A stretch of DNA of 32,000 nucleotides from positions 30,001 to 62,000 of the forward strand of contig JAUWGH010000009.1 in NCBI GenBank assembly GCA_030606485.1. The letters run 5' to 3'. Positions within the stretch are counted from its first letter, which is position 1. Each line of letters begins with the position of its first letter. Positions 1 to 32,000 of the stretch are shown here, one piece after another. This stretch comes from Promethearchaeota archaeon (GTDB lineage Archaea; Asgardarchaeota; Lokiarchaeia; Sigyniarchaeales; SOKP01). The notes beneath the pieces were generated by a model. The model was not told the DNA's origin, made no database searches, and saw nothing but the letters and a program-made list of their open reading frames with translations. The translations under genes were made by a program, and so were the position numbers.

Positions 1-1494
1 GATTATCAAGAAGTTATTCTTCCAGAGATCCCATGGGGTGAAATGCTTGCAGATATAAGTAATTGGACGCCACTCCCTTTTACGCATGGGATCGAGATGG
101 AGCTTATAATCTGTGATGATGATGGGAATTATCCTCCTGGTGATGAAATGGTTTTTAGAATGAAAGAAATTGTTAAAGAATCTATAAAAATAATGAATGA
201 AATTATCTATGAGGGGCGAGAGGATTTTTTACCAATGCCTGATTATATTCGAGGGAAAATCATGCAAGCTCCCTTTGGAAAGGATGATATCGAAAAAGGG
301 CATGTAATGAATATTTCATATAATCTTCAAGGAACCGAATTAAATATTGATAGTTTTGGAAGAGATGGAAATGTCACTGCCATTACTTATATTTTAGAAT
401 TAGTCACTCCCCCCTGTGAATACGTCGAAGAATTAGCTTATTGGTCCTCAACATTATTTTTATTGGCAAAAAAAACACTTCCCAGAGATTTGCATATAGT
501 AGCTTCTGCCATAAATCCTACATCAAAAGAATATCAGAGAGGTTTATCGCAAGCAGATCATCATCATTTAGGTGATTTTAGTTCCGAATTAGAAAAAATG
601 CAAATTTATTGTATGATAAGAAATTTCATACCTCATCTTATTGCATTATCAACTAATTCCCCTATTATGAATAATAGGCCTACAGATGTTATCAAAATAA
701 TCAATAATAGAATAACTGCTCCTAACTGTGTTCGTTCTTTAAGATTAAAATATAATTTAACTATGTTGTCCAGTAACGATCCCAATTTTTTTATGCCTTA
801 TCTTAGTGAAGGTGGTGAAAAAGGGCTTAATTACTTTTTACAAGTAGTTAATAAAGCTAGTAGAGAAGATGGACGATTTCAAGATATTTTTCCATTTACT
901 GATTGGGGAACTATTGAAATAAGAGCAATGGATGCACAGATTTCAATTTGTAGAAGAATTGGATTAGGATTACTTGTTCAAGCACTATGTTATAAAGCTA
1001 GAAAATTATATCAAAACAAACAATGGGTTCCAGATGCAGGTTCTGAAACACTTGCCTTTAATCGTGCGAGCGTAATTAACAGAGGGTTAATCGCCCTATT
1101 TAAACCAATAAATCTAACAAAGGAAACACTAGTAGAATATGATCCTGAATTTGCTGAAGCATATCTTGGACCTGATGATAATCCTAATCGCTATATGTTT
1201 CAAGCAGTTCAAAGGATGTTCATATATCTTAAACCGGAATTGAAAGAATTGGGTTTTTTATATTCTCCTTTTTTAAAGCCACTCTTACAATCAGTTTTTG
1301 GAAATGTTTCATATGCTGAACCCCCAATAACTGAAGCAGAATATCAATTAAGTCTTTTTCAGTATAAAATAGATAATGACCAATTTCCAGATGTTCTTGA
1401 AGATTTAATCTATTTTACTATTGAATATTGTCAAGATCCCTTAAATCAGCCTTTAACGGGAACTTTAATTCTACCGAAAGAAATGAGAGAATAA
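1..1494 (+). CDS. Glutamate-cysteine ligase family 2 (GCS2/YbdK-like) carboxylate-amine ligase; probably extends past the left edge
   Basis: GCS2-like motifs THGIEMELII, ELVTPPC, DHHHLG, LIALSTNSP, TIEIRAMDAQ. The frame is open from base 1 (DYQEVILPEIPWGE-M), so the ATG at 43 may be internal. Confidence 0.8.
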   Translation, partial: DYQEVILPEIPWGEMLADISNWTPLPFTHGIEMELIICDDDGNYPPGDEMVFRMKEIVKESIKIMNEIIYEGREDFLPMPDYIRGKIMQAPFGKDDIEKGHVMNISYNLQGTELNIDSFGRDGNVTAITYILELVTPPCEYVEELAYWSSTLFLLAKKTLPRDLHIVASAINPTSKEYQRGLSQADHHHLGDFSSELEKMQIYCMIRNFIPHLIALSTNSPIMNNRPTDVIKIINNRITAPNCVRSLRLKYNLTMLSSNDPNFFMPYLSEGGEKGLNYFLQVVNKASREDGRFQDIFPFTDWGTIEIRAMDAQISICRRIGLGLLVQALCYKARKLYQNKQWVPDAGSETLAFNRASVINRGLIALFKPINLTKETLVEYDPEFAEAYLGPDDNPNRYMFQAVQRMFIYLKPELKELGFLYSPFLKPLLQSVFGNVSYAEPPITEAEYQLSLFQYKIDNDQFPDVLEDLIYFTIEYCQDPLNQPLTGTLILPKEMRE

Positions 1495-1513
1495 ATATTA
1501 GGTATCTTTAAAA

Positions 1514-3073
1514 ATGTTAACTGTTAAAATTGAAAGCACAAAAAGAACACATATAAAAAATTTATTTGTTATAGATGCACATTCACACATTGGCGAAGAT
1601 GTAGATGGAGCCACAATGATGAATCCTCTTGCTCCTGGTTCTGGAACTTTTGATTTCTGGGCAAATGTACAAGCAAAATTAATTGAAGAATGGAATAAAA
1701 CAGGAGAAAAAACTTTCCAAACTATATTAGACGGTGAATCAGTTAAATTAACTTTCGATTTTGAACCTATACCTTTTATTAAAAAAACTTTTGAAAATTT
1801 ACAAACGTTAAATGGAAATTTTTCGGATATTAAAGAAAAAATAAGATATGCTACATTTATTGACCAAGCTGTAGTTTTTCCCTTTCAGGATACTTTTAGA
1901 AATAAGCGACCAGAAGCCATGTATCGCGCAAGTAATATTAATACATCAAGATTCACAACACGTTTTCCATTTTCATTTAAATTGATTGGATATTGTCGTG
2001 TTAACCCAATGGAAGGTGATAAAGCGGTAAATGAAGTTAAATATGGTAATGAAGTTTTAGGTCTAAGAGGGTTAAAACTGCATCCTCGATCTGAAGGCTA
2101 TATTGATCATGTAAATACACAAAAAACGATTAATGTCTTAATTGAGGCCGCAAAACATTCGATGCCTACTCTTTTTGATACTAGAGGAAGGCAAACTATC
2201 CTAGATATACGAGATCTTGTAACTAACACGCGTAATATAATACAAAAATCACATCCAGAACTATTATCCCATCTTAAAGTCATAATAGGTCATTGTGCCC
2301 AAGGGAACGTTGATGATTATGAAGTCTATGACGCAATAATACAACCAAATACAGTTGGAGAATTATCAATGCTTCATGGTTCAGGAGCAGGAAATTTCTT
2401 TAAAAGTTTTAGAAATTGGTATATAAAAAATAATAAAGAAAAAATCACTAGAAAAAAATGGTCTGAATTTTTGCTTTATGGCTCTGATTATCCATATTTT
2501 GGGGATGTCCACGCTGAGAAGTTAATAATTTATATTATCAATAAACAATTTTTTGATTCTGGTGGAACCTTAAAGGATGTCGAAAATATTTTAGGATTGA
2601 ACCTTATTAAACTTCTACCAGAATATAATTTACCTCAAATAGAGAAAAATAATGTAATGGTTAAATCGACTCTTATACCAAATATCCAATTGGGCCAAGT
2701 TAAACCTCAAGATAATATACCGTTAAACATTGGCACAAAAATAATCGCCAAACTATTATCTGATAACACAATTGACATCTCTAAGCTATGTTTCCAATTT
2801 AAAGAATCTTATGAAAATTTTAATAATGAAGTACTATTGAAAACGGTTTCTAAAACATCACCAAATAAAACAACCAATTTATTGTTCATGAATTTACTTC
2901 AAAATCAACTTGCAATCCTCACTCCTCTTAAAAAGGATGTAAAATGGAATAAATTTGGATATAAATACTTCAATATTGAAGATCATGAGCTTTTTAATTC
3001 AGTCCTTAGCAATAGCTATCCCACTAACGACATTAACCAAGCAACACATATAATCTCTCAAATATTTCAATAA
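1514..3073 (+). CDS. Amidohydrolase_2 family metal-dependent hydrolase (TIM barrel) with an extra C-terminal domain of about 150 aa
   Basis: IDAHSH, GLKLHP, IIGHC and GSDYPY metal-ligand motifs; 19 bp downstream of the GCS2 gene. Confidence 0.85.
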   Translation: MLTVKIESTKRTHIKNLFVIDAHSHIGEDVDGATMMNPLAPGSGTFDFWANVQAKLIEEWNKTGEKTFQTILDGESVKLTFDFEPIPFIKKTFENLQTLNGNFSDIKEKIRYATFIDQAVVFPFQDTFRNKRPEAMYRASNINTSRFTTRFPFSFKLIGYCRVNPMEGDKAVNEVKYGNEVLGLRGLKLHPRSEGYIDHVNTQKTINVLIEAAKHSMPTLFDTRGRQTILDIRDLVTNTRNIIQKSHPELLSHLKVIIGHCAQGNVDDYEVYDAIIQPNTVGELSMLHGSGAGNFFKSFRNWYIKNNKEKITRKKWSEFLLYGSDYPYFGDVHAEKLIIYIINKQFFDSGGTLKDVENILGLNLIKLLPEYNLPQIEKNNVMVKSTLIPNIQLGQVKPQDNIPLNIGTKIIAKLLSDNTIDISKLCFQFKESYENFNNEVLLKTVSKTSPNKTTNLLFMNLLQNQLAILTPLKKDVKWNKFGYKYFNIEDHELFNSVLSNSYPTNDINQATHIISQIFQ

Positions 3074-3202
3074 TGCATTTAGAATTTATAAACAGTTAAA
3101 GATTTTGAATTTGAGAATTTAAAATACTATATATTTTCAAATTACTTATTTGGTTTAAATCTTACAAAGAAAATAAGAGATAAAACCGAGATTTACACTT
3201 AC

Positions 3203-4231
3203 CTATTCTTTTTTTAATTCTTTTAATTTTTTTTCCTTATCCTTATCAATAAAGGTTTTTTGAAGAAATTCTTCTTTAATTTGTTCAATTTCTTTAGATT
3301 TTTCCAGTTGAGCTTTTAATTGTAAAATTTTCTCCTTCTCTTTTATGAAGAATTCTAAATATTTTTTTTGTTTATCTTTTAGCTCTTTAATTAATTGATT
3401 AATCTTAGGAATTTCAGTATCCCAATTGATTTCTTTAAATTTTTCAATTGCATGTTGATATTTTTCCAAAGCTTCATTAAATTGGTTTTTTTCTTCGAGA
3501 TTAGATGCTTCACCTAATAAATCGTATGCTTCTGAACTTAATTTTTCTTCTTTTTTCTTTTGTTGCTGAAAAATATCAAATTTATGCTTCTTCATTTCTG
3601 CGGACATTTTTCGGAAATCTTGACGTTGCATGAGAAATTCTTTCTCTTTTTCTATTATCTCTTGTCTCATCCTTTCTTCTTTCATTTTAGCTTCCCATTG
3701 TCTTAAAATGACCTCTTTTTTTTCATTTAATTCCTTAATCAATATATGAATTTTTGGAATTTCAGTTAACCAATTGATTTCTTTAAATTTTTCTATTGCT
3801 AACATATATTTCTCCAGAGACTGATCAAATTGATTGGATTGGACTAAAATTGACCCTTTTTCTAAGAGATTATATGCTTCTGCACTTATCGCTTCTTCTT
3901 TTTTTCGTTTTCTCTCAAACTCAGCCAATTGTTCTTCTTTTGTTAAAATTACTTTTTCAATAACTTCACTTTCTTGTTCTACTTTTTGAAGATATTGTTC
4001 CTGCTTATTGCTTGCTTCATCCAATAGTTTTTCAACCTTTTCAACCTCATTTTCAAAACCACCAATATTCTTCATTAATTTAATTGCATTTTTATAATAG
4101 TTGATACCTTCAATGAATCTATTTAAATCAACTAATTGAATCCCCTTTTTAATTAATATGAACAATTGCTCTAAGGTGTTATCCTCAGACCTTTCAGAAT
4201 TATTATTATTAAAATCTTTAGAATTTTTCAA
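3203..4231 (-). CDS. TPR-like helical-repeat / coiled-coil protein
   Basis: Three TPR-like helical hairpins (e.g. EAYNLLEKG..QFDQSLEKYMLAIEKFKEINW) separated by K/E-rich coiled coils. Confidence 0.65.
   Translation of the reverse strand: MKNSKDFNNNNSERSEDNTLEQLFILIKKGIQLVDLNRFIEGINYYKNAIKLMKNIGGFENEVEKVEKLLDEASNKQEQYLQKVEQESEVIEKVILTKEEQLAEFERKRKKEEAISAEAYNLLEKGSILVQSNQFDQSLEKYMLAIEKFKEINWLTEIPKIHILIKELNEKKEVILRQWEAKMKEERMRQEIIEKEKEFLMQRQDFRKMSAEMKKHKFDIFQQQKKKEEKLSSEAYDLLGEASNLEEKNQFNEALEKYQHAIEKFKEINWDTEIPKINQLIKELKDKQKKYLEFFIKEKEKILQLKAQLEKSKEIEQIKEEFLQKTFIDKDKEKKLKELKKE
3408..3800. repeat. Intragenic duplication, period 348 bp (116 aa)
   Basis: ggaatttcagtatcccaattgatttctttaaatttttcaattgc at 3408 vs ggaatttcagttaaccaattgatttctttaaatttttctattgc at 3756. 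Confidence 0.85.
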
Positions 4232-4701
4232 TAAAATTCACTATCTTTTTACAATTTCATTTTGTCCATCTTAAATTATCAGTAATTGACCTTTAACCGA
4301 CAATAATAATATATATGTATTACTTTTATACCTCTAAATTAAATTTGGAAAAAGAATCTAGTTATATATGTGAGCAAACACGATAACTATTTACGGAATA
4401 ATCCGTTATTTTCTTTTTCACAATTAAATATAACTAGGTTTCTTAATAAAAATGTTATGGTTCCGATCATAAACTCTATTTGTAAGCCTCTTTAAAACCA
4501 AAAACAGTATAAATTAGCCGAATATCCAATTACGATACTTTTCAATGCTTTATGTGGTTTTAGATAAAATTAAAGGGTTAAAATCTTTGAAAGAAAATTA
4601 AATTGAAATGGAACTAAAAATTTTTTATGCTATAATTAACATTTAAACATAATTTCCTTTATATCTATTTTAAGATAAAAATTGAAAAAATAGAAAAAGA
4701 C

Positions 4702-5154
4702 TTATTCTGGAGTAATTTCATCCAAATCTGATAAATCCAACCCAGAATCCATCTCAGAGGGCATCTCTGCTAAGAATTCATCTAGTAGTTCTTTTAGCTC
4801 TTCCCCACTACGTTTTAAAATTAGCCTAATTAGACCAAGATTTACTTCTGGATCCGATATTAAAGTTAGAACCCCACGCCCACAGGAGCTCGCAAATATT
4901 TTACCATTAGCGAATTCGGAAGTGACAATTTCTAAAAGCCCTAATTCAAGGTTCTTACCTTGTTCCTCAGAAGCACAAAATACTGCACTCGCAATAGCAC
5001 CGATACCGTCAACATCGGTGGGGAAATACGAGAATTTTGATACACTGGCGATTGTTAAGCCCGTTCTATCGACTAGAATAACTTTTTTAATTCCACTTTC
5101 AGATTTAATTATTTTACTAAGGATTTTATCAAAACTTTTTGTATCAAGAGAAAT
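4702..5154 (-). CDS. Roadblock/LC7 (MglB-like) protein with acidic C-terminal tail; not in the ORF track; probable ATT start
   Basis: Manual translation: (I)SLDTKSFDKILSKIIKSESGIKKVILVDRTGLTIASVSKFSYFPTDVDGIGAIASAVFCASEEQGKNLELGLLEIVTSEFANGKIFASSCGRGVLTLISDPEVNLGLIRLILKRSGEELKELLDEFLAEMPSEMDSGLDLSDLDEITPE*. There is an in-frame TGA upstream and no ATG/GTG/TTG at the N-terminus; GGAG lies at 5168-5165. Confidence 0.85.
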   Translation of the reverse strand: MSLDTKSFDKILSKIIKSESGIKKVILVDRTGLTIASVSKFSYFPTDVDGIGAIASAVFCASEEQGKNLELGLLEIVTSEFANGKIFASSCGRGVLTLISDPEVNLGLIRLILKRSGEELKELLDEFLAEMPSEMDSGLDLSDLDEITPE

Positions 5155-5438
5155 TTGAATACATCTCCGAGATTTATTTCATTAATTAAAACTTAAGGAA
5201 ATTTTCTTAATAATATAAAGGCAATTTATTATATAAAAATTTATTCTTATAAATGATTGAGATTTTCGCTATATTACTCCTTATAGTATAATTAGGGTTT
5301 GAAAAATATTATATTGTCTTATGAAATGTATTTATTTTTAAAAATTCATTAATTTTTTCTCAATTTGGTCCTTGAAAAATAAATATTCTAACTATTTACT
5401 ATAATGAAATTAATTGTATTGTATAAATGATATTAAAT

Positions 5439-6629
5439 CTATAGATAATCATTTTTGACACGCGTAAATATTGTGAGTATAATTATTGAGATTCCGATTA
5501 TTATAAAAAACGCGTAAATGTTCCACATTACTATAATTCCAATAAAAGGATAAATAATTGCTTGGATAAGACTTCCAAACATATTCACAGTGCTAAGAAT
5601 AGTTGCCCGATTTTCAGATTCAACTTGACTGTTAATTCCATTTACGTATAATAAGTATCTAGGATAACCAAATGCTACAATAATCAAAATAATTACAATG
5701 CCTAATAATACATTGGTGGTTAATCCTAAAAAGATATATGAGAAGCCAGTTATTAAATTAAACAAAATTAAAAGTCTGATTTTACTTTTAAACCATTTTC
5801 CAAACTTTGGTAATAAATTAATGAAAATTACATTAACAATATTCATCATAGAAGAAATAATACCAAAAAATAAAATATGAACATTAATTTCTTGTAGATA
5901 AGGCTGATAAGTCCAAAATAAGAGAAATATTAACACATTTATGAGTAATCTGTCAAAACATAGAATTCTTAATATTTTATTTTTTTTAAGTTCTTTAAAA
6001 CCATCCTTTATTATATTCAAATACCTTTCTGATTTGTATTCTTCTTTATAGATGGGTTCTTTGAATGTTAATGACGCAATAAACGCTCCCATATAAACAA
6101 ATGCTAAACACGTCATAGCAAATTGTAATGAAATAAATACTGCAATAATTGACCCAATTGGAGCAGAAAGGGTTAATGCAATCAAATTCATTGTTCGATT
6201 TCTTGCTAAAATTTTTGGTAATTTGTCTTCTTTTCCCAACTTTTTCAATGTATTATATAAAAAAGCTTCTTCAGTGCCTGACATTAATGCTAAACCAAGA
6301 CCCCAAAAAGTCTCTGCAAAAATAAATAATAGAAAATTTGGAATAATACTATATAGAATCGCTGCAAATGCTATGGAAAGTGCAGATAACGATAACGCAG
6401 GTTTTCTCCCAATGAAATCAGCAATGGCTCCTGATGGAATTTCAAGAAGAAAAATTACGAATGTAAAATAACTTTGCAATAACATTATCTCAAAAAATGT
6501 AAGTTGACCCCAATCAGTCATATATGGGATATATATGCCCCTAACTGTATGTATCCCTAAAATTAAATTGAATATATATGATTTACGTATATTTGCTTTA
6601 TATTTTTCATTATTTACTTCTAATTGCAT
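5439..6629 (-). CDS. MFS transporter
   Basis: About 12 hydrophobic segments; MFS motif A-like LLEIPSGAIADFIGRK; ESENRATILS. Confidence 0.9.
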   Translation of the reverse strand: MQLEVNNEKYKANIRKSYIFNLILGIHTVRGIYIPYMTDWGQLTFFEIMLLQSYFTFVIFLLEIPSGAIADFIGRKPALSLSALSIAFAAILYSIIPNFLLFIFAETFWGLGLALMSGTEEAFLYNTLKKLGKEDKLPKILARNRTMNLIALTLSAPIGSIIAVFISLQFAMTCLAFVYMGAFIASLTFKEPIYKEEYKSERYLNIIKDGFKELKKNKILRILCFDRLLINVLIFLLFWTYQPYLQEINVHILFFGIISSMMNIVNVIFINLLPKFGKWFKSKIRLLILFNLITGFSYIFLGLTTNVLLGIVIILIIVAFGYPRYLLYVNGINSQVESENRATILSTVNMFGSLIQAIIYPFIGIIVMWNIYAFFIIIGISIIILTIFTRVKNDYL

Positions 6630-6774
6630 TTTATTACCATTTAATCATACATAAAAATTAAATAAAATTTTTCATTTTTTTTTATAAGAAATAAACTTCT
6701 CGTAATTAAATTAATTATTTACGCTTTATTAGTTTTAATTAACATTCTTAAAATGAAATTAGTTGAAAACCTTT

Positions 6775-6975
6775 ATGAAAGATCAAAAAGAAAAATTAAA
6801 AAAGTATATACAATATTGGAACGACCATAATTCTTCACATTTGGAAAAATTAAATATTCGAATTGAAATGGCAATTGAATTGGGTTTGAATGAAGTGGCT
6901 GAAAAAATGAAAGAAGCGGTTGAATTTATGAATAAGGCTAATGAAATGCTATTAGAAGCGTTTAAAATGGTATAA
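6775..6975 (+). CDS. Small helical protein with a W-x-x-H-N-x-x-H motif (possible metal binding)
   Basis: ATG at 6775; YWNDHNSSHLEKL...MKEAVEFMNKANEML resembles, from memory, a small W-x-x-H-N-x-x-H helical family. Confidence 0.55.
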   Translation: MKDQKEKLKKYIQYWNDHNSSHLEKLNIRIEMAIELGLNEVAEKMKEAVEFMNKANEMLLEAFKMV

Positions 6976-7110
6976 TATTGTAAAAATATTTAGTATTAAT
7001 GTCTATAATATAAATGGTTTAAGATTCTTTAAGATAGAGATAAAATATTTATTAAGATTAAACAATTTATAATAATAGCATTGGAATAGGAAAATATTAT
7101 AAAAAAAGAT

Positions 7111-7207
7111 GCCTCAGTTGCTTAGCCGGTAGAGCGTTGCCTTGGTATCAAATCCGCAGGTTTAAACAGAAAGGCAAAGGTCGCGGGTCCGATTCCCGCC
7201 TGAGGCT
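7111..7207 (+). tRNA. trnT(GGU): tRNA-Thr(GGU) with a 24-nt intron at 37/38 (7148-7171)
   Basis: Acceptor GCCTCAG/CTGAGGC, D stem GCTT/GAGC, anticodon stem TTGCC/GGCAA with loop TT-GGT-A|A, T stem GCGGG/CCCGC, discriminator T. Confidence 0.93.
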
Positions 7208-7221
7208 CAATATTCGAGGAA

Positions 7222-7359
7222 GTCGGTGTGGCTAAGCTTGGTTAGTAAAGCGCTAAAAAGCGTTAGCGCCAACAAGCGCCAGACTCATAATCTCTTATAA
7301 AGAATTGGGTCAGAAAATAAGACATCTGGAGATCGCGGGCTCGAATCCCGCCACCGACA
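7222..7359 (+). tRNA. trnM(CAU): tRNA-Met(CAU), probably elongator, with two introns (7245-7273 at 21/22; 7290-7323 at 37/38)
   Basis: Acceptor GTCGGTG/CACCGAC; anticodon stem CCAGA/TCTGG with CT-CAT-AA after splicing; T stem GCGGG/CCCGC. G1-C72 argues against initiator; Ile2(CAU) is not fully excluded. Confidence 0.88.
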
Positions 7360-7360
7360 C

Positions 7361-7367
7361 TTTTTTT
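7361..7367 (+). terminator. Oligo-T tract, putative archaeal terminator of the tRNA pair
   Basis: T7 immediately after the tRNA-Met 3' end. Confidence 0.45.
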
Positions 7368-7428
7368 ATATTATTCTACATATCCTCAAACATTAACTTT
7401 TAATAATCGGTAATCAATATTTTTTGAT

Positions 7429-8991
7429 ATGGATAATCTAAATAAAATCTCCTTTTTGAATAAGATTTCCAGTTCCCAAATGGCTTCAGAGGATAATAAT
7501 TCTGAATGGTTAGGTATTCCCAAGAATTTATTAATGGAATGTGCAGGTTATTCATTCACTCAAAAGATTATTAAACATTATAATTTGAAGCCATATCAAC
7601 GAGTTGTTATATTTTCTGGCCTTGGTAATAATGGTGGTGATAGTTTTGTAATTGCTCGTCATTTATCGAGTATGAAAATATATGTCGATTTAATTTTAGT
7701 GGGATTACCTGAGAAAATAAGAACGGAGGAATCGCGATTAAATTGGAATATTATTCAAAATTTAAGTTTAACTATTCAAATTAGAATTATAAAAGATTCA
7801 TCTGAATTTAAAAAACTTCAAGTAGAATTAAATAAAATTAAAATTGACTTAATAATTGATGGACTGCTAGGAACTGGCATTAAAGGAAAGATACGAGAAC
7901 CAATATCTTCTGCTATTGATATAATTAATGATTTTCAACCTCAAGGAAAAAGAATAGCCTCTATTGACGTTCCCTCTGGAATGAATCCAGATACTGGAAA
8001 TATTTTAGATAAAGCAGTTAAAGCTGATTTTGTTGTGACCTTCCATAAATTAAAAAAAGGGCTGAATGAAAACACAGAATATGTAAAAAAAGTTGAAGTA
8101 AGTCCAATTGGAATACCGCTTGAGGCAAATCTTTTCGTTGGTAAGGGCGACTTGATACCAACAGTTAAAATTCACCCCGAATCTTCGCATAAAGGCGAAA
8201 ATGGAAAAGTATTAGTAATTGGAGGAAGTAAAGAATATTCTGGGGCACCCGCATTAGCATCTTTAGCAGCAATTAAAATGGGAGTTGATTTAGTAAGAAC
8301 TTTTGTACCAGGTTCAATTTCTGAAATTGTAAAAAAATATTCCCCTAATTTGATCGTAAATTACGGGAGTGGAGATTATATTTCTATTGAACATTTATCT
8401 TCTCTAAAAGAATTGATTGAATGGGCTGATGTAATTTTATTAGGACCAGGAATGGGAATTAATGGTATTACTCAAGAAGCGGTTTTAAAAATATTAACAT
8501 TTTTAGCCGATATAAATAAATCTTGTGTTATTGATGCAGATGCATTAAAATTAATTAAAAATAACCTTGAATTAATACAACATTCTAATATAATATTAAC
8601 ACCGCATGAAGGAGAATTAAAAATAATGACTGGAATATCTCTACCACCTATGAAAAATCTAATTGAAAGGTTAGAGAATGTCTCAAGAGTCGCAAAAAGA
8701 TATGGAGCGACATTTTTAGTTAAAGGGAAATATGATCTAATATCTAACGGTATTGAGAGAAAAATTAATCAAACAGGATGTTCCCAAATGACCGTAGGTG
8801 GAACTGGTGATGTCCTTGCAGGATTGTGTGCCGCATTTATGTCTGTAAATAATAGCGCTTTCAACTCAGCATGTTCAGCGGCTTTTTTAAATGGATTAGC
8901 TGGAGAATTGTGTTTAGAGGAAGTTGGAGATTTTTTCACATCCCTCGATATGATAAATAAGATTCCAGCAACTCTAAAAAAATTATTATAA
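7429..8991 (+). CDS. nnr: Bifunctional NAD(P)H-hydrate epimerase/dehydratase (YjeF_N + carbohydrate kinase-like)
   Basis: LLMECAG, GLGNNGGD, IIDGLLGTG, SIDVPSG, HKGENGKVLVIGGS, LLGPGMG, VIDADAL, LTPHEGE, TVGGTGDVLAG. Confidence 0.95.
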   Translation: MDNLNKISFLNKISSSQMASEDNNSEWLGIPKNLLMECAGYSFTQKIIKHYNLKPYQRVVIFSGLGNNGGDSFVIARHLSSMKIYVDLILVGLPEKIRTEESRLNWNIIQNLSLTIQIRIIKDSSEFKKLQVELNKIKIDLIIDGLLGTGIKGKIREPISSAIDIINDFQPQGKRIASIDVPSGMNPDTGNILDKAVKADFVVTFHKLKKGLNENTEYVKKVEVSPIGIPLEANLFVGKGDLIPTVKIHPESSHKGENGKVLVIGGSKEYSGAPALASLAAIKMGVDLVRTFVPGSISEIVKKYSPNLIVNYGSGDYISIEHLSSLKELIEWADVILLGPGMGINGITQEAVLKILTFLADINKSCVIDADALKLIKNNLELIQHSNIILTPHEGELKIMTGISLPPMKNLIERLENVSRVAKRYGATFLVKGKYDLISNGIERKINQTGCSQMTVGGTGDVLAGLCAAFMSVNNSAFNSACSAAFLNGLAGELCLEEVGDFFTSLDMINKIPATLKKLL

Positions 8992-9109
8992 GATTCATTA
9001 ATCTCCAATCTTTTTGGTACATAAAATTTTATATATTTTTAAATTATTATAATAAATAGTAAAGAATAAAAAAATAAACATTATAAGTATAATAAGGGAT
9101 GGGGTTAAA

Positions 9110-9931
9110 ATGGTACAAGTCTTTAAAATTTTAGATACTGGGGAAACTGAAGAAATTAAAGATACTGGGAGTCCAATTAAGGATATTCTAGACAGTTCTG
9201 AAGTATTTATTATAATCAGCGAACATCGTGATAAAACAATTTGGTTATGGAAAGGTGCAAAATCATCGGTCAGAAGAAAATTTATAGGAGCCCAGAAGTC
9301 GCAGGACATTCGAGGACAAGTTGGAATGCAATATTCAGTGTTTCCCGTAGACCAAGGCGAGGAAAAACCCGATATCATAAAAGCTATTGGCGGCAATCCT
9401 AGTGAAGGATTTGCGAGAGAAATTAAAGATGATAGTGATGGAATAGAGACTCATCCTTTAAGGCAAAAACAAATTTTTGAACCACCAAGACCAGCAGAAG
9501 GGATGAAAATCGGACCGTCACCTCAGGCTCAAGCTGGAATAGGACCTTTATATACTGGAGAGGAATCCATGTCTCGATATTTAGAACCAACTACTGTTGA
9601 TTTTAAATTTGTGATGCAAAAATTAGAAGAAATTGCTACTCCAGAAGGGTTCGAACGAGAATTGATAATTATTGGCTCCCAAACCTTTGCAGTTATCGAA
9701 AAAGTTCAAACATTTTTGGGCAGAAAACAAGTTGAGAAGGTTATAGAGCGTATTAGTTCAATCCCCGAAGGTGTTTTTTTTGCTGAAGGTTATACGCCTC
9801 GAATTTTATCAGAAAATGGAAAAGTATTGGCCATAGAATTTTTAAAAAAATCAAATAGTAATGAAAATAATAGTCCTAATAAAAAGAACATCTTGAAAAA
9901 TCAAATAAAGCAACAATTAGGTTCATCTTAA
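9110..9931 (+). CDS. Single gelsolin-homology domain protein with Pro-rich linker and a C-terminal domain of unknown function
   Basis: LDSSEVFIII...IWLWKGAKSSVRRKFIG...VDQGEE matches the gelsolin repeat pattern (L.S.D.FIL...I..W.G..SS....QG.E). Confidence 0.8.
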   Translation: MVQVFKILDTGETEEIKDTGSPIKDILDSSEVFIIISEHRDKTIWLWKGAKSSVRRKFIGAQKSQDIRGQVGMQYSVFPVDQGEEKPDIIKAIGGNPSEGFAREIKDDSDGIETHPLRQKQIFEPPRPAEGMKIGPSPQAQAGIGPLYTGEESMSRYLEPTTVDFKFVMQKLEEIATPEGFERELIIIGSQTFAVIEKVQTFLGRKQVEKVIERISSIPEGVFFAEGYTPRILSENGKVLAIEFLKKSNSNENNSPNKKNILKNQIKQQLGSS

Positions 9932-10028
9932 TAACAGGAATTAAAATAAAAGATATTTACAAAAAAATATTAAGTCATTTTAATTAATATTTCATAAAAT
10001 TAATTAAATTTCAAAATAAAATCTAATA

Positions 10029-10421
10029 ATGAGCGATTTAACACCACAAGAAGCTCAGAATTTATCCGAGTTCTTAGGAAATATCACCGAACATACTGAT
10101 TTAGAAGCATTGGCGTTAGTTACACGAGAAGGTTTAAGACTTGCTTTTTCATGCGTATCGGGATATAATATCAATCCGGATTTATTTTCGTCTATGAGCG
10201 CTGTAGTTATGAAAAGCGGGGAAGATGCTATTCAAGGACTTGAATATAATAATTTACTTGAAGTAATTCTTCGAGGCGATAACGCCTTTATAATTTTAAG
10301 CAACGCTGGACGATTTTTCCTAATGGGTGCAAGTAGAGAGATTAAAGATTTAGGAAAAATAGTTTCGGTTTTTAGATATTATGCTAAAGAAATCTCTAAA
10401 AGGTATCCAAAATTATCTTAA
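10029..10421 (+). CDS. Roadblock/LC7 (MglB-like) protein
   Basis: 130 aa; LEALALVTREGLRLA, DLFSSMSAVVMKSG, LLEVILRGDNAFIIL, LGKIVSVFRYYAKEI follow the roadblock fold pattern. Confidence 0.8.
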   Translation: MSDLTPQEAQNLSEFLGNITEHTDLEALALVTREGLRLAFSCVSGYNINPDLFSSMSAVVMKSGEDAIQGLEYNNLLEVILRGDNAFIILSNAGRFFLMGASREIKDLGKIVSVFRYYAKEISKRYPKLS

Positions 10422-10678
10422 AATTTCCTAATTCTTTAATTATTTAAGGAAAATAATGTTGTTGTAAATCGCGCTAATCTTGTTAATTTTATAACTTTTT
10501 TTAAAAGACACGAGACATATATTTCAAAATTTTATTAATAATGAGAAGAGGTCCGTTTAAAATTTTTTATTGATTAAAAATAAATTATAAATATAATAAT
10601 TCTAACATTTTATACTAATGAATATTTATTATGTTCTAAAAGGAATAAAATAATGAGTAATATTTTGAAGGGTTAATC

Positions 10679-12844
10679 ATGTCTAAAGAACCATTAATAT
10701 TATTTGTTGAGGTTTTTGATTCAGATTCTGAGAAAGTAATTACCTCTAATGAGAATCTTGAAAAATTGGGTGTTAAGACTGGAGATATAGTTGAAGTTAT
10801 AGATATGGATACAAATAAAACTATACCAGCATTTATTGAGGGCTCTCCGGATGTTTTAGAATTCGCCGGTAAATTTTCCAAAATAATAATAAACAATTTA
10901 AATTTTAAAGGAGTAGAATTAGGTATTCGAGTAAAAAGTGATATTAAAATCGTTCCTGAGCCCACTCCATCCAAAATAATTTCAGTCCCAGAAACCCCTT
11001 CCGCAGAAATAAAACCACCTAAAATTGAATTCGCAATAGGACAACCACAACCAACAACGCCTAAAATACCCACTTATGCACCTCCAAAACCAAAGGAACC
11101 AACTCCTGGAATTACTCCTCCACCCTCCCCACCTGGATTAACTCCAACCCCTCCACCGCCTTCACAACCATCACCAACATATGCACCTCCAAAACCACAA
11201 ATGCCAACACCTGGATTAACCCCCCCACCACAACCACCACAATTAGACCAATTAGGAATCCAACCAAATGGATTACCCAAAACTGAAATAACACCTACTT
11301 ACCCTAATCAAATTGATATATATGCTCTGCAGACTCAAAAAAGTGGAATAATTTTAACACCAAAAGTAGTCGATGATATTGAAGGAAGGGTTCAGTTAAG
11401 TGAAAATAATCTCAGAAAATTAGGATTAGGTGTAGGAATGTTAATTGCATGGGAAGATCCTTTGACACGATCTGTAGGTTCAGCGAGAATTTCTATGGGT
11501 CTTAATGTTACAGATAATCAAATCATAATGGATCAAAATACAAAGGAAGATACTAATATCCTCTCTGATCAAATTGTAGTTTATTCTACTGAACCACCCA
11601 TTCAGAAAATGGAGCAAATTTCCCTAGAAGTTAATTCAAAACCTGAACTTAATGGTTTTTGTCAAGTCAGCCCTAGGATAATGCATTCATTATCTGTGCA
11701 ACCTGGTGATATATTTGCTTTTGAAGACGAATTAACTGGCGCTATTGGAGCCGCAAAAGTTCAAATTAATGAAAGAATGCCTTCCAATCAAATTATTATT
11801 GATACTGAGATATTAGAAGCATCCGGAATCGGTAGTTATGAAGTTATTGTAAGGAAAAACCTAAGGCAAATTATAAATCTACAATCAATAAATTTAGGTA
11901 TAAGCCCAATTAAAGGAGAAAATATGTGGGAACTCGTAAGTACAATACGTAAAAGCGTTGATGCCTTAAAAAGTTGGCTTATGAATTATATAATATTTAA
12001 AGGAATTAAATTACGATGGAATGCAGCTAATATTGCATGTTCTGTCATTGATTGTATACCTGATTTGACAGGAGATATTTTTGCGCAAATAACTCCAGAT
12101 ACTACACTAAGCTTGAGTCCAACGGGGCTTATTCCGTTTAATGCAATATTAATTATTGACATTAGTAGGAGTATGATGGCGCGCGATGTAGAAATTAGAA
12201 ATATTGCTCCTGCAATCGAAGGAATTAAGGCAGCTATGTATTCCCCAGAAATTCAAGAATTTCTGAAGAAATTTAAGGAAGGTATATCAGTTCCACGTCG
12301 AATAGCAGCCGCTTTTGCAGCAGTTCTATTCTTAAGTGAGAAAGTTGGAAGAGGATTTGGAGAAAAAGTGAGTGTTATACGTTTTGCAGATGAATCTCAA
12401 GTATTACCCTTCCAAGGAGGGCTGTATATGGACTCTGCCAGCGGAGAAAAGGGAATTCTTGAAGATTGTGCTCGAATGATTGTTGATAGGATTGGAAACG
12501 CTTATGGTCAAGCAACAAATATGGGTGCCGCTATGCTTGCAGGAAGGGAAGTTCTCTACACATTTGAACAAATAAATCCTGATCAGCCAACTATGATAGT
12601 TATTTTGACTGATGGTGTTCCTACCGATGTAGATAATTTTCTTGAAGCTATTAAACAATTCAGTGAAAACCCAAATGTTGTAATATACATTGTAGGTCTA
12701 GGAAATCCTGATGATAAGTTAATGAATAGAGCTGCTAATTTATGCGGTGGAGAATACTTTAAACCTAATGATGCCGGGGAATTATTAATTTGGTATAGTA
12801 AACGCGCACGAGATTTAACAGTGAAACTTAAAGCTCATAAATAG
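10679..12844 (+). CDS. vWA-domain protein with three CDC48-N-like double-psi beta-barrel (DPBB) segments and a poly-Pro linker; no ATPase domain
   Basis: Complete MIDAS: IIDISRSM, ATNMG, ILTDG; also YIVGLG. DPBB-like segments: SNENLEKLGVKTGDIVEV, VQLSENNLRKLGLGVGMLI, CQVSPRIMHSLSVQPGDIFAF. No Walker A/B motif. Confidence 0.75.
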   Translation: MSKEPLILFVEVFDSDSEKVITSNENLEKLGVKTGDIVEVIDMDTNKTIPAFIEGSPDVLEFAGKFSKIIINNLNFKGVELGIRVKSDIKIVPEPTPSKIISVPETPSAEIKPPKIEFAIGQPQPTTPKIPTYAPPKPKEPTPGITPPPSPPGLTPTPPPPSQPSPTYAPPKPQMPTPGLTPPPQPPQLDQLGIQPNGLPKTEITPTYPNQIDIYALQTQKSGIILTPKVVDDIEGRVQLSENNLRKLGLGVGMLIAWEDPLTRSVGSARISMGLNVTDNQIIMDQNTKEDTNILSDQIVVYSTEPPIQKMEQISLEVNSKPELNGFCQVSPRIMHSLSVQPGDIFAFEDELTGAIGAAKVQINERMPSNQIIIDTEILEASGIGSYEVIVRKNLRQIINLQSINLGISPIKGENMWELVSTIRKSVDALKSWLMNYIIFKGIKLRWNAANIACSVIDCIPDLTGDIFAQITPDTTLSLSPTGLIPFNAILIIDISRSMMARDVEIRNIAPAIEGIKAAMYSPEIQEFLKKFKEGISVPRRIAAAFAAVLFLSEKVGRGFGEKVSVIRFADESQVLPFQGGLYMDSASGEKGILEDCARMIVDRIGNAYGQATNMGAAMLAGREVLYTFEQINPDQPTMIVILTDGVPTDVDNFLEAIKQFSENPNVVIYIVGLGNPDDKLMNRAANLCGGEYFKPNDAGELLIWYSKRARDLTVKLKAHK
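11075..11230 (+). repeat. Imperfect 105-bp (35 aa) duplication in the Pro-rich linker
   Basis: tatgcacctccaaaacca is identical at 11075 and 11180; PTYAPPKPKEPTPGITPPP vs PTYAPPKPQMPTPGLTPPP. Confidence 0.85.
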
Positions 12845-13048
12845 ATATAAATAAAATAACATTAATTAATCAAATTATAATTTTTCTCTTAAATTCTTAT
12901 AATTTTACTTATGTAAAGGCATTCTTCTACTCTACTTATTTTTAAAGGAATTTATTGAGAAAAAATTTTTTTATTTAAATGATTAAGTAATATTATTAAA
13001 CAAGTTTGAAGAATTTCTATTAATAAATAATATAAGATTTTATAAAAA

Positions 13049-13450
13049 ATGAAAGAAGCACGTATTCTTAATATTGATACGAGAGGAAGAATAGTAATCC
13101 CAAATATCTTCCGAAAATCGTTAGGGATCGAGGATGCAACCCAAATAATGATGATAGCAGATAGTGAGAAGAAAGAAATCCGAATCTATCCCGTAGGTTG
13201 GAGTGGAGAAAAAGATACCGTTAAATTTAAAATTTATATGAATGATGTTGCGGGTTCATTAGCACTAATTGCAAAAACCATAGGTGAATTAAAAATCTCT
13301 CTTATTTACGGTGAAGCAATCGTTATTGAGAAAGGAAAATTAGCGATATGGAACGTAATTGCACCTATTCCTGAAGGTTTAAATATTGAAAAAATAATTG
13401 AAACATTAATTCAAAGAGGAAAAGCTCAGAAAATTGAGATAATTGAATAA
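13049..13450 (+). CDS. AbrB/MazE/SpoVT-type DNA-binding domain fused to an ACT-like domain
   Basis: IDTRGRIVIPNIFRKSLGI (AbrB signature); KIYMNDVAGSLALIAKTIGELKISLIY (ACT D-x-x-G-x-L pattern). Confidence 0.75.
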   Translation: MKEARILNIDTRGRIVIPNIFRKSLGIEDATQIMMIADSEKKEIRIYPVGWSGEKDTVKFKIYMNDVAGSLALIAKTIGELKISLIYGEAIVIEKGKLAIWNVIAPIPEGLNIEKIIETLIQRGKAQKIEIIE

Positions 13451-13536
13451 TAAACAAGCGTTAAAATAAAAAATATAAAATATGATTATATCAATAGAAT
13501 ATTTTTTTTAAAGAATTATAAAAAATTAGAATTATT

Positions 13537-14229
13537 ATGGCTAAGAAGAAGATTAAAAAAGAAAAATCAGAAAAGGAAGAAGATTTAAGTGAGCCAGAAG
13601 CTAAGCAAGATGGACTTAGTTTTTTAGAGACCGCTTTGAAAAAAAGTAAAGATAGCAAAAAAACTTTAGAAGAATTTATACTAGGAAAAGCAGAGTCAAA
13701 AATGGAAGAAACTGCAAATGAGGAATATGATAATATCGAGATAACCCCACAATTGACATCTGAAACCAGTCAGGATAAGAAAACGACATCTGAGGAGTCG
13801 GGAATAAAGATCGAGGTTTTAGAGGATTTTAAAGAAATTGAAGATTTATCAACAACACCTCATAGAGAAGAATTGAATTTATATGAGAATATGGGTGGGT
13901 TTTTCGATGAATTATTTAGTAGTTTTAATAATAGATACACAAGATGGGAGAATTCTACTGGAATGATTTTATCCATTTTACGAAAAATGAGAAAAATAAC
14001 AAAAAAAAACACAGAACAACTGATAAATTCAATAGCAAATTTACTTGCAAAAACTCAAAAAGGATTAACTGATTTTGAAATAAAACGTAATGAAATCGAA
14101 AAAATTTCGAATACTAATTTTACCAATATTTCTAAAGATTTTAAAAAAATATTAGGCCTTCTAGAATTACAGATTCAAGAATATCAATTAAAAAAAGAAG
14201 TCTCGGAGCTTTTCCTTAAACCTTCATAA
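13537..14229 (+). CDS. Hypothetical protein: acidic, low-complexity N-terminus and helical/coiled-coil C-terminus
   Basis: 230 aa ORF, K/E-rich, no recognised motif. Confidence 0.6.
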   Translation: MAKKKIKKEKSEKEEDLSEPEAKQDGLSFLETALKKSKDSKKTLEEFILGKAESKMEETANEEYDNIEITPQLTSETSQDKKTTSEESGIKIEVLEDFKEIEDLSTTPHREELNLYENMGGFFDELFSSFNNRYTRWENSTGMILSILRKMRKITKKNTEQLINSIANLLAKTQKGLTDFEIKRNEIEKISNTNFTNISKDFKKILGLLELQIQEYQLKKEVSELFLKPS

Positions 14230-14347
14230 ATAGAGTATTGAATTCATTAAATAATATTTCTTAGTTCTCCTAGAAACCAAGAATTTCATAATTTTTGGGG
14301 GTGTTAATAACAAGGTTTTTTTAAGCATAAATTTCATATTAAATAAT

Positions 14348-15550
14348 ATGGAAAATGAGAAAGAAGAGTTTTTGCGTCCCCTAATCTTAGACATAGGTTC
14401 TGCTAATTTTCGGTTAGGTTTTGCGGGAGACGATCTTCCAGATATTATAGTTCCAAGTATATATGCGGATATAACAGATCCAATATATAAATCAGATAAT
14501 ATTTCTGGATTAAAGGATATATTTGTTTCTAAGAATACAGAAAAACATCTATATGGAATGGAGGCGTTAAAATATAAGGATATTTTGAATAATCATCAAT
14601 TTGTAATAGAAAAAAATTATAATGTCTTGAAAAAATTCTTTTTATATTATTATCATCAATTGGAAATAGAACAGAACTATTTTTTTCAACAGCCATTAAT
14701 TATTTTATTTCCTTTTACCAGCTCAGAAAATGATAAAAAAAAATTGCAACAGATATTTTTAGATGAATTAAATTTTCCAAAAATTAATTTTATTAGTTTT
14801 TCTGATTGTATTTTATCTGCTTTAGGTAAAAATACAGGGGTTGTTATCAATATAGGGGAACAAAATTCATTTGTATCAACATATTTACATGGATATAGTA
14901 ATTTCTCAGCCCGTGAATTTTTTCCAATTGCAGGAAAGGATCTTACAGAATATTTAATGGATTTAATATTATTCAATAAAAAATACAAAATAAATTATAT
15001 AGATCAATGGATTGCACGAGAAATAAAAAATAAATCTTCAATATGTGTTTTTAATCCTAAAGAAACAAAAAAAAAAATTAAAGAAGGATTAAGTTCTTTT
15101 GACCAAGAAATTCAATTACCTGATGGATATATTTTTACGATTAACTTCGAAAGAATAATGATTTCTGAACCTTTATTTAATCCAAATGTGATTCATTTAG
15201 ACACAGTTGAATTACCAAAATTGGTTGCAGAACTTGTAAAAACATGGAATAGGAATGATTGGCTGGAATTACTTCAAAATATTGTTCTTTGTGGGGGGAC
15301 TAGTCTAATTAAAGATCTTGGTAAAAGATTAAAATTGGAAATCGGAAAGTTTTTTTCCAAAAAAATAAAAGATGAGATAAAAGTTATTACACCAACAGGC
15401 AGAGAAAATATGGGATGGATTGGTGCTTCCATTTTATATTCACGTGGATTATTTTCGAAAGGATGGATTGAAAATCCGAATAATCAAAATGAAATTAAAA
15501 ATGATGAAGTTTTATCCCAGCCCCCTTCTAACGCAGTAGATGAGGATTAA
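14348..15550 (+). CDS. Divergent actin-related protein (actin/ARP family)
   Basis: LILDIGSANFRLGFAGDDLPDIIVPS; LPDGYIFTINFERIMISEPLFNP; NIVLCGGTSLIKDLGKRLKLEI; IKVITPTGRENMGWIGASIL. All align with actin hallmark segments. Confidence 0.92.
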   Translation: MENEKEEFLRPLILDIGSANFRLGFAGDDLPDIIVPSIYADITDPIYKSDNISGLKDIFVSKNTEKHLYGMEALKYKDILNNHQFVIEKNYNVLKKFFLYYYHQLEIEQNYFFQQPLIILFPFTSSENDKKKLQQIFLDELNFPKINFISFSDCILSALGKNTGVVINIGEQNSFVSTYLHGYSNFSAREFFPIAGKDLTEYLMDLILFNKKYKINYIDQWIAREIKNKSSICVFNPKETKKKIKEGLSSFDQEIQLPDGYIFTINFERIMISEPLFNPNVIHLDTVELPKLVAELVKTWNRNDWLELLQNIVLCGGTSLIKDLGKRLKLEIGKFFSKKIKDEIKVITPTGRENMGWIGASILYSRGLFSKGWIENPNNQNEIKNDEVLSQPPSNAVDED

Positions 15551-15600
15551 AATGTCAAATATAATTGATTTTAATAAATTTTAAAGGAGTTAATAAGAAT

Positions 15601-18174
15601 ATGCTCTCTCAAAATGAAAAAAGCCAAGAATTTTTCAAAAATTTTGAAAAGCAAATAATCCAAGGTCGAAAATTGTTAAAGTTAGGAAATCATAAGTGGG
15701 CAGATAAGTTATTCACAAAACTATATCTTGATATTCAAAAAGCAGATTGGATAAACCTTCAAAAAAAAGACCAATTAAATGAAATTTTAAATAATTCTTG
15801 GGATAAATATATACAATCTTTAGTTGCACAAACTGAGGAGGGTACAATTTTTGATGTTATAAAATATTATGATTCTTATAATCGTTATTTTGGTTTTTTG
15901 GCAAAACAAGGTAAATATTATGAATTACTACATCACGGAAAAAATCTTATCAAATCTTATATTAATCAACCAGATATTTCAATTAATGGTTTAACAAGAT
16001 TAGTCAACTCTCTTTCAAACATTATGAAAGATGAGGGAAATTATTATGAACTACTTAAATATCAAATCCTATCCATATACCTCCAAAAATCATTTTCTCC
16101 ATCAACTCTATATTATTTTTCTATGAATTATTTATGGGAATTTTTAAAAAAAATTGAACCTTCAAAGAGACCTCTATTACTATATATTTTTTTGGAAAAT
16201 ATTGGAATCTCATATCAATTAAAGGAGAATTCCGATGAATTCATACAAGAGATAAATCATATTATAGTAAATAGATTACGCACCGAATTAAAAAATGAAT
16301 TTTCTCTTTTATCTAGAATAAGAATAAACGATAAAAATTTTAATGAGATCTTCTCAGATTTAGAAAATTTATTGATGTATCTAAATGATATCGGGGAATC
16401 TAATTGGATATTAAGTTTAATTGAAAATATATTTCTAAAAATTATTCAATACGATTCTTTTGATAATGCTGTTGAATATATAAAGAAATACTTATATTTT
16501 TTACTAAAAAGAAATCGATTTGAGATATCATTTAATGTATATAAGTTTTTAGGGAATTATTTTAAAGAATTCCATGAAAATGAATATAATTTTCTTTTAA
16601 TTGAACATTGGGCTGATGCTTGCAAAAATTTTAGAGATCTAAAAGAAAAAAAATATCTTTTGAGATCTTTAGAAGAATTACAAAAAAATATTTCTACTCC
16701 TTCAAATACTAAACAAATAGTGCATTACTTTTATGTCTATAATTTTATTTGGAGGCTAAAAACTAAATTTATTACACCTGAAAAATTTGAATTTTGGAAT
16801 TCAATGTTTTATAGAGCATTTTTTGAAGAACAGGATATAAATTTAAGCGAAAATATAATTAAATTTTTATCCAAAAAAATACAACCATTATTGACAAATT
16901 TACAAGAATTTCGAAATATATGTTCACTGGAGCTTGAAAATATGCCTTTTTTCGATCAACAAGACGAAGGATTACTTAATATATTTGACGAAAAAGAAAA
17001 TCTGAAAATCAAAAATCTCTTAATAAGAATTAGAGATAATGGAGAAATAAACTTTTCTGGAAAATTCGAGGATTCACAAGAATTTCAGGATGTAATTATT
17101 GATGAATATTGGAACGATGATTATTTAATTAAAATTTATAATGATCTTTTTTGGAATATAGAAGTTGAAAAAGATATAACATTTGTAGATTTTGGAAAAC
17201 TTCTGTATTTATCTCTTCCAAAAAAACTTAGAAATATATTTTTAAAATTGAAACAAGATTGTACAGATCATATTCCTCACATATTTTTAATGCTTGATAA
17301 TATAACTATACCGTTTGATTTAATCCACGATGGGTCTGGATTCACTTCATTGAAATATTCTATTGGATACTCTCTTGGAGAACCTGATTTAAGAGGAATT
17401 AATTCGAAAATACCTGTTTTGCCTTTAGATCAATTGAAACAAAAATTTAATATATTAATTTTTGGGAGTTTAAATTTAATGCTTCCATCAAAATGGGATG
17501 ATGCCACAAAAAATAATGTGTTAATGTATCCCTTTAATGAAGGTGTAAATGAGTTAAATCATATTATCCAATATTTCCGTGAATCTTCTTTCGTTGATCA
17601 TATGGAATATTATATACAAGAAAATTTAACACGAGAAAATATTTTAAATAGTATAATCTCAGGCACTAATGACATCATTCATATCATTGGAAATTTATTT
17701 TATTCAACCGAGAATCCAAAAAATAGTTATTTTATTACTAATGATTATCAAACAGTTTCTATTTCAGATATTAATTATGCTATAAAAAAGACTACTACTA
17801 CCAAAAAACCATTCATTTTCTTTAATGTACGTATTTTCAATCTTTTGGGAGATCAATTACCATCAAATTTAAAGGTTATTTCTAAGATAATTCAAAATTT
17901 CGATCAAAACGAGATAACTGGAATTATTGTAAGAATTTTATACGAATTTAACGATAATACAAGGCAATTAATTTCAAATATATATAATAATCTAACTGAT
18001 GGGTTTAGTCAAGGAATTTCTGTATTGAAAGCCCGACAAAAAATTCTTCTAAATAAAGTTGCATCAAATGTTGACCAAAAAGAAATAGATATACAACAAG
18101 ACATGAATGTAGAATCAATCATCGCCTTTAATTCATTTCTTCTTTTTGGAAAGCCTTGGAAAATGCTTGAATAA
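15601..18174 (+). CDS. Large helical N-terminal region plus C-terminal CHAT (caspase/HetF-like) domain lacking the His-Cys dyad
   Basis: CHAT-like segments LYLSLPKKL, IFLMLDNITIPFDLIHDG, DIIHIIGN, PFIFFNVR, SVLKARQKIL, FNSFLLFGKPW. ATG 15601 lies 15 nt after the first G of GGAG and is preferred to TTG 15565. Confidence 0.7.
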   Translation: MLSQNEKSQEFFKNFEKQIIQGRKLLKLGNHKWADKLFTKLYLDIQKADWINLQKKDQLNEILNNSWDKYIQSLVAQTEEGTIFDVIKYYDSYNRYFGFLAKQGKYYELLHHGKNLIKSYINQPDISINGLTRLVNSLSNIMKDEGNYYELLKYQILSIYLQKSFSPSTLYYFSMNYLWEFLKKIEPSKRPLLLYIFLENIGISYQLKENSDEFIQEINHIIVNRLRTELKNEFSLLSRIRINDKNFNEIFSDLENLLMYLNDIGESNWILSLIENIFLKIIQYDSFDNAVEYIKKYLYFLLKRNRFEISFNVYKFLGNYFKEFHENEYNFLLIEHWADACKNFRDLKEKKYLLRSLEELQKNISTPSNTKQIVHYFYVYNFIWRLKTKFITPEKFEFWNSMFYRAFFEEQDINLSENIIKFLSKKIQPLLTNLQEFRNICSLELENMPFFDQQDEGLLNIFDEKENLKIKNLLIRIRDNGEINFSGKFEDSQEFQDVIIDEYWNDDYLIKIYNDLFWNIEVEKDITFVDFGKLLYLSLPKKLRNIFLKLKQDCTDHIPHIFLMLDNITIPFDLIHDGSGFTSLKYSIGYSLGEPDLRGINSKIPVLPLDQLKQKFNILIFGSLNLMLPSKWDDATKNNVLMYPFNEGVNELNHIIQYFRESSFVDHMEYYIQENLTRENILNSIISGTNDIIHIIGNLFYSTENPKNSYFITNDYQTVSISDINYAIKKTTTTKKPFIFFNVRIFNLLGDQLPSNLKVISKIIQNFDQNEITGIIVRILYEFNDNTRQLISNIYNNLTDGFSQGISVLKARQKILLNKVASNVDQKEIDIQQDMNVESIIAFNSFLLFGKPWKMLE

Positions 18175-18258
18175 ATTGTTAGCCAGAGAAACAAAAATAA
18201 TTTAAATATTCAAAATTAATAAAACATAATAAATAAAATAAAAAACAATGAAATTCGT

Positions 18259-18789
18259 ATGGATAGAATATCACAATTAAGATTAGAAAATACTAAATTA
18301 AGAGATAAGGTTAATGACCTCGAACAAAAAATTATCTCCATTGTCGGTCTAATTGAACTTTTTCCTTCCGGAATTGAAGGTAAAAAAGAAGCACTAAATG
18401 AGAAAATTTCATCAGTTATAAATTCAACTGCTTCTAGTTTAAAAATAATAACCCCTAAAATTGGACCTTTCTATTATGAAGATATTTTAAATGTAGCTAA
18501 TAGGGGAATCCCCGTGCTTATGATAATTAATGACAGAAGGTTTATACCACCAGAATTTCAAAAATATTACGATGATTTAAAAACTAAATCCAATGTAAGT
18601 ATTGTGAATAACCCTAATGTAAAATATCTCTTAGTTATGAATGATAAAGAAGTTGTATTCAGTGCAGCATCCTTAGTTAAAAAAGAATTATCTAATTCTA
18701 TTTTAATAGGAACTCATGTAAAAGAAAAAAATAAATTAGCGAGAATTGAACAGATCTTCTTGAATATGCTTCCATCCTTTATGAGATAA
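18259..18789 (+). CDS. Leucine-zipper-like N-terminus plus degenerate PLD/TrmB-like domain
   Basis: RISQLRLENTKLRDKVNDLEQKI heptads; NVANRGIPVLMII and NVKYLLVMNDKEVVFSAASL resemble PLD-fold segments without HxK. Confidence 0.5.
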   Translation: MDRISQLRLENTKLRDKVNDLEQKIISIVGLIELFPSGIEGKKEALNEKISSVINSTASSLKIITPKIGPFYYEDILNVANRGIPVLMIINDRRFIPPEFQKYYDDLKTKSNVSIVNNPNVKYLLVMNDKEVVFSAASLVKKELSNSILIGTHVKEKNKLARIEQIFLNMLPSFMR

Positions 18790-18888
18790 TGCCCATAAAA
18801 AAAAATTTTTAAAATACATCATTTAATTCCTAAATTTAAATCAGTAATTTTATTTTACAATTGGAATATTTAAATGAACGCCCTTTTT

Positions 18889-21800
18889 TTAAAATTCTTT
18901 TAATATAGATTCCCCTTCGCGTGAATTTAAAATACCTAATCCAATTTCTCGAATTATTTCCAATTTTCCCTCTATCAACATAAATATATTATCTAATTTG
19001 ATTTTTTGATTTTTGGAAATATAATTTTCAATAATTTTACTACTTTCCTTTGATAATTTTGCAATCTCTAAATGAGATTTAATCTTATTAAATCTAGGAA
19101 TGTTAAAATATAAAGGTCTTTTATGATGATGTCGAGTATCTCTTATAATTTTTACACTTTCAAATAAATCAGGAATGTTTAACATCCCACATAGATAATG
19201 TGCCTCATTTTCATTTTCCGTACTATAATAATAACATGTTGAATCGATGAATTTTCTTCCATCAGGGTCGTATATAACACTGGCAACTAAATTTTTTGCA
19301 TTGGGAAAAATTACTTTATATTTGCCTTTTTGATTTTTTTTTACCTTTGGAAGATTATTTGCAGTATGTGGGCTACATAATTTATTTCTAAAATTAATTC
19401 CGATTTTAAACAGATCCTTTTTAGTCTGTTGCTCATAAATTTTACTTATTAATTTCCAATGTTTTCTACTGAAAGGTCCCAAATTTTCAAAATTATATTG
19501 ATATTCTTTATCTAAAGGTAAAAAAATAGAATAAGTTCCACAATAAAACGGATAAAGTTTTCTTGAAAGAGTTGCTTCGAAAATATTTGTTATTTCAACT
19601 CTTTCTCTTTGATAATGGGCCTTTTTCCAAAATCCTTTTGCTTGTGGTGATATCCATGGTTCAATTATTGCAATATTTCCATTCTGAATTAATTTAATAA
19701 TGTGACAGTAAAGTAAAGACTTTGGGATTAGATCAGCCCCTTGAACAAATTTTGGATGATAGTAAGAGGTATAAATTGGAAGTAATTTGTCTTTTTCTTT
19801 AGGTTTTATTAATTTTTTAACTGAATATTTTTTTCCTCTTTCTTTTTGTGAATATGCCCATGGTTCCAAATAATATTGTTCTATTAATCGCATACTTTCT
19901 GAATCCAAGTAATTACAATGACATGGATATTTCTGAAAAACTGTAGTTATATCATCCTTTTTACTTTCATTAAATTTTGCAAAAAAGCAACAACAATCAA
20001 TATTAAAAACTAGATCATTAAAAATAAAAAATTCTATTTCATAAAAATTATCAAATCTCCGGGCAAATTCATTTTGAGAAGAAACTATTAAGGATCGGGG
20101 CATTACAAAAGCAATTTTACTAGAACCCTCTTTTTTAAGATATAAACTAGGAATTTTGTATAGAAAAATAACGGCTTCTTCGATATTAGTAATATTCTCA
20201 GATCCCGGTAAAATATTATATTGTTTGGAAATTAGCTTCAAATTTCGTTTTAAGTCAGAATTTGCATCTTTATAAGTTAACCAAGGGGGATTAGTTATTA
20301 TTAGATCCATTTTCTCCTTTAACAATAACATTCGAATTCCAACTAAATTATTCAAAATATATAACCAAATATGGTCTTTATCGAGTTGCTTTAAATCATA
20401 TAATTGGTTAAAAAAATTAAATAATACTTCTTTTATCAAAGTGTTAGTAGAACCTATTTTTGAATTAAAGAAGGATAGTTCATCTTTATTATTTAAAAAT
20501 TCAATTGCAGCATCCCATGTATCTTCGAAATTTTCAAATTCTTCCCAGACATTATAAATTAATTTTACTAATTTCCTAAAAATACCAATAGATTTTAAAG
20601 ATAAAGCTTCCTCAGGGATTTTTAATTCTTTTTTATCATCGATTGTATTAATACAAAAATTGTAATAATTACCTAATAATATATCAGATTGTTTAGAAAA
20701 TTCTATTGGATCAATAGAATTACATAGATATACATTTATTGATATTTCTTCAATCCATTTTCTTCGAGATTTAAAATATAAAATCAAATTTGCTTTTGAG
20801 GTTAATATTGCAATAGGATTAATGTCAAAACCATAGATTTTATTAACTGATTCAAACCATTTCTTAGTGGGTTTTGCACCTTCTTCTAATTCAAATAAGC
20901 TATCAATTTTTTTTAATAATTCAATTAAAAAAGTTCCACTTCCACAAGATGAATCTAATACAGCATCACCTAAAGTATAAGATTTTTCCACCATTCGTTT
21001 TGCTAATTTTTCTGGAGTATAATATTCACCTAATTGATGTCTAACTCCAGCAATGATCATTTCTTGATAAATTGTTCTAAAGATATCCGTTGCTTCAAAT
21101 TTCATTAATTTTAATTTATCAAACAACTCATCGCATACTCCTGAAACATTGATAACCCAACGGAAAAAATCATAATGAAATAAGGAAATACCTATTGTTT
21201 CAAAATAATTTTCTAAATCCATAAAATAATCTCTGGAATACTCATCAGGTTTTATGAATTCCTTGTATAGTATTAATTTTATTAAAGTACTCAAATATGA
21301 ATGTCTCAAAAAGAGTTCTTTTCCTATTTTCTCGTCATGATAAGCCATACGGAAATTATTTTTCCATTGCTGGAAACAAACAGTATTTTGTCCCTTATGT
21401 TCATCAAAATGGTTTTCTAATCGTGCTAAATATAATATATAGAGAGGGGAATTAACTCCAAATAATATTGCAAATTGTTCAGCATTTAAAACTCTCGGTT
21501 CAAGAAGACATTGAATTAAAGATCTTATAGATTTTTTATTTAGTTCTTGTTGCTGATGTAGTACCAAATGTTCATCATAATACCAGATAAATTCATCAGA
21601 TATCACAATTAAAAGTGAAGGGAAGGATGCATTTAATTTTCGATATTCCTCAATATATTGTTTCCCTTTGGAGCCAATCCAATTTTCTAACTCCTTTTTT
21701 GAAATTTTATATTTAAAATCAATAATTATATCTCCTATTAATGAATCAGGTCTTCCACTTAGCAATTTTTGCTGTTCTTGATAATTAAGTTCAAATTTAT

Positions 21801-21894
21801 CAAATAAACTTTCAAACCAGTGTTCTATAGTATGCTCATTTAAGGCTCTTCTTAAAGGACTGATATCAAAATCTTTATCATAACTTGAAATCAT
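18889..21894 (-). CDS. Type IIG restriction-modification enzyme (PD-(D/E)XK nuclease + N6-adenine MTase + TRD in one chain)
   Basis: RPDSLIGDIIIDFK; GEYYTPEKLA; VLDSSCGSGTFL; GFDINPIA; IITNPPW; C-terminal TRD-like region (YYLCGMLN-type segment HYLCGMLN). Confidence 0.85.
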   Translation of the reverse strand: MISSYDKDFDISPLRRALNEHTIEHWFESLFDKFELNYQEQQKLLSGRPDSLIGDIIIDFKYKISKKELENWIGSKGKQYIEEYRKLNASFPSLLIVISDEFIWYYDEHLVLHQQQELNKKSIRSLIQCLLEPRVLNAEQFAILFGVNSPLYILYLARLENHFDEHKGQNTVCFQQWKNNFRMAYHDEKIGKELFLRHSYLSTLIKLILYKEFIKPDEYSRDYFMDLENYFETIGISLFHYDFFRWVINVSGVCDELFDKLKLMKFEATDIFRTIYQEMIIAGVRHQLGEYYTPEKLAKRMVEKSYTLGDAVLDSSCGSGTFLIELLKKIDSLFELEEGAKPTKKWFESVNKIYGFDINPIAILTSKANLILYFKSRRKWIEEISINVYLCNSIDPIEFSKQSDILLGNYYNFCINTIDDKKELKIPEEALSLKSIGIFRKLVKLIYNVWEEFENFEDTWDAAIEFLNNKDELSFFNSKIGSTNTLIKEVLFNFFNQLYDLKQLDKDHIWLYILNNLVGIRMLLLKEKMDLIITNPPWLTYKDANSDLKRNLKLISKQYNILPGSENITNIEEAVIFLYKIPSLYLKKEGSSKIAFVMPRSLIVSSQNEFARRFDNFYEIEFFIFNDLVFNIDCCCFFAKFNESKKDDITTVFQKYPCHCNYLDSESMRLIEQYYLEPWAYSQKERGKKYSVKKLIKPKEKDKLLPIYTSYYHPKFVQGADLIPKSLLYCHIIKLIQNGNIAIIEPWISPQAKGFWKKAHYQRERVEITNIFEATLSRKLYPFYCGTYSIFLPLDKEYQYNFENLGPFSRKHWKLISKIYEQQTKKDLFKIGINFRNKLCSPHTANNLPKVKKNQKGKYKVIFPNAKNLVASVIYDPDGRKFIDSTCYYYSTENENEAHYLCGMLNIPDLFESVKIIRDTRHHHKRPLYFNIPRFNKIKSHLEIAKLSKESSKIIENYISKNQKIKLDNIFMLIEGKLEIIREIGLGILNSREGESILKEF

Positions 21895-22155
21895 TAATTT
21901 TTATCCATGTTTATTATTTGTAAGATTGGTTTATAATAATATTAAAATTCATAACAAAATTGTCAATAACTAGTAGAAGAAATCATAAAATACATGGATA
22001 TTACATAAATTGTCAAAAAAAGAGATATTTGTATTATTAATTAAATCAAAAAAGCGACACAAATTAAAATATACTAAGAAAATATTTGTTTTTTAACAAT
22101 TTATTATTTCTTTTCTCTCTATTTATTTAAATCTTTCATCTTATAATTTTATTTC

Positions 22156-22557
22156 ATGTTAAATAAATTAGATCAAGAATATACGGAATTAATATTAGAT
22201 GATCTTAATGAACAAACATTAAATGAAAATTTAGAATCATTTCTTCTTGAAAATATTAAATACCTCTTAATAAGAGAGAATTTTATTTCAAGTAAAAATC
22301 ACTTCAAATTTTTAATAGTCAATGGCTCAGTAATTCCTGATTTTAAAAATGGTTTTTATGAAGGAAAATTTTTAATACAACAACTTAATACATCAAGATC
22401 TATAGCGTATGGTGATTTTTCAACAACTATAAAATTATTAGATAATGAAACCGTTGAGATTCTTGATATGATTGTTGGGCTATATCCAAAAGATTTTTAT
22501 TATGGTATAAACCATCTTTCTAAAATTAACTTTCATATTCTATTTCAGAATTGGTAA
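22156..22557 (+). CDS. Hypothetical protein
   Basis: 133 aa ORF in an AT-rich context; no recognised motif. Confidence 0.5.
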   Translation: MLNKLDQEYTELILDDLNEQTLNENLESFLLENIKYLLIRENFISSKNHFKFLIVNGSVIPDFKNGFYEGKFLIQQLNTSRSIAYGDFSTTIKLLDNETVEILDMIVGLYPKDFYYGINHLSKINFHILFQNW

Positions 22558-22692
22558 GACATATGTTATTTTAATTAACTTTTATTAAAGTTAATGTTCT
22601 AACGATAAAAATAAAAATTAATATTGTTTTAAAAGAATTTAATAAAATTGTTCAAAAAATAATCTAACTAATTTAAATAGAAAATTGAAAGA

Positions 22693-23313
22693 CTAGGCAG
22701 TTTCTTGCTCGGGCATTTCACCCTGAAGCTTCTTATAATGATTTAATACCCCTTGACGTGCAGCATAAACAAATCCCCGCTTCACATTAACTCCAGTAAT
22801 AGCTATCGTCTCATAGATTAGCGTTTGATTTAACTTTGCTTTATCAAGAACCTCACGAATTTTATTTATCTCTACAATATCTTCTAAATCCCGTTTATTT
22901 GCACAAACAACAAGTGGAACTTCCGCTGGGTCTGAAAAACTTTTAGAAATTAATCTATCTCCATAAAATTGTAATAATTCTTTTAAACTCCATATATTTT
23001 CTTCCCACTGGTCGATTAAACTGTCCCAAAAGAAGAGGATACAATCAGTTCCTTTGAGGACCGTTCGTCTCTGGAATTTGTGGCGTCTCTGGCCGGCGAC
23101 GGTATAAACTTGAAACACCACATTGCTTACTCGGGCTACTACTCTATCAAAGAACAATGTACGACCAGTTGGATCAGCTATCTGCTGCATATCACCTGAA
23201 GCAAGTCCCTCTTTCTTGTATACCCATTCTAAGGCAGTTGTTTTTCCTCCTAAAGATGGACCCCAGAATACAACTTTGAAAACCAGTGTTCCATCCCCGC
23301 GACGACTTGGAAT
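22693..23313 (-). CDS. Small GTPase, MglA-like/Ras superfamily; start lies upstream of the ORF-track call (probable ATT at 23313)
   Basis: G1 GPSLGGKTT (upstream of ATG 23190), G2 RTLFFD, G3 YTVAGQ, G4 ANKRD, G5 ETIA. In-frame TGA at 23343-23341; SD AGGAGAGG at 23328-23321. Confidence 0.9.
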   Translation of the reverse strand: MPSRRGDGTLVFKVVFWGPSLGGKTTALEWVYKKEGLASGDMQQIADPTGRTLFFDRVVARVSNVVFQVYTVAGQRRHKFQRRTVLKGTDCILFFWDSLIDQWEENIWSLKELLQFYGDRLISKSFSDPAEVPLVVCANKRDLEDIVEINKIREVLDKAKLNQTLIYETIAITGVNVKRGFVYAARQGVLNHYKKLQGEMPEQETA

Positions 23314-23391
23314 ATTTAATCCTCTCCTATTAAAAATTTTTCATTTATTAATTTTGATAAAGAAAATTGTTATAAAATTTATAATAATTCT

Positions 23392-23538
23392 CTTAAATTA
23401 ATGTTATCTAAATTATATTAATTTAATATTGTTTAAAGTATTTAAATAATATCTACTAATAAGATATCTCAAAATTTGAGTCTGAAGGTTAGGTATCTTC
23501 TCATGATTGATGATAGCAAAGATGAAATCTTTAATTTG
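23392..23538 (+). repeat. Left copy of a ~145 bp imperfect direct repeat (copy of the phosphoesterase upstream region and 5' end)
   Basis: tttaaagtatttaaataatatctactaataagatatctcaaaatttgagtctgaaggttaggtatcttctcatgattgatgatagcaaagatgaaa aligns with the 28495-28643 region. Confidence 0.85.
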
Positions 23539-23541
23539 TGA
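23503..23541 (+). pseudogene. Truncated copy of the phosphoesterase N-terminus (MIDDSKDEIFNL*)
   Basis: First 8 codons match MIDDSKDE at 28610, then a frameshift and stop. Confidence 0.75.
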
Positions 23542-24146
23542 TTCTTCAGTTAATTCACCATACTTCTGCGTACTAATAACAAATAGATCTTAATAGTTGT
23601 ATTTCGGCAACGTTAGCTAATCGAGTGGTCTCTCTTCATCAATAAAAAAATATTCAAGGTGTCCATCGATAATAATTTATTTAATCATATTTAATGAACT
23701 GTTAAGAAACCTCTCAAATTTTTTATTGAAGATATCCGAGTGTGTTATACCTCCGTTCGAAAATTTCTGAGTCACAATCACTGTTTGTATTGTAAGTATA
23801 ATATTCACGGTTATTATAGAAATAAAAAGCACTCGAACCTAATTTATAGTCAAGATTTAAGTTATCAAAATCTATCCCAGTCATTGCATTGGCAACTAAA
23901 GTATTCGTATCTAGATTTATACTTAAAATATATGATAATGCACCCTAATATTTTATAATGGAGTTGCAATTAATGAATTAACGTTTTATACTACATCTTG
24001 TTGGTGAGTGATAAAAATTTTAAGAATAAAGATAACTTGTATTTAATAAACAAAAAAAGAAATCTTTATATGTTCAGACAAGAAAAATTAAATGAAATAA
24101 AATAAATTTAAATAAATTAAATTAAAAAAAAAAAAAATGAAATAAA

Positions 24147-24932
24147 ATGAGGAAAGGAATTACAGCAATAGTAATAATAGTTTGTATAGTAGCAGGGTTC
24201 GCTGCTGGATGGCTTTTTTCCGCATTTCTCCCGGGGCTAACACAAGTATCGCTAGTTGATCAGATTAAGGCGCGAGGTTATATCATTGTTGGAACTAGTT
24301 CTGATTGGCCACCCTTCGAGGTATTCAACACGACTACGCAAGAGTTGGAAGGCTTTGACATCGACATATCAGAATTGGTTGCAGCAGAACTCGGTGTTAC
24401 TGTTCAATGGAGCGACATGGACTTTGACTCACTGATAGGTGCTTGTACTGGAGGCACAATCGATATGGTTGCGGCTGCAATAATGGTCACACCAGAACGT
24501 GCAGAAGTTCTCGCGCATTCCGTGCCCTACATTCGTGTAAACGAATTAATCATCGTTAGAGGTGATTCAATCCTTACGATTACTAAATTAGAGGATTTAG
24601 CAGCTCTTCCGGCCAAATCAGTCGGCTGCCAATCGGGTACTACACAAGAGGACGAATTGATAGACGCTGGTGTAGATTATGCGTCATATGTTAGTGCTCT
24701 TTTGATGCTCGCCGACCTAGACGCTGGCGGTATCGATGTAGCATTCATAGACGAGCCAGTCTTAGGTCAGTATATGGCATACGGCTTCAAGTCCATTTTT
24801 AGCGTACCAGCTGAACCTACAGCGTTATGGTGTAAATGGGAAGAACCGGAATTAATGGCGGCGATCAATAAAGCCCTCCTTGAAGCCTATAAAGACGGGA
24901 CGATAGATGCTCTTATCGCAAAGTGGTTTTAG
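24147..24932 (+). CDS. Polar amino-acid ABC transporter substrate-binding protein (family 3) with N-terminal membrane anchor
   Basis: IVGTSSDWPPFE, GFDIDI, DFDSLI, VGCQSGTTQ, LIAKWF. Confidence 0.92.
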   Translation: MRKGITAIVIIVCIVAGFAAGWLFSAFLPGLTQVSLVDQIKARGYIIVGTSSDWPPFEVFNTTTQELEGFDIDISELVAAELGVTVQWSDMDFDSLIGACTGGTIDMVAAAIMVTPERAEVLAHSVPYIRVNELIIVRGDSILTITKLEDLAALPAKSVGCQSGTTQEDELIDAGVDYASYVSALLMLADLDAGGIDVAFIDEPVLGQYMAYGFKSIFSVPAEPTALWCKWEEPELMAAINKALLEAYKDGTIDALIAKWF

Positions 24933-24938
24933 GGGTGA

Positions 24939-25628
24939 TTGATGGTGGAGACGCCAGATCTCCCTTCTATTTTTTTTTATATTCTCGTGAATGGATTACC
25001 CTTAACCTTACTACTCACTGCCCTAGGTCTTTTGGGGGGCTTTTTCCTGGGTTTATCGCTGGCAATCATGCGCGTTTATGGAGGTAAAGACCTTGATTTG
25101 GTATCGAGCGGCTACGGGAAGGTATTGCGTGGCATCCCACTTTTGGTTTTGATCTACATCTTCGTCTTTGGAATACCTGGTATATTTTGGTTTATAGACC
25201 CACTTATGAGACCGCTTTTCGGCGTAATTTTGGCGCTTGCTCTTCGCAGTGGGGCTTACCAATCTCAGCTTTTTCGCGGGGCTATTTTATCCGTGGACCC
25301 GGGGCAGATGATGGCTGCTCGTGCGATGGGGATGAGCCAGTTCCAAGCTTTCCGACACATTGTGTTGCCCCAAGCCCTACGGCTGGCAATACCTAGCTGG
25401 TCTAACGAGTATGCGGTGGTCATCAAGGATTCGTCCTACGCCTACGCGGTTGGAATTATTGAGATGCTAAAGGTGGCATTTCGTGTATCTGCTAATTACC
25501 CACTGCTCTGGGCTCCAACGATGGGTGTTGTTGCGATTCTATACTTTATCTTTACTTATCCTATAACAAGGATATTTGGCGAACGACAAACCAAGAAACT
25601 TAAGAAGTTGGGAATGGGAGGTGGTTAG
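24939..25628 (+). CDS. Polar amino-acid ABC transporter permease (HisM/GlnP family)
   Basis: [49 protein letters not shown]. Confidence 0.92.
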
Positions 25629-25630
25629 AT

Positions 25631-26422
25631 ATCGTTAAATCTGTGCTACGTATAGTTGATGGTTGGAAGTCATATGGGGATTTACAGGTCCTTAAGGGAG
25701 TCTCATTCGAGGTGGGGGAGCAAGAGGTCAAGGTCATCTTTGGACCAAGTGGCTCTGGCAAGAGCACATTGCTTCGTTGCATCAACATGCTGGACCCACT
25801 AGACAAGGGTGAAGTACATCTCCGTGAACAGAATCTTATGGCACCTGGAATCAATCTTAATGCGATACGGGCGAGAATCGGCATGGTATTCCAACATTTT
25901 AATCTGTTCGCCCACCTTAAAGCGATAGATAATGTCAGTATCGGTCTTCGTCAGGTCAAAAAGCTACCAAAGGAGGAGGCTCGCGCAAAGGCATTGGAGA
26001 TGTTAAATCGTGTCAAGATGGCGGAGTGGGTTGATCACTATCCTGCACAACTATCCGGTGGCCAACAACAACGTGTGGGCATTGCACGTGCTTTGTCCAT
26101 GGAACCCGATGTAATTTTGTTTGACGAGCCTACATCTGCCTTGGATCCTGAACTGATAGGCGAAGTGCTTCAAGTGATGTTAGACATCGCTAAATCGGGT
26201 ACTACAATGATAGTCGTCACCCACGAAATGGGATTTGCTAGAGCCGTAGCATCAGAAATGCTCTTCCTCGATAATGGAGTCATTGTAGAACGGGGAACCC
26301 CCCAGCACTTCTTCGTCTCGCCCAAATCCGAGCGGGTAAAACAGTTTCTCAAACAGCTTGATATTTTATACGGAAGCCATAAAGAACTTCTGAAGCGGTC
26401 AAACGAGGAGGAAAGCAAGTAA
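25631..26422 (+). CDS. Polar amino-acid ABC transporter ATP-binding protein (GlnQ family); start ATC 25631 or GTG 25643
   Basis: [54 protein letters not shown]. Confidence 0.95.
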
Positions 26423-27198
26423 TGTTTCAAGTACTCCCTCAACCGATAGAGGATATTCTCCGTGTACTGGAGTACTGGGATCATATCCTCGCAGGGTTCC
26501 TAACTACGATGGAATTGTATGGAGGGGCGATTGTGATGGGCTTTTTCCTTGGTCTTCTGCTCGCTCTTCTCCGCCAGTATGGGGGGTTTATTATTTCACG
26601 GATTGCTACCGGGTACATTGAATTTATACGTGGTACACCCTTACTCGCGCAGTTGTTCTTCATTTACTTTCTCCCCTACAGCATGAATGCTATTTTAGAG
26701 GCACAAGGTCTTTTCCCCATACCTATTGGGAAGTGGAGTTTCCAAACCGACATTATAATCCTCGACCGGATTATCACTTACACAATCTTTGATCACCGAA
26801 TGCTTGTCGGTCTCCTCACGTTAGCTCTTAATAGTGCAGCCTATCAGGCTGAATACATCCGTGGAGCCATTAAATCTGTTGGGACCGGTCAATTATTAGC
26901 TGCCCAATCGCTGGGTATGTCTCGTCTGGCCAGTATTCGTCATGTCGTGTTACCACAGGCTCTGCGTCGTGTTATTCCTGCGTGGTCCAACGAAGCTGCT
27001 TATCTTCCGAAGTACACCGTTGTTGTATTTTTCATTGGAGTGGTGGACCTCTTTGGCAAGGCGCATTTTATCGTTGCAAATATTTTTCGCACACTCACCA
27101 CATATTGCATAATCGCTCTCATTTTTCTAGCTCTGATCACAATTATCTCCAAGGTACTAGACTTTGTCCACAAACGGACAAGTATTCCAGGTTTGTAG
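26422..27198 (+). CDS. Polar amino-acid ABC transporter permease (second)
   Basis: IRGTPLLAQL, SAAYQAEYIRGAIKSV..GQ..AA.SLGMS, LPQALRR; start overlaps the upstream stop (TAATG). Confidence 0.92.
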   Translation: MFQVLPQPIEDILRVLEYWDHILAGFLTTMELYGGAIVMGFFLGLLLALLRQYGGFIISRIATGYIEFIRGTPLLAQLFFIYFLPYSMNAILEAQGLFPIPIGKWSFQTDIIILDRIITYTIFDHRMLVGLLTLALNSAAYQAEYIRGAIKSVGTGQLLAAQSLGMSRLASIRHVVLPQALRRVIPAWSNEAAYLPKYTVVVFFIGVVDLFGKAHFIVANIFRTLTTYCIIALIFLALITIISKVLDFVHKRTSIPGL

Positions 27199-27507
27199 TT
27201 TGTCCAAGAATCTATTTACTATTAAACAGAATGAGCATACGCAGTTTATAGTTATCGATGTAATCTTAAAGATATTTCTAAATTTCAATATTTTAATTTT
27301 GAACCTTAAGATAAAATAAATAGCGATATGTTTGAAGATATGTTCTACCCAAATTTTATTATAAAATTAAAACCTGTAGTAAAGGGATTAATTTACAAAT
27401 ACCTTAACTTTCGATGATTTGTATTTGGAAAAAAATTTATAAGAAGTGAAATTGTTAGAGTTAATAATTAAGAAATAACTAAATCCATAATCAGATGGTG
27501 GTTTTAC

Positions 27508-28488
27508 ATATCTGAAATAATTACTCTCAAAAAAATCGAGGATGCACAAAAGAGAATCAGTGATTTTATCAAGAGAACACCTCTTATCTATTCGGAGTTT
27601 ATTAGTGAGCTATGTAATGGCACAGTCTATCTTAAGTTGGAGAACCAACAACTCACCAACGCTTTCAAGATACGAGGAGCATTTAACCTAATGATGCAAT
27701 TAAGTACAGAAGAGAGGTCTCGTGGTGTTGTTACCGCTTCATCAGGGAATCATGCATTGGCAGTAGCCTTAGCTGCAAAACATTTAGGCATCTTTGCCAT
27801 AATTGTAGTTCCGACGAATGTATCAAAAGCCAAGCTAAACAAGATGAAGGAGTATGATATCAAAGTTATTCAAGAAGGAGACTTCGAAGAGATCTATACA
27901 AAAGCAAGAGAGATATCTACCAGCGAGGGTCTAACCTACATCAGTTCGTACAATGATCTAGAGGTTATAGCAGGTCAAGGAACAATAGGTCTTGAAATCT
28001 ATGAAGAGATTGGACGGGTAGATTCAATCATTGTTCCTGTTGGTGGAGGAAGCTTGATTTCTGGTATTGCCATTGCAGTAAAATCTTTTAATCCTAATAC
28101 CAGGATAATAGGGGTTCAGACAGGGGGAGCTTCCACAATGTATGAGTCTTGGAAAGCTAGAAGAGTGGTAAGCGTCGAAGAGTATCATACATTAGCGGAA
28201 GGTCTATTGGGTGGTCTTGATCCCGAAGCTATCACCCTAGAATTGATACAAAAATATGTAGATGAGTTAGTCTTAGTAAAAGAGAGAAGTATTGAAGAAG
28301 CAATCCGCCTTTTATGGAAGAAAGAGGGGCAGATCGTTGAAGGAGCAGGAGCAACGACCATTGCCCATATTCTAGAAGAAAAACGAAAATTCGTAAAAAA
28401 GAAGGTGGTAGCCGTAGTGAGTGGGGGAAACATCGAAGACTCCTTATTTCAAGAGATTTTAAGTACAGAACAGACTAGTAAAGATTGA
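27508..28488 (+). CDS. PLP-dependent threonine/serine dehydratase (IlvA/TdcB/serine racemase family), no ACT domain; start upstream of the ORF track (probable ATA 27508)
   Basis: ITLKKIEDAQKRISDFIKRTPL...VYLKLENQQLTNAFKIRGA, TASSGNHA, AGQGTIGLEI, PVGGGSLISG, VVSGGNI. In-frame TAA at 27469-27471. Confidence 0.9.
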   Translation: MSEIITLKKIEDAQKRISDFIKRTPLIYSEFISELCNGTVYLKLENQQLTNAFKIRGAFNLMMQLSTEERSRGVVTASSGNHALAVALAAKHLGIFAIIVVPTNVSKAKLNKMKEYDIKVIQEGDFEEIYTKAREISTSEGLTYISSYNDLEVIAGQGTIGLEIYEEIGRVDSIIVPVGGGSLISGIAIAVKSFNPNTRIIGVQTGGASTMYESWKARRVVSVEEYHTLAEGLLGGLDPEAITLELIQKYVDELVLVKERSIEEAIRLLWKKEGQIVEGAGATTIAHILEEKRKFVKKKVVAVVSGGNIEDSLFQEILSTEQTSKD

Positions 28489-28494
28489 AAAACC

Positions 28495-28643
28495 CTTAAA
28501 TTATTATTAACTAAGATAAAATATATAAATTTAACATTATTTAAAGCTTTTAAATAATTTCCACCAATAAGATATCTTAAATTTGAATCTGAAGGTTAGA
28601 CATTTTCTTATGATTGATGATAGCAAAGATGAAACTTTAATTG
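28495..28643 (+). repeat. Right copy of the ~145 bp imperfect direct repeat
   Basis: tttaaagcttttaaataatttccaccaataagatatcttaaatttgaatctgaaggttagacattttcttatgattgatgatagcaaagatgaaa; offset about 5.1 kb from the left copy. Confidence 0.85.
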
Positions 28644-29137
28644 GTTTGATAGCAGATACACACATCCCTTCCCGATGTGCAGAAATTCCTAAAATAATTA
28701 TTGATGATTTTTTAGATAAGGGAGTAGATTATGTGTTTCATTTAGGCGACTTTACTGAGTATCGTGTGTATGAAGGGTTGCAAGATATATTTGGAAAGGA
28801 AAAGGTTATTGGAATTAGGGGGAATATGGATGATTCGAAGATAAATTCAAAATTGCCTGAACGCATAGAATTAACCGCGTATGGACATAATATTTTATTA
28901 TTACATGGCTGGGGTGGTCCTAATATGGTGATACGACGTCTAAAGAAACATGTTGATTTGGATAAATACCATATTATATTATTTGGACATATACACAAGC
29001 CATTAACCGAGAAGGTTGATAATCAATATTTTATTAATCCTGGGACCCCAACAGATAAAAAATTCACGGACATTAACTCATATGGTTTTTTAACTTTATC
29101 AAAGGAGAAAATCGAACCTAAAATTTGTTATTTATAA
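28610..29137 (+). CDS. Calcineurin-like metallophosphoesterase, YfcE/MJ0936/Vps29-like
   Basis: IADTH, HLGD, GNMD, LHG, FGHIH, INPGT motifs; ATG 28610 preferred to TTG 28583. Confidence 0.9.
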   Translation: MIDDSKDETLIGLIADTHIPSRCAEIPKIIIDDFLDKGVDYVFHLGDFTEYRVYEGLQDIFGKEKVIGIRGNMDDSKINSKLPERIELTAYGHNILLLHGWGGPNMVIRRLKKHVDLDKYHIILFGHIHKPLTEKVDNQYFINPGTPTDKKFTDINSYGFLTLSKEKIEPKICYL

Positions 29138-29366
29138 TTTTTTAAATATCTCAAATTGAATTAATATTTAGATTTTTTTTCCATTTGTATCATTTTTTAA
29201 TTTATTCTATAGTAATATTTAAATTGTGATAAAAATCGGTCTCCTATTATTTTTTAAATTAATTAAAAATTGAGATATTAAACATTTTAAAAAAAATATT
29301 GCTTAATTAAATATTTTTATTCCAAAATTTAACGAATTTTTTAAAAAGTAAAGATAAAGTGGTTTT

Positions 29367-30329
29367 ATGACTGAATATGGTATAGAAACATTTGATCTCA
29401 CAAAAATTTATGATGGTACTTTATTAGCTGTGGATGAATTGAATCTTAAAATTCCAAAGGGAAAAATATTTGGATTTTTAGGACCAAATGGAGCTGGAAA
29501 AACAACAACAATTAAAATGCTCTCAACTATTTTGCCGATTACTAAAGGTACTGCTCAAATTCTTGGTTATGATTTAATAAAAGAGCGAAAAAATATACGG
29601 AAATTAATCGGAGTTTGCCCTCAAGAATTAGTTTTATGGGATAAACTAACAGCACGTGAAAATATTCAATTAATCGCTAAGATGCATAAAATCCACCCCA
29701 CAGATTATAAGGAACGAGCAGATGAATTGCTTGGTAAAATGAATCTGCTTGATCGAGCCGATGATTTAACTGAAAAATATTCAGGTGGTATGAAACGCAG
29801 AATTAATGTACTTATGGCGGTTATACATGAACCTGAGGTAATCTTTTTTGACGAACCAACTGCAGGTTTAGATCCTCAATCTAGACGCGTTGTGTGGGAT
29901 TTCATTAAGGATTTTGAAAAAGAAAATAAAACAATAATATTAACTACTCACAACATGGAAGAAGCAGATGATCTTTCAGATGAACTTGCGATTATTGATT
30001 ATGGAAAGATTATTGCAGAAGGAACACCTCAGGAACTCAAAGGAAAAATCGGACGTGGTGATATAATCGGGTTTCGATTGTTAGATGATAAACTCGAATT
30101 TAGAGAAAAAGTTGTGGAAGATTTAGAACAAAATCCAGCAGTTCTATGGGCAAAATCACTTGGGAAAGAACGAGTTTCATTTAGTGCATTAGATGGTTTA
30201 CGAAAAATTTCAGGCTTTTATGATGAATTAGAGTCGAAATTTGGAGTAAAAATGCATGATTTAGTTATCAGACAAAATACTTTAGAAGATGTATTTTTAG
30301 ATTTAACTGGGAGGACTTTACGCGATTAG
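29367..30329 (+). CDS. ABC-2 type exporter ATP-binding protein (DrrA-like)
   Basis: GPNGAGKTT, YSGGMKRR, FFDEPTAGLDPQSR, LTTHNMEEAD, TLEDVFLDLTGR. Confidence 0.95.
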   Translation: MTEYGIETFDLTKIYDGTLLAVDELNLKIPKGKIFGFLGPNGAGKTTTIKMLSTILPITKGTAQILGYDLIKERKNIRKLIGVCPQELVLWDKLTARENIQLIAKMHKIHPTDYKERADELLGKMNLLDRADDLTEKYSGGMKRRINVLMAVIHEPEVIFFDEPTAGLDPQSRRVVWDFIKDFEKENKTIILTTHNMEEADDLSDELAIIDYGKIIAEGTPQELKGKIGRGDIIGFRLLDDKLEFREKVVEDLEQNPAVLWAKSLGKERVSFSALDGLRKISGFYDELESKFGVKMHDLVIRQNTLEDVFLDLTGRTLRD

Positions 30330-30341
30330 GAGGTGGATAAT

Positions 30342-31535
30342 ATGAATAAAGATGTATCAAAGAAAAGAAAACCTATGGGAAAAATATTAGGTAATTTACG
30401 CCGATTTATGGGAATTGTGAATAAATTTCTCAAGTCAAGTTATAGGGATAAACCATTGTATTTCTGGGTTTTTGGATATCCATTATTATTTATGTTTATT
30501 TACTATATTGCATTCGGGGGAACAACTAGACCGACTTATACAATTGCAATTATTAATTATGACAGTTTGGTAATGGAGGGGCAAGCAGAAAATGAAATTA
30601 TTGATTTTAGCTCTATTTTTATTATAAATCTTTTTAATCCAGAAAATTCTGACAGCAACCTCAGTGAAACATTTGTGCTTCAAAACGATTTAACTGAAGC
30701 TGAAGGAATTAGAGCTATTCAAGCAGATACTATAGATGCTTTAATTATAATTCCAAAAAATTTTAGCGAAATTATACATGGAGTAATCGAAGGTGAAGCG
30801 CCTTCTATAATTATATATACAAGCCCAGATCCTATGGAGAAAGACATAATTCCAAGTATTTTTGATGGAATAATCAACAATCTTATCTTAGCATATAATA
30901 ATATTGAAGAATTATCGATATCTCATTTAATAACTGGAGATGTTTTTGATCCTTTTGATTGGATAATGCCTGGAATGGTTATTGCAGGTATTACTGTAGC
31001 AATAATGAATGTTGCAACCTTATTTGCAAGAGAAATGGAAAAAGGTTTGATGGAGAGGTTAGACACTACTCCAGTTCCTCGATCTGTACAACTTTTAGGT
31101 GGAGGAGCCGCACAAATTATTTTTAGTTCTGTACAAGGTTTAATTCTTATGCTATGTTTATTGTTGTTTGGTGTTCAAGTTGCAGGAAATGCTGATTGGA
31201 TAGCCGCTTTTGTGAATGTTATAGTAACTGCATATATGTGCATAGGGTGTGGATTAATTGTCGCCGCTCTTGTTAGAAATGCGGATAGTGCAGGAGGAAT
31301 AGCTTGGATAATTATTTTACCTTTTCAATTTTTTGGTAATTTAATAATGAGTTTGGGTGATACATTATTTAATAGAATATTTCCAACTTATTATGCAGGT
31401 CGTGCGATGCGAAATGTATTAATCGACGGATTTGGACTTATAGAAATATTGCCTGATCTCCTAACGATTTTTATTTTTGGCACAGTTTTCATCCTAATTG
31501 CCCTATTAATTTTCAAAAAACGTAGAAAACTTTGA
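30342..31535 (+). CDS. ABC-2 type exporter permease
   Basis: One N-terminal TM, a large extracellular loop, five C-terminal TMs, REMEKGLMERLDTTP; SD GGAGGTGG at 30329 favours ATG 30342. Confidence 0.9.
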   Translation: MNKDVSKKRKPMGKILGNLRRFMGIVNKFLKSSYRDKPLYFWVFGYPLLFMFIYYIAFGGTTRPTYTIAIINYDSLVMEGQAENEIIDFSSIFIINLFNPENSDSNLSETFVLQNDLTEAEGIRAIQADTIDALIIIPKNFSEIIHGVIEGEAPSIIIYTSPDPMEKDIIPSIFDGIINNLILAYNNIEELSISHLITGDVFDPFDWIMPGMVIAGITVAIMNVATLFAREMEKGLMERLDTTPVPRSVQLLGGGAAQIIFSSVQGLILMLCLLLFGVQVAGNADWIAAFVNVIVTAYMCIGCGLIVAALVRNADSAGGIAWIIILPFQFFGNLIMSLGDTLFNRIFPTYYAGRAMRNVLIDGFGLIEILPDLLTIFIFGTVFILIALLIFKKRRKL

Positions 31536-31551
31536 AGGAGGTTGCTTATAA

Positions 31552-32000
31552 ATGAAAATCCTTAAAAAATTACTATTAATATGGCTACTATGTGGTTTAA
31601 TTTTAACTTTTGAACTAAAAATGACAAAATCTATAGAAACACAGATTTCTGATAATGTTTATGATACAGAATCTATTTCGACAATGAGTGGAAAAATAGA
31701 AGATGTTGGTGTTGACATTACGATTAATTTAACCTATTATTTAAAGTATTATTTTGATACAAAACCTAATTTTACTCTATTTGTTTATATTTCTCAACTT
31801 AATGGATATCTAGTTCCTAAATATATTCAAATATTCTATAAACTAAGTAAAGGTGAGACCTATCAGTTCTTAAACATACTTGGTGGAATTGCATACCAAA
31901 CACAACCTTTTCTCTATAATTTCAATTCTTCCAGTACATCAAATGTGGGTGAAAATAAATCTGCGAATGTGTGGATACGATTTGGTTATTCTATAAATGG
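31552..32000 (+). CDS. Partial secreted/membrane protein (runs off the window)
   Basis: SD GGAGGT at 31537; MKILKKLLLIWLLCGLILTFEL looks like a signal peptide; frame stays open to base 32000. Confidence 0.7.
   Translation, partial: MKILKKLLLIWLLCGLILTFELKMTKSIETQISDNVYDTESISTMSGKIEDVGVDITINLTYYLKYYFDTKPNFTLFVYISQLNGYLVPKYIQIFYKLSKGETYQFLNILGGIAYQTQPFLYNFNSSSTSNVGENKSANVWIRFGYSIN

Follow-up and report, generated by a model that had tools for sequence, protein, structure and literature searches.

Initiation at codons that deviate from AUG in the third position is known from bacteria, as in E. coli infC and pcnB; a handful of E. coli genes start with AUU, AUA or AUC, and NCBI translation table 11 lists ATT, ATC and ATA as starts. 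Mitochondria, e.g., those using the vertebrate code, also start at AUA and AUU, with internal AUA being read as Met by a modified tRNA-Met, and in eukaryotes non-AUG initiation is policed by eIF1 and eIF5. For archaea, a review gives AUG, GUG and UUG as the only start codons (PMC7531240). In the literature that we searched, precedent for ATH starts (ATT, ATA or ATC) in Asgard archaea consisted of a remark on a single gene, the AtubA gene in a metagenome-assembled genome (MAG) of the Kariarchaeaceae (Lokiarchaeia), for which an ATT start, termed 'rare', was proposed in the Methods section (PMC13394414).

In a window of 32,000 nucleotides from a Loki-type Asgard archaeon (the whole stretch of DNA analysed here), four intact genes almost certainly initiate at ATT, ATA or ATC behind a Shine-Dalgarno (SD) sequence, as judged from sequence comparisons. 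The original prediction had named these four starts with their coordinates and, for three of them, SD distances, all of which were found as described when rechecked on the sequence, and it is very likely that the flagged ATH codons are true near-cognate start codons. The 16S 3' end of the genome is GGATCACCTCCT, and SDs were defined by complementarity to it. In all four genes (4/4) the aligned spacing between the start and an SD complementary to this 16S end is exactly 7 nt, inside the optimum of the genome's ATG, GTG and TTG starts, for which the SD peak lies at aligned spacings of 5-10. In the roadblock, GTPase and dehydratase genes, coding sequence that is intact and conserved lies upstream of all in-frame ATG, GTG and TTG codons; in the ABC ATPase gene this extension comprises 4 codons only. 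The proposed comparison with orthologues showed Met or another start codon aligned exactly at each flagged ATH: the aligned codon was a canonical ATG, GTG or TTG, or again a near-cognate ATT, ATA or CTG, and several of the relatives have an in-frame stop 0-2 codons upstream of it. An SD was present at 16/16 near-cognate orthologue starts compared with 13/23 ATG starts, counts that come from relatives, which are not independent samples.

The Roadblock/LC7 gene, identified from its ORF and Pfam, is located on the minus strand (4702..5154) and encodes 150 aa from ATT 5154, with the SD GGAG at 5165..5168 in an aligned spacing of 7. As predicted for this gene, the GTPase and the dehydratase, an in-frame stop lies upstream (here TGA at 5181-5179, delimiting an ORF at 4702-5178), and conserved N-terminal sequence precedes the first canonical start. 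The earliest in-frame ATG, GTG or TTG is codon 138 of 158, from which 20 residues would be left and nearly the whole protein lost. Robl_LC7 (PF03259) is matched over the whole domain, from position 7 to 90 of the 91 in the profile (E=1.7e-9). The roadblock orthologues of family f1 have ATT directly ahead of the conserved S-(L/I)-D-T-K-S-F-D in 8 distinct contexts and ATA in one, two of these contexts having a TGA 1-2 codons upstream. In every ATT or ATA orthologue, an SD precedes the start with an aligned spacing of 6-7. The ATT persists in no fewer than 7 genera of this family; other genomes have ATG or TTG at the position, and other families ATG.

The Arf/Ras-like small GTPase, assigned by Pfam, is likewise encoded on the minus strand (22693..23313; 206 aa from ATT 23313). 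Its SD, GGAGAGG at 23321..23327, shows an aligned spacing of 7, with the first G 14 nt upstream of the ATT; the ORF (22693-23340) is bounded by TGA at 23343-23341, and its first ATG, at 23190, lies downstream of the P-loop, which a canonical start would delete. The codon at this start varies freely. ATT is found in four assemblies of the genus and in G006, with TAG immediately upstream in the latter, ATA in G030 and CAZGJX01 and CTG in G012, each of these three with a stop one codon upstream, and the other orthologues have ATG, GTG or TTG. Relatives of more than 90% identity are 206 aa long and have ATG at the same codon; the close, ATG-started relatives L223-L225 are without an SD.

On the plus strand, the PLP-dependent (threonine/serine) dehydratase (27508..28488; Pfam PALP) comprises 326 aa from ATA 27508, and the SD GGTGG at 27497..27501 lies 11 nt upstream in an aligned spacing of 7. 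Its ORF (27472-28488) follows a TAA at 27469-27471. The PALP domain (PF00291, E=1.1e-82) is matched over its full length, profile positions 1-295 of 295, from ORF residue 29, and the lysine motif lies within ORF residues 57-70; initiation at the earliest canonical codon, TTG 27637 (codon 56), would remove 27 residues of the domain. G001 retains the ATA; in G002 an ATG lies no more than one codon away. A homopolymer error in the TTTT upstream of ATA 27508 was considered and rejected, as G001 differs there in sequence and has the same length.

The polar amino acid ABC transporter ATPase is also encoded on the plus strand (25631..26422; 263 aa from ATC 25631). Its SD, GGAGGTGG at 25617..25624, lies within the final part of the preceding permease gene, 14 nt upstream of the start, and has an aligned spacing of 7 to the ATC and of 19 to GTG 25643, four codons downstream. 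Asgard homologues (77-89% identity) are mostly 263 aa long with Met aligned to the ATC; the codon is ATC in G001 and ATA in G002.

The original prediction had proposed a genome-wide scan with a tally of SD spacing, and this yielded a specific excess of SD-led ATT and ATA codons at spacing 7. We compared, resolved by spacing, the SD frequency ahead of ATT and ATA codons lying upstream of the first canonical start with that ahead of other codons. At spacing 7, an SD preceded 55/4353 ATT and ATA codons and 102/31955 other codons in the whole genome (p=5e-14), and ATT and ATA also exceeded matched AT-rich codons (30/10962, p=4e-12). ATT and ATA thus carry an SD at this spacing four to five times more often than other codons do, an excess of ~40 genes or, in a conservative count, at least 1% of genes; a kinase and a short-chain dehydrogenase/reductase (SDR) are further affected genes elsewhere. 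The enrichment is restricted to aligned spacing 7, compared with 5-10 for canonical starts, a restriction that counts against the near-cognate reading although it would agree with tighter geometric demands of weak codons. A version with a broad window of 5-10 nt gave an enrichment of only 2-3x, as its controls include the codon that follows each true start. Raw whole-genome counts of triplets after GGTGA, AGGTG or GGAGG were discarded; they are dominated by coding-frame periodicity and show no peak even for ATG, so that pattern counts alone are unusable on other genomes.

Weaker yet significant signals were found in G026, which is a closed genome from the same order (7/732 vs 14/6175, p=0.0045), and for ATA in the Asgard genome G031 (9/341 vs 36/5792, p=7e-4); G065 (0.4 Mb) gave 0/159 in an underpowered sample. 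The claim that this lineage uses AUH starts routinely stands for at least ~1% of genes and does not extend to a majority, and the comparison that the rate is higher than in other archaea is based on the statement of the review (PMC7531240), all genomes put through the test being Asgard.

We propose that the 3' end of the 16S rRNA in the small ribosomal subunit would pair with an SD exactly 7 nt (aligned) upstream and thereby set AUU, AUA or AUC in the P site. The initiator Met-tRNA (anticodon CAU) may read AUH despite the third-position mismatch, so that Met would begin the protein at the ATH codon; initiation would be less efficient than from AUG, and the strict spacing could offset the weak codon-anticodon pairing. 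A check of the initiator tRNA had been suggested, and its gene turned out canonical in appearance: Aragorn found 15 tRNAs without intron search and 38 with it. The latter set contains a single CAT tRNA that shows the features of an initiator (A1:U72, three G-C pairs), has an intron of 21 nt and is otherwise unremarkable. The aIF1 gene of G000 was considered as an AUU- or AUA-started gene and is ambiguous, because a GTG is available four codons upstream of the ATA. The near-cognate starts are probably a trait of the lineage (Promethearchaeia/Lokiarchaeia) and not of the four genes, and the trait may well extend wider in Asgard archaea. The chances appear about even that Lokiarchaeia, and probably other Asgard lineages, possess a distinct initiation regime in which an SD at exactly 7 nt licenses AUU, AUA, AUC and CUG as ordinary starts in 1% to several per cent of the genes, including those of eukaryotic-signature proteins (small GTPases, roadblock proteins, tubulin) and, in some lineages, of aIF1 itself, with a lower stringency than in other archaea that is possibly tied to an aIF1 feedback loop.

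AUH initiation might also be real and yet serve gene-specific down-regulation, as in bacterial infC, instead of being a general property of the initiation machinery of this lineage. The persistence of the roadblock ATT in several genera of family f1 and the canonical initiator tRNA gene would agree with this, and low-abundance regulators, e.g., a GTPase and its roadblock-type partner, would be well served by weak starts. However, the affected genes are unrelated in function (transporter ATPase, dehydratase, SDR, kinase) and number ~40 or more, and orthologues of one gene differ freely in their start, which may be ATG, GTG, TTG, CTG, ATT or ATA; such drift suggests that these codons are tolerated and do not form a conserved switch. 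We regard gene-specific regulation as rather unlikely.

Alternatively, translation might begin at the first downstream ATG, GTG or TTG, as in the public gene calls, with the upstream in-frame stretch remaining untranslated. Public collections indeed carry a 165-aa GTPase and dehydratases of 264/265 aa, and GTG 25643 would be a plausible N-terminus of the ABC ATPase. But the public calls lack functional parts, confirming the expectation that annotations would be truncated: the GTPase is left without its P-loop, and the dehydratases begin at Met 74/75, past the PLP-binding lysine motif (codon 66). Even TTG 27637 costs part of the PALP domain, the roadblock protein would shrink to a remnant, and the residues upstream are conserved as protein across genera. 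GTG 25643 was rejected as the start of the ABC ATPase since homologues have an internal conserved Val there. Taken together, these observations make downstream initiation very improbable.

Initiation at out-of-frame ATGs beside the SDs (5164 on the minus strand, 27495 on the plus strand), followed by a programmed +1 frameshift into the gene frame, can hardly be credited. Both ATGs are displaced from the gene frame by a single base, and ATG 27495 is retained in G001, but the ATG frames reach a stop after 6 codons, and the ATGs overlap or abut the SD and so have no SD of their own. Moreover, the GTPase and ABC ATPase genes have no comparable ATG, the roadblock ATG is missing in G004 and in other genera keeping the ATT, and the dehydratase gene reads TTTCAT in G001 against TTTTAC in G000, hence without a common slippery run; on these roadblock and dehydratase comparisons the frameshift was rejected. 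Assembly or read errors hiding an ATG, or decaying pseudogenes, are exceedingly improbable as well: the genome is a MAG of 13 contigs, in which single-base errors occur, but the same ATT and ATA recur in the separate assemblies G001-G003, in the MAGs JAHLWH01, JAHLWE01 and JAHQWG01 and in other genera, the ORFs are intact with 80-100% protein identity, and the genome-wide excess is tied to a single SD spacing.

Should a few per cent of genes start with ATT, ATA or ATC, gene finders restricted to ATG, GTG and TTG truncate or miss them, and already with ATH starts in at least 1% of genes functional N-termini are lost from public gene calls. Asgard archaea are mostly studied by means of predicted proteins; calls such as a GTPase without P-loop or a dehydratase without catalytic lysine pass wrong N-termini on to structural and evolutionary work on eukaryotic-signature proteins. 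Near-cognate starts also bear on the evolution of start-codon fidelity in the lineage closest to eukaryotes.

The arrangement resembles the bacterial near-cognate starts, which are likewise SD-led at a normal distance, mismatched to CAU in the third position and overlooked by standard gene finders. None of the four genes encodes a factor that discriminates against a weak start, and the autoregulatory logic of infC is inapplicable because none is an initiation factor. Furthermore, compared with E. coli, at least ~40 genes (1% or more) carry the signature in one genome, and the organism is archaeal, with initiation factors of the eukaryotic type (aIF1/1A/2). Mitochondria share the start codons, whereas in the present genome the standard code applies and ATA and ATT frequently encode Ile within genes. 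AtubA stems from the same class of organism and was argued for in the same way, its N-terminal beta-strand being truncated and an ATT lying upstream with a plausibly spaced ribosome-binding site; it was described as a single gene, and the genome-wide and comparative analysis absent there is presented here (PMC13394414). In eukaryotes, the homologous eIF1, like aIF1, is thought to check codon-anticodon pairing, and near-cognate use is measurable (see also PMC6412873), but eukaryotes scan, use Kozak context and favour CUG, GUG and ACG, whereas here an SD at a fixed distance would decide and AUA and AUU are favoured, followed by AUC and CUG.

All four near-cognate starts proposed for the window were reproduced at their coordinates, and we regard them as a confirmed observation in a genome of 3.75 Mb (13 contigs, 29% G+C). 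The window is C7:30001-62000 of this genome, whose nearest named relatives are MAGs carrying the labels Promethearchaeota or Promethearchaeia (Asgard, Loki-type). The roadblock ORF (4702-5178, minus strand, ATT 5154) contains no in-frame ATG, GTG or TTG earlier than codon 138 of 158, the first ATG of the GTPase ORF (22693-23340, minus strand, ATT 23313) lies at 23190, 3′ of the P-loop, and the dehydratase ORF (27472-28488, plus strand, ATA 27508) offers no canonical start before TTG 27637 (codon 56), with a Pfam PALP match beginning at residue 29. Conserved N-terminal sequence precedes the first canonical start in the GTPase and the dehydratase, as originally noted, and the expected in-frame stops were found 8, 9 and 12 codons before the ATH (ATT/ATA/ATC) codons of the roadblock, GTPase and dehydratase genes, respectively. 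In the ABC ATPase (ATC 25631, plus strand), GTG 25643 follows four codons downstream.

We compared the GTPase with 30 relatives from four families of the same order, reading the codon before the conserved P-S-R-R-G-D. Four assemblies of the genus and G006 have ATT there, in G006 with a TAG immediately 5′; the codon is ATA in G030 (TGA one codon 5′), CTG in G012 (stop one codon 5′), GTG and TTG in one genome each, and ATG in the remainder. Among named MAGs it is ATT in JAHLWH01, JAHLWE01, JAHQWG01 and JAWOFX01 and ATA, with a stop upstream, in CAZGJX01. Metagenomic relatives with >90% identity encode 206 aa, just as a start at ATT 23313 predicts, and have ATG at the aligned codon without an SD there. 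The 5′ part of the orthologue in two genomes of genus g2 (L014 in G005, L019 in G017) carries frame-breaking insertions of ~27-32 nt: one separates the conserved N-terminal strand from the P-loop, and the other falls within the P-loop. Small introns, insertions of another kind or errors of assembly could account for them.

In the roadblock gene, S-(L/I)-D-T-K-S-F-D follows directly on ATT in eight distinct contexts of family f1 and on ATA in one, with TGA 1-2 codons upstream in G005 and G008; three other f1 genera have TTG or ATG, and other families ATG. True orthologues of the dehydratase were found within the genus only, where G001 retains ATA and G002 has an ATG at most one codon from that position. 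Most Asgard homologues of the ABC ATPase (77-89% identity) are 263 aa long, as predicted from ATC 25631, and align their Met with this codon, which is ATC in G001 and ATA in G002; GTG 25643 was rejected as the start, the homologues having an internal conserved Val there. The ATPase belongs to a four-gene polar amino acid ABC transporter operon (24141-27198; SBP_bac_3, two BPD_transp_1 permeases and the ATPase) with a G+C of 0.41-0.48 (whole genome, 0.29). Its close homologues (E<=1e-70) occur, among 31 relatives, only in this genome, G001 and G002 and more distantly in G023 (52% identity), and MAGs bearing the labels Thor-, Hod-, Heimdall- and Hermodarchaeota encode proteins 77-89% identical; this patchy distribution suggests transfer among Asgard lineages.

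The unrelated functions of the genes and the free drift of start codons (ATG, GTG, TTG, CTG, ATT, ATA) within orthologue sets lead us to favour a general tolerance of the initiation machinery over a down-tuning of particular genes by a weak start. The roadblock ATT is retained in at least seven f1 genera, and this gene may be under selection of its own. The comparative data contradict each of the other readings considered: truncated products from downstream canonical starts, read errors, pseudogenes, and +1 frameshifting out of nearby ATGs in another frame.

The 16S rRNA of the genome ends in GGATCACCTCCT, and aligned spacing was counted from the position pairing just after GGTG of AGGAGGTGATC. 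Canonical starts peak at aligned spacings of 5-10 nt (maximum 7-8), and all four flagged ATH codons lie at exactly 7. In the GTPase and roadblock sets an SD stands at 6-8 before 16/16 near-cognate starts and within 5-10 before only 13/23 ATG starts, a comparison whose p=0.002 overstates the evidence, as the genomes are kin. The majority of window genes with an ATG start lack any SD match, and genome-wide an SD of >=4 nt at spacing 5-10 precedes ~15% of first canonical starts; the bulk of initiation is probably SD-independent or leaderless, the near-cognate starts seen all being SD-led. At 14255-15550 (plus strand), ATA 14327 stands behind a 4-nt SD (aligned spacing 9), seven codons before an ATG (14348), and is a possible but ambiguous fifth near-cognate start in the window.

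A genome-wide tally of SD spacing covered 3,834 stop-to-stop ORFs that were >=100 codons long and had coding-type codon usage; in-frame codons that precede the first canonical start by at least five codons were scored for an SD of >=4 nt at aligned spacing 7. Such an SD preceded 29/2492 ATT (1.2%), 26/1861 ATA (1.4%) and 4/610 ATC (0.7%), compared with 4/2248 AAT (0.2%), 3/2104 TTA (0.1%), 5/2711 TTT (0.2%), 13/2854 AAA (0.5%) and 102/31955 (0.3%) for all codons except ATT, ATA, ATC and CTG. The ATT/ATA enrichment (Fisher p=5e-14; p=4e-12 against AT-rich control codons alone) corresponds to ~41 genes, or at least 1.1% of genes as a conservative floor, beside 116 canonical first starts with an SD so placed. 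It is limited to spacing 7: with the GGTG motif, gap 7 gave 13 ATT and 17 ATA versus 27 canonical starts, and gap 8 gave 44 canonical starts and no ATT/ATA excess. Most ATT/ATA matches lie 0-9 codons 3′ of the upstream stop, and 16/30 of the GGTG type read GGTGA-N6-ATW, the TGA of the SD being the in-frame stop; this geometry is equally open to control codons and so is not the source of the enrichment. In several of the matches elsewhere in the genome a family motif precedes any canonical start: a short-chain dehydrogenase/reductase (C7:82929, ATA; glycine-rich dinucleotide-binding motif), a second GTPase (C5:211225, ATT; P-loop), a MinD-like ATPase (C5, minus strand, CTG) and a PfkB-type kinase (C1, ATT). 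Orthologue codons, SD spacing and this excess together support the predicted use of AUH starts.

The only CAT-anticodon tRNA found by Aragorn (C6:44349-44448, minus strand) is initiator-like (A1:U72 and an anticodon stem with three G-C pairs) and is interrupted by a 21-nt intron immediately 3′ of its CAU anticodon; its gene sequence showed no sign of altered decoding. In the reading we prefer, an ordinary Met-tRNAi would pair with AUU, AUA or AUC with a third-position mismatch, and the SD duplex, by holding the codon in the P site, would make such initiation possible, which would explain the complete SD dependence and narrow spacing. Aragorn, intron search included, detected only 38 tRNAs, with a predicted tRNA-Sec (TCA), so many tRNA genes probably carry unusual introns.

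In a closed genome from another family of the order (G026, 1.2 Mb scanned), ATT+ATA gave 7/732 versus 14/6175 (p=0.0045). A closed 1.4-Mb genome from another Asgard family (G031, 0.8 Mb scanned) showed ATA enriched at spacings 7 (9/341) and 5 (12/341) and no ATT enrichment; G065 gave 0/159 in an underpowered 0.4 Mb. In the latter (C1:1-400000, L203-L222), 11 SD-like matches precede pre-canonical ATT at aligned spacing 14, with almost none at other spacings, which looks like repeated sequence rather than start sites. In other Asgard families, aIF1 (SUI1) genes (L133 in G037, L136 in G047, L137 in G057, L142 in G032, L144 in G043) seem to use ATA behind AGGAGG-N9 or CTG behind AGGTG-N7 as their start, at aligned spacing 7, with ATG in many further Asgard genomes; in our genome (C6:14364-14765) a GTG lies four codons 5′ of an ATA, a good SD is absent and the start is ambiguous.

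Annotations are truncated, as had been anticipated. The exact 165-aa GTPase that begins at ATG 23190 and lacks the P-loop is on public record, as is an NCBI call of 214 aa from ATT 23337, further upstream. The dehydratase is recorded as 264/265 aa from ATG 27691 or 27694, 3′ of the lysine motif (ORF residues 57-70), and TdcB is the name given to one 265-aa protein (MBA7654648.1) in its 90%-identity cluster. Near-cognate starts at such frequency have practical consequences for Asgard gene models. In the literature searched, we found no archaeal ATT start beyond the one mentioned, in a Methods section, for AtubA from a Lokiarchaeial MAG (PMC13394414). In Haloferax ribosome profiling, near-cognate codons made up ~30% of the putative alternative start sites and were set aside by the authors (PMC7261190). 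A 2020 review of archaeal initiation gives AUG, GUG and UUG as start codons and describes SDs as not prevalent in a cultured Lokiarchaeon (PMC7531240); the sequence comparisons presented here support near-cognate, SD-led initiation that would be unusually frequent for an archaeal lineage.

Follow-up and report, generated by a model that had tools for sequence, protein, structure and literature searches.

The window analysed here, a 32,000-nucleotide stretch of contig JAUWGH010000009.1 from a Promethearchaeota archaeon, includes eight genes in the same orientation (Table 1). All eight open reading frames were found where an original prediction, made from the sequence, had placed them, and nearly all of its fold assignments hold in Pfam, profile, model and structure comparisons. 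The spacing it had described was also recovered, with gaps of 97, 257 and 204 bp separating the first four genes, followed by gaps of 86, 118, 14 and 84 bp. The 14 bp gap runs from the gene for the actin-related protein (ARP) to a TTG codon at 15565, and lengthens to 50 bp if measured to the ATG at 15601, which is the probable start as orthologues align from there. Since runs of 5-8 T residues lie in the gaps 5' of the helical-protein gene and 5' of the ARP gene, one transcript spanning all of the genes is not established.

Table 1. Genes and modules in the window
Feature	Position	Strand	Length (aa)	Description
Module 1	9110-12844	+		gelsolin-X / roadblock / DPBB-vWA
Gelsolin-X	9110..9931	+	273	one-domain gelsolin and C-terminal 'X' domain; trio gene 1, outside the ARP core
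Roadblock/LC7	10029..10421	+	130	Pfam Robl_LC7; trio gene 2
Multidomain vWA protein	10679..12844	+	721	CDC48_N-like beta-barrel region, Pro-rich linker, vWA; trio gene 3
Module 2 (core)	13049-18789	+		AbrB-ACT / helical / ARP / TPR-pseudoCHAT / pseudo-PLD
AbrB-ACT	13049..13450	+	133	AbrB/SpoVT-type swapped-hairpin DNA-binding domain and ACT-like C-terminal half
Helical-hairpin protein	13537..14229	+	230	no known family (alignment, AF2 model)
ARP	14348..15550	+	400	divergent, with subdomain 2 insertions; Pfam Actin E 1.5e-46
TPR-pseudoCHAT	15601..18174	+		ORF opens at TTG 15565; probable start ATG 15601
Pseudo-PLD	18259..18789	+	176	leucine-zipper-like N-terminal helix and PLD-fold domain without HKD

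Proteins encoded by the trio and the core

Pfam gave no match for the gelsolin-X protein, and a profile built from eight orthologues matched Lokiarchaeota gelsolin 2DGel (7whg_G, E 6.9e-10; 7c2f_B, E 7.7e-7). The second protein of the trio matched Pfam Robl_LC7 (E 2.6e-6; 27.5 bits against a curated cut-off of 23), and its orthologues, 56-95% identical, are always encoded between the gelsolin and vWA genes. In the third, the vWA domain is C-terminal (Pfam VWA, E 1e-8), and the translation shows a DxSxS MIDAS motif and a long Pro-rich linker. The CDC48_N/DPBB assignment at its N-terminus reached only E 5.8e-5, under the Pfam cut-off.

The ARP is the most divergent of the four actin paralogues of the genome, sharing 28-29% identity with the Lokiactin-type paralogue, and among the 60 best matches listed for solved structures, actins are closer to it than any ARP. 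Its nucleotide site retains DxG in phosphate loop 1, Gly in phosphate loop 2 and GG in the adenosine motif. The L. ossiferum orthologue, assigned by position, is UYP47647.1, which has been given as an ARP (PMC9834061).

The TPR-pseudoCHAT protein starts with a TPR-like alpha-solenoid (residues ~11-460), continues with a small beta unit and ends in a CHAT/caspase-fold domain (~570-869). The Pfam match to CHAT (E 5.8e-4) is under the cut-off. The top structural matches of the AF2 model (pLDDT 83, pTM 0.74), as judged by Foldseek and VIA-align, are Csx29/TPR-CHAT, separase and gingipain; the CHAT part aligns with the CHAT domain of Csx29 over 280 residues (Z 18.2, rmsd 3.5 Å) and with the protease domain of C. 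thermophilum separase (5fc2_B) over 281 residues (Z 14.9, rmsd 4.1 Å). When aligned with active Asgard CHAT paralogues, which carry the motifs HFAGH and NACESS, seven of seven orthologues from the three families f1, f2 and f3 have Asn (Asn710) in place of the dyad His, and Ile, Val or Leu in place of the Cys. No invariant His or Cys was found across 21 CHAT-like orthologues.

A PLDc_2 match was obtained for 16 of 20 pseudo-PLD orthologues (best E 3.2e-6) and a FilR1_middle match for four of the 20; comparison with NucT gave E 0.0038, and the L. ossiferum orthologue is named 'TrmB C-terminal domain-containing' in UniRef. The family alignment includes no invariant His, and the HKD motif is absent. 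Hence, the CHAT and PLD folds without their catalytic motifs, as first proposed, are both upheld, and the alignments indicate that the two would-be enzymes are catalytically dead and were already so before the families split.

The helical protein has a Lys-rich N-terminus, a variable disordered linker and a conserved C-terminal domain of ~115 aa, modelled as helices at residues 115-191 (77 residues) and 195-227 (33 residues) with pLDDT about 90. The AbrB half of the AbrB-ACT protein matched AbrB structures at E 3.7e-4, and the ACT half is weakly supported (E 0.15-0.9). The AbrB-ACT gene adjoins the helical-protein gene in f1, in f3 and in genus g17 of f2, where ARP and CHAT are missing, but it was not found beside the core in f2 genera other than g17. 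The AbrB-ACT protein is probably a regulator attached to the core.

Conservation of the core and separation of the trio

The original prediction depended on a gene order conserved beyond close relatives, and for the helical, ARP, pseudoCHAT and pseudo-PLD genes it is kept far beyond them. These last four genes of the core retain their order, orientation and short gaps in 22 of 22 loci (20 fetched, one from L. ossiferum and one from genome G172) in three families of one order, with the helical-protein gene immediately upstream of ARP in each. Median gaps within the block are 53, 25 and 88 bp; that between ARP and CHAT ranges from -31 to 87 bp, the reading frames overlapping in three loci. In f2 and f3, the block persists even though identity has fallen to 24-32% for ARP and for the CHAT-like protein and to 28-43% for the PLD-like protein, and the flanks differ, the upstream neighbours in f2 being Hef and a PHP protein. 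The contigs of 27 genomes permit a check of the next pair, and in every one ARP immediately precedes the CHAT-like gene; the two are neighbours in both cultured Lokiarchaeia (MK-D1 and L. ossiferum). The cassette is inherited vertically in single copy, and its chromosomal context stays fixed throughout a family that numbers more than 100 species.

In genus g17 and in genus g14, to which the closed genome G032 belongs, the helical-protein gene abuts the PLD gene; no CHAT-like match and no ARP orthologue were found there, the best actin match being at the level of Lokiactin (about 1e-34). ARP and CHAT are thus a two-gene cassette, present or absent together, and the flanking genes can stay adjacent without them. 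As the helical and PLD genes persist without ARP and CHAT, at least part of the module would work without ARP. Module 2 is best read as an operon-like cassette of five genes, AbrB-ACT to pseudo-PLD.

The gelsolin, roadblock and vWA genes behave differently. Though intact, the trio lies away from the core in several genomes: it is 87 kb distant and inverted in a sister species of the same genus (G001), on other contigs in two genomes of the same family (G014 and G019), and separated from it by 316 kb in P. syntrophicum MK-D1 and by 306 kb in L. ossiferum. The distance from vWA to AbrB varies from 117 to 7112 bp with other genes inserted, or the vWA gene is missing from the locus. A single scaffold or signalling system extending from gelsolin through pseudo-PLD, as originally envisaged, would account for the adjacency of trio and core in the window and in seven of the 20 fetched loci, representing six f1 genera, and for a gelsolin-X paralogue directly 3' of the AbrB, helical and PLD genes in genus g17 (locus L034), a second and independent gelsolin adjacency. 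However, f1 synteny extends to YjeF upstream and to an MglA-like GTPase and a phosphoesterase downstream, so that the adjacency in f1 reflects general collinearity. The trio is inherited apart from the ARP core, and the eight-gene system is improbable. On balance, the window appears to hold two modules that are neighbours by gene-order ancestry and not necessarily by function. What survives of the proposed undescribed scaffold around ARP is a conserved non-catalytic assembly at the core, without all eight genes as its members.

Predicted ARP-TPR complex

Of the contacts that had been suggested, the one between ARP and the CHAT protein was modelled, and complex prediction returned a confident ARP-TPR interface in which TPR residues 30-153 sit on the ARP pointed end (ipSAE 0.69; 0.71, 0.69 and 0.69 in separate runs), as against 0.00 for the best of three controls and 0.00 when the TPR chain was replaced. 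The complex was modelled with residues 15-465 of the TPR-CHAT protein, and the alignments were shallow (21 rows, one order). The runs share at least 98% of contacts, with partner pLDDT of at least 80, and the interface on the ARP side comprises residues 42-64, 76-80, 217-219 and 257-260. Of 80 solved complexes, 58 attained the ipSAE mark, as against 2 of 110 mismatched pairs, counts that apply here only approximately, as a three-chain job with custom alignments lay outside the calibration. Within the TPR domain, interface positions score somewhat higher in conservation than other positions (0.645 versus 0.566-0.591; permutation p 0.02-0.06); on the ARP side, conservation does not significantly exceed background (p 0.14). 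The core therefore combines a gene order conserved in distant relatives with a confident predicted interface.

The gene order could also be conserved by co-regulation or chance with no physical complex, the interface being a model artefact. Binding does rest on one in-silico prediction, of a kind that the calibration did not cover, and the ARP interface is not significantly conserved. This explanation is nevertheless unlikely, as the genes still keep their order and short spacing at 24-32% identity despite changing flanks, reading frames overlap in three loci, ARP and CHAT are strictly present or absent together, and the three controls all fell to zero.

Relationship to known systems

Csx29 of the type III-E CRISPR 'Craspase', the best structural match of TPR-pseudoCHAT (Foldseek E 1e-10; VIA Z as above), has the same build, an N-terminal TPR solenoid followed by a C-terminal CHAT caspase-fold domain. 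In Craspase, TPR-CHAT likewise works bound to a partner, Cas7-11 (PMC9935389). Unlike Csx29, TPR-pseudoCHAT lacks the His/Cys dyad, is ~10% identical and has an actin-fold protein as its predicted partner; its gene lies among those for ARP, the helical protein and pseudo-PLD, with no CRISPR/cas context.

CHAT proteases and PLD nucleases often serve as defence effectors, TPR-CHAT being the protease of Craspase, and the cassette might be read as an anti-virus system, given that the large protein finds its best structural matches in Csx29/TPR-CHAT and in DdvA, a defence-locus anti-sigma factor. Such a function is highly improbable, as no orthologue retains the catalytic residues of either would-be effector, PADLOC gave no matches other than a marginal DrmC (0.0018) for the helical protein, the flanks include no cas or sensor genes, and inheritance is vertical, in single copy and in a fixed context.

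Separase likewise places a caspase-like C-terminal domain after a helical solenoid (Z 14.4-15.9), but TPR-pseudoCHAT is about half its size and has no active site. As TPR-pseudoCHAT resembles bacterial TPR-CHAT at least as closely, no specific separase orthology is shown.

In the dynactin pointed-end complex (Arp11), the Arp2/3 complex and the Arp4/Arp8 modules of INO80/SWR1, non-actin subunits cover an ARP. In the model, a divergent actin-fold protein would similarly be held singly by a dedicated non-actin partner, and the predicted contact on ARP subdomains 2 and 4 resembles that of pointed-end caps. Unlike in the eukaryotic complexes, no ARPC, p62/p25/p27 or HSA-helix subunit homologue was identified, and the partner is a pseudoprotease. 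The crenactin-arcadin operon of Thermoproteales and the bacterial ParMRC and MamK loci also cluster an actin-family gene with small lineage-specific partner genes, as found here, but here the genome has a separate Lokiactin, with the ARP as an accessory paralogue, and dead-enzyme folds like those of its partners are not known from those systems.

Proposed role of the ARP-TPR-pseudoCHAT pair

In the predicted complex, the first TPR repeats (30-153, including the conserved Asn42-His43-x-Trp45 and Asp103) would clamp the ARP pointed end by its enlarged D-loop and subdomain 2, together with the LPDG tip of subdomain 4, and the barbed-end face would lie outside the interface. With moderate confidence, we favour the pair as a non-catalytic scaffold in which one ARP would be held with its pointed end blocked; this cellular role is an inference. 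Most likely, the pair would dock on Lokiactin filaments or serve to cap, anchor or seed them, or else would offer ARP as a nucleotide-dependent switch. Pseudo-PLD, as a dimer, and the helical protein with its Lys-rich N-terminus may act as adaptors, with AbrB-ACT as a putative local regulator. A literature search found no paper describing the ARP/pseudoCHAT pair, and the separase-like pseudoprotease, if the model is correct, would be the first concrete candidate partner of an archaeal actin-related protein.

Co-immunoprecipitation of L. ossiferum Lokiactin enriched profilin, five gelsolins and an ARF GTPase, with no ARP listed (PMC13716822), which disfavours a stable role of ARP in Lokiactin filaments. 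The same result would suit a gene-regulatory or chromatin-type assembly like those of the nuclear ARPs in INO80/SWR1/SWI-SNF, with ARP as a nucleotide-dependent conformational subunit, AbrB-ACT binding DNA, the TrmB-like pseudo-PLD sensing a ligand and dimerising, and the Lys-rich helical protein offering a long docking helix. This reading is possible but doubtful. A gene for an AbrB-type DNA-binding protein adjoins in f1, f3 and g17, but in those f2 genera with ARP and CHAT it does not lie beside the core. The poly-Lys N-terminus and 77-residue helix of the helical protein would fit, as would Hef and PHP being DNA-metabolism genes, though that adjacency is confined to f2 and may be coincidence. 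The pseudo-PLD protein is similar to the sensor domain, itself without HKD, of TrmB/FilR1 regulators, but no HTH or other DNA-binding domain was found in it, and none in TPR-CHAT.

As in the effector domains of TrmB and FilR1, a dimerising helix in pseudo-PLD precedes a PLD-like domain without HxK, but the winged-helix DNA-binding domain and the second sugar-binding subdomain are absent. The C-terminal LPSFMR tail, invariant in the pseudo-PLD family, is specific to it.

Gene content of the cluster

The window corresponds to bases 30001-62000 of contig 7 in a 3.75-Mb genome of 13 contigs, and its G+C content is ~25-33% across the part that holds the gene cluster. DNA runs containing this stretch are from cold-seep and marine-sediment metagenomes; for positions 13000-18800, all 20 matching runs listed were DNA, with no RNA run among them. 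ORF calls confirmed the eight consecutive forward-strand genes of the original prediction, which are separated by gaps of 97, 257, 204, 86, 118, 14 and 84 bp, the gap between the genes for the actin-related protein (ARP) and the CHAT-like protein being 50 bp if the latter starts at the ATG at 15601. An assignment of transcription units from T-run counts and promoter reading was dropped, since the signal was too weak in a region of ~85% A+T.

Coordinates of the cluster genes and of other features referred to in the text. Positions refer to the window or to the fetched locus (L number) named; Pfam values are from direct scans of single sequences.
Feature	Sequence	Position	Strand	Length	Pfam match
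Gene 1, gelsolin-X	Window	9110-9931	+		No match
Gene 2, roadblock	Window	10029-10421	+		E 2.6e-6
Gene 3, DPBB/vWA protein	Window	10679-12844	+		vWA, E 1e-8
Gene 4, AbrB-ACT protein	Window	13049-13450	+		AbrB/MraZ-type, weak, under cut-off
Gene 5, helical-hairpin protein	Window	13537-14229	+		No match
Gene 6, ARP	Window	14348-15550	+		Actin, E 1.5e-46 (residues 11-374)
Gene 7, CHAT-like protein	Window	15601-18174	+	869 aa	CHAT, E 5.8e-4, under cut-off
Gene 8, PLD-like protein	Window	18259-18789	+		E 0.0098, under cut-off
Methyltransferase-like gene	Window	18889-21894	-	1001 aa	
MglA-like GTPase	Window	22693-23190	-		
Phosphoesterase	Window	28583-29137	+		
ARP orthologue, L. ossiferum	L031	10700-11836	-		
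Gelsolin-X paralogue, genus g17	L034	8779-9729	-	316 aa	
Giant ORF beside PLD-like relative	L039	2677-10484	+	2,399 aa	
Giant ORF beside PLD-like relative	L041	9813-17410	-	2,341 aa	

Weak single-sequence fold assignments were strengthened with profiles built from orthologues. The gelsolin-X profile (8 orthologues) matched the Lokiarchaeota 2DGel (7whg_G, E 6.9e-10), an Asgard one-domain gelsolin (7.7e-7) and eukaryotic gelsolins (1e-3), and the gene 1 product thus contains a genuine gelsolin domain. Together with the Pfam scans, these profiles upheld the fold assignments proposed earlier for the gelsolin, roadblock, vWA, AbrB, actin and PLD proteins. For the AbrB-ACT protein, the N-terminal AbrB domain was retained (E 3.7e-4) and the ACT-like half was weakly supported.

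A four-gene block conserved in one order

The CHAT-like protein and the ARP were each used to search 40 relatives. The CHAT-like protein was found in 24/24 other genomes (13 genera) of f1, the family of the window, and, in the same order, in the single genome of family f3 and 4/11 of family f2. An ARP orthologue lay directly 5' of the CHAT-like gene in all 27 genomes that could be checked on the contig, the window's own included. When ~20 kb around this gene pair was fetched from 20 genomes and searched by tblastn with all window proteins, every locus had the helical-hairpin, ARP, CHAT-like and PLD-like genes, with order and orientation unchanged, and the same block was seen in two further loci. 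Median gaps within it are 53, 25 and 88 bp, and the ARP and CHAT-like frames overlap in 3 loci, so tightly are the core genes spaced.

The f2 and f3 loci keep the block though their ARP and CHAT-like proteins are just 24-31% identical to those of the window, and their flanks differ from the window's. In f2 (L019-L021, L033, L036), a Hef-type helicase-nuclease (DEAD, ERCC4 and HhH) and a PHP-domain protein are encoded 5' of the core, which is followed by the gene for a conserved ~405-aa protein with one weak DUF2301 match and otherwise no Pfam family. The gene order proposed for this part of the cluster is thus kept well past close relatives, as an operon-like block confirmed in three families. 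A CHAT-like profile run over 400 genomes of the phylum limited full-length orthologues to this order, with matches in 118/134 genomes of f1, 6/14 of f2, 1/1 of f3 and 0/4 of f4. Outside the order, only CHAT-domain paralogues were matched, in 7 genomes of other families, and those fetched and aligned (G164, G165, G166 and G167) have an intact catalytic dyad. A search for fusions in the near length range gave 94 CHAT-like homologues of 540-871 aa, none of them with an actin domain.

The block is present in both cultured Lokiarchaeia. As judged by exact sequence matches, the ARP and CHAT-like protein of Promethearchaeum syntrophicum MK-D1 are QEE15652.1 (DSAG12_01479) and QEE15653.1 (DSAG12_01480), and the PLD-like and helical-hairpin proteins of Ca. 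Lokiarchaeum ossiferum B-35 are UYP47645.1 and UYP47648.1. The two entries between these, UYP47646-47647, were assigned by position, UYP47647.1 being the ARP. In the L. ossiferum ARP orthologue (L031), the frame is open for ~45 codons 5' of the first ATG, GTG or TTG. These codons align with the conserved ARP N-terminus, and the gene apparently needs a non-canonical start codon.

Joint presence and absence of the ARP and CHAT-like genes

As a search with a PLD-like profile showed, some f2 genera have a PLD-like orthologue and neither a CHAT-like gene nor an ARP orthologue, and in these genomes the helical-hairpin gene directly abuts the PLD-like gene. One such genus, g14, comprises G025, G028 and the closed genome G032; flanking ORFs in G032 and G025 match those of MK-D1 in size and order (~850 and ~300 aa upstream, ~405 aa downstream). 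In a second, g17 (G030 and G034), the order is AbrB, helical-hairpin, PLD-like. The ARP and CHAT-like genes are co-inherited and, in these gene orders, form a two-gene cassette, either wholly present or wholly absent, nested between persistent genes. As the cassette is carried by f1, f3 and part of f2, the more parsimonious explanation is that g14 and g17 have lost it. The AbrB-ACT gene adjoins the core in f1, f3 and the cassette-less g17, and hence is linked to the helical-hairpin/PLD-like pair rather than to the ARP. Lineages that kept the flanking genes without the cassette provide natural controls.

Genes 1-3 are separable from the core

The original prediction treated all eight genes as candidates for one system. 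Genes 1-3 (the trio) do adjoin the core in 7/20 loci; elsewhere, the sister species of the same genus included, they are absent from the locus or split off by inserted genes. In five genomes searched, the trio is detached from the core yet intact: it lies 87 kb away and inverted in the sister species (G001), on contigs other than the core's in G014 and G019, 316 kb away in MK-D1, and 306 kb away in L. ossiferum. Adjacency in f1 reflects general collinearity, since synteny there also extends to YjeF on the upstream side and to the genes for an MglA-like GTPase and a phosphoesterase on the downstream side. The only hint of a link between gelsolin and the core is the g17 gelsolin-X paralogue (L034), which is 24% identical to the gene 1 product and encoded directly after the AbrB, helical-hairpin and PLD-like genes, in a genus lacking the ARP and CHAT-like genes. 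A single eight-gene system is unlikely; the trio is a distinct unit, with no evidence in these gene orders for its membership in the ARP system.

The CHAT-like protein as a pseudoprotease

The AlphaFold2 model of the CHAT-like protein (pLDDT 83, pTM 0.74) consists of an alpha-solenoid (residues 11-460), a small beta unit and a caspase-fold domain. Foldseek ranked Csx29/TPR-CHAT first (E 1e-10), followed by the CHAT-containing anti-sigma factor DdvA and separases. In VIA-align comparisons, residues 481-866 matched the Csx29 CHAT domain (Z 18.2, rmsd 3.5 Å, 280 residues), and a separase protease domain (Z 14.9, rmsd 4.1 Å, 281 residues), gingipain R (Z 14.2), metacaspase and caspase-7 also matched. 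The model thus places the protein in the caspase-hemoglobinase (CHAT/clan CD) fold. A profile of the family searched against PDB sequences returned only a designed repeat protein (E 0.52).

Four active Asgard CHAT paralogues (HFAGH/NACESS) served as the reference in an alignment of this domain. In the CHAT-like family, the column of the catalytic His was Asn (Asn710, at least 90% conserved), and seven orthologues spanning f1, f2 and f3 have Ile, Val or Leu in place of the catalytic Cys. No His and no Cys is invariant in the 21-sequence family alignment, which also includes a family-specific insertion of ~17 residues with invariant Pro641 and Trp644.

Csx29 belongs to the type III-E Craspase and is encoded in a CRISPR locus with Cas7-11/gRAMP and Csx30/31, whereas the CHAT-like gene is not: its neighbours in 22 loci are the ARP gene 5' and the pseudo-PLD gene 3', and no cas gene was found among the Pfam-scanned flanking ORFs, which include AbrB, vWA, a methyltransferase, Hef and PHP. 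PADLOC gave no match for 7/8 cluster proteins and a marginal DrmC match (E 0.0018) for the helical-hairpin protein. Despite the likeness to Csx29, a defence system is an unlikely explanation for the cassette.

The PLD-like and helical-hairpin proteins

PLDc_2 was matched by 16/20 PLD-like orthologues (best E 3.2e-6) and the family profile matched the nuclease NucT (E 0.0038), and sequence similarity thus assigns the protein to the PLD superfamily. The 20-sequence alignment has no invariant or near-invariant His that could belong to an HxK(x)4D motif, and the column aligned to the catalytic position of NucT holds Asn, Ser or Leu. What the family keeps invariant is an N-terminal helix resembling a leucine zipper and the sequence LPSFMR at the very C-terminus. 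The protein is similar to the PLD-like domains, likewise without HKD, found in TrmB/FilR1 regulators. The earlier observation that the CHAT and PLD folds lack their usual catalytic motifs therefore holds at family level, with the dyad replaced in one and no invariant His in the other. The active sites in both folds are dead, and have long been so. Relatives of the PLD-like protein outside these families but within the class occur in different gene contexts, two of them (E ~1e-20) adjoining giant ORFs (L039 and L041).

The helical-hairpin protein is predicted to form a long hairpin (helices 115-191 and 195-227) preceded by a Lys-rich, disordered N-terminal half. Its model had no Foldseek match in the PDB at E < 3 and its sequence no usable match in the protein atlas. 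Sub-threshold Forkhead and PBC Pfam matches (8/21 members each) were taken as compositional. A conserved 'RKMRKITKKNTE' stretch was considered as a WH2/thymosin-like element and rejected, as its motifs come in a different order and no support is lent by the complex model described below.

The ARP and its predicted interface

The ARP retains the phosphate-1 DxG, phosphate-2 Gly and adenosine GG motifs; at the residue equivalent to actin D154, most f1 members have Asn and f2 has Asp. With its Pfam match, the protein can be assigned an actin fold with the core nucleotide-binding motifs. As to a particular eukaryotic ARP class (Arp1-Arp11), the family profile had only actins among its 60 best solved-structure matches (E 4e-59 to 2.5e-54). 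The ARP is only 28-29% identical to a separate Lokiactin-type copy in the same genome (Pfam Actin, 2.1e-133), and is not an orthologue of the filament-forming Lokiactin. UYP47647.1 is one of three ARPs, distinct from Lokiactin, in L. ossiferum, all of which are transcribed below Lokiactin (PMC9834061).

A complex was predicted from three chains, the TPR half of the CHAT-like protein (residues 15-465), the conserved domain of the helical-hairpin protein (110-230) and the ARP (5-385), each with a 21-row alignment and with the ARP as the scored partner. The ipSAE was 0.69 (0.71, 0.69 and 0.69 in separate runs), whereas the best-scoring of three controls reached 0.00, and the one with a substitute for the TPR chain likewise gave 0.00. 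The runs share at least 98% of contacts, and the partner pLDDT is at least 80. In calibration, the score mark was reached by 58/80 solved complexes and 2/110 mismatched pairs, figures that apply only roughly to a three-chain job with its own alignments. We know of no solved structure in which an actin-fold protein is bound to a TPR-CHAT protein, and the score therefore seems unlikely to reflect recall of a known complex by the predictor.

In the model, TPR residues 30-153 contact ARP residues 42-64, 76-80, 217-219 and 257-260. Aligned to the Lokiactin-type paralogue, these correspond to the D-loop and subdomain 2 and to the LPDG tip of subdomain 4, which together make up the pointed end of the ARP; two ARP insertions fall in the D-loop/subdomain 2 region. 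The contacts of lowest error involve TPR Asn42, His43, Trp45 and Asp103 and ARP Leu80, all invariant or at least 90% conserved, and the adjacent ARP Ile79 is 81% conserved. On the TPR side, conservation at interface positions moderately exceeds that of the remaining domain (p 0.02-0.06); on the ARP side, it is not significantly above that of the rest of the protein (p 0.14). The proposed ARP-CHAT contact is thus supported by the model as putative binding between the ARP and the TPR half, the CHAT half lying outside the modelled chains. No confident contact between the ARP and the helical-hairpin segment was among those listed, which was taken neither for nor against binding.

Possible roles of the ARP module

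The scaffold around an ARP envisaged originally is narrowed by these data to the conserved core with its dead enzymes and predicted ARP contact, the trio being separate. In the mechanism proposed here, the TPR domain would clamp the pointed end of the ARP, and the pair would act as a non-catalytic scaffold that keeps a single ARP from making pointed-end contacts, with the barbed-end face outside the predicted interface. By analogy with those ARPs that have a pointed end shielded by partner subunits, a cytoskeletal role, as a cap, anchor or seed for Lokiactin filaments, is ranked first, if on thin evidence. The published Lokiactin co-immunoprecipitation lists no ARP (PMC13716822).

A regulatory role like that of nuclear ARPs, exerted with the AbrB-ACT and TrmB-like proteins, is a serious rival. 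It is favoured by the adjacency of AbrB-ACT to the core in f1, f3 and g17 and by the TrmB/FilR1 resemblance of the PLD-like protein.

Under either the cytoskeletal or the regulatory role, Lokiarchaeia might possess a dedicated ARP holo-complex, in which a separase-like pseudoprotease caps the pointed end of a specialised ARP, and a dimeric pseudo-PLD and a long-helix protein complete the assembly. It would be an archaeal equivalent of the ARP machines of eukaryotes, with an origin either separate from or earlier than that of Arp2/3, dynactin and the nuclear ARP complexes; we put it forward tentatively, as a doubtful proposition. If true, the complex would nucleate, cap or anchor filaments, or would work as a regulatory module based on the ARP, and both cultured species would have it. 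It would also provide a prokaryotic example in which dead enzymes have come to scaffold an actin-fold protein, and would put the separase/Csx29-type architecture in a setting related to the cytoskeleton among the archaea nearest to eukaryotes.

Asgard ARPs are often cited as eukaryote-like features, and we know of no function or partner for any of them. Nor, to our knowledge, are TPR-CHAT and PLD-fold pseudoenzymes joined to an actin-fold protein in any known system. Full-text searches of the literature on Asgard ARPs with CHAT, separase/TPR-CHAT, gene neighbourhood and pseudoprotease returned no description of it, and two Asgard ESP surveys do not mention CHAT, caspases or ARPs. In public records, the proteins are named 'hypothetical' or 'CHAT domain protein'. 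In the full-text search, accession UYP47647 was mentioned only by PMC9834061, in whose supplements the L. ossiferum cassette accessions were not found. The predicted pointed-end contact with a TPR-pseudoCHAT partner, with key residues named, provides a specific hypothesis for an Asgard ARP, testable now given that the cassette is in both cultured Lokiarchaeia.

Genes 3' of the core in family f1

In 12 f1 loci (L005-L015, L022, L023), a co-oriented gene for a ~730-aa N6-adenine methyltransferase/Eco57I-like protein lies 3' of the PLD-like gene. The methyltransferase-like gene at this position in the window is on the opposite strand and its product is ~30% identical, and the sister species (~90% identity elsewhere) carries the co-oriented form (732 aa), which looks like replacement, or inversion and replacement, in the window. 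Among f1 genera, the MglA-like small GTPase shares 76-98% identity, and its gene, where inside the fetched locus, lies a few kb 3' of the core. In the window, the GTPase and phosphoesterase genes are separated by a stretch at 24-27 kb with a G+C content of 40-48%, against a background of 23-35%.

Follow-up and report, generated by a model that had tools for sequence, protein, structure and literature searches.

The intact open reading frame analyzed here encodes the long, order-specific version of an Asgard family of putative ATPase-less docking proteins, which we call the Cdc48N-vWA family. With moderate confidence, we interpret the protein as a subunit that provides docking for a ligase-hydrolase module not described before, and its N-terminal tether as specific to the order. 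Its domains are arranged in the order barrel A, Pro-rich linker, barrel B, barrel C, middle domain and MIDAS vWA domain. The coordinates of these domains, and of the genes that bear on the proposed function, are listed in Table 1 for the window, i.e., the whole 32,000-nucleotide stretch of DNA that was analyzed.

Table 1 Features of the window, with positions numbered from its first nucleotide and amino acids numbered along the target protein
Feature	Position	Strand	Observation
YbdK/GCS2-type carboxylate-amine ligase	1..1494	+	Pfam GCS2 2.6e-5; 5' end upstream of window
Amidohydro_2-like protein	1514..3073	+	38% identical to L023:5682-7196; always adjoins ligase
Gelsolin-domain gene	9110..9931	+	Matches Lokiarchaeota 2DGel and 1DGel
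Roadblock/LC7 gene	10029..10421	+	Pfam Robl_LC7 above cut-off; directly upstream of target
Target open reading frame	10679-12844	+	Intact, 721 aa
Barrel A, aa 1-92	10679..10954	+	Double-psi beta-barrel of Cdc48/VAT N type
Pro-rich disordered linker, aa 93-204 (112 aa)	10955..11290	+	AF2 pLDDT ~30
Barrel B, aa 205-308	11291..11602	+	Second double-psi barrel, model pLDDT >90
Barrel C, aa 309-397	11603..11869	+	First domain of family-wide core
Middle domain, aa 398-482 (85 aa)	11870..12124	+	Position of Cdc48 Nc subdomain
vWA domain, aa 483-721	12125..12841	+	Pfam VWA 36.1 bits vs cut-off 23.8
MIDAS D494, S496, S498	12158-12172	+	D494-x-S496-x-S498
MIDAS T613	12515-12517	+	Metal-site residue
MIDAS D645	12611-12613	+	Metal-site residue

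Barrels A, B, and C are three homologous double-psi beta-barrels, as the original prediction had proposed, and this is confirmed by self-BLAST, profile-profile comparison, and structural superposition. Self-BLAST aligned residues 233-301 with 323-391 (E 1e-9) and residues 2-38 with 220-256 (E 0.006), and profile-profile comparison gave a probability of 96% over 84 columns for B with C, 74% over 82 columns for A with C, and 57% for A with B. Barrel A, which has the psi-loop motif GDIVEV at aa 35 and a mean identity of 41% to 12 family representatives, superimposes on the p97/CDC48 N domain with a VIA Z of 13.5 (20% identity over 85 residues, rmsd 2.1 Å); for the double-psi barrel of VAT, the Z is 12.1. 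Foldseek aligned barrel A over ~88 residues at ~2 Å. Barrel B contains a WEDPLTR loop and is preceded by a conserved PYPNxID motif. Barrel C matches the N domains of the Cdc48 proteins encoded in the same genome (hhalign 95.7%, E 1e-8). The Pfam CDC48_N model remained below its cut-off on the target protein (23.6 vs 35.1 bits; 5.8e-5 for barrel A), and a six-frame CDC48_N search of the genome at E<=0.01 did not match the target. Residues 205-721 were modelled from a 70-sequence alignment with a pLDDT of 95 and a pTM of 0.83; the pLDDT values for barrel A (~90) and for the linker come from an earlier AF2 model built from 13 close homologs, in which the C-terminal half had a pLDDT of 52. The linker between barrels A and B is present in all aligned homologs, though poorly alignable (24% identity), and across 91 homologs it is 70 to 154 aa long and 24 to 41% Pro, with a median of 37%.

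The middle domain has the secondary structure beta-alpha-alpha-beta-beta-beta in the pLDDT-95 model and an invariant Trp (W447) throughout the family. It can be described, with weak support, as Nc-like and collinear with the Cdc48 Nc subdomain, because the domain alone gave an hhalign value of 4.8% against Cdc48 Nc, which is not significant, and it is only when joined to barrel C that the alignment with Cdc48 N runs collinearly into Nc (132 columns, with the score rising from 47 to 59). The original likening of the segment at about aa 400-485 to CDC48 N-subdomain 2 is therefore weakly supported.

For the vWA domain, fold comparison by VIA gave Z values of 22.9 (4fx5), 22 (TFIIH p44), and 20 (Rpn10 and ArnB). 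The sequences closest to it are archaeal and ArnB-like (8s05_A, 5.8e-14; 5a8j, 1.4e-11). Mean identity of the domain is 82% within the family and ~70% across the order, and among 70 diverse relatives each of the five MIDAS residues is either invariant or conserved in no fewer than 90%. The protein ends ~10 residues beyond the vWA domain. A motif scan found neither a Walker A nor a Walker B motif, no transmembrane segment was detected, and there was no Pfam AAA match, the place after the N-type domains being occupied by vWA. The intact MIDAS vWA domain and the absence of Walker motifs had both been predicted correctly, and the earlier idea of a stand-alone adaptor without an ATPase fits a protein composed of binding-type domains with an intact MIDAS. 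The target has no catalytic domain and is probably a non-enzymatic docking protein.

All three barrels are of the double-psi type found in the Cdc48/p97/VAT N domain, and the middle domain sits at the Nc position of that domain (CDC48_N + CDC48_2). Unlike in Cdc48, the barrel is triplicated and falls under the Pfam cut-off, the middle domain is only weakly similar to Nc, and vWA stands where Cdc48 has its D1 AAA domain. The vWA fold is shared with ArnB/ArnE, Rpn10, TFIIH p44, and the Sec23/24 trunk (Z 17-22), and an intact MIDAS is found in both ArnB and the target. However, ArnB, Rpn10, TFIIH p44, and Sec23/24 do not possess the N-terminal Cdc48-type domains, and the target has neither the beta-sandwich nor the helical C-terminal domain of ArnB and Sec23/24, nor a partner gene for an FHA/Zn-finger protein. 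It differs from MoxR-associated vWA proteins in that neither the window nor any of the examined related loci has an adjacent MoxR-type AAA+ gene.

The core that defines the small Cdc48N-vWA family runs from barrel C through the middle domain to the vWA domain with its MIDAS; we found no description of this family in the literature searched. A search of 1.84 billion representative clusters yielded 286 that belong to it at E<=1e-3, and most members are proteins of ~410-500 aa that match the target from aa ~305 to 720. It is almost confined to Asgard metagenome-assembled genomes, and of the 151 Asgard genomes sampled, 65 contain a member. The source names of the matches include Thorarchaeota and Korarchaeota. 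All short relatives of ~430 aa begin at barrel C and are 27 to 39% identical to the target core over aa ~305-720 (E 1e-35 to 1e-76). The long form was found in only one GTDB order, where it occurs in 40 of the 41 genomes sampled, as a single copy per genome; the short form reaches three or four matches per genome. Two members, P0174 and P0180, have a C-terminal ubiquitin-like domain. In a maximum likelihood tree of the core, the clades form a polytomy that does not group the long form with any one short-form paralog.

The short proteins share with the target not only the core but also the associated ligase and hydrolase-like genes. Among 12 short-form loci, nine have an Amidohydro_2-like neighbor and five a GCS2-like ligase of 1000-1200 aa, and there are fusions of ~870 aa in which the hydrolase-like protein is joined to the Cdc48N-vWA core. 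The ligase of the window, which has an open frame of 588 aa, is 40% identical to the ligase flanking short family members, which itself matches YbdK (1r8g) at 1.5e-7. The hydrolase-like relative L023:5682-7196 matches Pfam Amidohydro_2 at 1.5e-18. No Pfam Amidohydro_2 match was obtained for the copy in the window, which may therefore be inactive. The target adds two barrels (A and B) and a Pro-rich tether that the short proteins lack. It lies in a gelsolin-roadblock block and is separated from the enzymes by kilobases, whereas the short proteins adjoin them or are fused to them. Directly upstream of the ligase lies the gene of a ~620-aa protein. The possibility that the ~700-aa protein upstream of the ligase corresponds to a separately encoded C-terminal half of the 1180-aa ligases was discarded, as BLAST detected no similarity.

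Of the 41 genomes of the order, 36-37 yielded the ligase and the hydrolase, whose genes always adjoin one another. The sister family has the gene order YjeF-gelsolin-roadblock-target, followed after 3.6-4.4 kb by ligase and hydrolase. At the locus described here, the pair lies 7.6 kb upstream of the target. In the target's own family it is loosely linked: it shares a contig with the target at a distance of 8-51 kb, except in genus g4, where it is on a different contig. Neither enzyme was found in any of the three genomes of genus g7, which are 87-93% complete. In this genus, the identity of the target homolog is down to 23-28%, its MIDAS has lost T613 and carries DxTxS in place of DxSxS, and vWA, barrel C, and the middle domain are each ~20% identical. 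Barrel B is still 34-38% identical, and the gelsolin and roadblock genes are still adjacent. The core and its MIDAS are thus decayed in the genus in which the enzyme pair was not found, a co-variation that represents a single evolutionary event.

The YjeF-gelsolin-roadblock-target block is conserved in the order, and the gelsolin and roadblock genes are target neighbors throughout it; the roadblock gene adjoins the target homolog in all genomes that were examined from this order, g7 included. The gelsolin-domain protein matches Lokiarchaeota 2DGel (7whg) at 5.5e-7 and 1DGel (7c2f) at 3.9e-6, and the roadblock protein matches the Asgard roadblock structures 9jue and 7f8m. Because Asgard genomes contain a great many roadblock and gelsolin genes, their adjacency is weaker evidence than it appears. 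The long form is the only version of the family tied to such cytoskeleton-type and GTPase-type neighbors (gelsolin, roadblock). Downstream of the target, its own GTDB family has a block of AbrB-like, coiled-coil, actin-related, and CHAT-like genes, which is absent from the sister family; in one genus, an insertion of 7 kb stands between this block and the target. No longin gene was recognized next to the target.

The three domains of the core form a rigid module, packed like the NTD and SABA domains of DEPDC5/Iml1. We infer that this core may physically dock onto, or present a ligand to, the paired YbdK/GCS2-type amide-bond ligase and Amidohydro_2-like hydrolase. In this scheme, an acidic residue of the partner would be held by the metal of the MIDAS, and the cleft of the Cdc48-N domain would offer a second surface for binding. 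Barrel A, the Pro-rich tether of 70-154 aa, and barrel B would then link the module to another partner, for which the always-adjacent roadblock and gelsolin proteins are candidates.

The best Foldseek matches of the target model are DEPDC5 and Iml1 (9xzy, 9o5e_H, 8ae6_W, 8adl_W, 9o5a_B, 9v0j_C, 7t3a_A, and 8fw5_A), with E values of 5e-13 to 6e-11 and rmsd 8-10 Å over ~420 aligned columns, and DEPDC5 residues 3-407 are collinear with target residues 222-702; superposition with p97 N-D1 gave an rmsd above 19 Å. In DEPDC5/Iml1, an NSF/Cdc48-N-like NTD is followed by a Sec23-trunk-like SABA domain, a combination described as occurring in no other protein (PMC8534245). The target has in common with the NTD and SABA domains of GATOR1/SEACIT the domain order, the packing, and the absence of an ATPase, and so the original statement that the architecture is not recognizable from characterized proteins is wrong at the fold level. 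Pfam IML1 (PF12257) and IML1_N (PF23013) did not match the target in six-frame genome searches at E<=10, do not appear among the Pfam matches of the target protein at E<=1, and are absent from the 25 Pfam families most often matched by the 70 aligned relatives, and the family profile matches the DEPDC5 NTD at E 0.0018 vs 4.4e-5 for yeast Cdc48 N. The target further differs from DEPDC5/Iml1 by its two extra barrels and Pro-rich linker, by retention of a canonical MIDAS, by the lack of SHEN, DEP, and CTD domains (no form extended by them appeared among 174 longer relatives), and by gene partners that are a ligase, a hydrolase, gelsolin, and roadblock rather than NPRL2/3. The model therefore points to a counterpart of the DEPDC5/Iml1 NTD and SABA domains by fold only. 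No prokaryotic relative of DEPDC5/Iml1 has been reported in the literature searched. It is a doubtful possibility that the Asgard Cdc48N-vWA family is the archaeal stock of these two domains, such that the scaffold of GATOR1, the complex with which eukaryotes sense amino acids, began as the docking subunit of an amino-acid/amide ligase-hydrolase module, already wired to roadblock in this Loki-type order.

In GATOR1, the NTD and SABA domains hold NPRL2/3, and the target could by analogy be a scaffold, perhaps a forerunner of DEPDC5/Iml1, that organizes a roadblock/longin-type small-GTPase regulator with the adjacent roadblock protein as its direct partner. The collinear fold match to a domain combination said to be unique to DEPDC5/Iml1 speaks for such a role, as does the order-wide roadblock adjacency that extends even to g7, and Asgard archaea are known to have NPRL2-like longins and Rag-like GTPases. 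We consider it unlikely, given the unmatched IML1 models, a family profile that fits the DEPDC5 NTD no better than yeast Cdc48 N, a vWA sequence closest to the archaeal ArnB type, and the missing SHEN, DEP, and CTD domains with no longer forms found; moreover, a longin or GTPase gene is not consistently adjacent, and the short members have enzymes as partners instead of GTPase regulators. Another reading is an actin-cytoskeleton factor that acts with gelsolin and the downstream actin-related protein and whose Pro-rich tether would recruit a Pro-binding module such as profilin. The upstream gene is a true Asgard gelsolin homolog, the tether has a median Pro content of 37% in 91 homologs, an actin-related gene is present downstream in the target's own GTDB family, and a gelsolin-like gene occurs near the short-form/ligase cluster of an unrelated Asgard family (L026). 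That downstream block, however, is the one missing from the sister family and displaced in one genus, the target protein itself has no actin-binding domain, and Loki-type profilins have been reported not to bind polyproline, all of which makes a cytoskeletal role improbable.

The original prediction had named an AAA+ or proteasome machine as the client of the adaptor. AAA+ proteins are often partnered by MIDAS vWA domains, as in MoxR-vWA pairs and midasin, Cdc48-N domains bind UBX and ubiquitin-like folds, the genome encodes three Cdc48 paralogs, and the ubiquitin-like domains of P0174 and P0180 would suit an adaptor through which an unfoldase (Cdc48, PAN, MoxR) or the proteasome receives its substrates or ubiquitin-like proteins. 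Yet no AAA+ gene was found in the window or in any of ~30 related loci examined, the Cdc48 N domain receives adaptors rather than binding the ring from outside, and the fusions observed are with a hydrolase-like protein and not with an ATPase. This client is without support, the conserved or fused partners being instead the YbdK/GCS2-type ligase, the Amidohydro_2-like protein, gelsolin, and roadblock, and we regard an unfoldase adaptor as no more probable than the cytoskeletal factor. The docking subunit of a ligase-hydrolase module is the reading that we prefer.

An Asgard family with the two-domain build of DEPDC5/Iml1 would offer eukaryogenesis research a tangible candidate from which a subunit of GATOR1 may have originated. 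Quite apart from this question, the data point to an undescribed and widely conserved Asgard gene set in which a putative MIDAS docking protein accompanies an amide ligase and a metal hydrolase. These hypotheses could be tested at the bench if the order includes cultured Loki-type strains. As a separate observation, a second chain of KICSTOR-GATOR1 (9o5d_E, 9o5a_D) matches the middle and vWA domains together over 257 residues with a Z of 17.

The source of the window is a Loki-type Asgard archaeon with a low GC content (about 30%). Genes for a gelsolin of lokiarchaeal type, for roadblock proteins, for an actin-related protein and for small GTPases lie in the window. The target ORF is uninterrupted, with a 721-aa product, and its homologs share the start point and are of similar length. 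Segments A (residues 1-92), B (205-308) and C (309-397) are mutually homologous double-psi beta-barrels of the Cdc48/VAT type. Self-BLAST aligned B with C (233-301 vs 323-391, E 1e-9) and A with B (2-38 vs 220-256, E 0.006), and hhalign on sub-alignments gave 96% for B-C, 74% for A-C and 57% for A-B. By structure superposition, barrel A fits p97 N (Z 13.5, rmsd 2.1 A, 85 residues, 20% identity) and the VAT barrel (Z 12.1). Barrel C matched an alignment of the host genome's own Cdc48 N domains (95.7% probability, E 1e-8); the Pfam CDC48_N score for the target was under the cut-off. Barrels A and B are separated by a disordered linker of 112 aa; in 91 homologs it measures 70-154 aa and has a median proline content of 37%.

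The last 240 residues form a vWA domain, with a Pfam score over the cut-off and a fold matching solved structures at Z 20-23. In 70 diverse relatives, its MIDAS residues (D494-x-S496-x-S498, T613, D645) show little or no variation, and the MIDAS vWA is the target's most conserved part (mean identity 82% within the family). Neither Walker motifs nor a transmembrane segment were found in the target, and it has no catalytic domain. The three barrels, the intact MIDAS vWA and the lack of an AAA ATPase put forward in the original prediction were all borne out. The segment it had likened to the second Cdc48 N subdomain (Nc), an 85-residue middle domain modelled as beta-alpha-alpha-beta-beta-beta, stands less firmly: the Cdc48-N alignment of barrel C runs on collinearly into the Nc region over 132 columns, but the middle domain by itself has no significant similarity to Cdc48 Nc, and the Nc-likeness is weak.

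A first structural model, from 13 close homologs, was poor past residue 305. A second, of residues 205-721, was built from a 70-sequence alignment that included distant relatives; given its mean pLDDT of 95 and pTM of 0.83, barrels B and C are predicted to pack with the middle and vWA domains into one body. Foldseek against the PDB placed DEPDC5 and yeast Iml1/Sea1 at the top (E 5e-13 to 6e-11, about 420 aligned columns, rmsd 8-10 A), followed by p97 N-D1 entries with similar column counts but rmsd >19 A. Aligned separately, the NTD + SABA range of DEPDC5 (residues 3-407) corresponds to target 222-702. A review of the SEA/GATOR complexes describes the NTD as NSF/Sec18-N-like and the SABA domain as Sec23-like, and states that no other protein has this type of domain combination (PMC8534245). 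The target architecture, which had not been recognised from characterized proteins, is therefore present in DEPDC5/Iml1 at the fold level. Another chain of KICSTOR-GATOR1 structures, not DEPDC5 (9o5d_E and 9o5a_D, chain residues 10-354), aligns over 257 residues to the middle domain plus the vWA (Z 17); SZT2 is a possible identity, judging by the length modelled.

Only 286 clusters among 1.84 billion representative proteins reached E 1e-3, the bulk being 410-500-aa proteins whose first domain is barrel C. A barrel, the middle domain and the MIDAS vWA make up the family core. A family member is present in 65 of 151 sampled genomes of the phylum, and in this sample only the GTDB family of the target gives full-length matches at ≥62% identity. 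A wider sample has the long form in 40/41 genomes of the order, with 50-65% identity outside the target's genus except in one genus, g7. Source names of close homologs (Thor-, Hod-, Heimdallarchaeota) conflict with GTDB placement and were disregarded. We found no published description of this Cdc48N-vWA family in the literature. Novel features of the target locus are a long form to which two extra barrels and a proline tether are added, the fixed gelsolin-roadblock neighbourhood, and an order-wide map of the distance to an enzyme pair.

That pair was identified beside the short forms of other Asgard families, where a gene for an Amidohydro_2-like protein of ~500 aa adjoins the short form in 9 of 12 loci, and one for a protein of 1000-1200 aa, containing a carboxylate-amine ligase domain of YbdK/GCS2 type, in five. 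Gene fusion is the strongest genomic indication of physical association, and the hydrolase-like protein and the Cdc48N-vWA core are fused in four ~870-aa proteins. At one short-form locus (L026), a gelsolin-like gene with 33% identity over 249 aa to the window gelsolin lies 2.5 kb from the hydrolase/short form/ligase cluster, with a coiled-coil gene between.

Coordinates of the target, its neighbours and related features
Feature	Location	Strand	Remark
Ligase homolog	window 1-1494	+	first ORF; homologous to the ligase at short forms
Hydrolase-like homolog	window 1514-3073	+	second ORF; homologous to the hydrolase-like protein at short forms
MIT/TPR-domain protein gene	window 3203-4231	-	adjacency to target not conserved
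Gelsolin	window 9110-9931	+	
Roadblock	window 10029-10421	+	
Target (long form)	window 10679-12844	+	
Arf/Ras-like small GTPase gene	window 22693-23190	-	adjacency to target not conserved
GC-rich stretch	window 24001-28000		GC 0.41-0.44 vs about 0.30
PLP-dependent enzyme gene	window 27637-28488		overlaps 3' end of GC-rich stretch
Protein upstream of ligase	G000:C7:27889-29724		target's genome; homolog L045:14107-16224
Stand-alone protein (L044)	G000:C4:82634-83041		192 aa; only CDC48_N + CDC48_2
g7 target counterparts	L031:8181-10436; L050:7406-9712	-; -	decayed vWA and MIDAS
Two-domain gelsolin-like gene	L026:4544-5425	-	unrelated Asgard family

In the window, the ligase-hydrolase pair lies 7.6 kb upstream of the target. 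The two genes are invariably adjacent to each other across the order and were detected in 36-37 of 41 genomes. Three sister-family genera share the arrangement YjeF-gelsolin-roadblock-target, three unannotated genes, then ligase-hydrolase, with a target-to-ligase gap of 3.6-4.4 kb. Within the family to which the target belongs, four genera have the pair on the target's contig at a distance of 8-51 kb, and a fifth has it on other contigs. The YjeF-gelsolin-roadblock-target block is retained in the examined loci of both families; no such block was observed at the f29 homolog (L049), which matches residues 204-721 only. No Pfam Amidohydro_2 match was obtained for the window's hydrolase-like protein itself, although a relative sharing 38% identity with it has a clear one; the order's version could be an inactive enzyme. 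A protein of ~620-705 aa without a Pfam match, encoded directly before the ligase in both families of the order and here lying just upstream of the window, is a candidate third subunit that would complete the ligase-hydrolase set.

The core and the N-terminal part have diverged to different degrees in one sister-family genus, g7. Neither the ligase nor the hydrolase-like gene was found with the queries used in three g7 genomes (87-93% complete), and the target counterpart is just 23-28% identical to the target. Its vWA is not recognised by Pfam, T613 is gone and DxSxS has become DxTxS; identity to the target over the core domains (barrel C, middle, vWA) is about 20%, compared with 45-72% for the order's remaining genera. 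Identity in barrel B holds at 34-38%, the N-terminal barrel remains recognisable, and gelsolin and roadblock are still adjacent with normal identities. This is suggestive of a constraint on the core that depends on the ligase-hydrolase pair, and of one on the order-specific N-terminal part that depends on something else retained by g7; because it is a single event, the pattern is no proof.

We propose that the core would dock on the ligase/hydrolase module or present a ligand to it, with an acidic residue bound by the MIDAS metal and a further site provided by the Cdc48-N cleft. Through barrels A and B and their Pro-rich tether, the core would be joined to a second partner, most simply roadblock and/or gelsolin. 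The fold match raises the alternative that the target is a genuine scaffold of the GATOR1 kind, serving a roadblock/longin regulator of a GTPase, which we consider unlikely. By sequence comparison, the link to DEPDC5/Iml1 lacks specificity: the target is matched by neither Pfam IML1 nor IML1_N, the family profile reaches the DEPDC5 NTD at E 0.0018 vs 4.4e-5 for yeast Cdc48 N, and the family's vWA part is nearest to archaeal ArnB-type vWA (5.8e-14). No longer relatives with DEP-like additions were found.

An adaptor for an AAA+ or proteasome machine, as originally predicted, appears distinctly improbable, as no AAA+ gene is linked to the target in the window or in any related locus examined. 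A tie to ubiquitin-like proteins is nevertheless left open by two metagenomic short family members (P0174, P0180) in which a disordered linker is followed by a C-terminal ubiquitin-like domain terminating ...IPAS(T/H)AG, not GG. We also doubt strongly that the target is an actin-regulatory factor acting through its proline tract; the downstream block of AbrB-like, coiled-coil, actin-related and CHAT-like genes is restricted to the target's family and is detached by insertion in one genus.

The host genome encodes three full Cdc48 paralogs besides the stand-alone CDC48_N + CDC48_2 protein. The GC-rich stretch of the window carries, by Pfam, an amino-acid-type ABC transporter (SBP_bac_3, two permeases and one ATPase), and its composition suggests acquired DNA.

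Follow-up and report, generated by a model that had tools for sequence, protein, structure and literature searches.

Results

An actin-related protein gene in a conserved gene run

The window analysed here is a stretch of 32,000 nucleotides from a Promethearchaeota archaeon (contig JAUWGH010000009.1, positions 30,001 to 62,000), and all positions below are counted within it. At 14348..15550 on the + strand, an open reading frame begins with ATG at 14348 and encodes 400 amino acids before its stop ending at 15550. The gene is real, and its limits agree exactly with those given in the preliminary description. An antisense open reading frame of 100 amino acids lies inside it at 14686–14988; we take this for a chance open frame in AT-rich DNA and not for a gene.

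The product, here called the ARP for actin-related protein, matches Pfam Actin (PF00022) over residues 11–374 with an E-value of 1.5e-46 and 159.2 bits against a cut-off of 27. Both this profile score and the four-subdomain fold of its AF2 model, compared by VIA, place it in the actin family. In sequence searches, eukaryotic actins come out as the closest proteins of solved structure (E about 1e-36), and the nearest non-Asgard matches are Anaeramoeba 'actin-related' proteins at 1e-43. The ARP is a folded actin-family protein, and its clade is known so far only from one order of Lokiarchaeia-type Asgard archaea.

The ARP gene is the third in a run of five co-oriented genes, all on the + strand. 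The first, at 13049..13450, encodes 133 amino acids with an AbrB/MraZ-type N-terminus, weakly matched by Pfam MraZ and MazE, and an ACT-like C-terminus, for which an ACT match was found in an orthologue. The second, at 13537..14229, encodes an orphan helical protein of 230 amino acids that is charged in its N-terminal half and conserved in its C-terminal half. This protein matches no Pfam family and has no look-alike above 0.80 in the protein atlas. The fourth gene is the large TPR-CHAT gene described below. The fifth, at 18259..18789, encodes 176 amino acids that can be assigned, on weak evidence, to a coiled coil and a phospholipase D-like (PLD-like) domain; it gives a weak Pfam match to PP_kinase_C, and the atlas PLDc_2 cluster at 0.86 serves as a lead only.

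We compared 22 loci, of which 20 are from genomes of the same GTDB family (at least seven genera) and two are metagenome or MAG contigs, one of these being the same contig as one of the 20. The co-oriented run of AbrB-ACT, helical, ARP, TPR-CHAT and PLD-like genes recurs at every locus. All five genes are present in 21, including the PLD-like gene, and the 22nd contig ends within the TPR-CHAT gene; the AbrB-ACT and helical genes are found in all 22. The gene sizes vary little, with about 133 amino acids for AbrB-ACT, 205–293 for the helical protein, 830–870 for the large protein and about 175 for the small one. The gene-call listing of a 23rd contig has the same gene sizes and order.

Upstream of the run, 15 of the 22 loci have a block of YjeF, gelsolin-like, roadblock and vWA genes, and the other seven have different genes in its place. 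Therefore, the rearrangement breakpoints fall outside the core. The gene adjacency within the operon nominates candidate partners of the ARP and is not proof of physical interaction.

The TPR-CHAT neighbour

The gene directly downstream of the ARP gene, at 15601..18174 (+), encodes 857 amino acids from the ATG at 15601, with an alternative start TTG at 15565. Pfam CHAT is matched in 15 of 20 orthologues, the best E-value being 6.8e-11. In its AF2 model (pLDDT 79), about 460 residues of all-helical repeat lead into an alpha/beta domain. Foldseek relates this model to Csx29/TPR-CHAT, the anti-sigma factor DdvA and separases with E-values of 7.5e-12 to 1e-6, while the family profile finds no match among PDB sequences at E up to 1. 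Its likeness to known proteins shows only at the fold level and with the Pfam CHAT model.

The CHAT catalytic dyad is gone in all 25 sequences compared, the His being replaced by N and the Cys by Q, R, V or H. Csx29 of type III-E CRISPR, DdvA and separase all share with this neighbour a helical-repeat N-terminus and a caspase-like CHAT domain, but it differs from them in lacking the dyad throughout and in having no CRISPR or sigma-factor context. We predict from these replacements that it is a pseudo-protease of separase/Csx29 shape.

Nucleotide site and catalytic residues of the ARP

The ARP keeps the backbone of the nucleotide site and changes its key side chains. The phosphate-1 loop, DIGSANFR at amino acids 15–22 (14390..14413, +), retains the DIGSAN motif as first described, with D15, G17 and S18 in the places of actin D11, G13 and S14; G15 is changed to A and K18 to R. 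The adenosine motif, CGGTSL at amino acids 315–320 (15290..15307, +), keeps the equivalents of G301 and G302. Altogether the nucleotide-holding equivalents of D11, G13, S14, G156, G182, K213 and G301-G302 are kept, and the motif backbones D15-x-G17-S18, G170 and G316-G317 are present, with D154N, D157E and G158Q as the altered key side chains.

The phosphate-2 loop, NIGEQNSF at amino acids 168–175 (14849..14872, +), aligns with actin DSGDGVTH without a gap in both HMMER and MAFFT. This bears out the D154N, G158Q and H161F changes proposed earlier and adds D157E. A proper alignment thus restores neither H161 nor Q137.

As to Q137, the preliminary description was right about the loss and wrong about the residue. 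It had placed an aspartate, D153, at this position, which is out of register by two residues; Q137 is absent in either register. The structural equivalent is F151 (14798..14800, +), because the stretch from P144 to G164 equals actin P130–G150 in length and aligns ungapped. The AF2 model also has a strand at 145–150 and then a helix beginning at 151, arranged as in actin. The consensus of the family at this site is E.

Hence, the triad of an ATPase-competent actin is replaced as a whole, Q137 by F151, D154 by N168 and H161 by F175. In actin, Q137 holds the nucleophilic water, and D154 and H161 make up the activating network (Oosterheert et al. 2022, PMC9646518). An actin mutated to Q137A/D154A/H161A has no measurable ATPase (PMC9646518). 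The ARP has no acid or amide near the attacking water at the canonical positions, and by its residues F151, N168 and F175 should be unable to position or activate that water as the three side chains of actin do.

Fold and structural differences from actin and Lokiactin

The AF2 model of the ARP, built from an alignment of 88 sequences, is confident (pLDDT 88.6, pTM 0.85). Against about 48,000 PDB representatives, VIA ranks conventional actin as the best match (4pl7, Z 40, rmsd 2.1 Å over 339 residues). Then come Arp3 at 36, Arp4 at 34, Arp7/9 at 33, crenactin at 31.7, a dynactin chain at 31 and MreB at 26, with the ARPs overall ranging from 30 to 36. The top of the Foldseek list holds actins only. 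Neither VIA nor Foldseek gives a signal for orthology to any one eukaryotic Arp class.

The model departs from actin and Lokiactin in several places. The D-loop region was noted earlier to be longer, and it indeed exceeds that of the Lokiactin in the same genome by an insertion of 11 residues with the family-conserved motif SD.I.GLE.I. This rebuilt region of subdomain 2 spans amino acids 46–66 (14483..14545, +) and is modelled with low confidence. The H73 sensor loop is three residues shorter than in Lokiactin, subdomain 1 has a three-residue insertion relative to Lokiactin, and a conserved W-x-R-x-x-W motif replaces actin's 285–294 helix.

The C-terminal tail is acidic, as first described, with 27 residues after W373 and a net charge of −6. 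It occupies amino acids 374–400 (15467..15547, +) and is disordered, the pLDDT being below 50 from residue 384. Such a tail is peculiar to this genus; across the family, the median length is 15 residues and the median net charge −2. Actin's last C-terminal helix, at the barbed-end groove, has no counterpart in the ARP.

Paralogues and filament faces

The window lies on contig C7 of a host genome of 3.75 Mb in 13 contigs. The names of homologues (Promethearchaeota, Lokiarchaeota) and tRNAs with introns put this genome among the Loki-type Asgard archaea. It has four actin-family genes. One on contig C6 is a Lokiactin, scoring 445 bits against Pfam Actin and having Q137, D154 and H161 intact. Two others encode a 375-amino-acid ARP and, on contig C10, a 520-amino-acid ARP with two zinc-ribbon insertions. 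The ARP at 14348–15550 is the most divergent of the four (153 bits in this comparison).

The ARP was held from the start to be distinct from Lokiactin, and this is upheld by the separate Lokiactin gene of the host, by the identity of 26% between the two and by their separate clades at SH-aLRT 99. It lacks both marks of a Lokiactin, which are membership of that clade with high identity to eukaryotic actin and presence across all Asgard classes. As an Asgard actin homologue outside the Lokiactin clade, it is an Asgard non-Lokiactin ARP in the sense of PMC9834061.

For the filament faces, we mapped the F-actin contact residues on the alignment of the ARP with Lokiactin. The mapping is rough, and the positions scored as pointed, barbed and lateral faces are the canonical contacts of published F-actin structures. 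With these sets, the ARP is identical to Lokiactin at 32% of the pointed, 22% of the barbed and 25% of the lateral face, against 27% over the whole protein. By the same sets, the pointed face of the zinc-ribbon paralogue is 59% identical to Lokiactin. On this rough comparison, the contacts of the ARP stand at background identity and give no sign that it keeps a face for docking onto Lokiactin.

Family distribution and conservation

More than 120 homologues of the ARP at about 50% identity occur in a large protein collection. Within its own GTDB family, an orthologue is present in about 60 of the 68 genomes, with identities of 45–53% and E-values below 1e-116. Across 301 Asgard genomes the matches are bimodal, and outside this GTDB family they are only of paralogue level, with E-values of 1e-34 to 1e-43.

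The family consensus at the catalytic sites is E for Q137 (103 of 120), N for D154 (112 of 120), E for D157 (114 of 120), S for G158 (101 of 120) and Y for H161 (80 of 120). The N at D154 is thus a family trait. Only this genus and its closest relatives have F at Q137, Q at G158 and F at H161, and they keep the F/N/F state in sequences down to 65% identity. An unusually long branch of this genus was considered and set aside, since the neighbouring housekeeping YjeF is likewise only 50–56% identical to that of other genera.

The dN/dS of the ARP against a same-genus orthologue (89% identity) is 0.17, and therefore the gene is under purifying selection. Across 88 ARP sequences, 15 columns are invariant and about 100 are nearly so. 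Decay of a paralogue that is being lost, its odd site reflecting relaxed constraint, would fit a clean deletion in one genome of the genus (below) and the low expression of non-Lokiactin homologues in L. ossiferum (PMC9834061), but is ruled out to near certainty by this dN/dS, a frame intact in about 60 genomes, the conserved columns, the stable F/N/F state and the confident model.

A sister clade with the same core

The nearest relatives outside the family are metagenomic Asgard proteins at about 30% identity with E-values of 1e-40 to 1e-51. These form a sister clade with a core of a helical protein, an ARP, a protein of 850–890 amino acids, a protein of about 172 amino acids and then an extra gene of about 400 amino acids. 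The four-gene core is kept in five sister-clade loci, including that of Promethearchaeum syntrophicum MK-D1, and its ARP and TPR-CHAT genes overlap or lie 1–15 bp apart. The helical proteins of the two clades are 40% identical over 107 amino acids and the PLD-like proteins 43%. The sister clade occurs in part of a neighbouring GTDB family. There, profile A2 has matches in genera g12 and g13, but none in g11 or in the three g10 genomes, one of them closed.

In a quick IQ-TREE tree of 91 rows (LG+G4), a branch with SH-aLRT 99 sets the two ARP clades, 24 rows together, apart from Lokiactin, the two paralogues and all other representatives. The tree is unrooted, so the grouping is strictly a clan. 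What marks the ARPs of this grouping is that, in the four-gene core, a dyad-less TPR-CHAT gene comes immediately after the ARP gene, and this is also true of the ARP described here.

The nucleotide site of the sister clade has changed in another way: D154 remains, D157 has become H, E or Y, H161 has become R, and there is variation at Q137, K18 and G302. The partnership is conserved while the ATPase site drifts between the two clades, and this speaks against hydrolysis as the function under selection.

Absences within the family

The same-genus genome G129 is collinear with the window at 93% nucleotide identity and lacks the interval 14236..17560, which holds the whole ARP gene and about 650 TPR-CHAT codons. 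This is a clean deletion of 3.3 kb, and the contig is free of Ns where the two ends meet. Provided that it is real, the ARP/TPR-CHAT pair is dispensable in that genome.

Five family genomes without an ARP orthologue are also without a TPR-CHAT match, and this co-loss was considered as a sign of coupling and rejected. In two of the five, G099 and G255, a contig stops at the PLD-like gene, and G099 has another contig end at the vWA gene. In a further genome without the ARP, G177 of this genus, the contig ends within the TPR-CHAT gene. As these contigs end inside or beside the module, the absences are taken to be mostly assembly gaps and are not counted as losses, and only the G129 deletion is clean.

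Discussion

The ARP would be, as we see it with somewhat better than even confidence, a non-hydrolysing member of the actin family that makes no use of actin-type filament contacts and is a fixed subunit in a complex for which the TPR-pseudoCHAT protein is the scaffold. It would bind nucleotide at most as a structural cofactor without hydrolysis. It would neither build nor join actin-type filaments through the canonical contacts. The scaffold holding it would be the separase/Csx29-shaped pseudo-protease.

The terms 'hydrolysis-poor' and 'non-filament' used in the preliminary description are inferences, to which the loss of the triad, the rebuilt subdomain 2, the missing C-terminal helix and the background-level contacts point. 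Its proposal of a complex subunit gains independent support, at the level of sequence, from the strictly conserved operon with the TPR-pseudoCHAT gene. A more specific form is that the ARP is the core subunit of an undescribed Asgard complex together with the TPR-CHAT pseudo-protease, the dead PLD-fold protein and the helical protein. We put this forward tentatively, as a possibility of somewhat less than even weight.

The analogy in eukaryotes would be Arp4 and Arp8 as non-polymerising subunits of remodellers. These bind ATP structurally with little or no hydrolysis, Q137 being replaced by T in Arp4 and by E in Arp8, and H161 by S in Arp8 (Gerhold et al. 2012, PMC3510490). Arp8 has a low basal ATPase and keeps D154 (PMC3510490). 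In INO80, SWR1 and NuA4, insertions block their polymerisation and they are fixed subunits of a large complex (PMC3510490). The ARP resembles them in the actin fold (VIA Z 32–34) and, as in Arp8, in the replacement of both Q137 and H161. It differs in having N where Arp8 keeps D154, and its candidate partners are the TPR-pseudoCHAT and small orphan proteins, where Arp4 and Arp8 have a remodeller's HSA helix. No evidence points to orthology between the ARP and either Arp4 or Arp8.

Arp2/3 and dynactin, with its Arp1 and Arp11, are likewise stable complexes in which non-actin subunits hold the ARPs. Against the ARP model, Arp3 reaches Z 36 and the dynactin chain Z 31. These ARPs keep one actin-like filament-binding face, whereas neither face of the ARP stands out in the rough contact mapping.

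The laboratory actin Q137A/D154A/H161A is altered at the same three positions together as the ARP with its F, N and F. Because the three are changed at once, the ARP is a natural counterpart of ATPase-dead actin. The mutant is otherwise a normal actin and still polymerises (PMC9646518), while in the ARP subdomain 2, the sensor loop and the C-terminal end have changed as well.

An active ATPase with a dynamic filament of its own is an unlikely alternative. It would employ E171 at the D157 site, D153 or the family E at Q137 as substitutes, and the neighbouring genes would be filament regulators like the arcadins for crenactin. The nucleotide-binding backbone is kept and the fold is intact, and the family has E at Q137 in 103 of 120 sequences as in Arp8. 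Prokaryotic actin-like genes also often share an operon with partner genes, such as crenactin with the arcadins and the ParMRC set.

Crenactin and ParM are divergent actin-fold proteins that polymerise through quite different contacts, so the ARP may form a filament of its own despite the loss of actin-type contacts. The crenactin-arcadin cluster of Thermoproteales resembles the ARP operon as an archaeal actin homologue with lineage-specific partner genes, but crenactin itself is an active filament-forming ATPase with 15% identity to the ARP and unrelated partners.

Against such activity, this genus has F at Q137, N at D154 and F at H161, and the sister clade alters K18, D157 and G302 too, so that the site is not conserved among the ARPs of this module. 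The contact residues at background identity and the missing barbed-end-groove helix also speak against a filament. By analogy with Arp8, the family at large with E at Q137 and E at D157 may hydrolyse ATP slowly; judged by its residues, the ARP of the window would be the more extreme case.

Less likely still, the ARP would act on Lokiactin filaments, nucleating them, capping their ends or anchoring them through a likeness to one end of an actin subunit, while the TPR-pseudoCHAT protein holds it. Arp2/3 and the Arp11 of dynactin mimic one end of an actin subunit, and eukaryotic ARPs do act in this way. The ARP and Lokiactin share the actin fold, and the gelsolin-like, roadblock and vWA genes lie upstream in 15 of the 22 loci. 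However, this block is separable from the core in the other seven, and Pfam finds no ARPC-like or dynactin-like family among the neighbouring genes. With 22% at the barbed and 32% at the pointed face, neither is conserved above the background of 27%, in contrast to the 59% of the pointed face in the C10 paralogue.

If the more specific form, with the ARP as the core subunit of an Asgard complex, is true, a prokaryotic actin relative has ceased to be a filament-forming ATPase and become a fixed building block locked to its nucleotide, and this ARP-style use arose before eukaryotes. If the ARP is instead an ordinary weak ATPase or forms a private filament, what is gained is a useful annotation of a paralogue confined to one lineage.

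The papers searched report no function, partner or biochemical property for the Asgard non-Lokiactin actin relatives, and none was found on the catalytic sites of Asgard ARPs or on the ARP/TPR-CHAT operon. Candidatus Lokiarchaeum ossiferum has four actin homologues, one Lokiactin and three divergent, weakly expressed ones that fall among the ARPs (Rodrigues-Oliveira et al. 2022, PMC9834061). This is the same one-plus-three pattern as in the host genome here, and that paper treats neither the catalytic sites nor the gene context nor the partners of its ARPs. The Asgard ARPs as a class are already published, and the ARP operon apparently has no published account.

The ARP comes with three strictly co-inherited candidate partners, and MK-D1, which is in culture, carries the sister version. 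Hence, the role of an archaeal ARP and whether non-polymerising ARP subunits predate eukaryotes are now directly testable. The MK-D1 gene is DSAG12_01479, annotated as a hypothetical protein, and it belongs to the sister clade of the same lineage with the same core order. Its neighbours are a helical protein, a dead-dyad gene of about 850 amino acids in the TPR-CHAT position and a 172-amino-acid gene in the PLD-like position.

The DSAG12_01479 clade is about 30% identical to the ARP, the value being 28% for a relative in genome G285 that is itself 79% identical to DSAG12_01479. Unlike the ARP, this clade keeps D154, has R at H161 and has often lost K18 and G302. Its locus in MK-D1 has the extra gene of about 400 amino acids in place of the AbrB-ACT and methylase-like neighbours.

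Variation at the module among related genomes

The divergent actin-related protein (ARP) gene (14348–15550, + strand) is missing from a genome of the same genus, G129. When the window is compared with the G129 locus (L063, on G129:C20), positions 14236–17560 are absent from the latter as a clean deletion of 3,325 bp. With it go ARP and, at the N-terminal end of the TPR-CHAT gene (15601–18174, +), ~650 codons; what survives of the latter is a 205-aa ORF, its C-terminal remnant. Near each of the two breakpoints, the 8-bp sequence AATATTTC is present. In three other MAGs of the family, contig ends (G099:C252, G099:C302, G177:C513 and G255:C153) fall inside or directly beside the module, and strain-level presence/absence variation may have broken these assemblies.

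The gene following the module also varies. A co-oriented gene for a ~730-aa Eco57I/MmeI-type methylase-like protein lies 3′ of the module in 20 of the 22 family loci. In the window, an oppositely oriented gene for 1001 aa (18889–21894, −) stands in its place, with an identity of only ~30%.

Putative promoter of ARP

A T-rich, TATA-like element, TTTTTTTAAG, lies within 14300–14347 and ends ~25 nt 5′ of the ARP ATG. Its presence there suggests that ARP has its own promoter, apart from the AbrB-ACT and helical-protein genes, and that its transcript is leaderless or near-leaderless.

Actin paralogues and nearest non-Asgard sequences

The same genome encodes two further paralogues besides Lokiactin. 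The second actin paralogue (G000:C1:128379–129506), a protein of 375 aa, shares 44% identity with Lokiactin and carries Q137D, D154E and H161R. The third (G000:C10:616014–617576, 520 aa) contains an insertion of ~150 residues with two CxxC...CxxC zinc ribbons. Its identity to Lokiactin is 59% at the pointed-face residues, far above the 36% overall, which makes it a better candidate for a filament-end binder than ARP.

Outside the Asgard archaea, the closest sequence matches to ARP are 'actin-related' proteins (P0127, P0130 and P0139) from two anaerobic amoebae, Anaeramoeba flamelloides and A. ignava, with E down to 1e-43 and some of them 760–895 aa long. Conventional actins score below them. 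This ranking may come from the AT-rich amino-acid composition common to both sides.

Other features of the window

The GC content is 0.41–0.44 in 24001–28000 versus 0.24–0.33 in the rest of the window, suggesting an island of foreign composition. Two adjoining tRNA genes of 97 nt (7111–7207) and 138 nt (7222–7359) are both much longer than mature tRNA, indicating introns in both. The roadblock gene (10029–10421) shows 72–80% identity, and a small Arf/Ras-family GTPase gene (22693–23190, −), with ~80% identity between genera, is found near the module in many loci.
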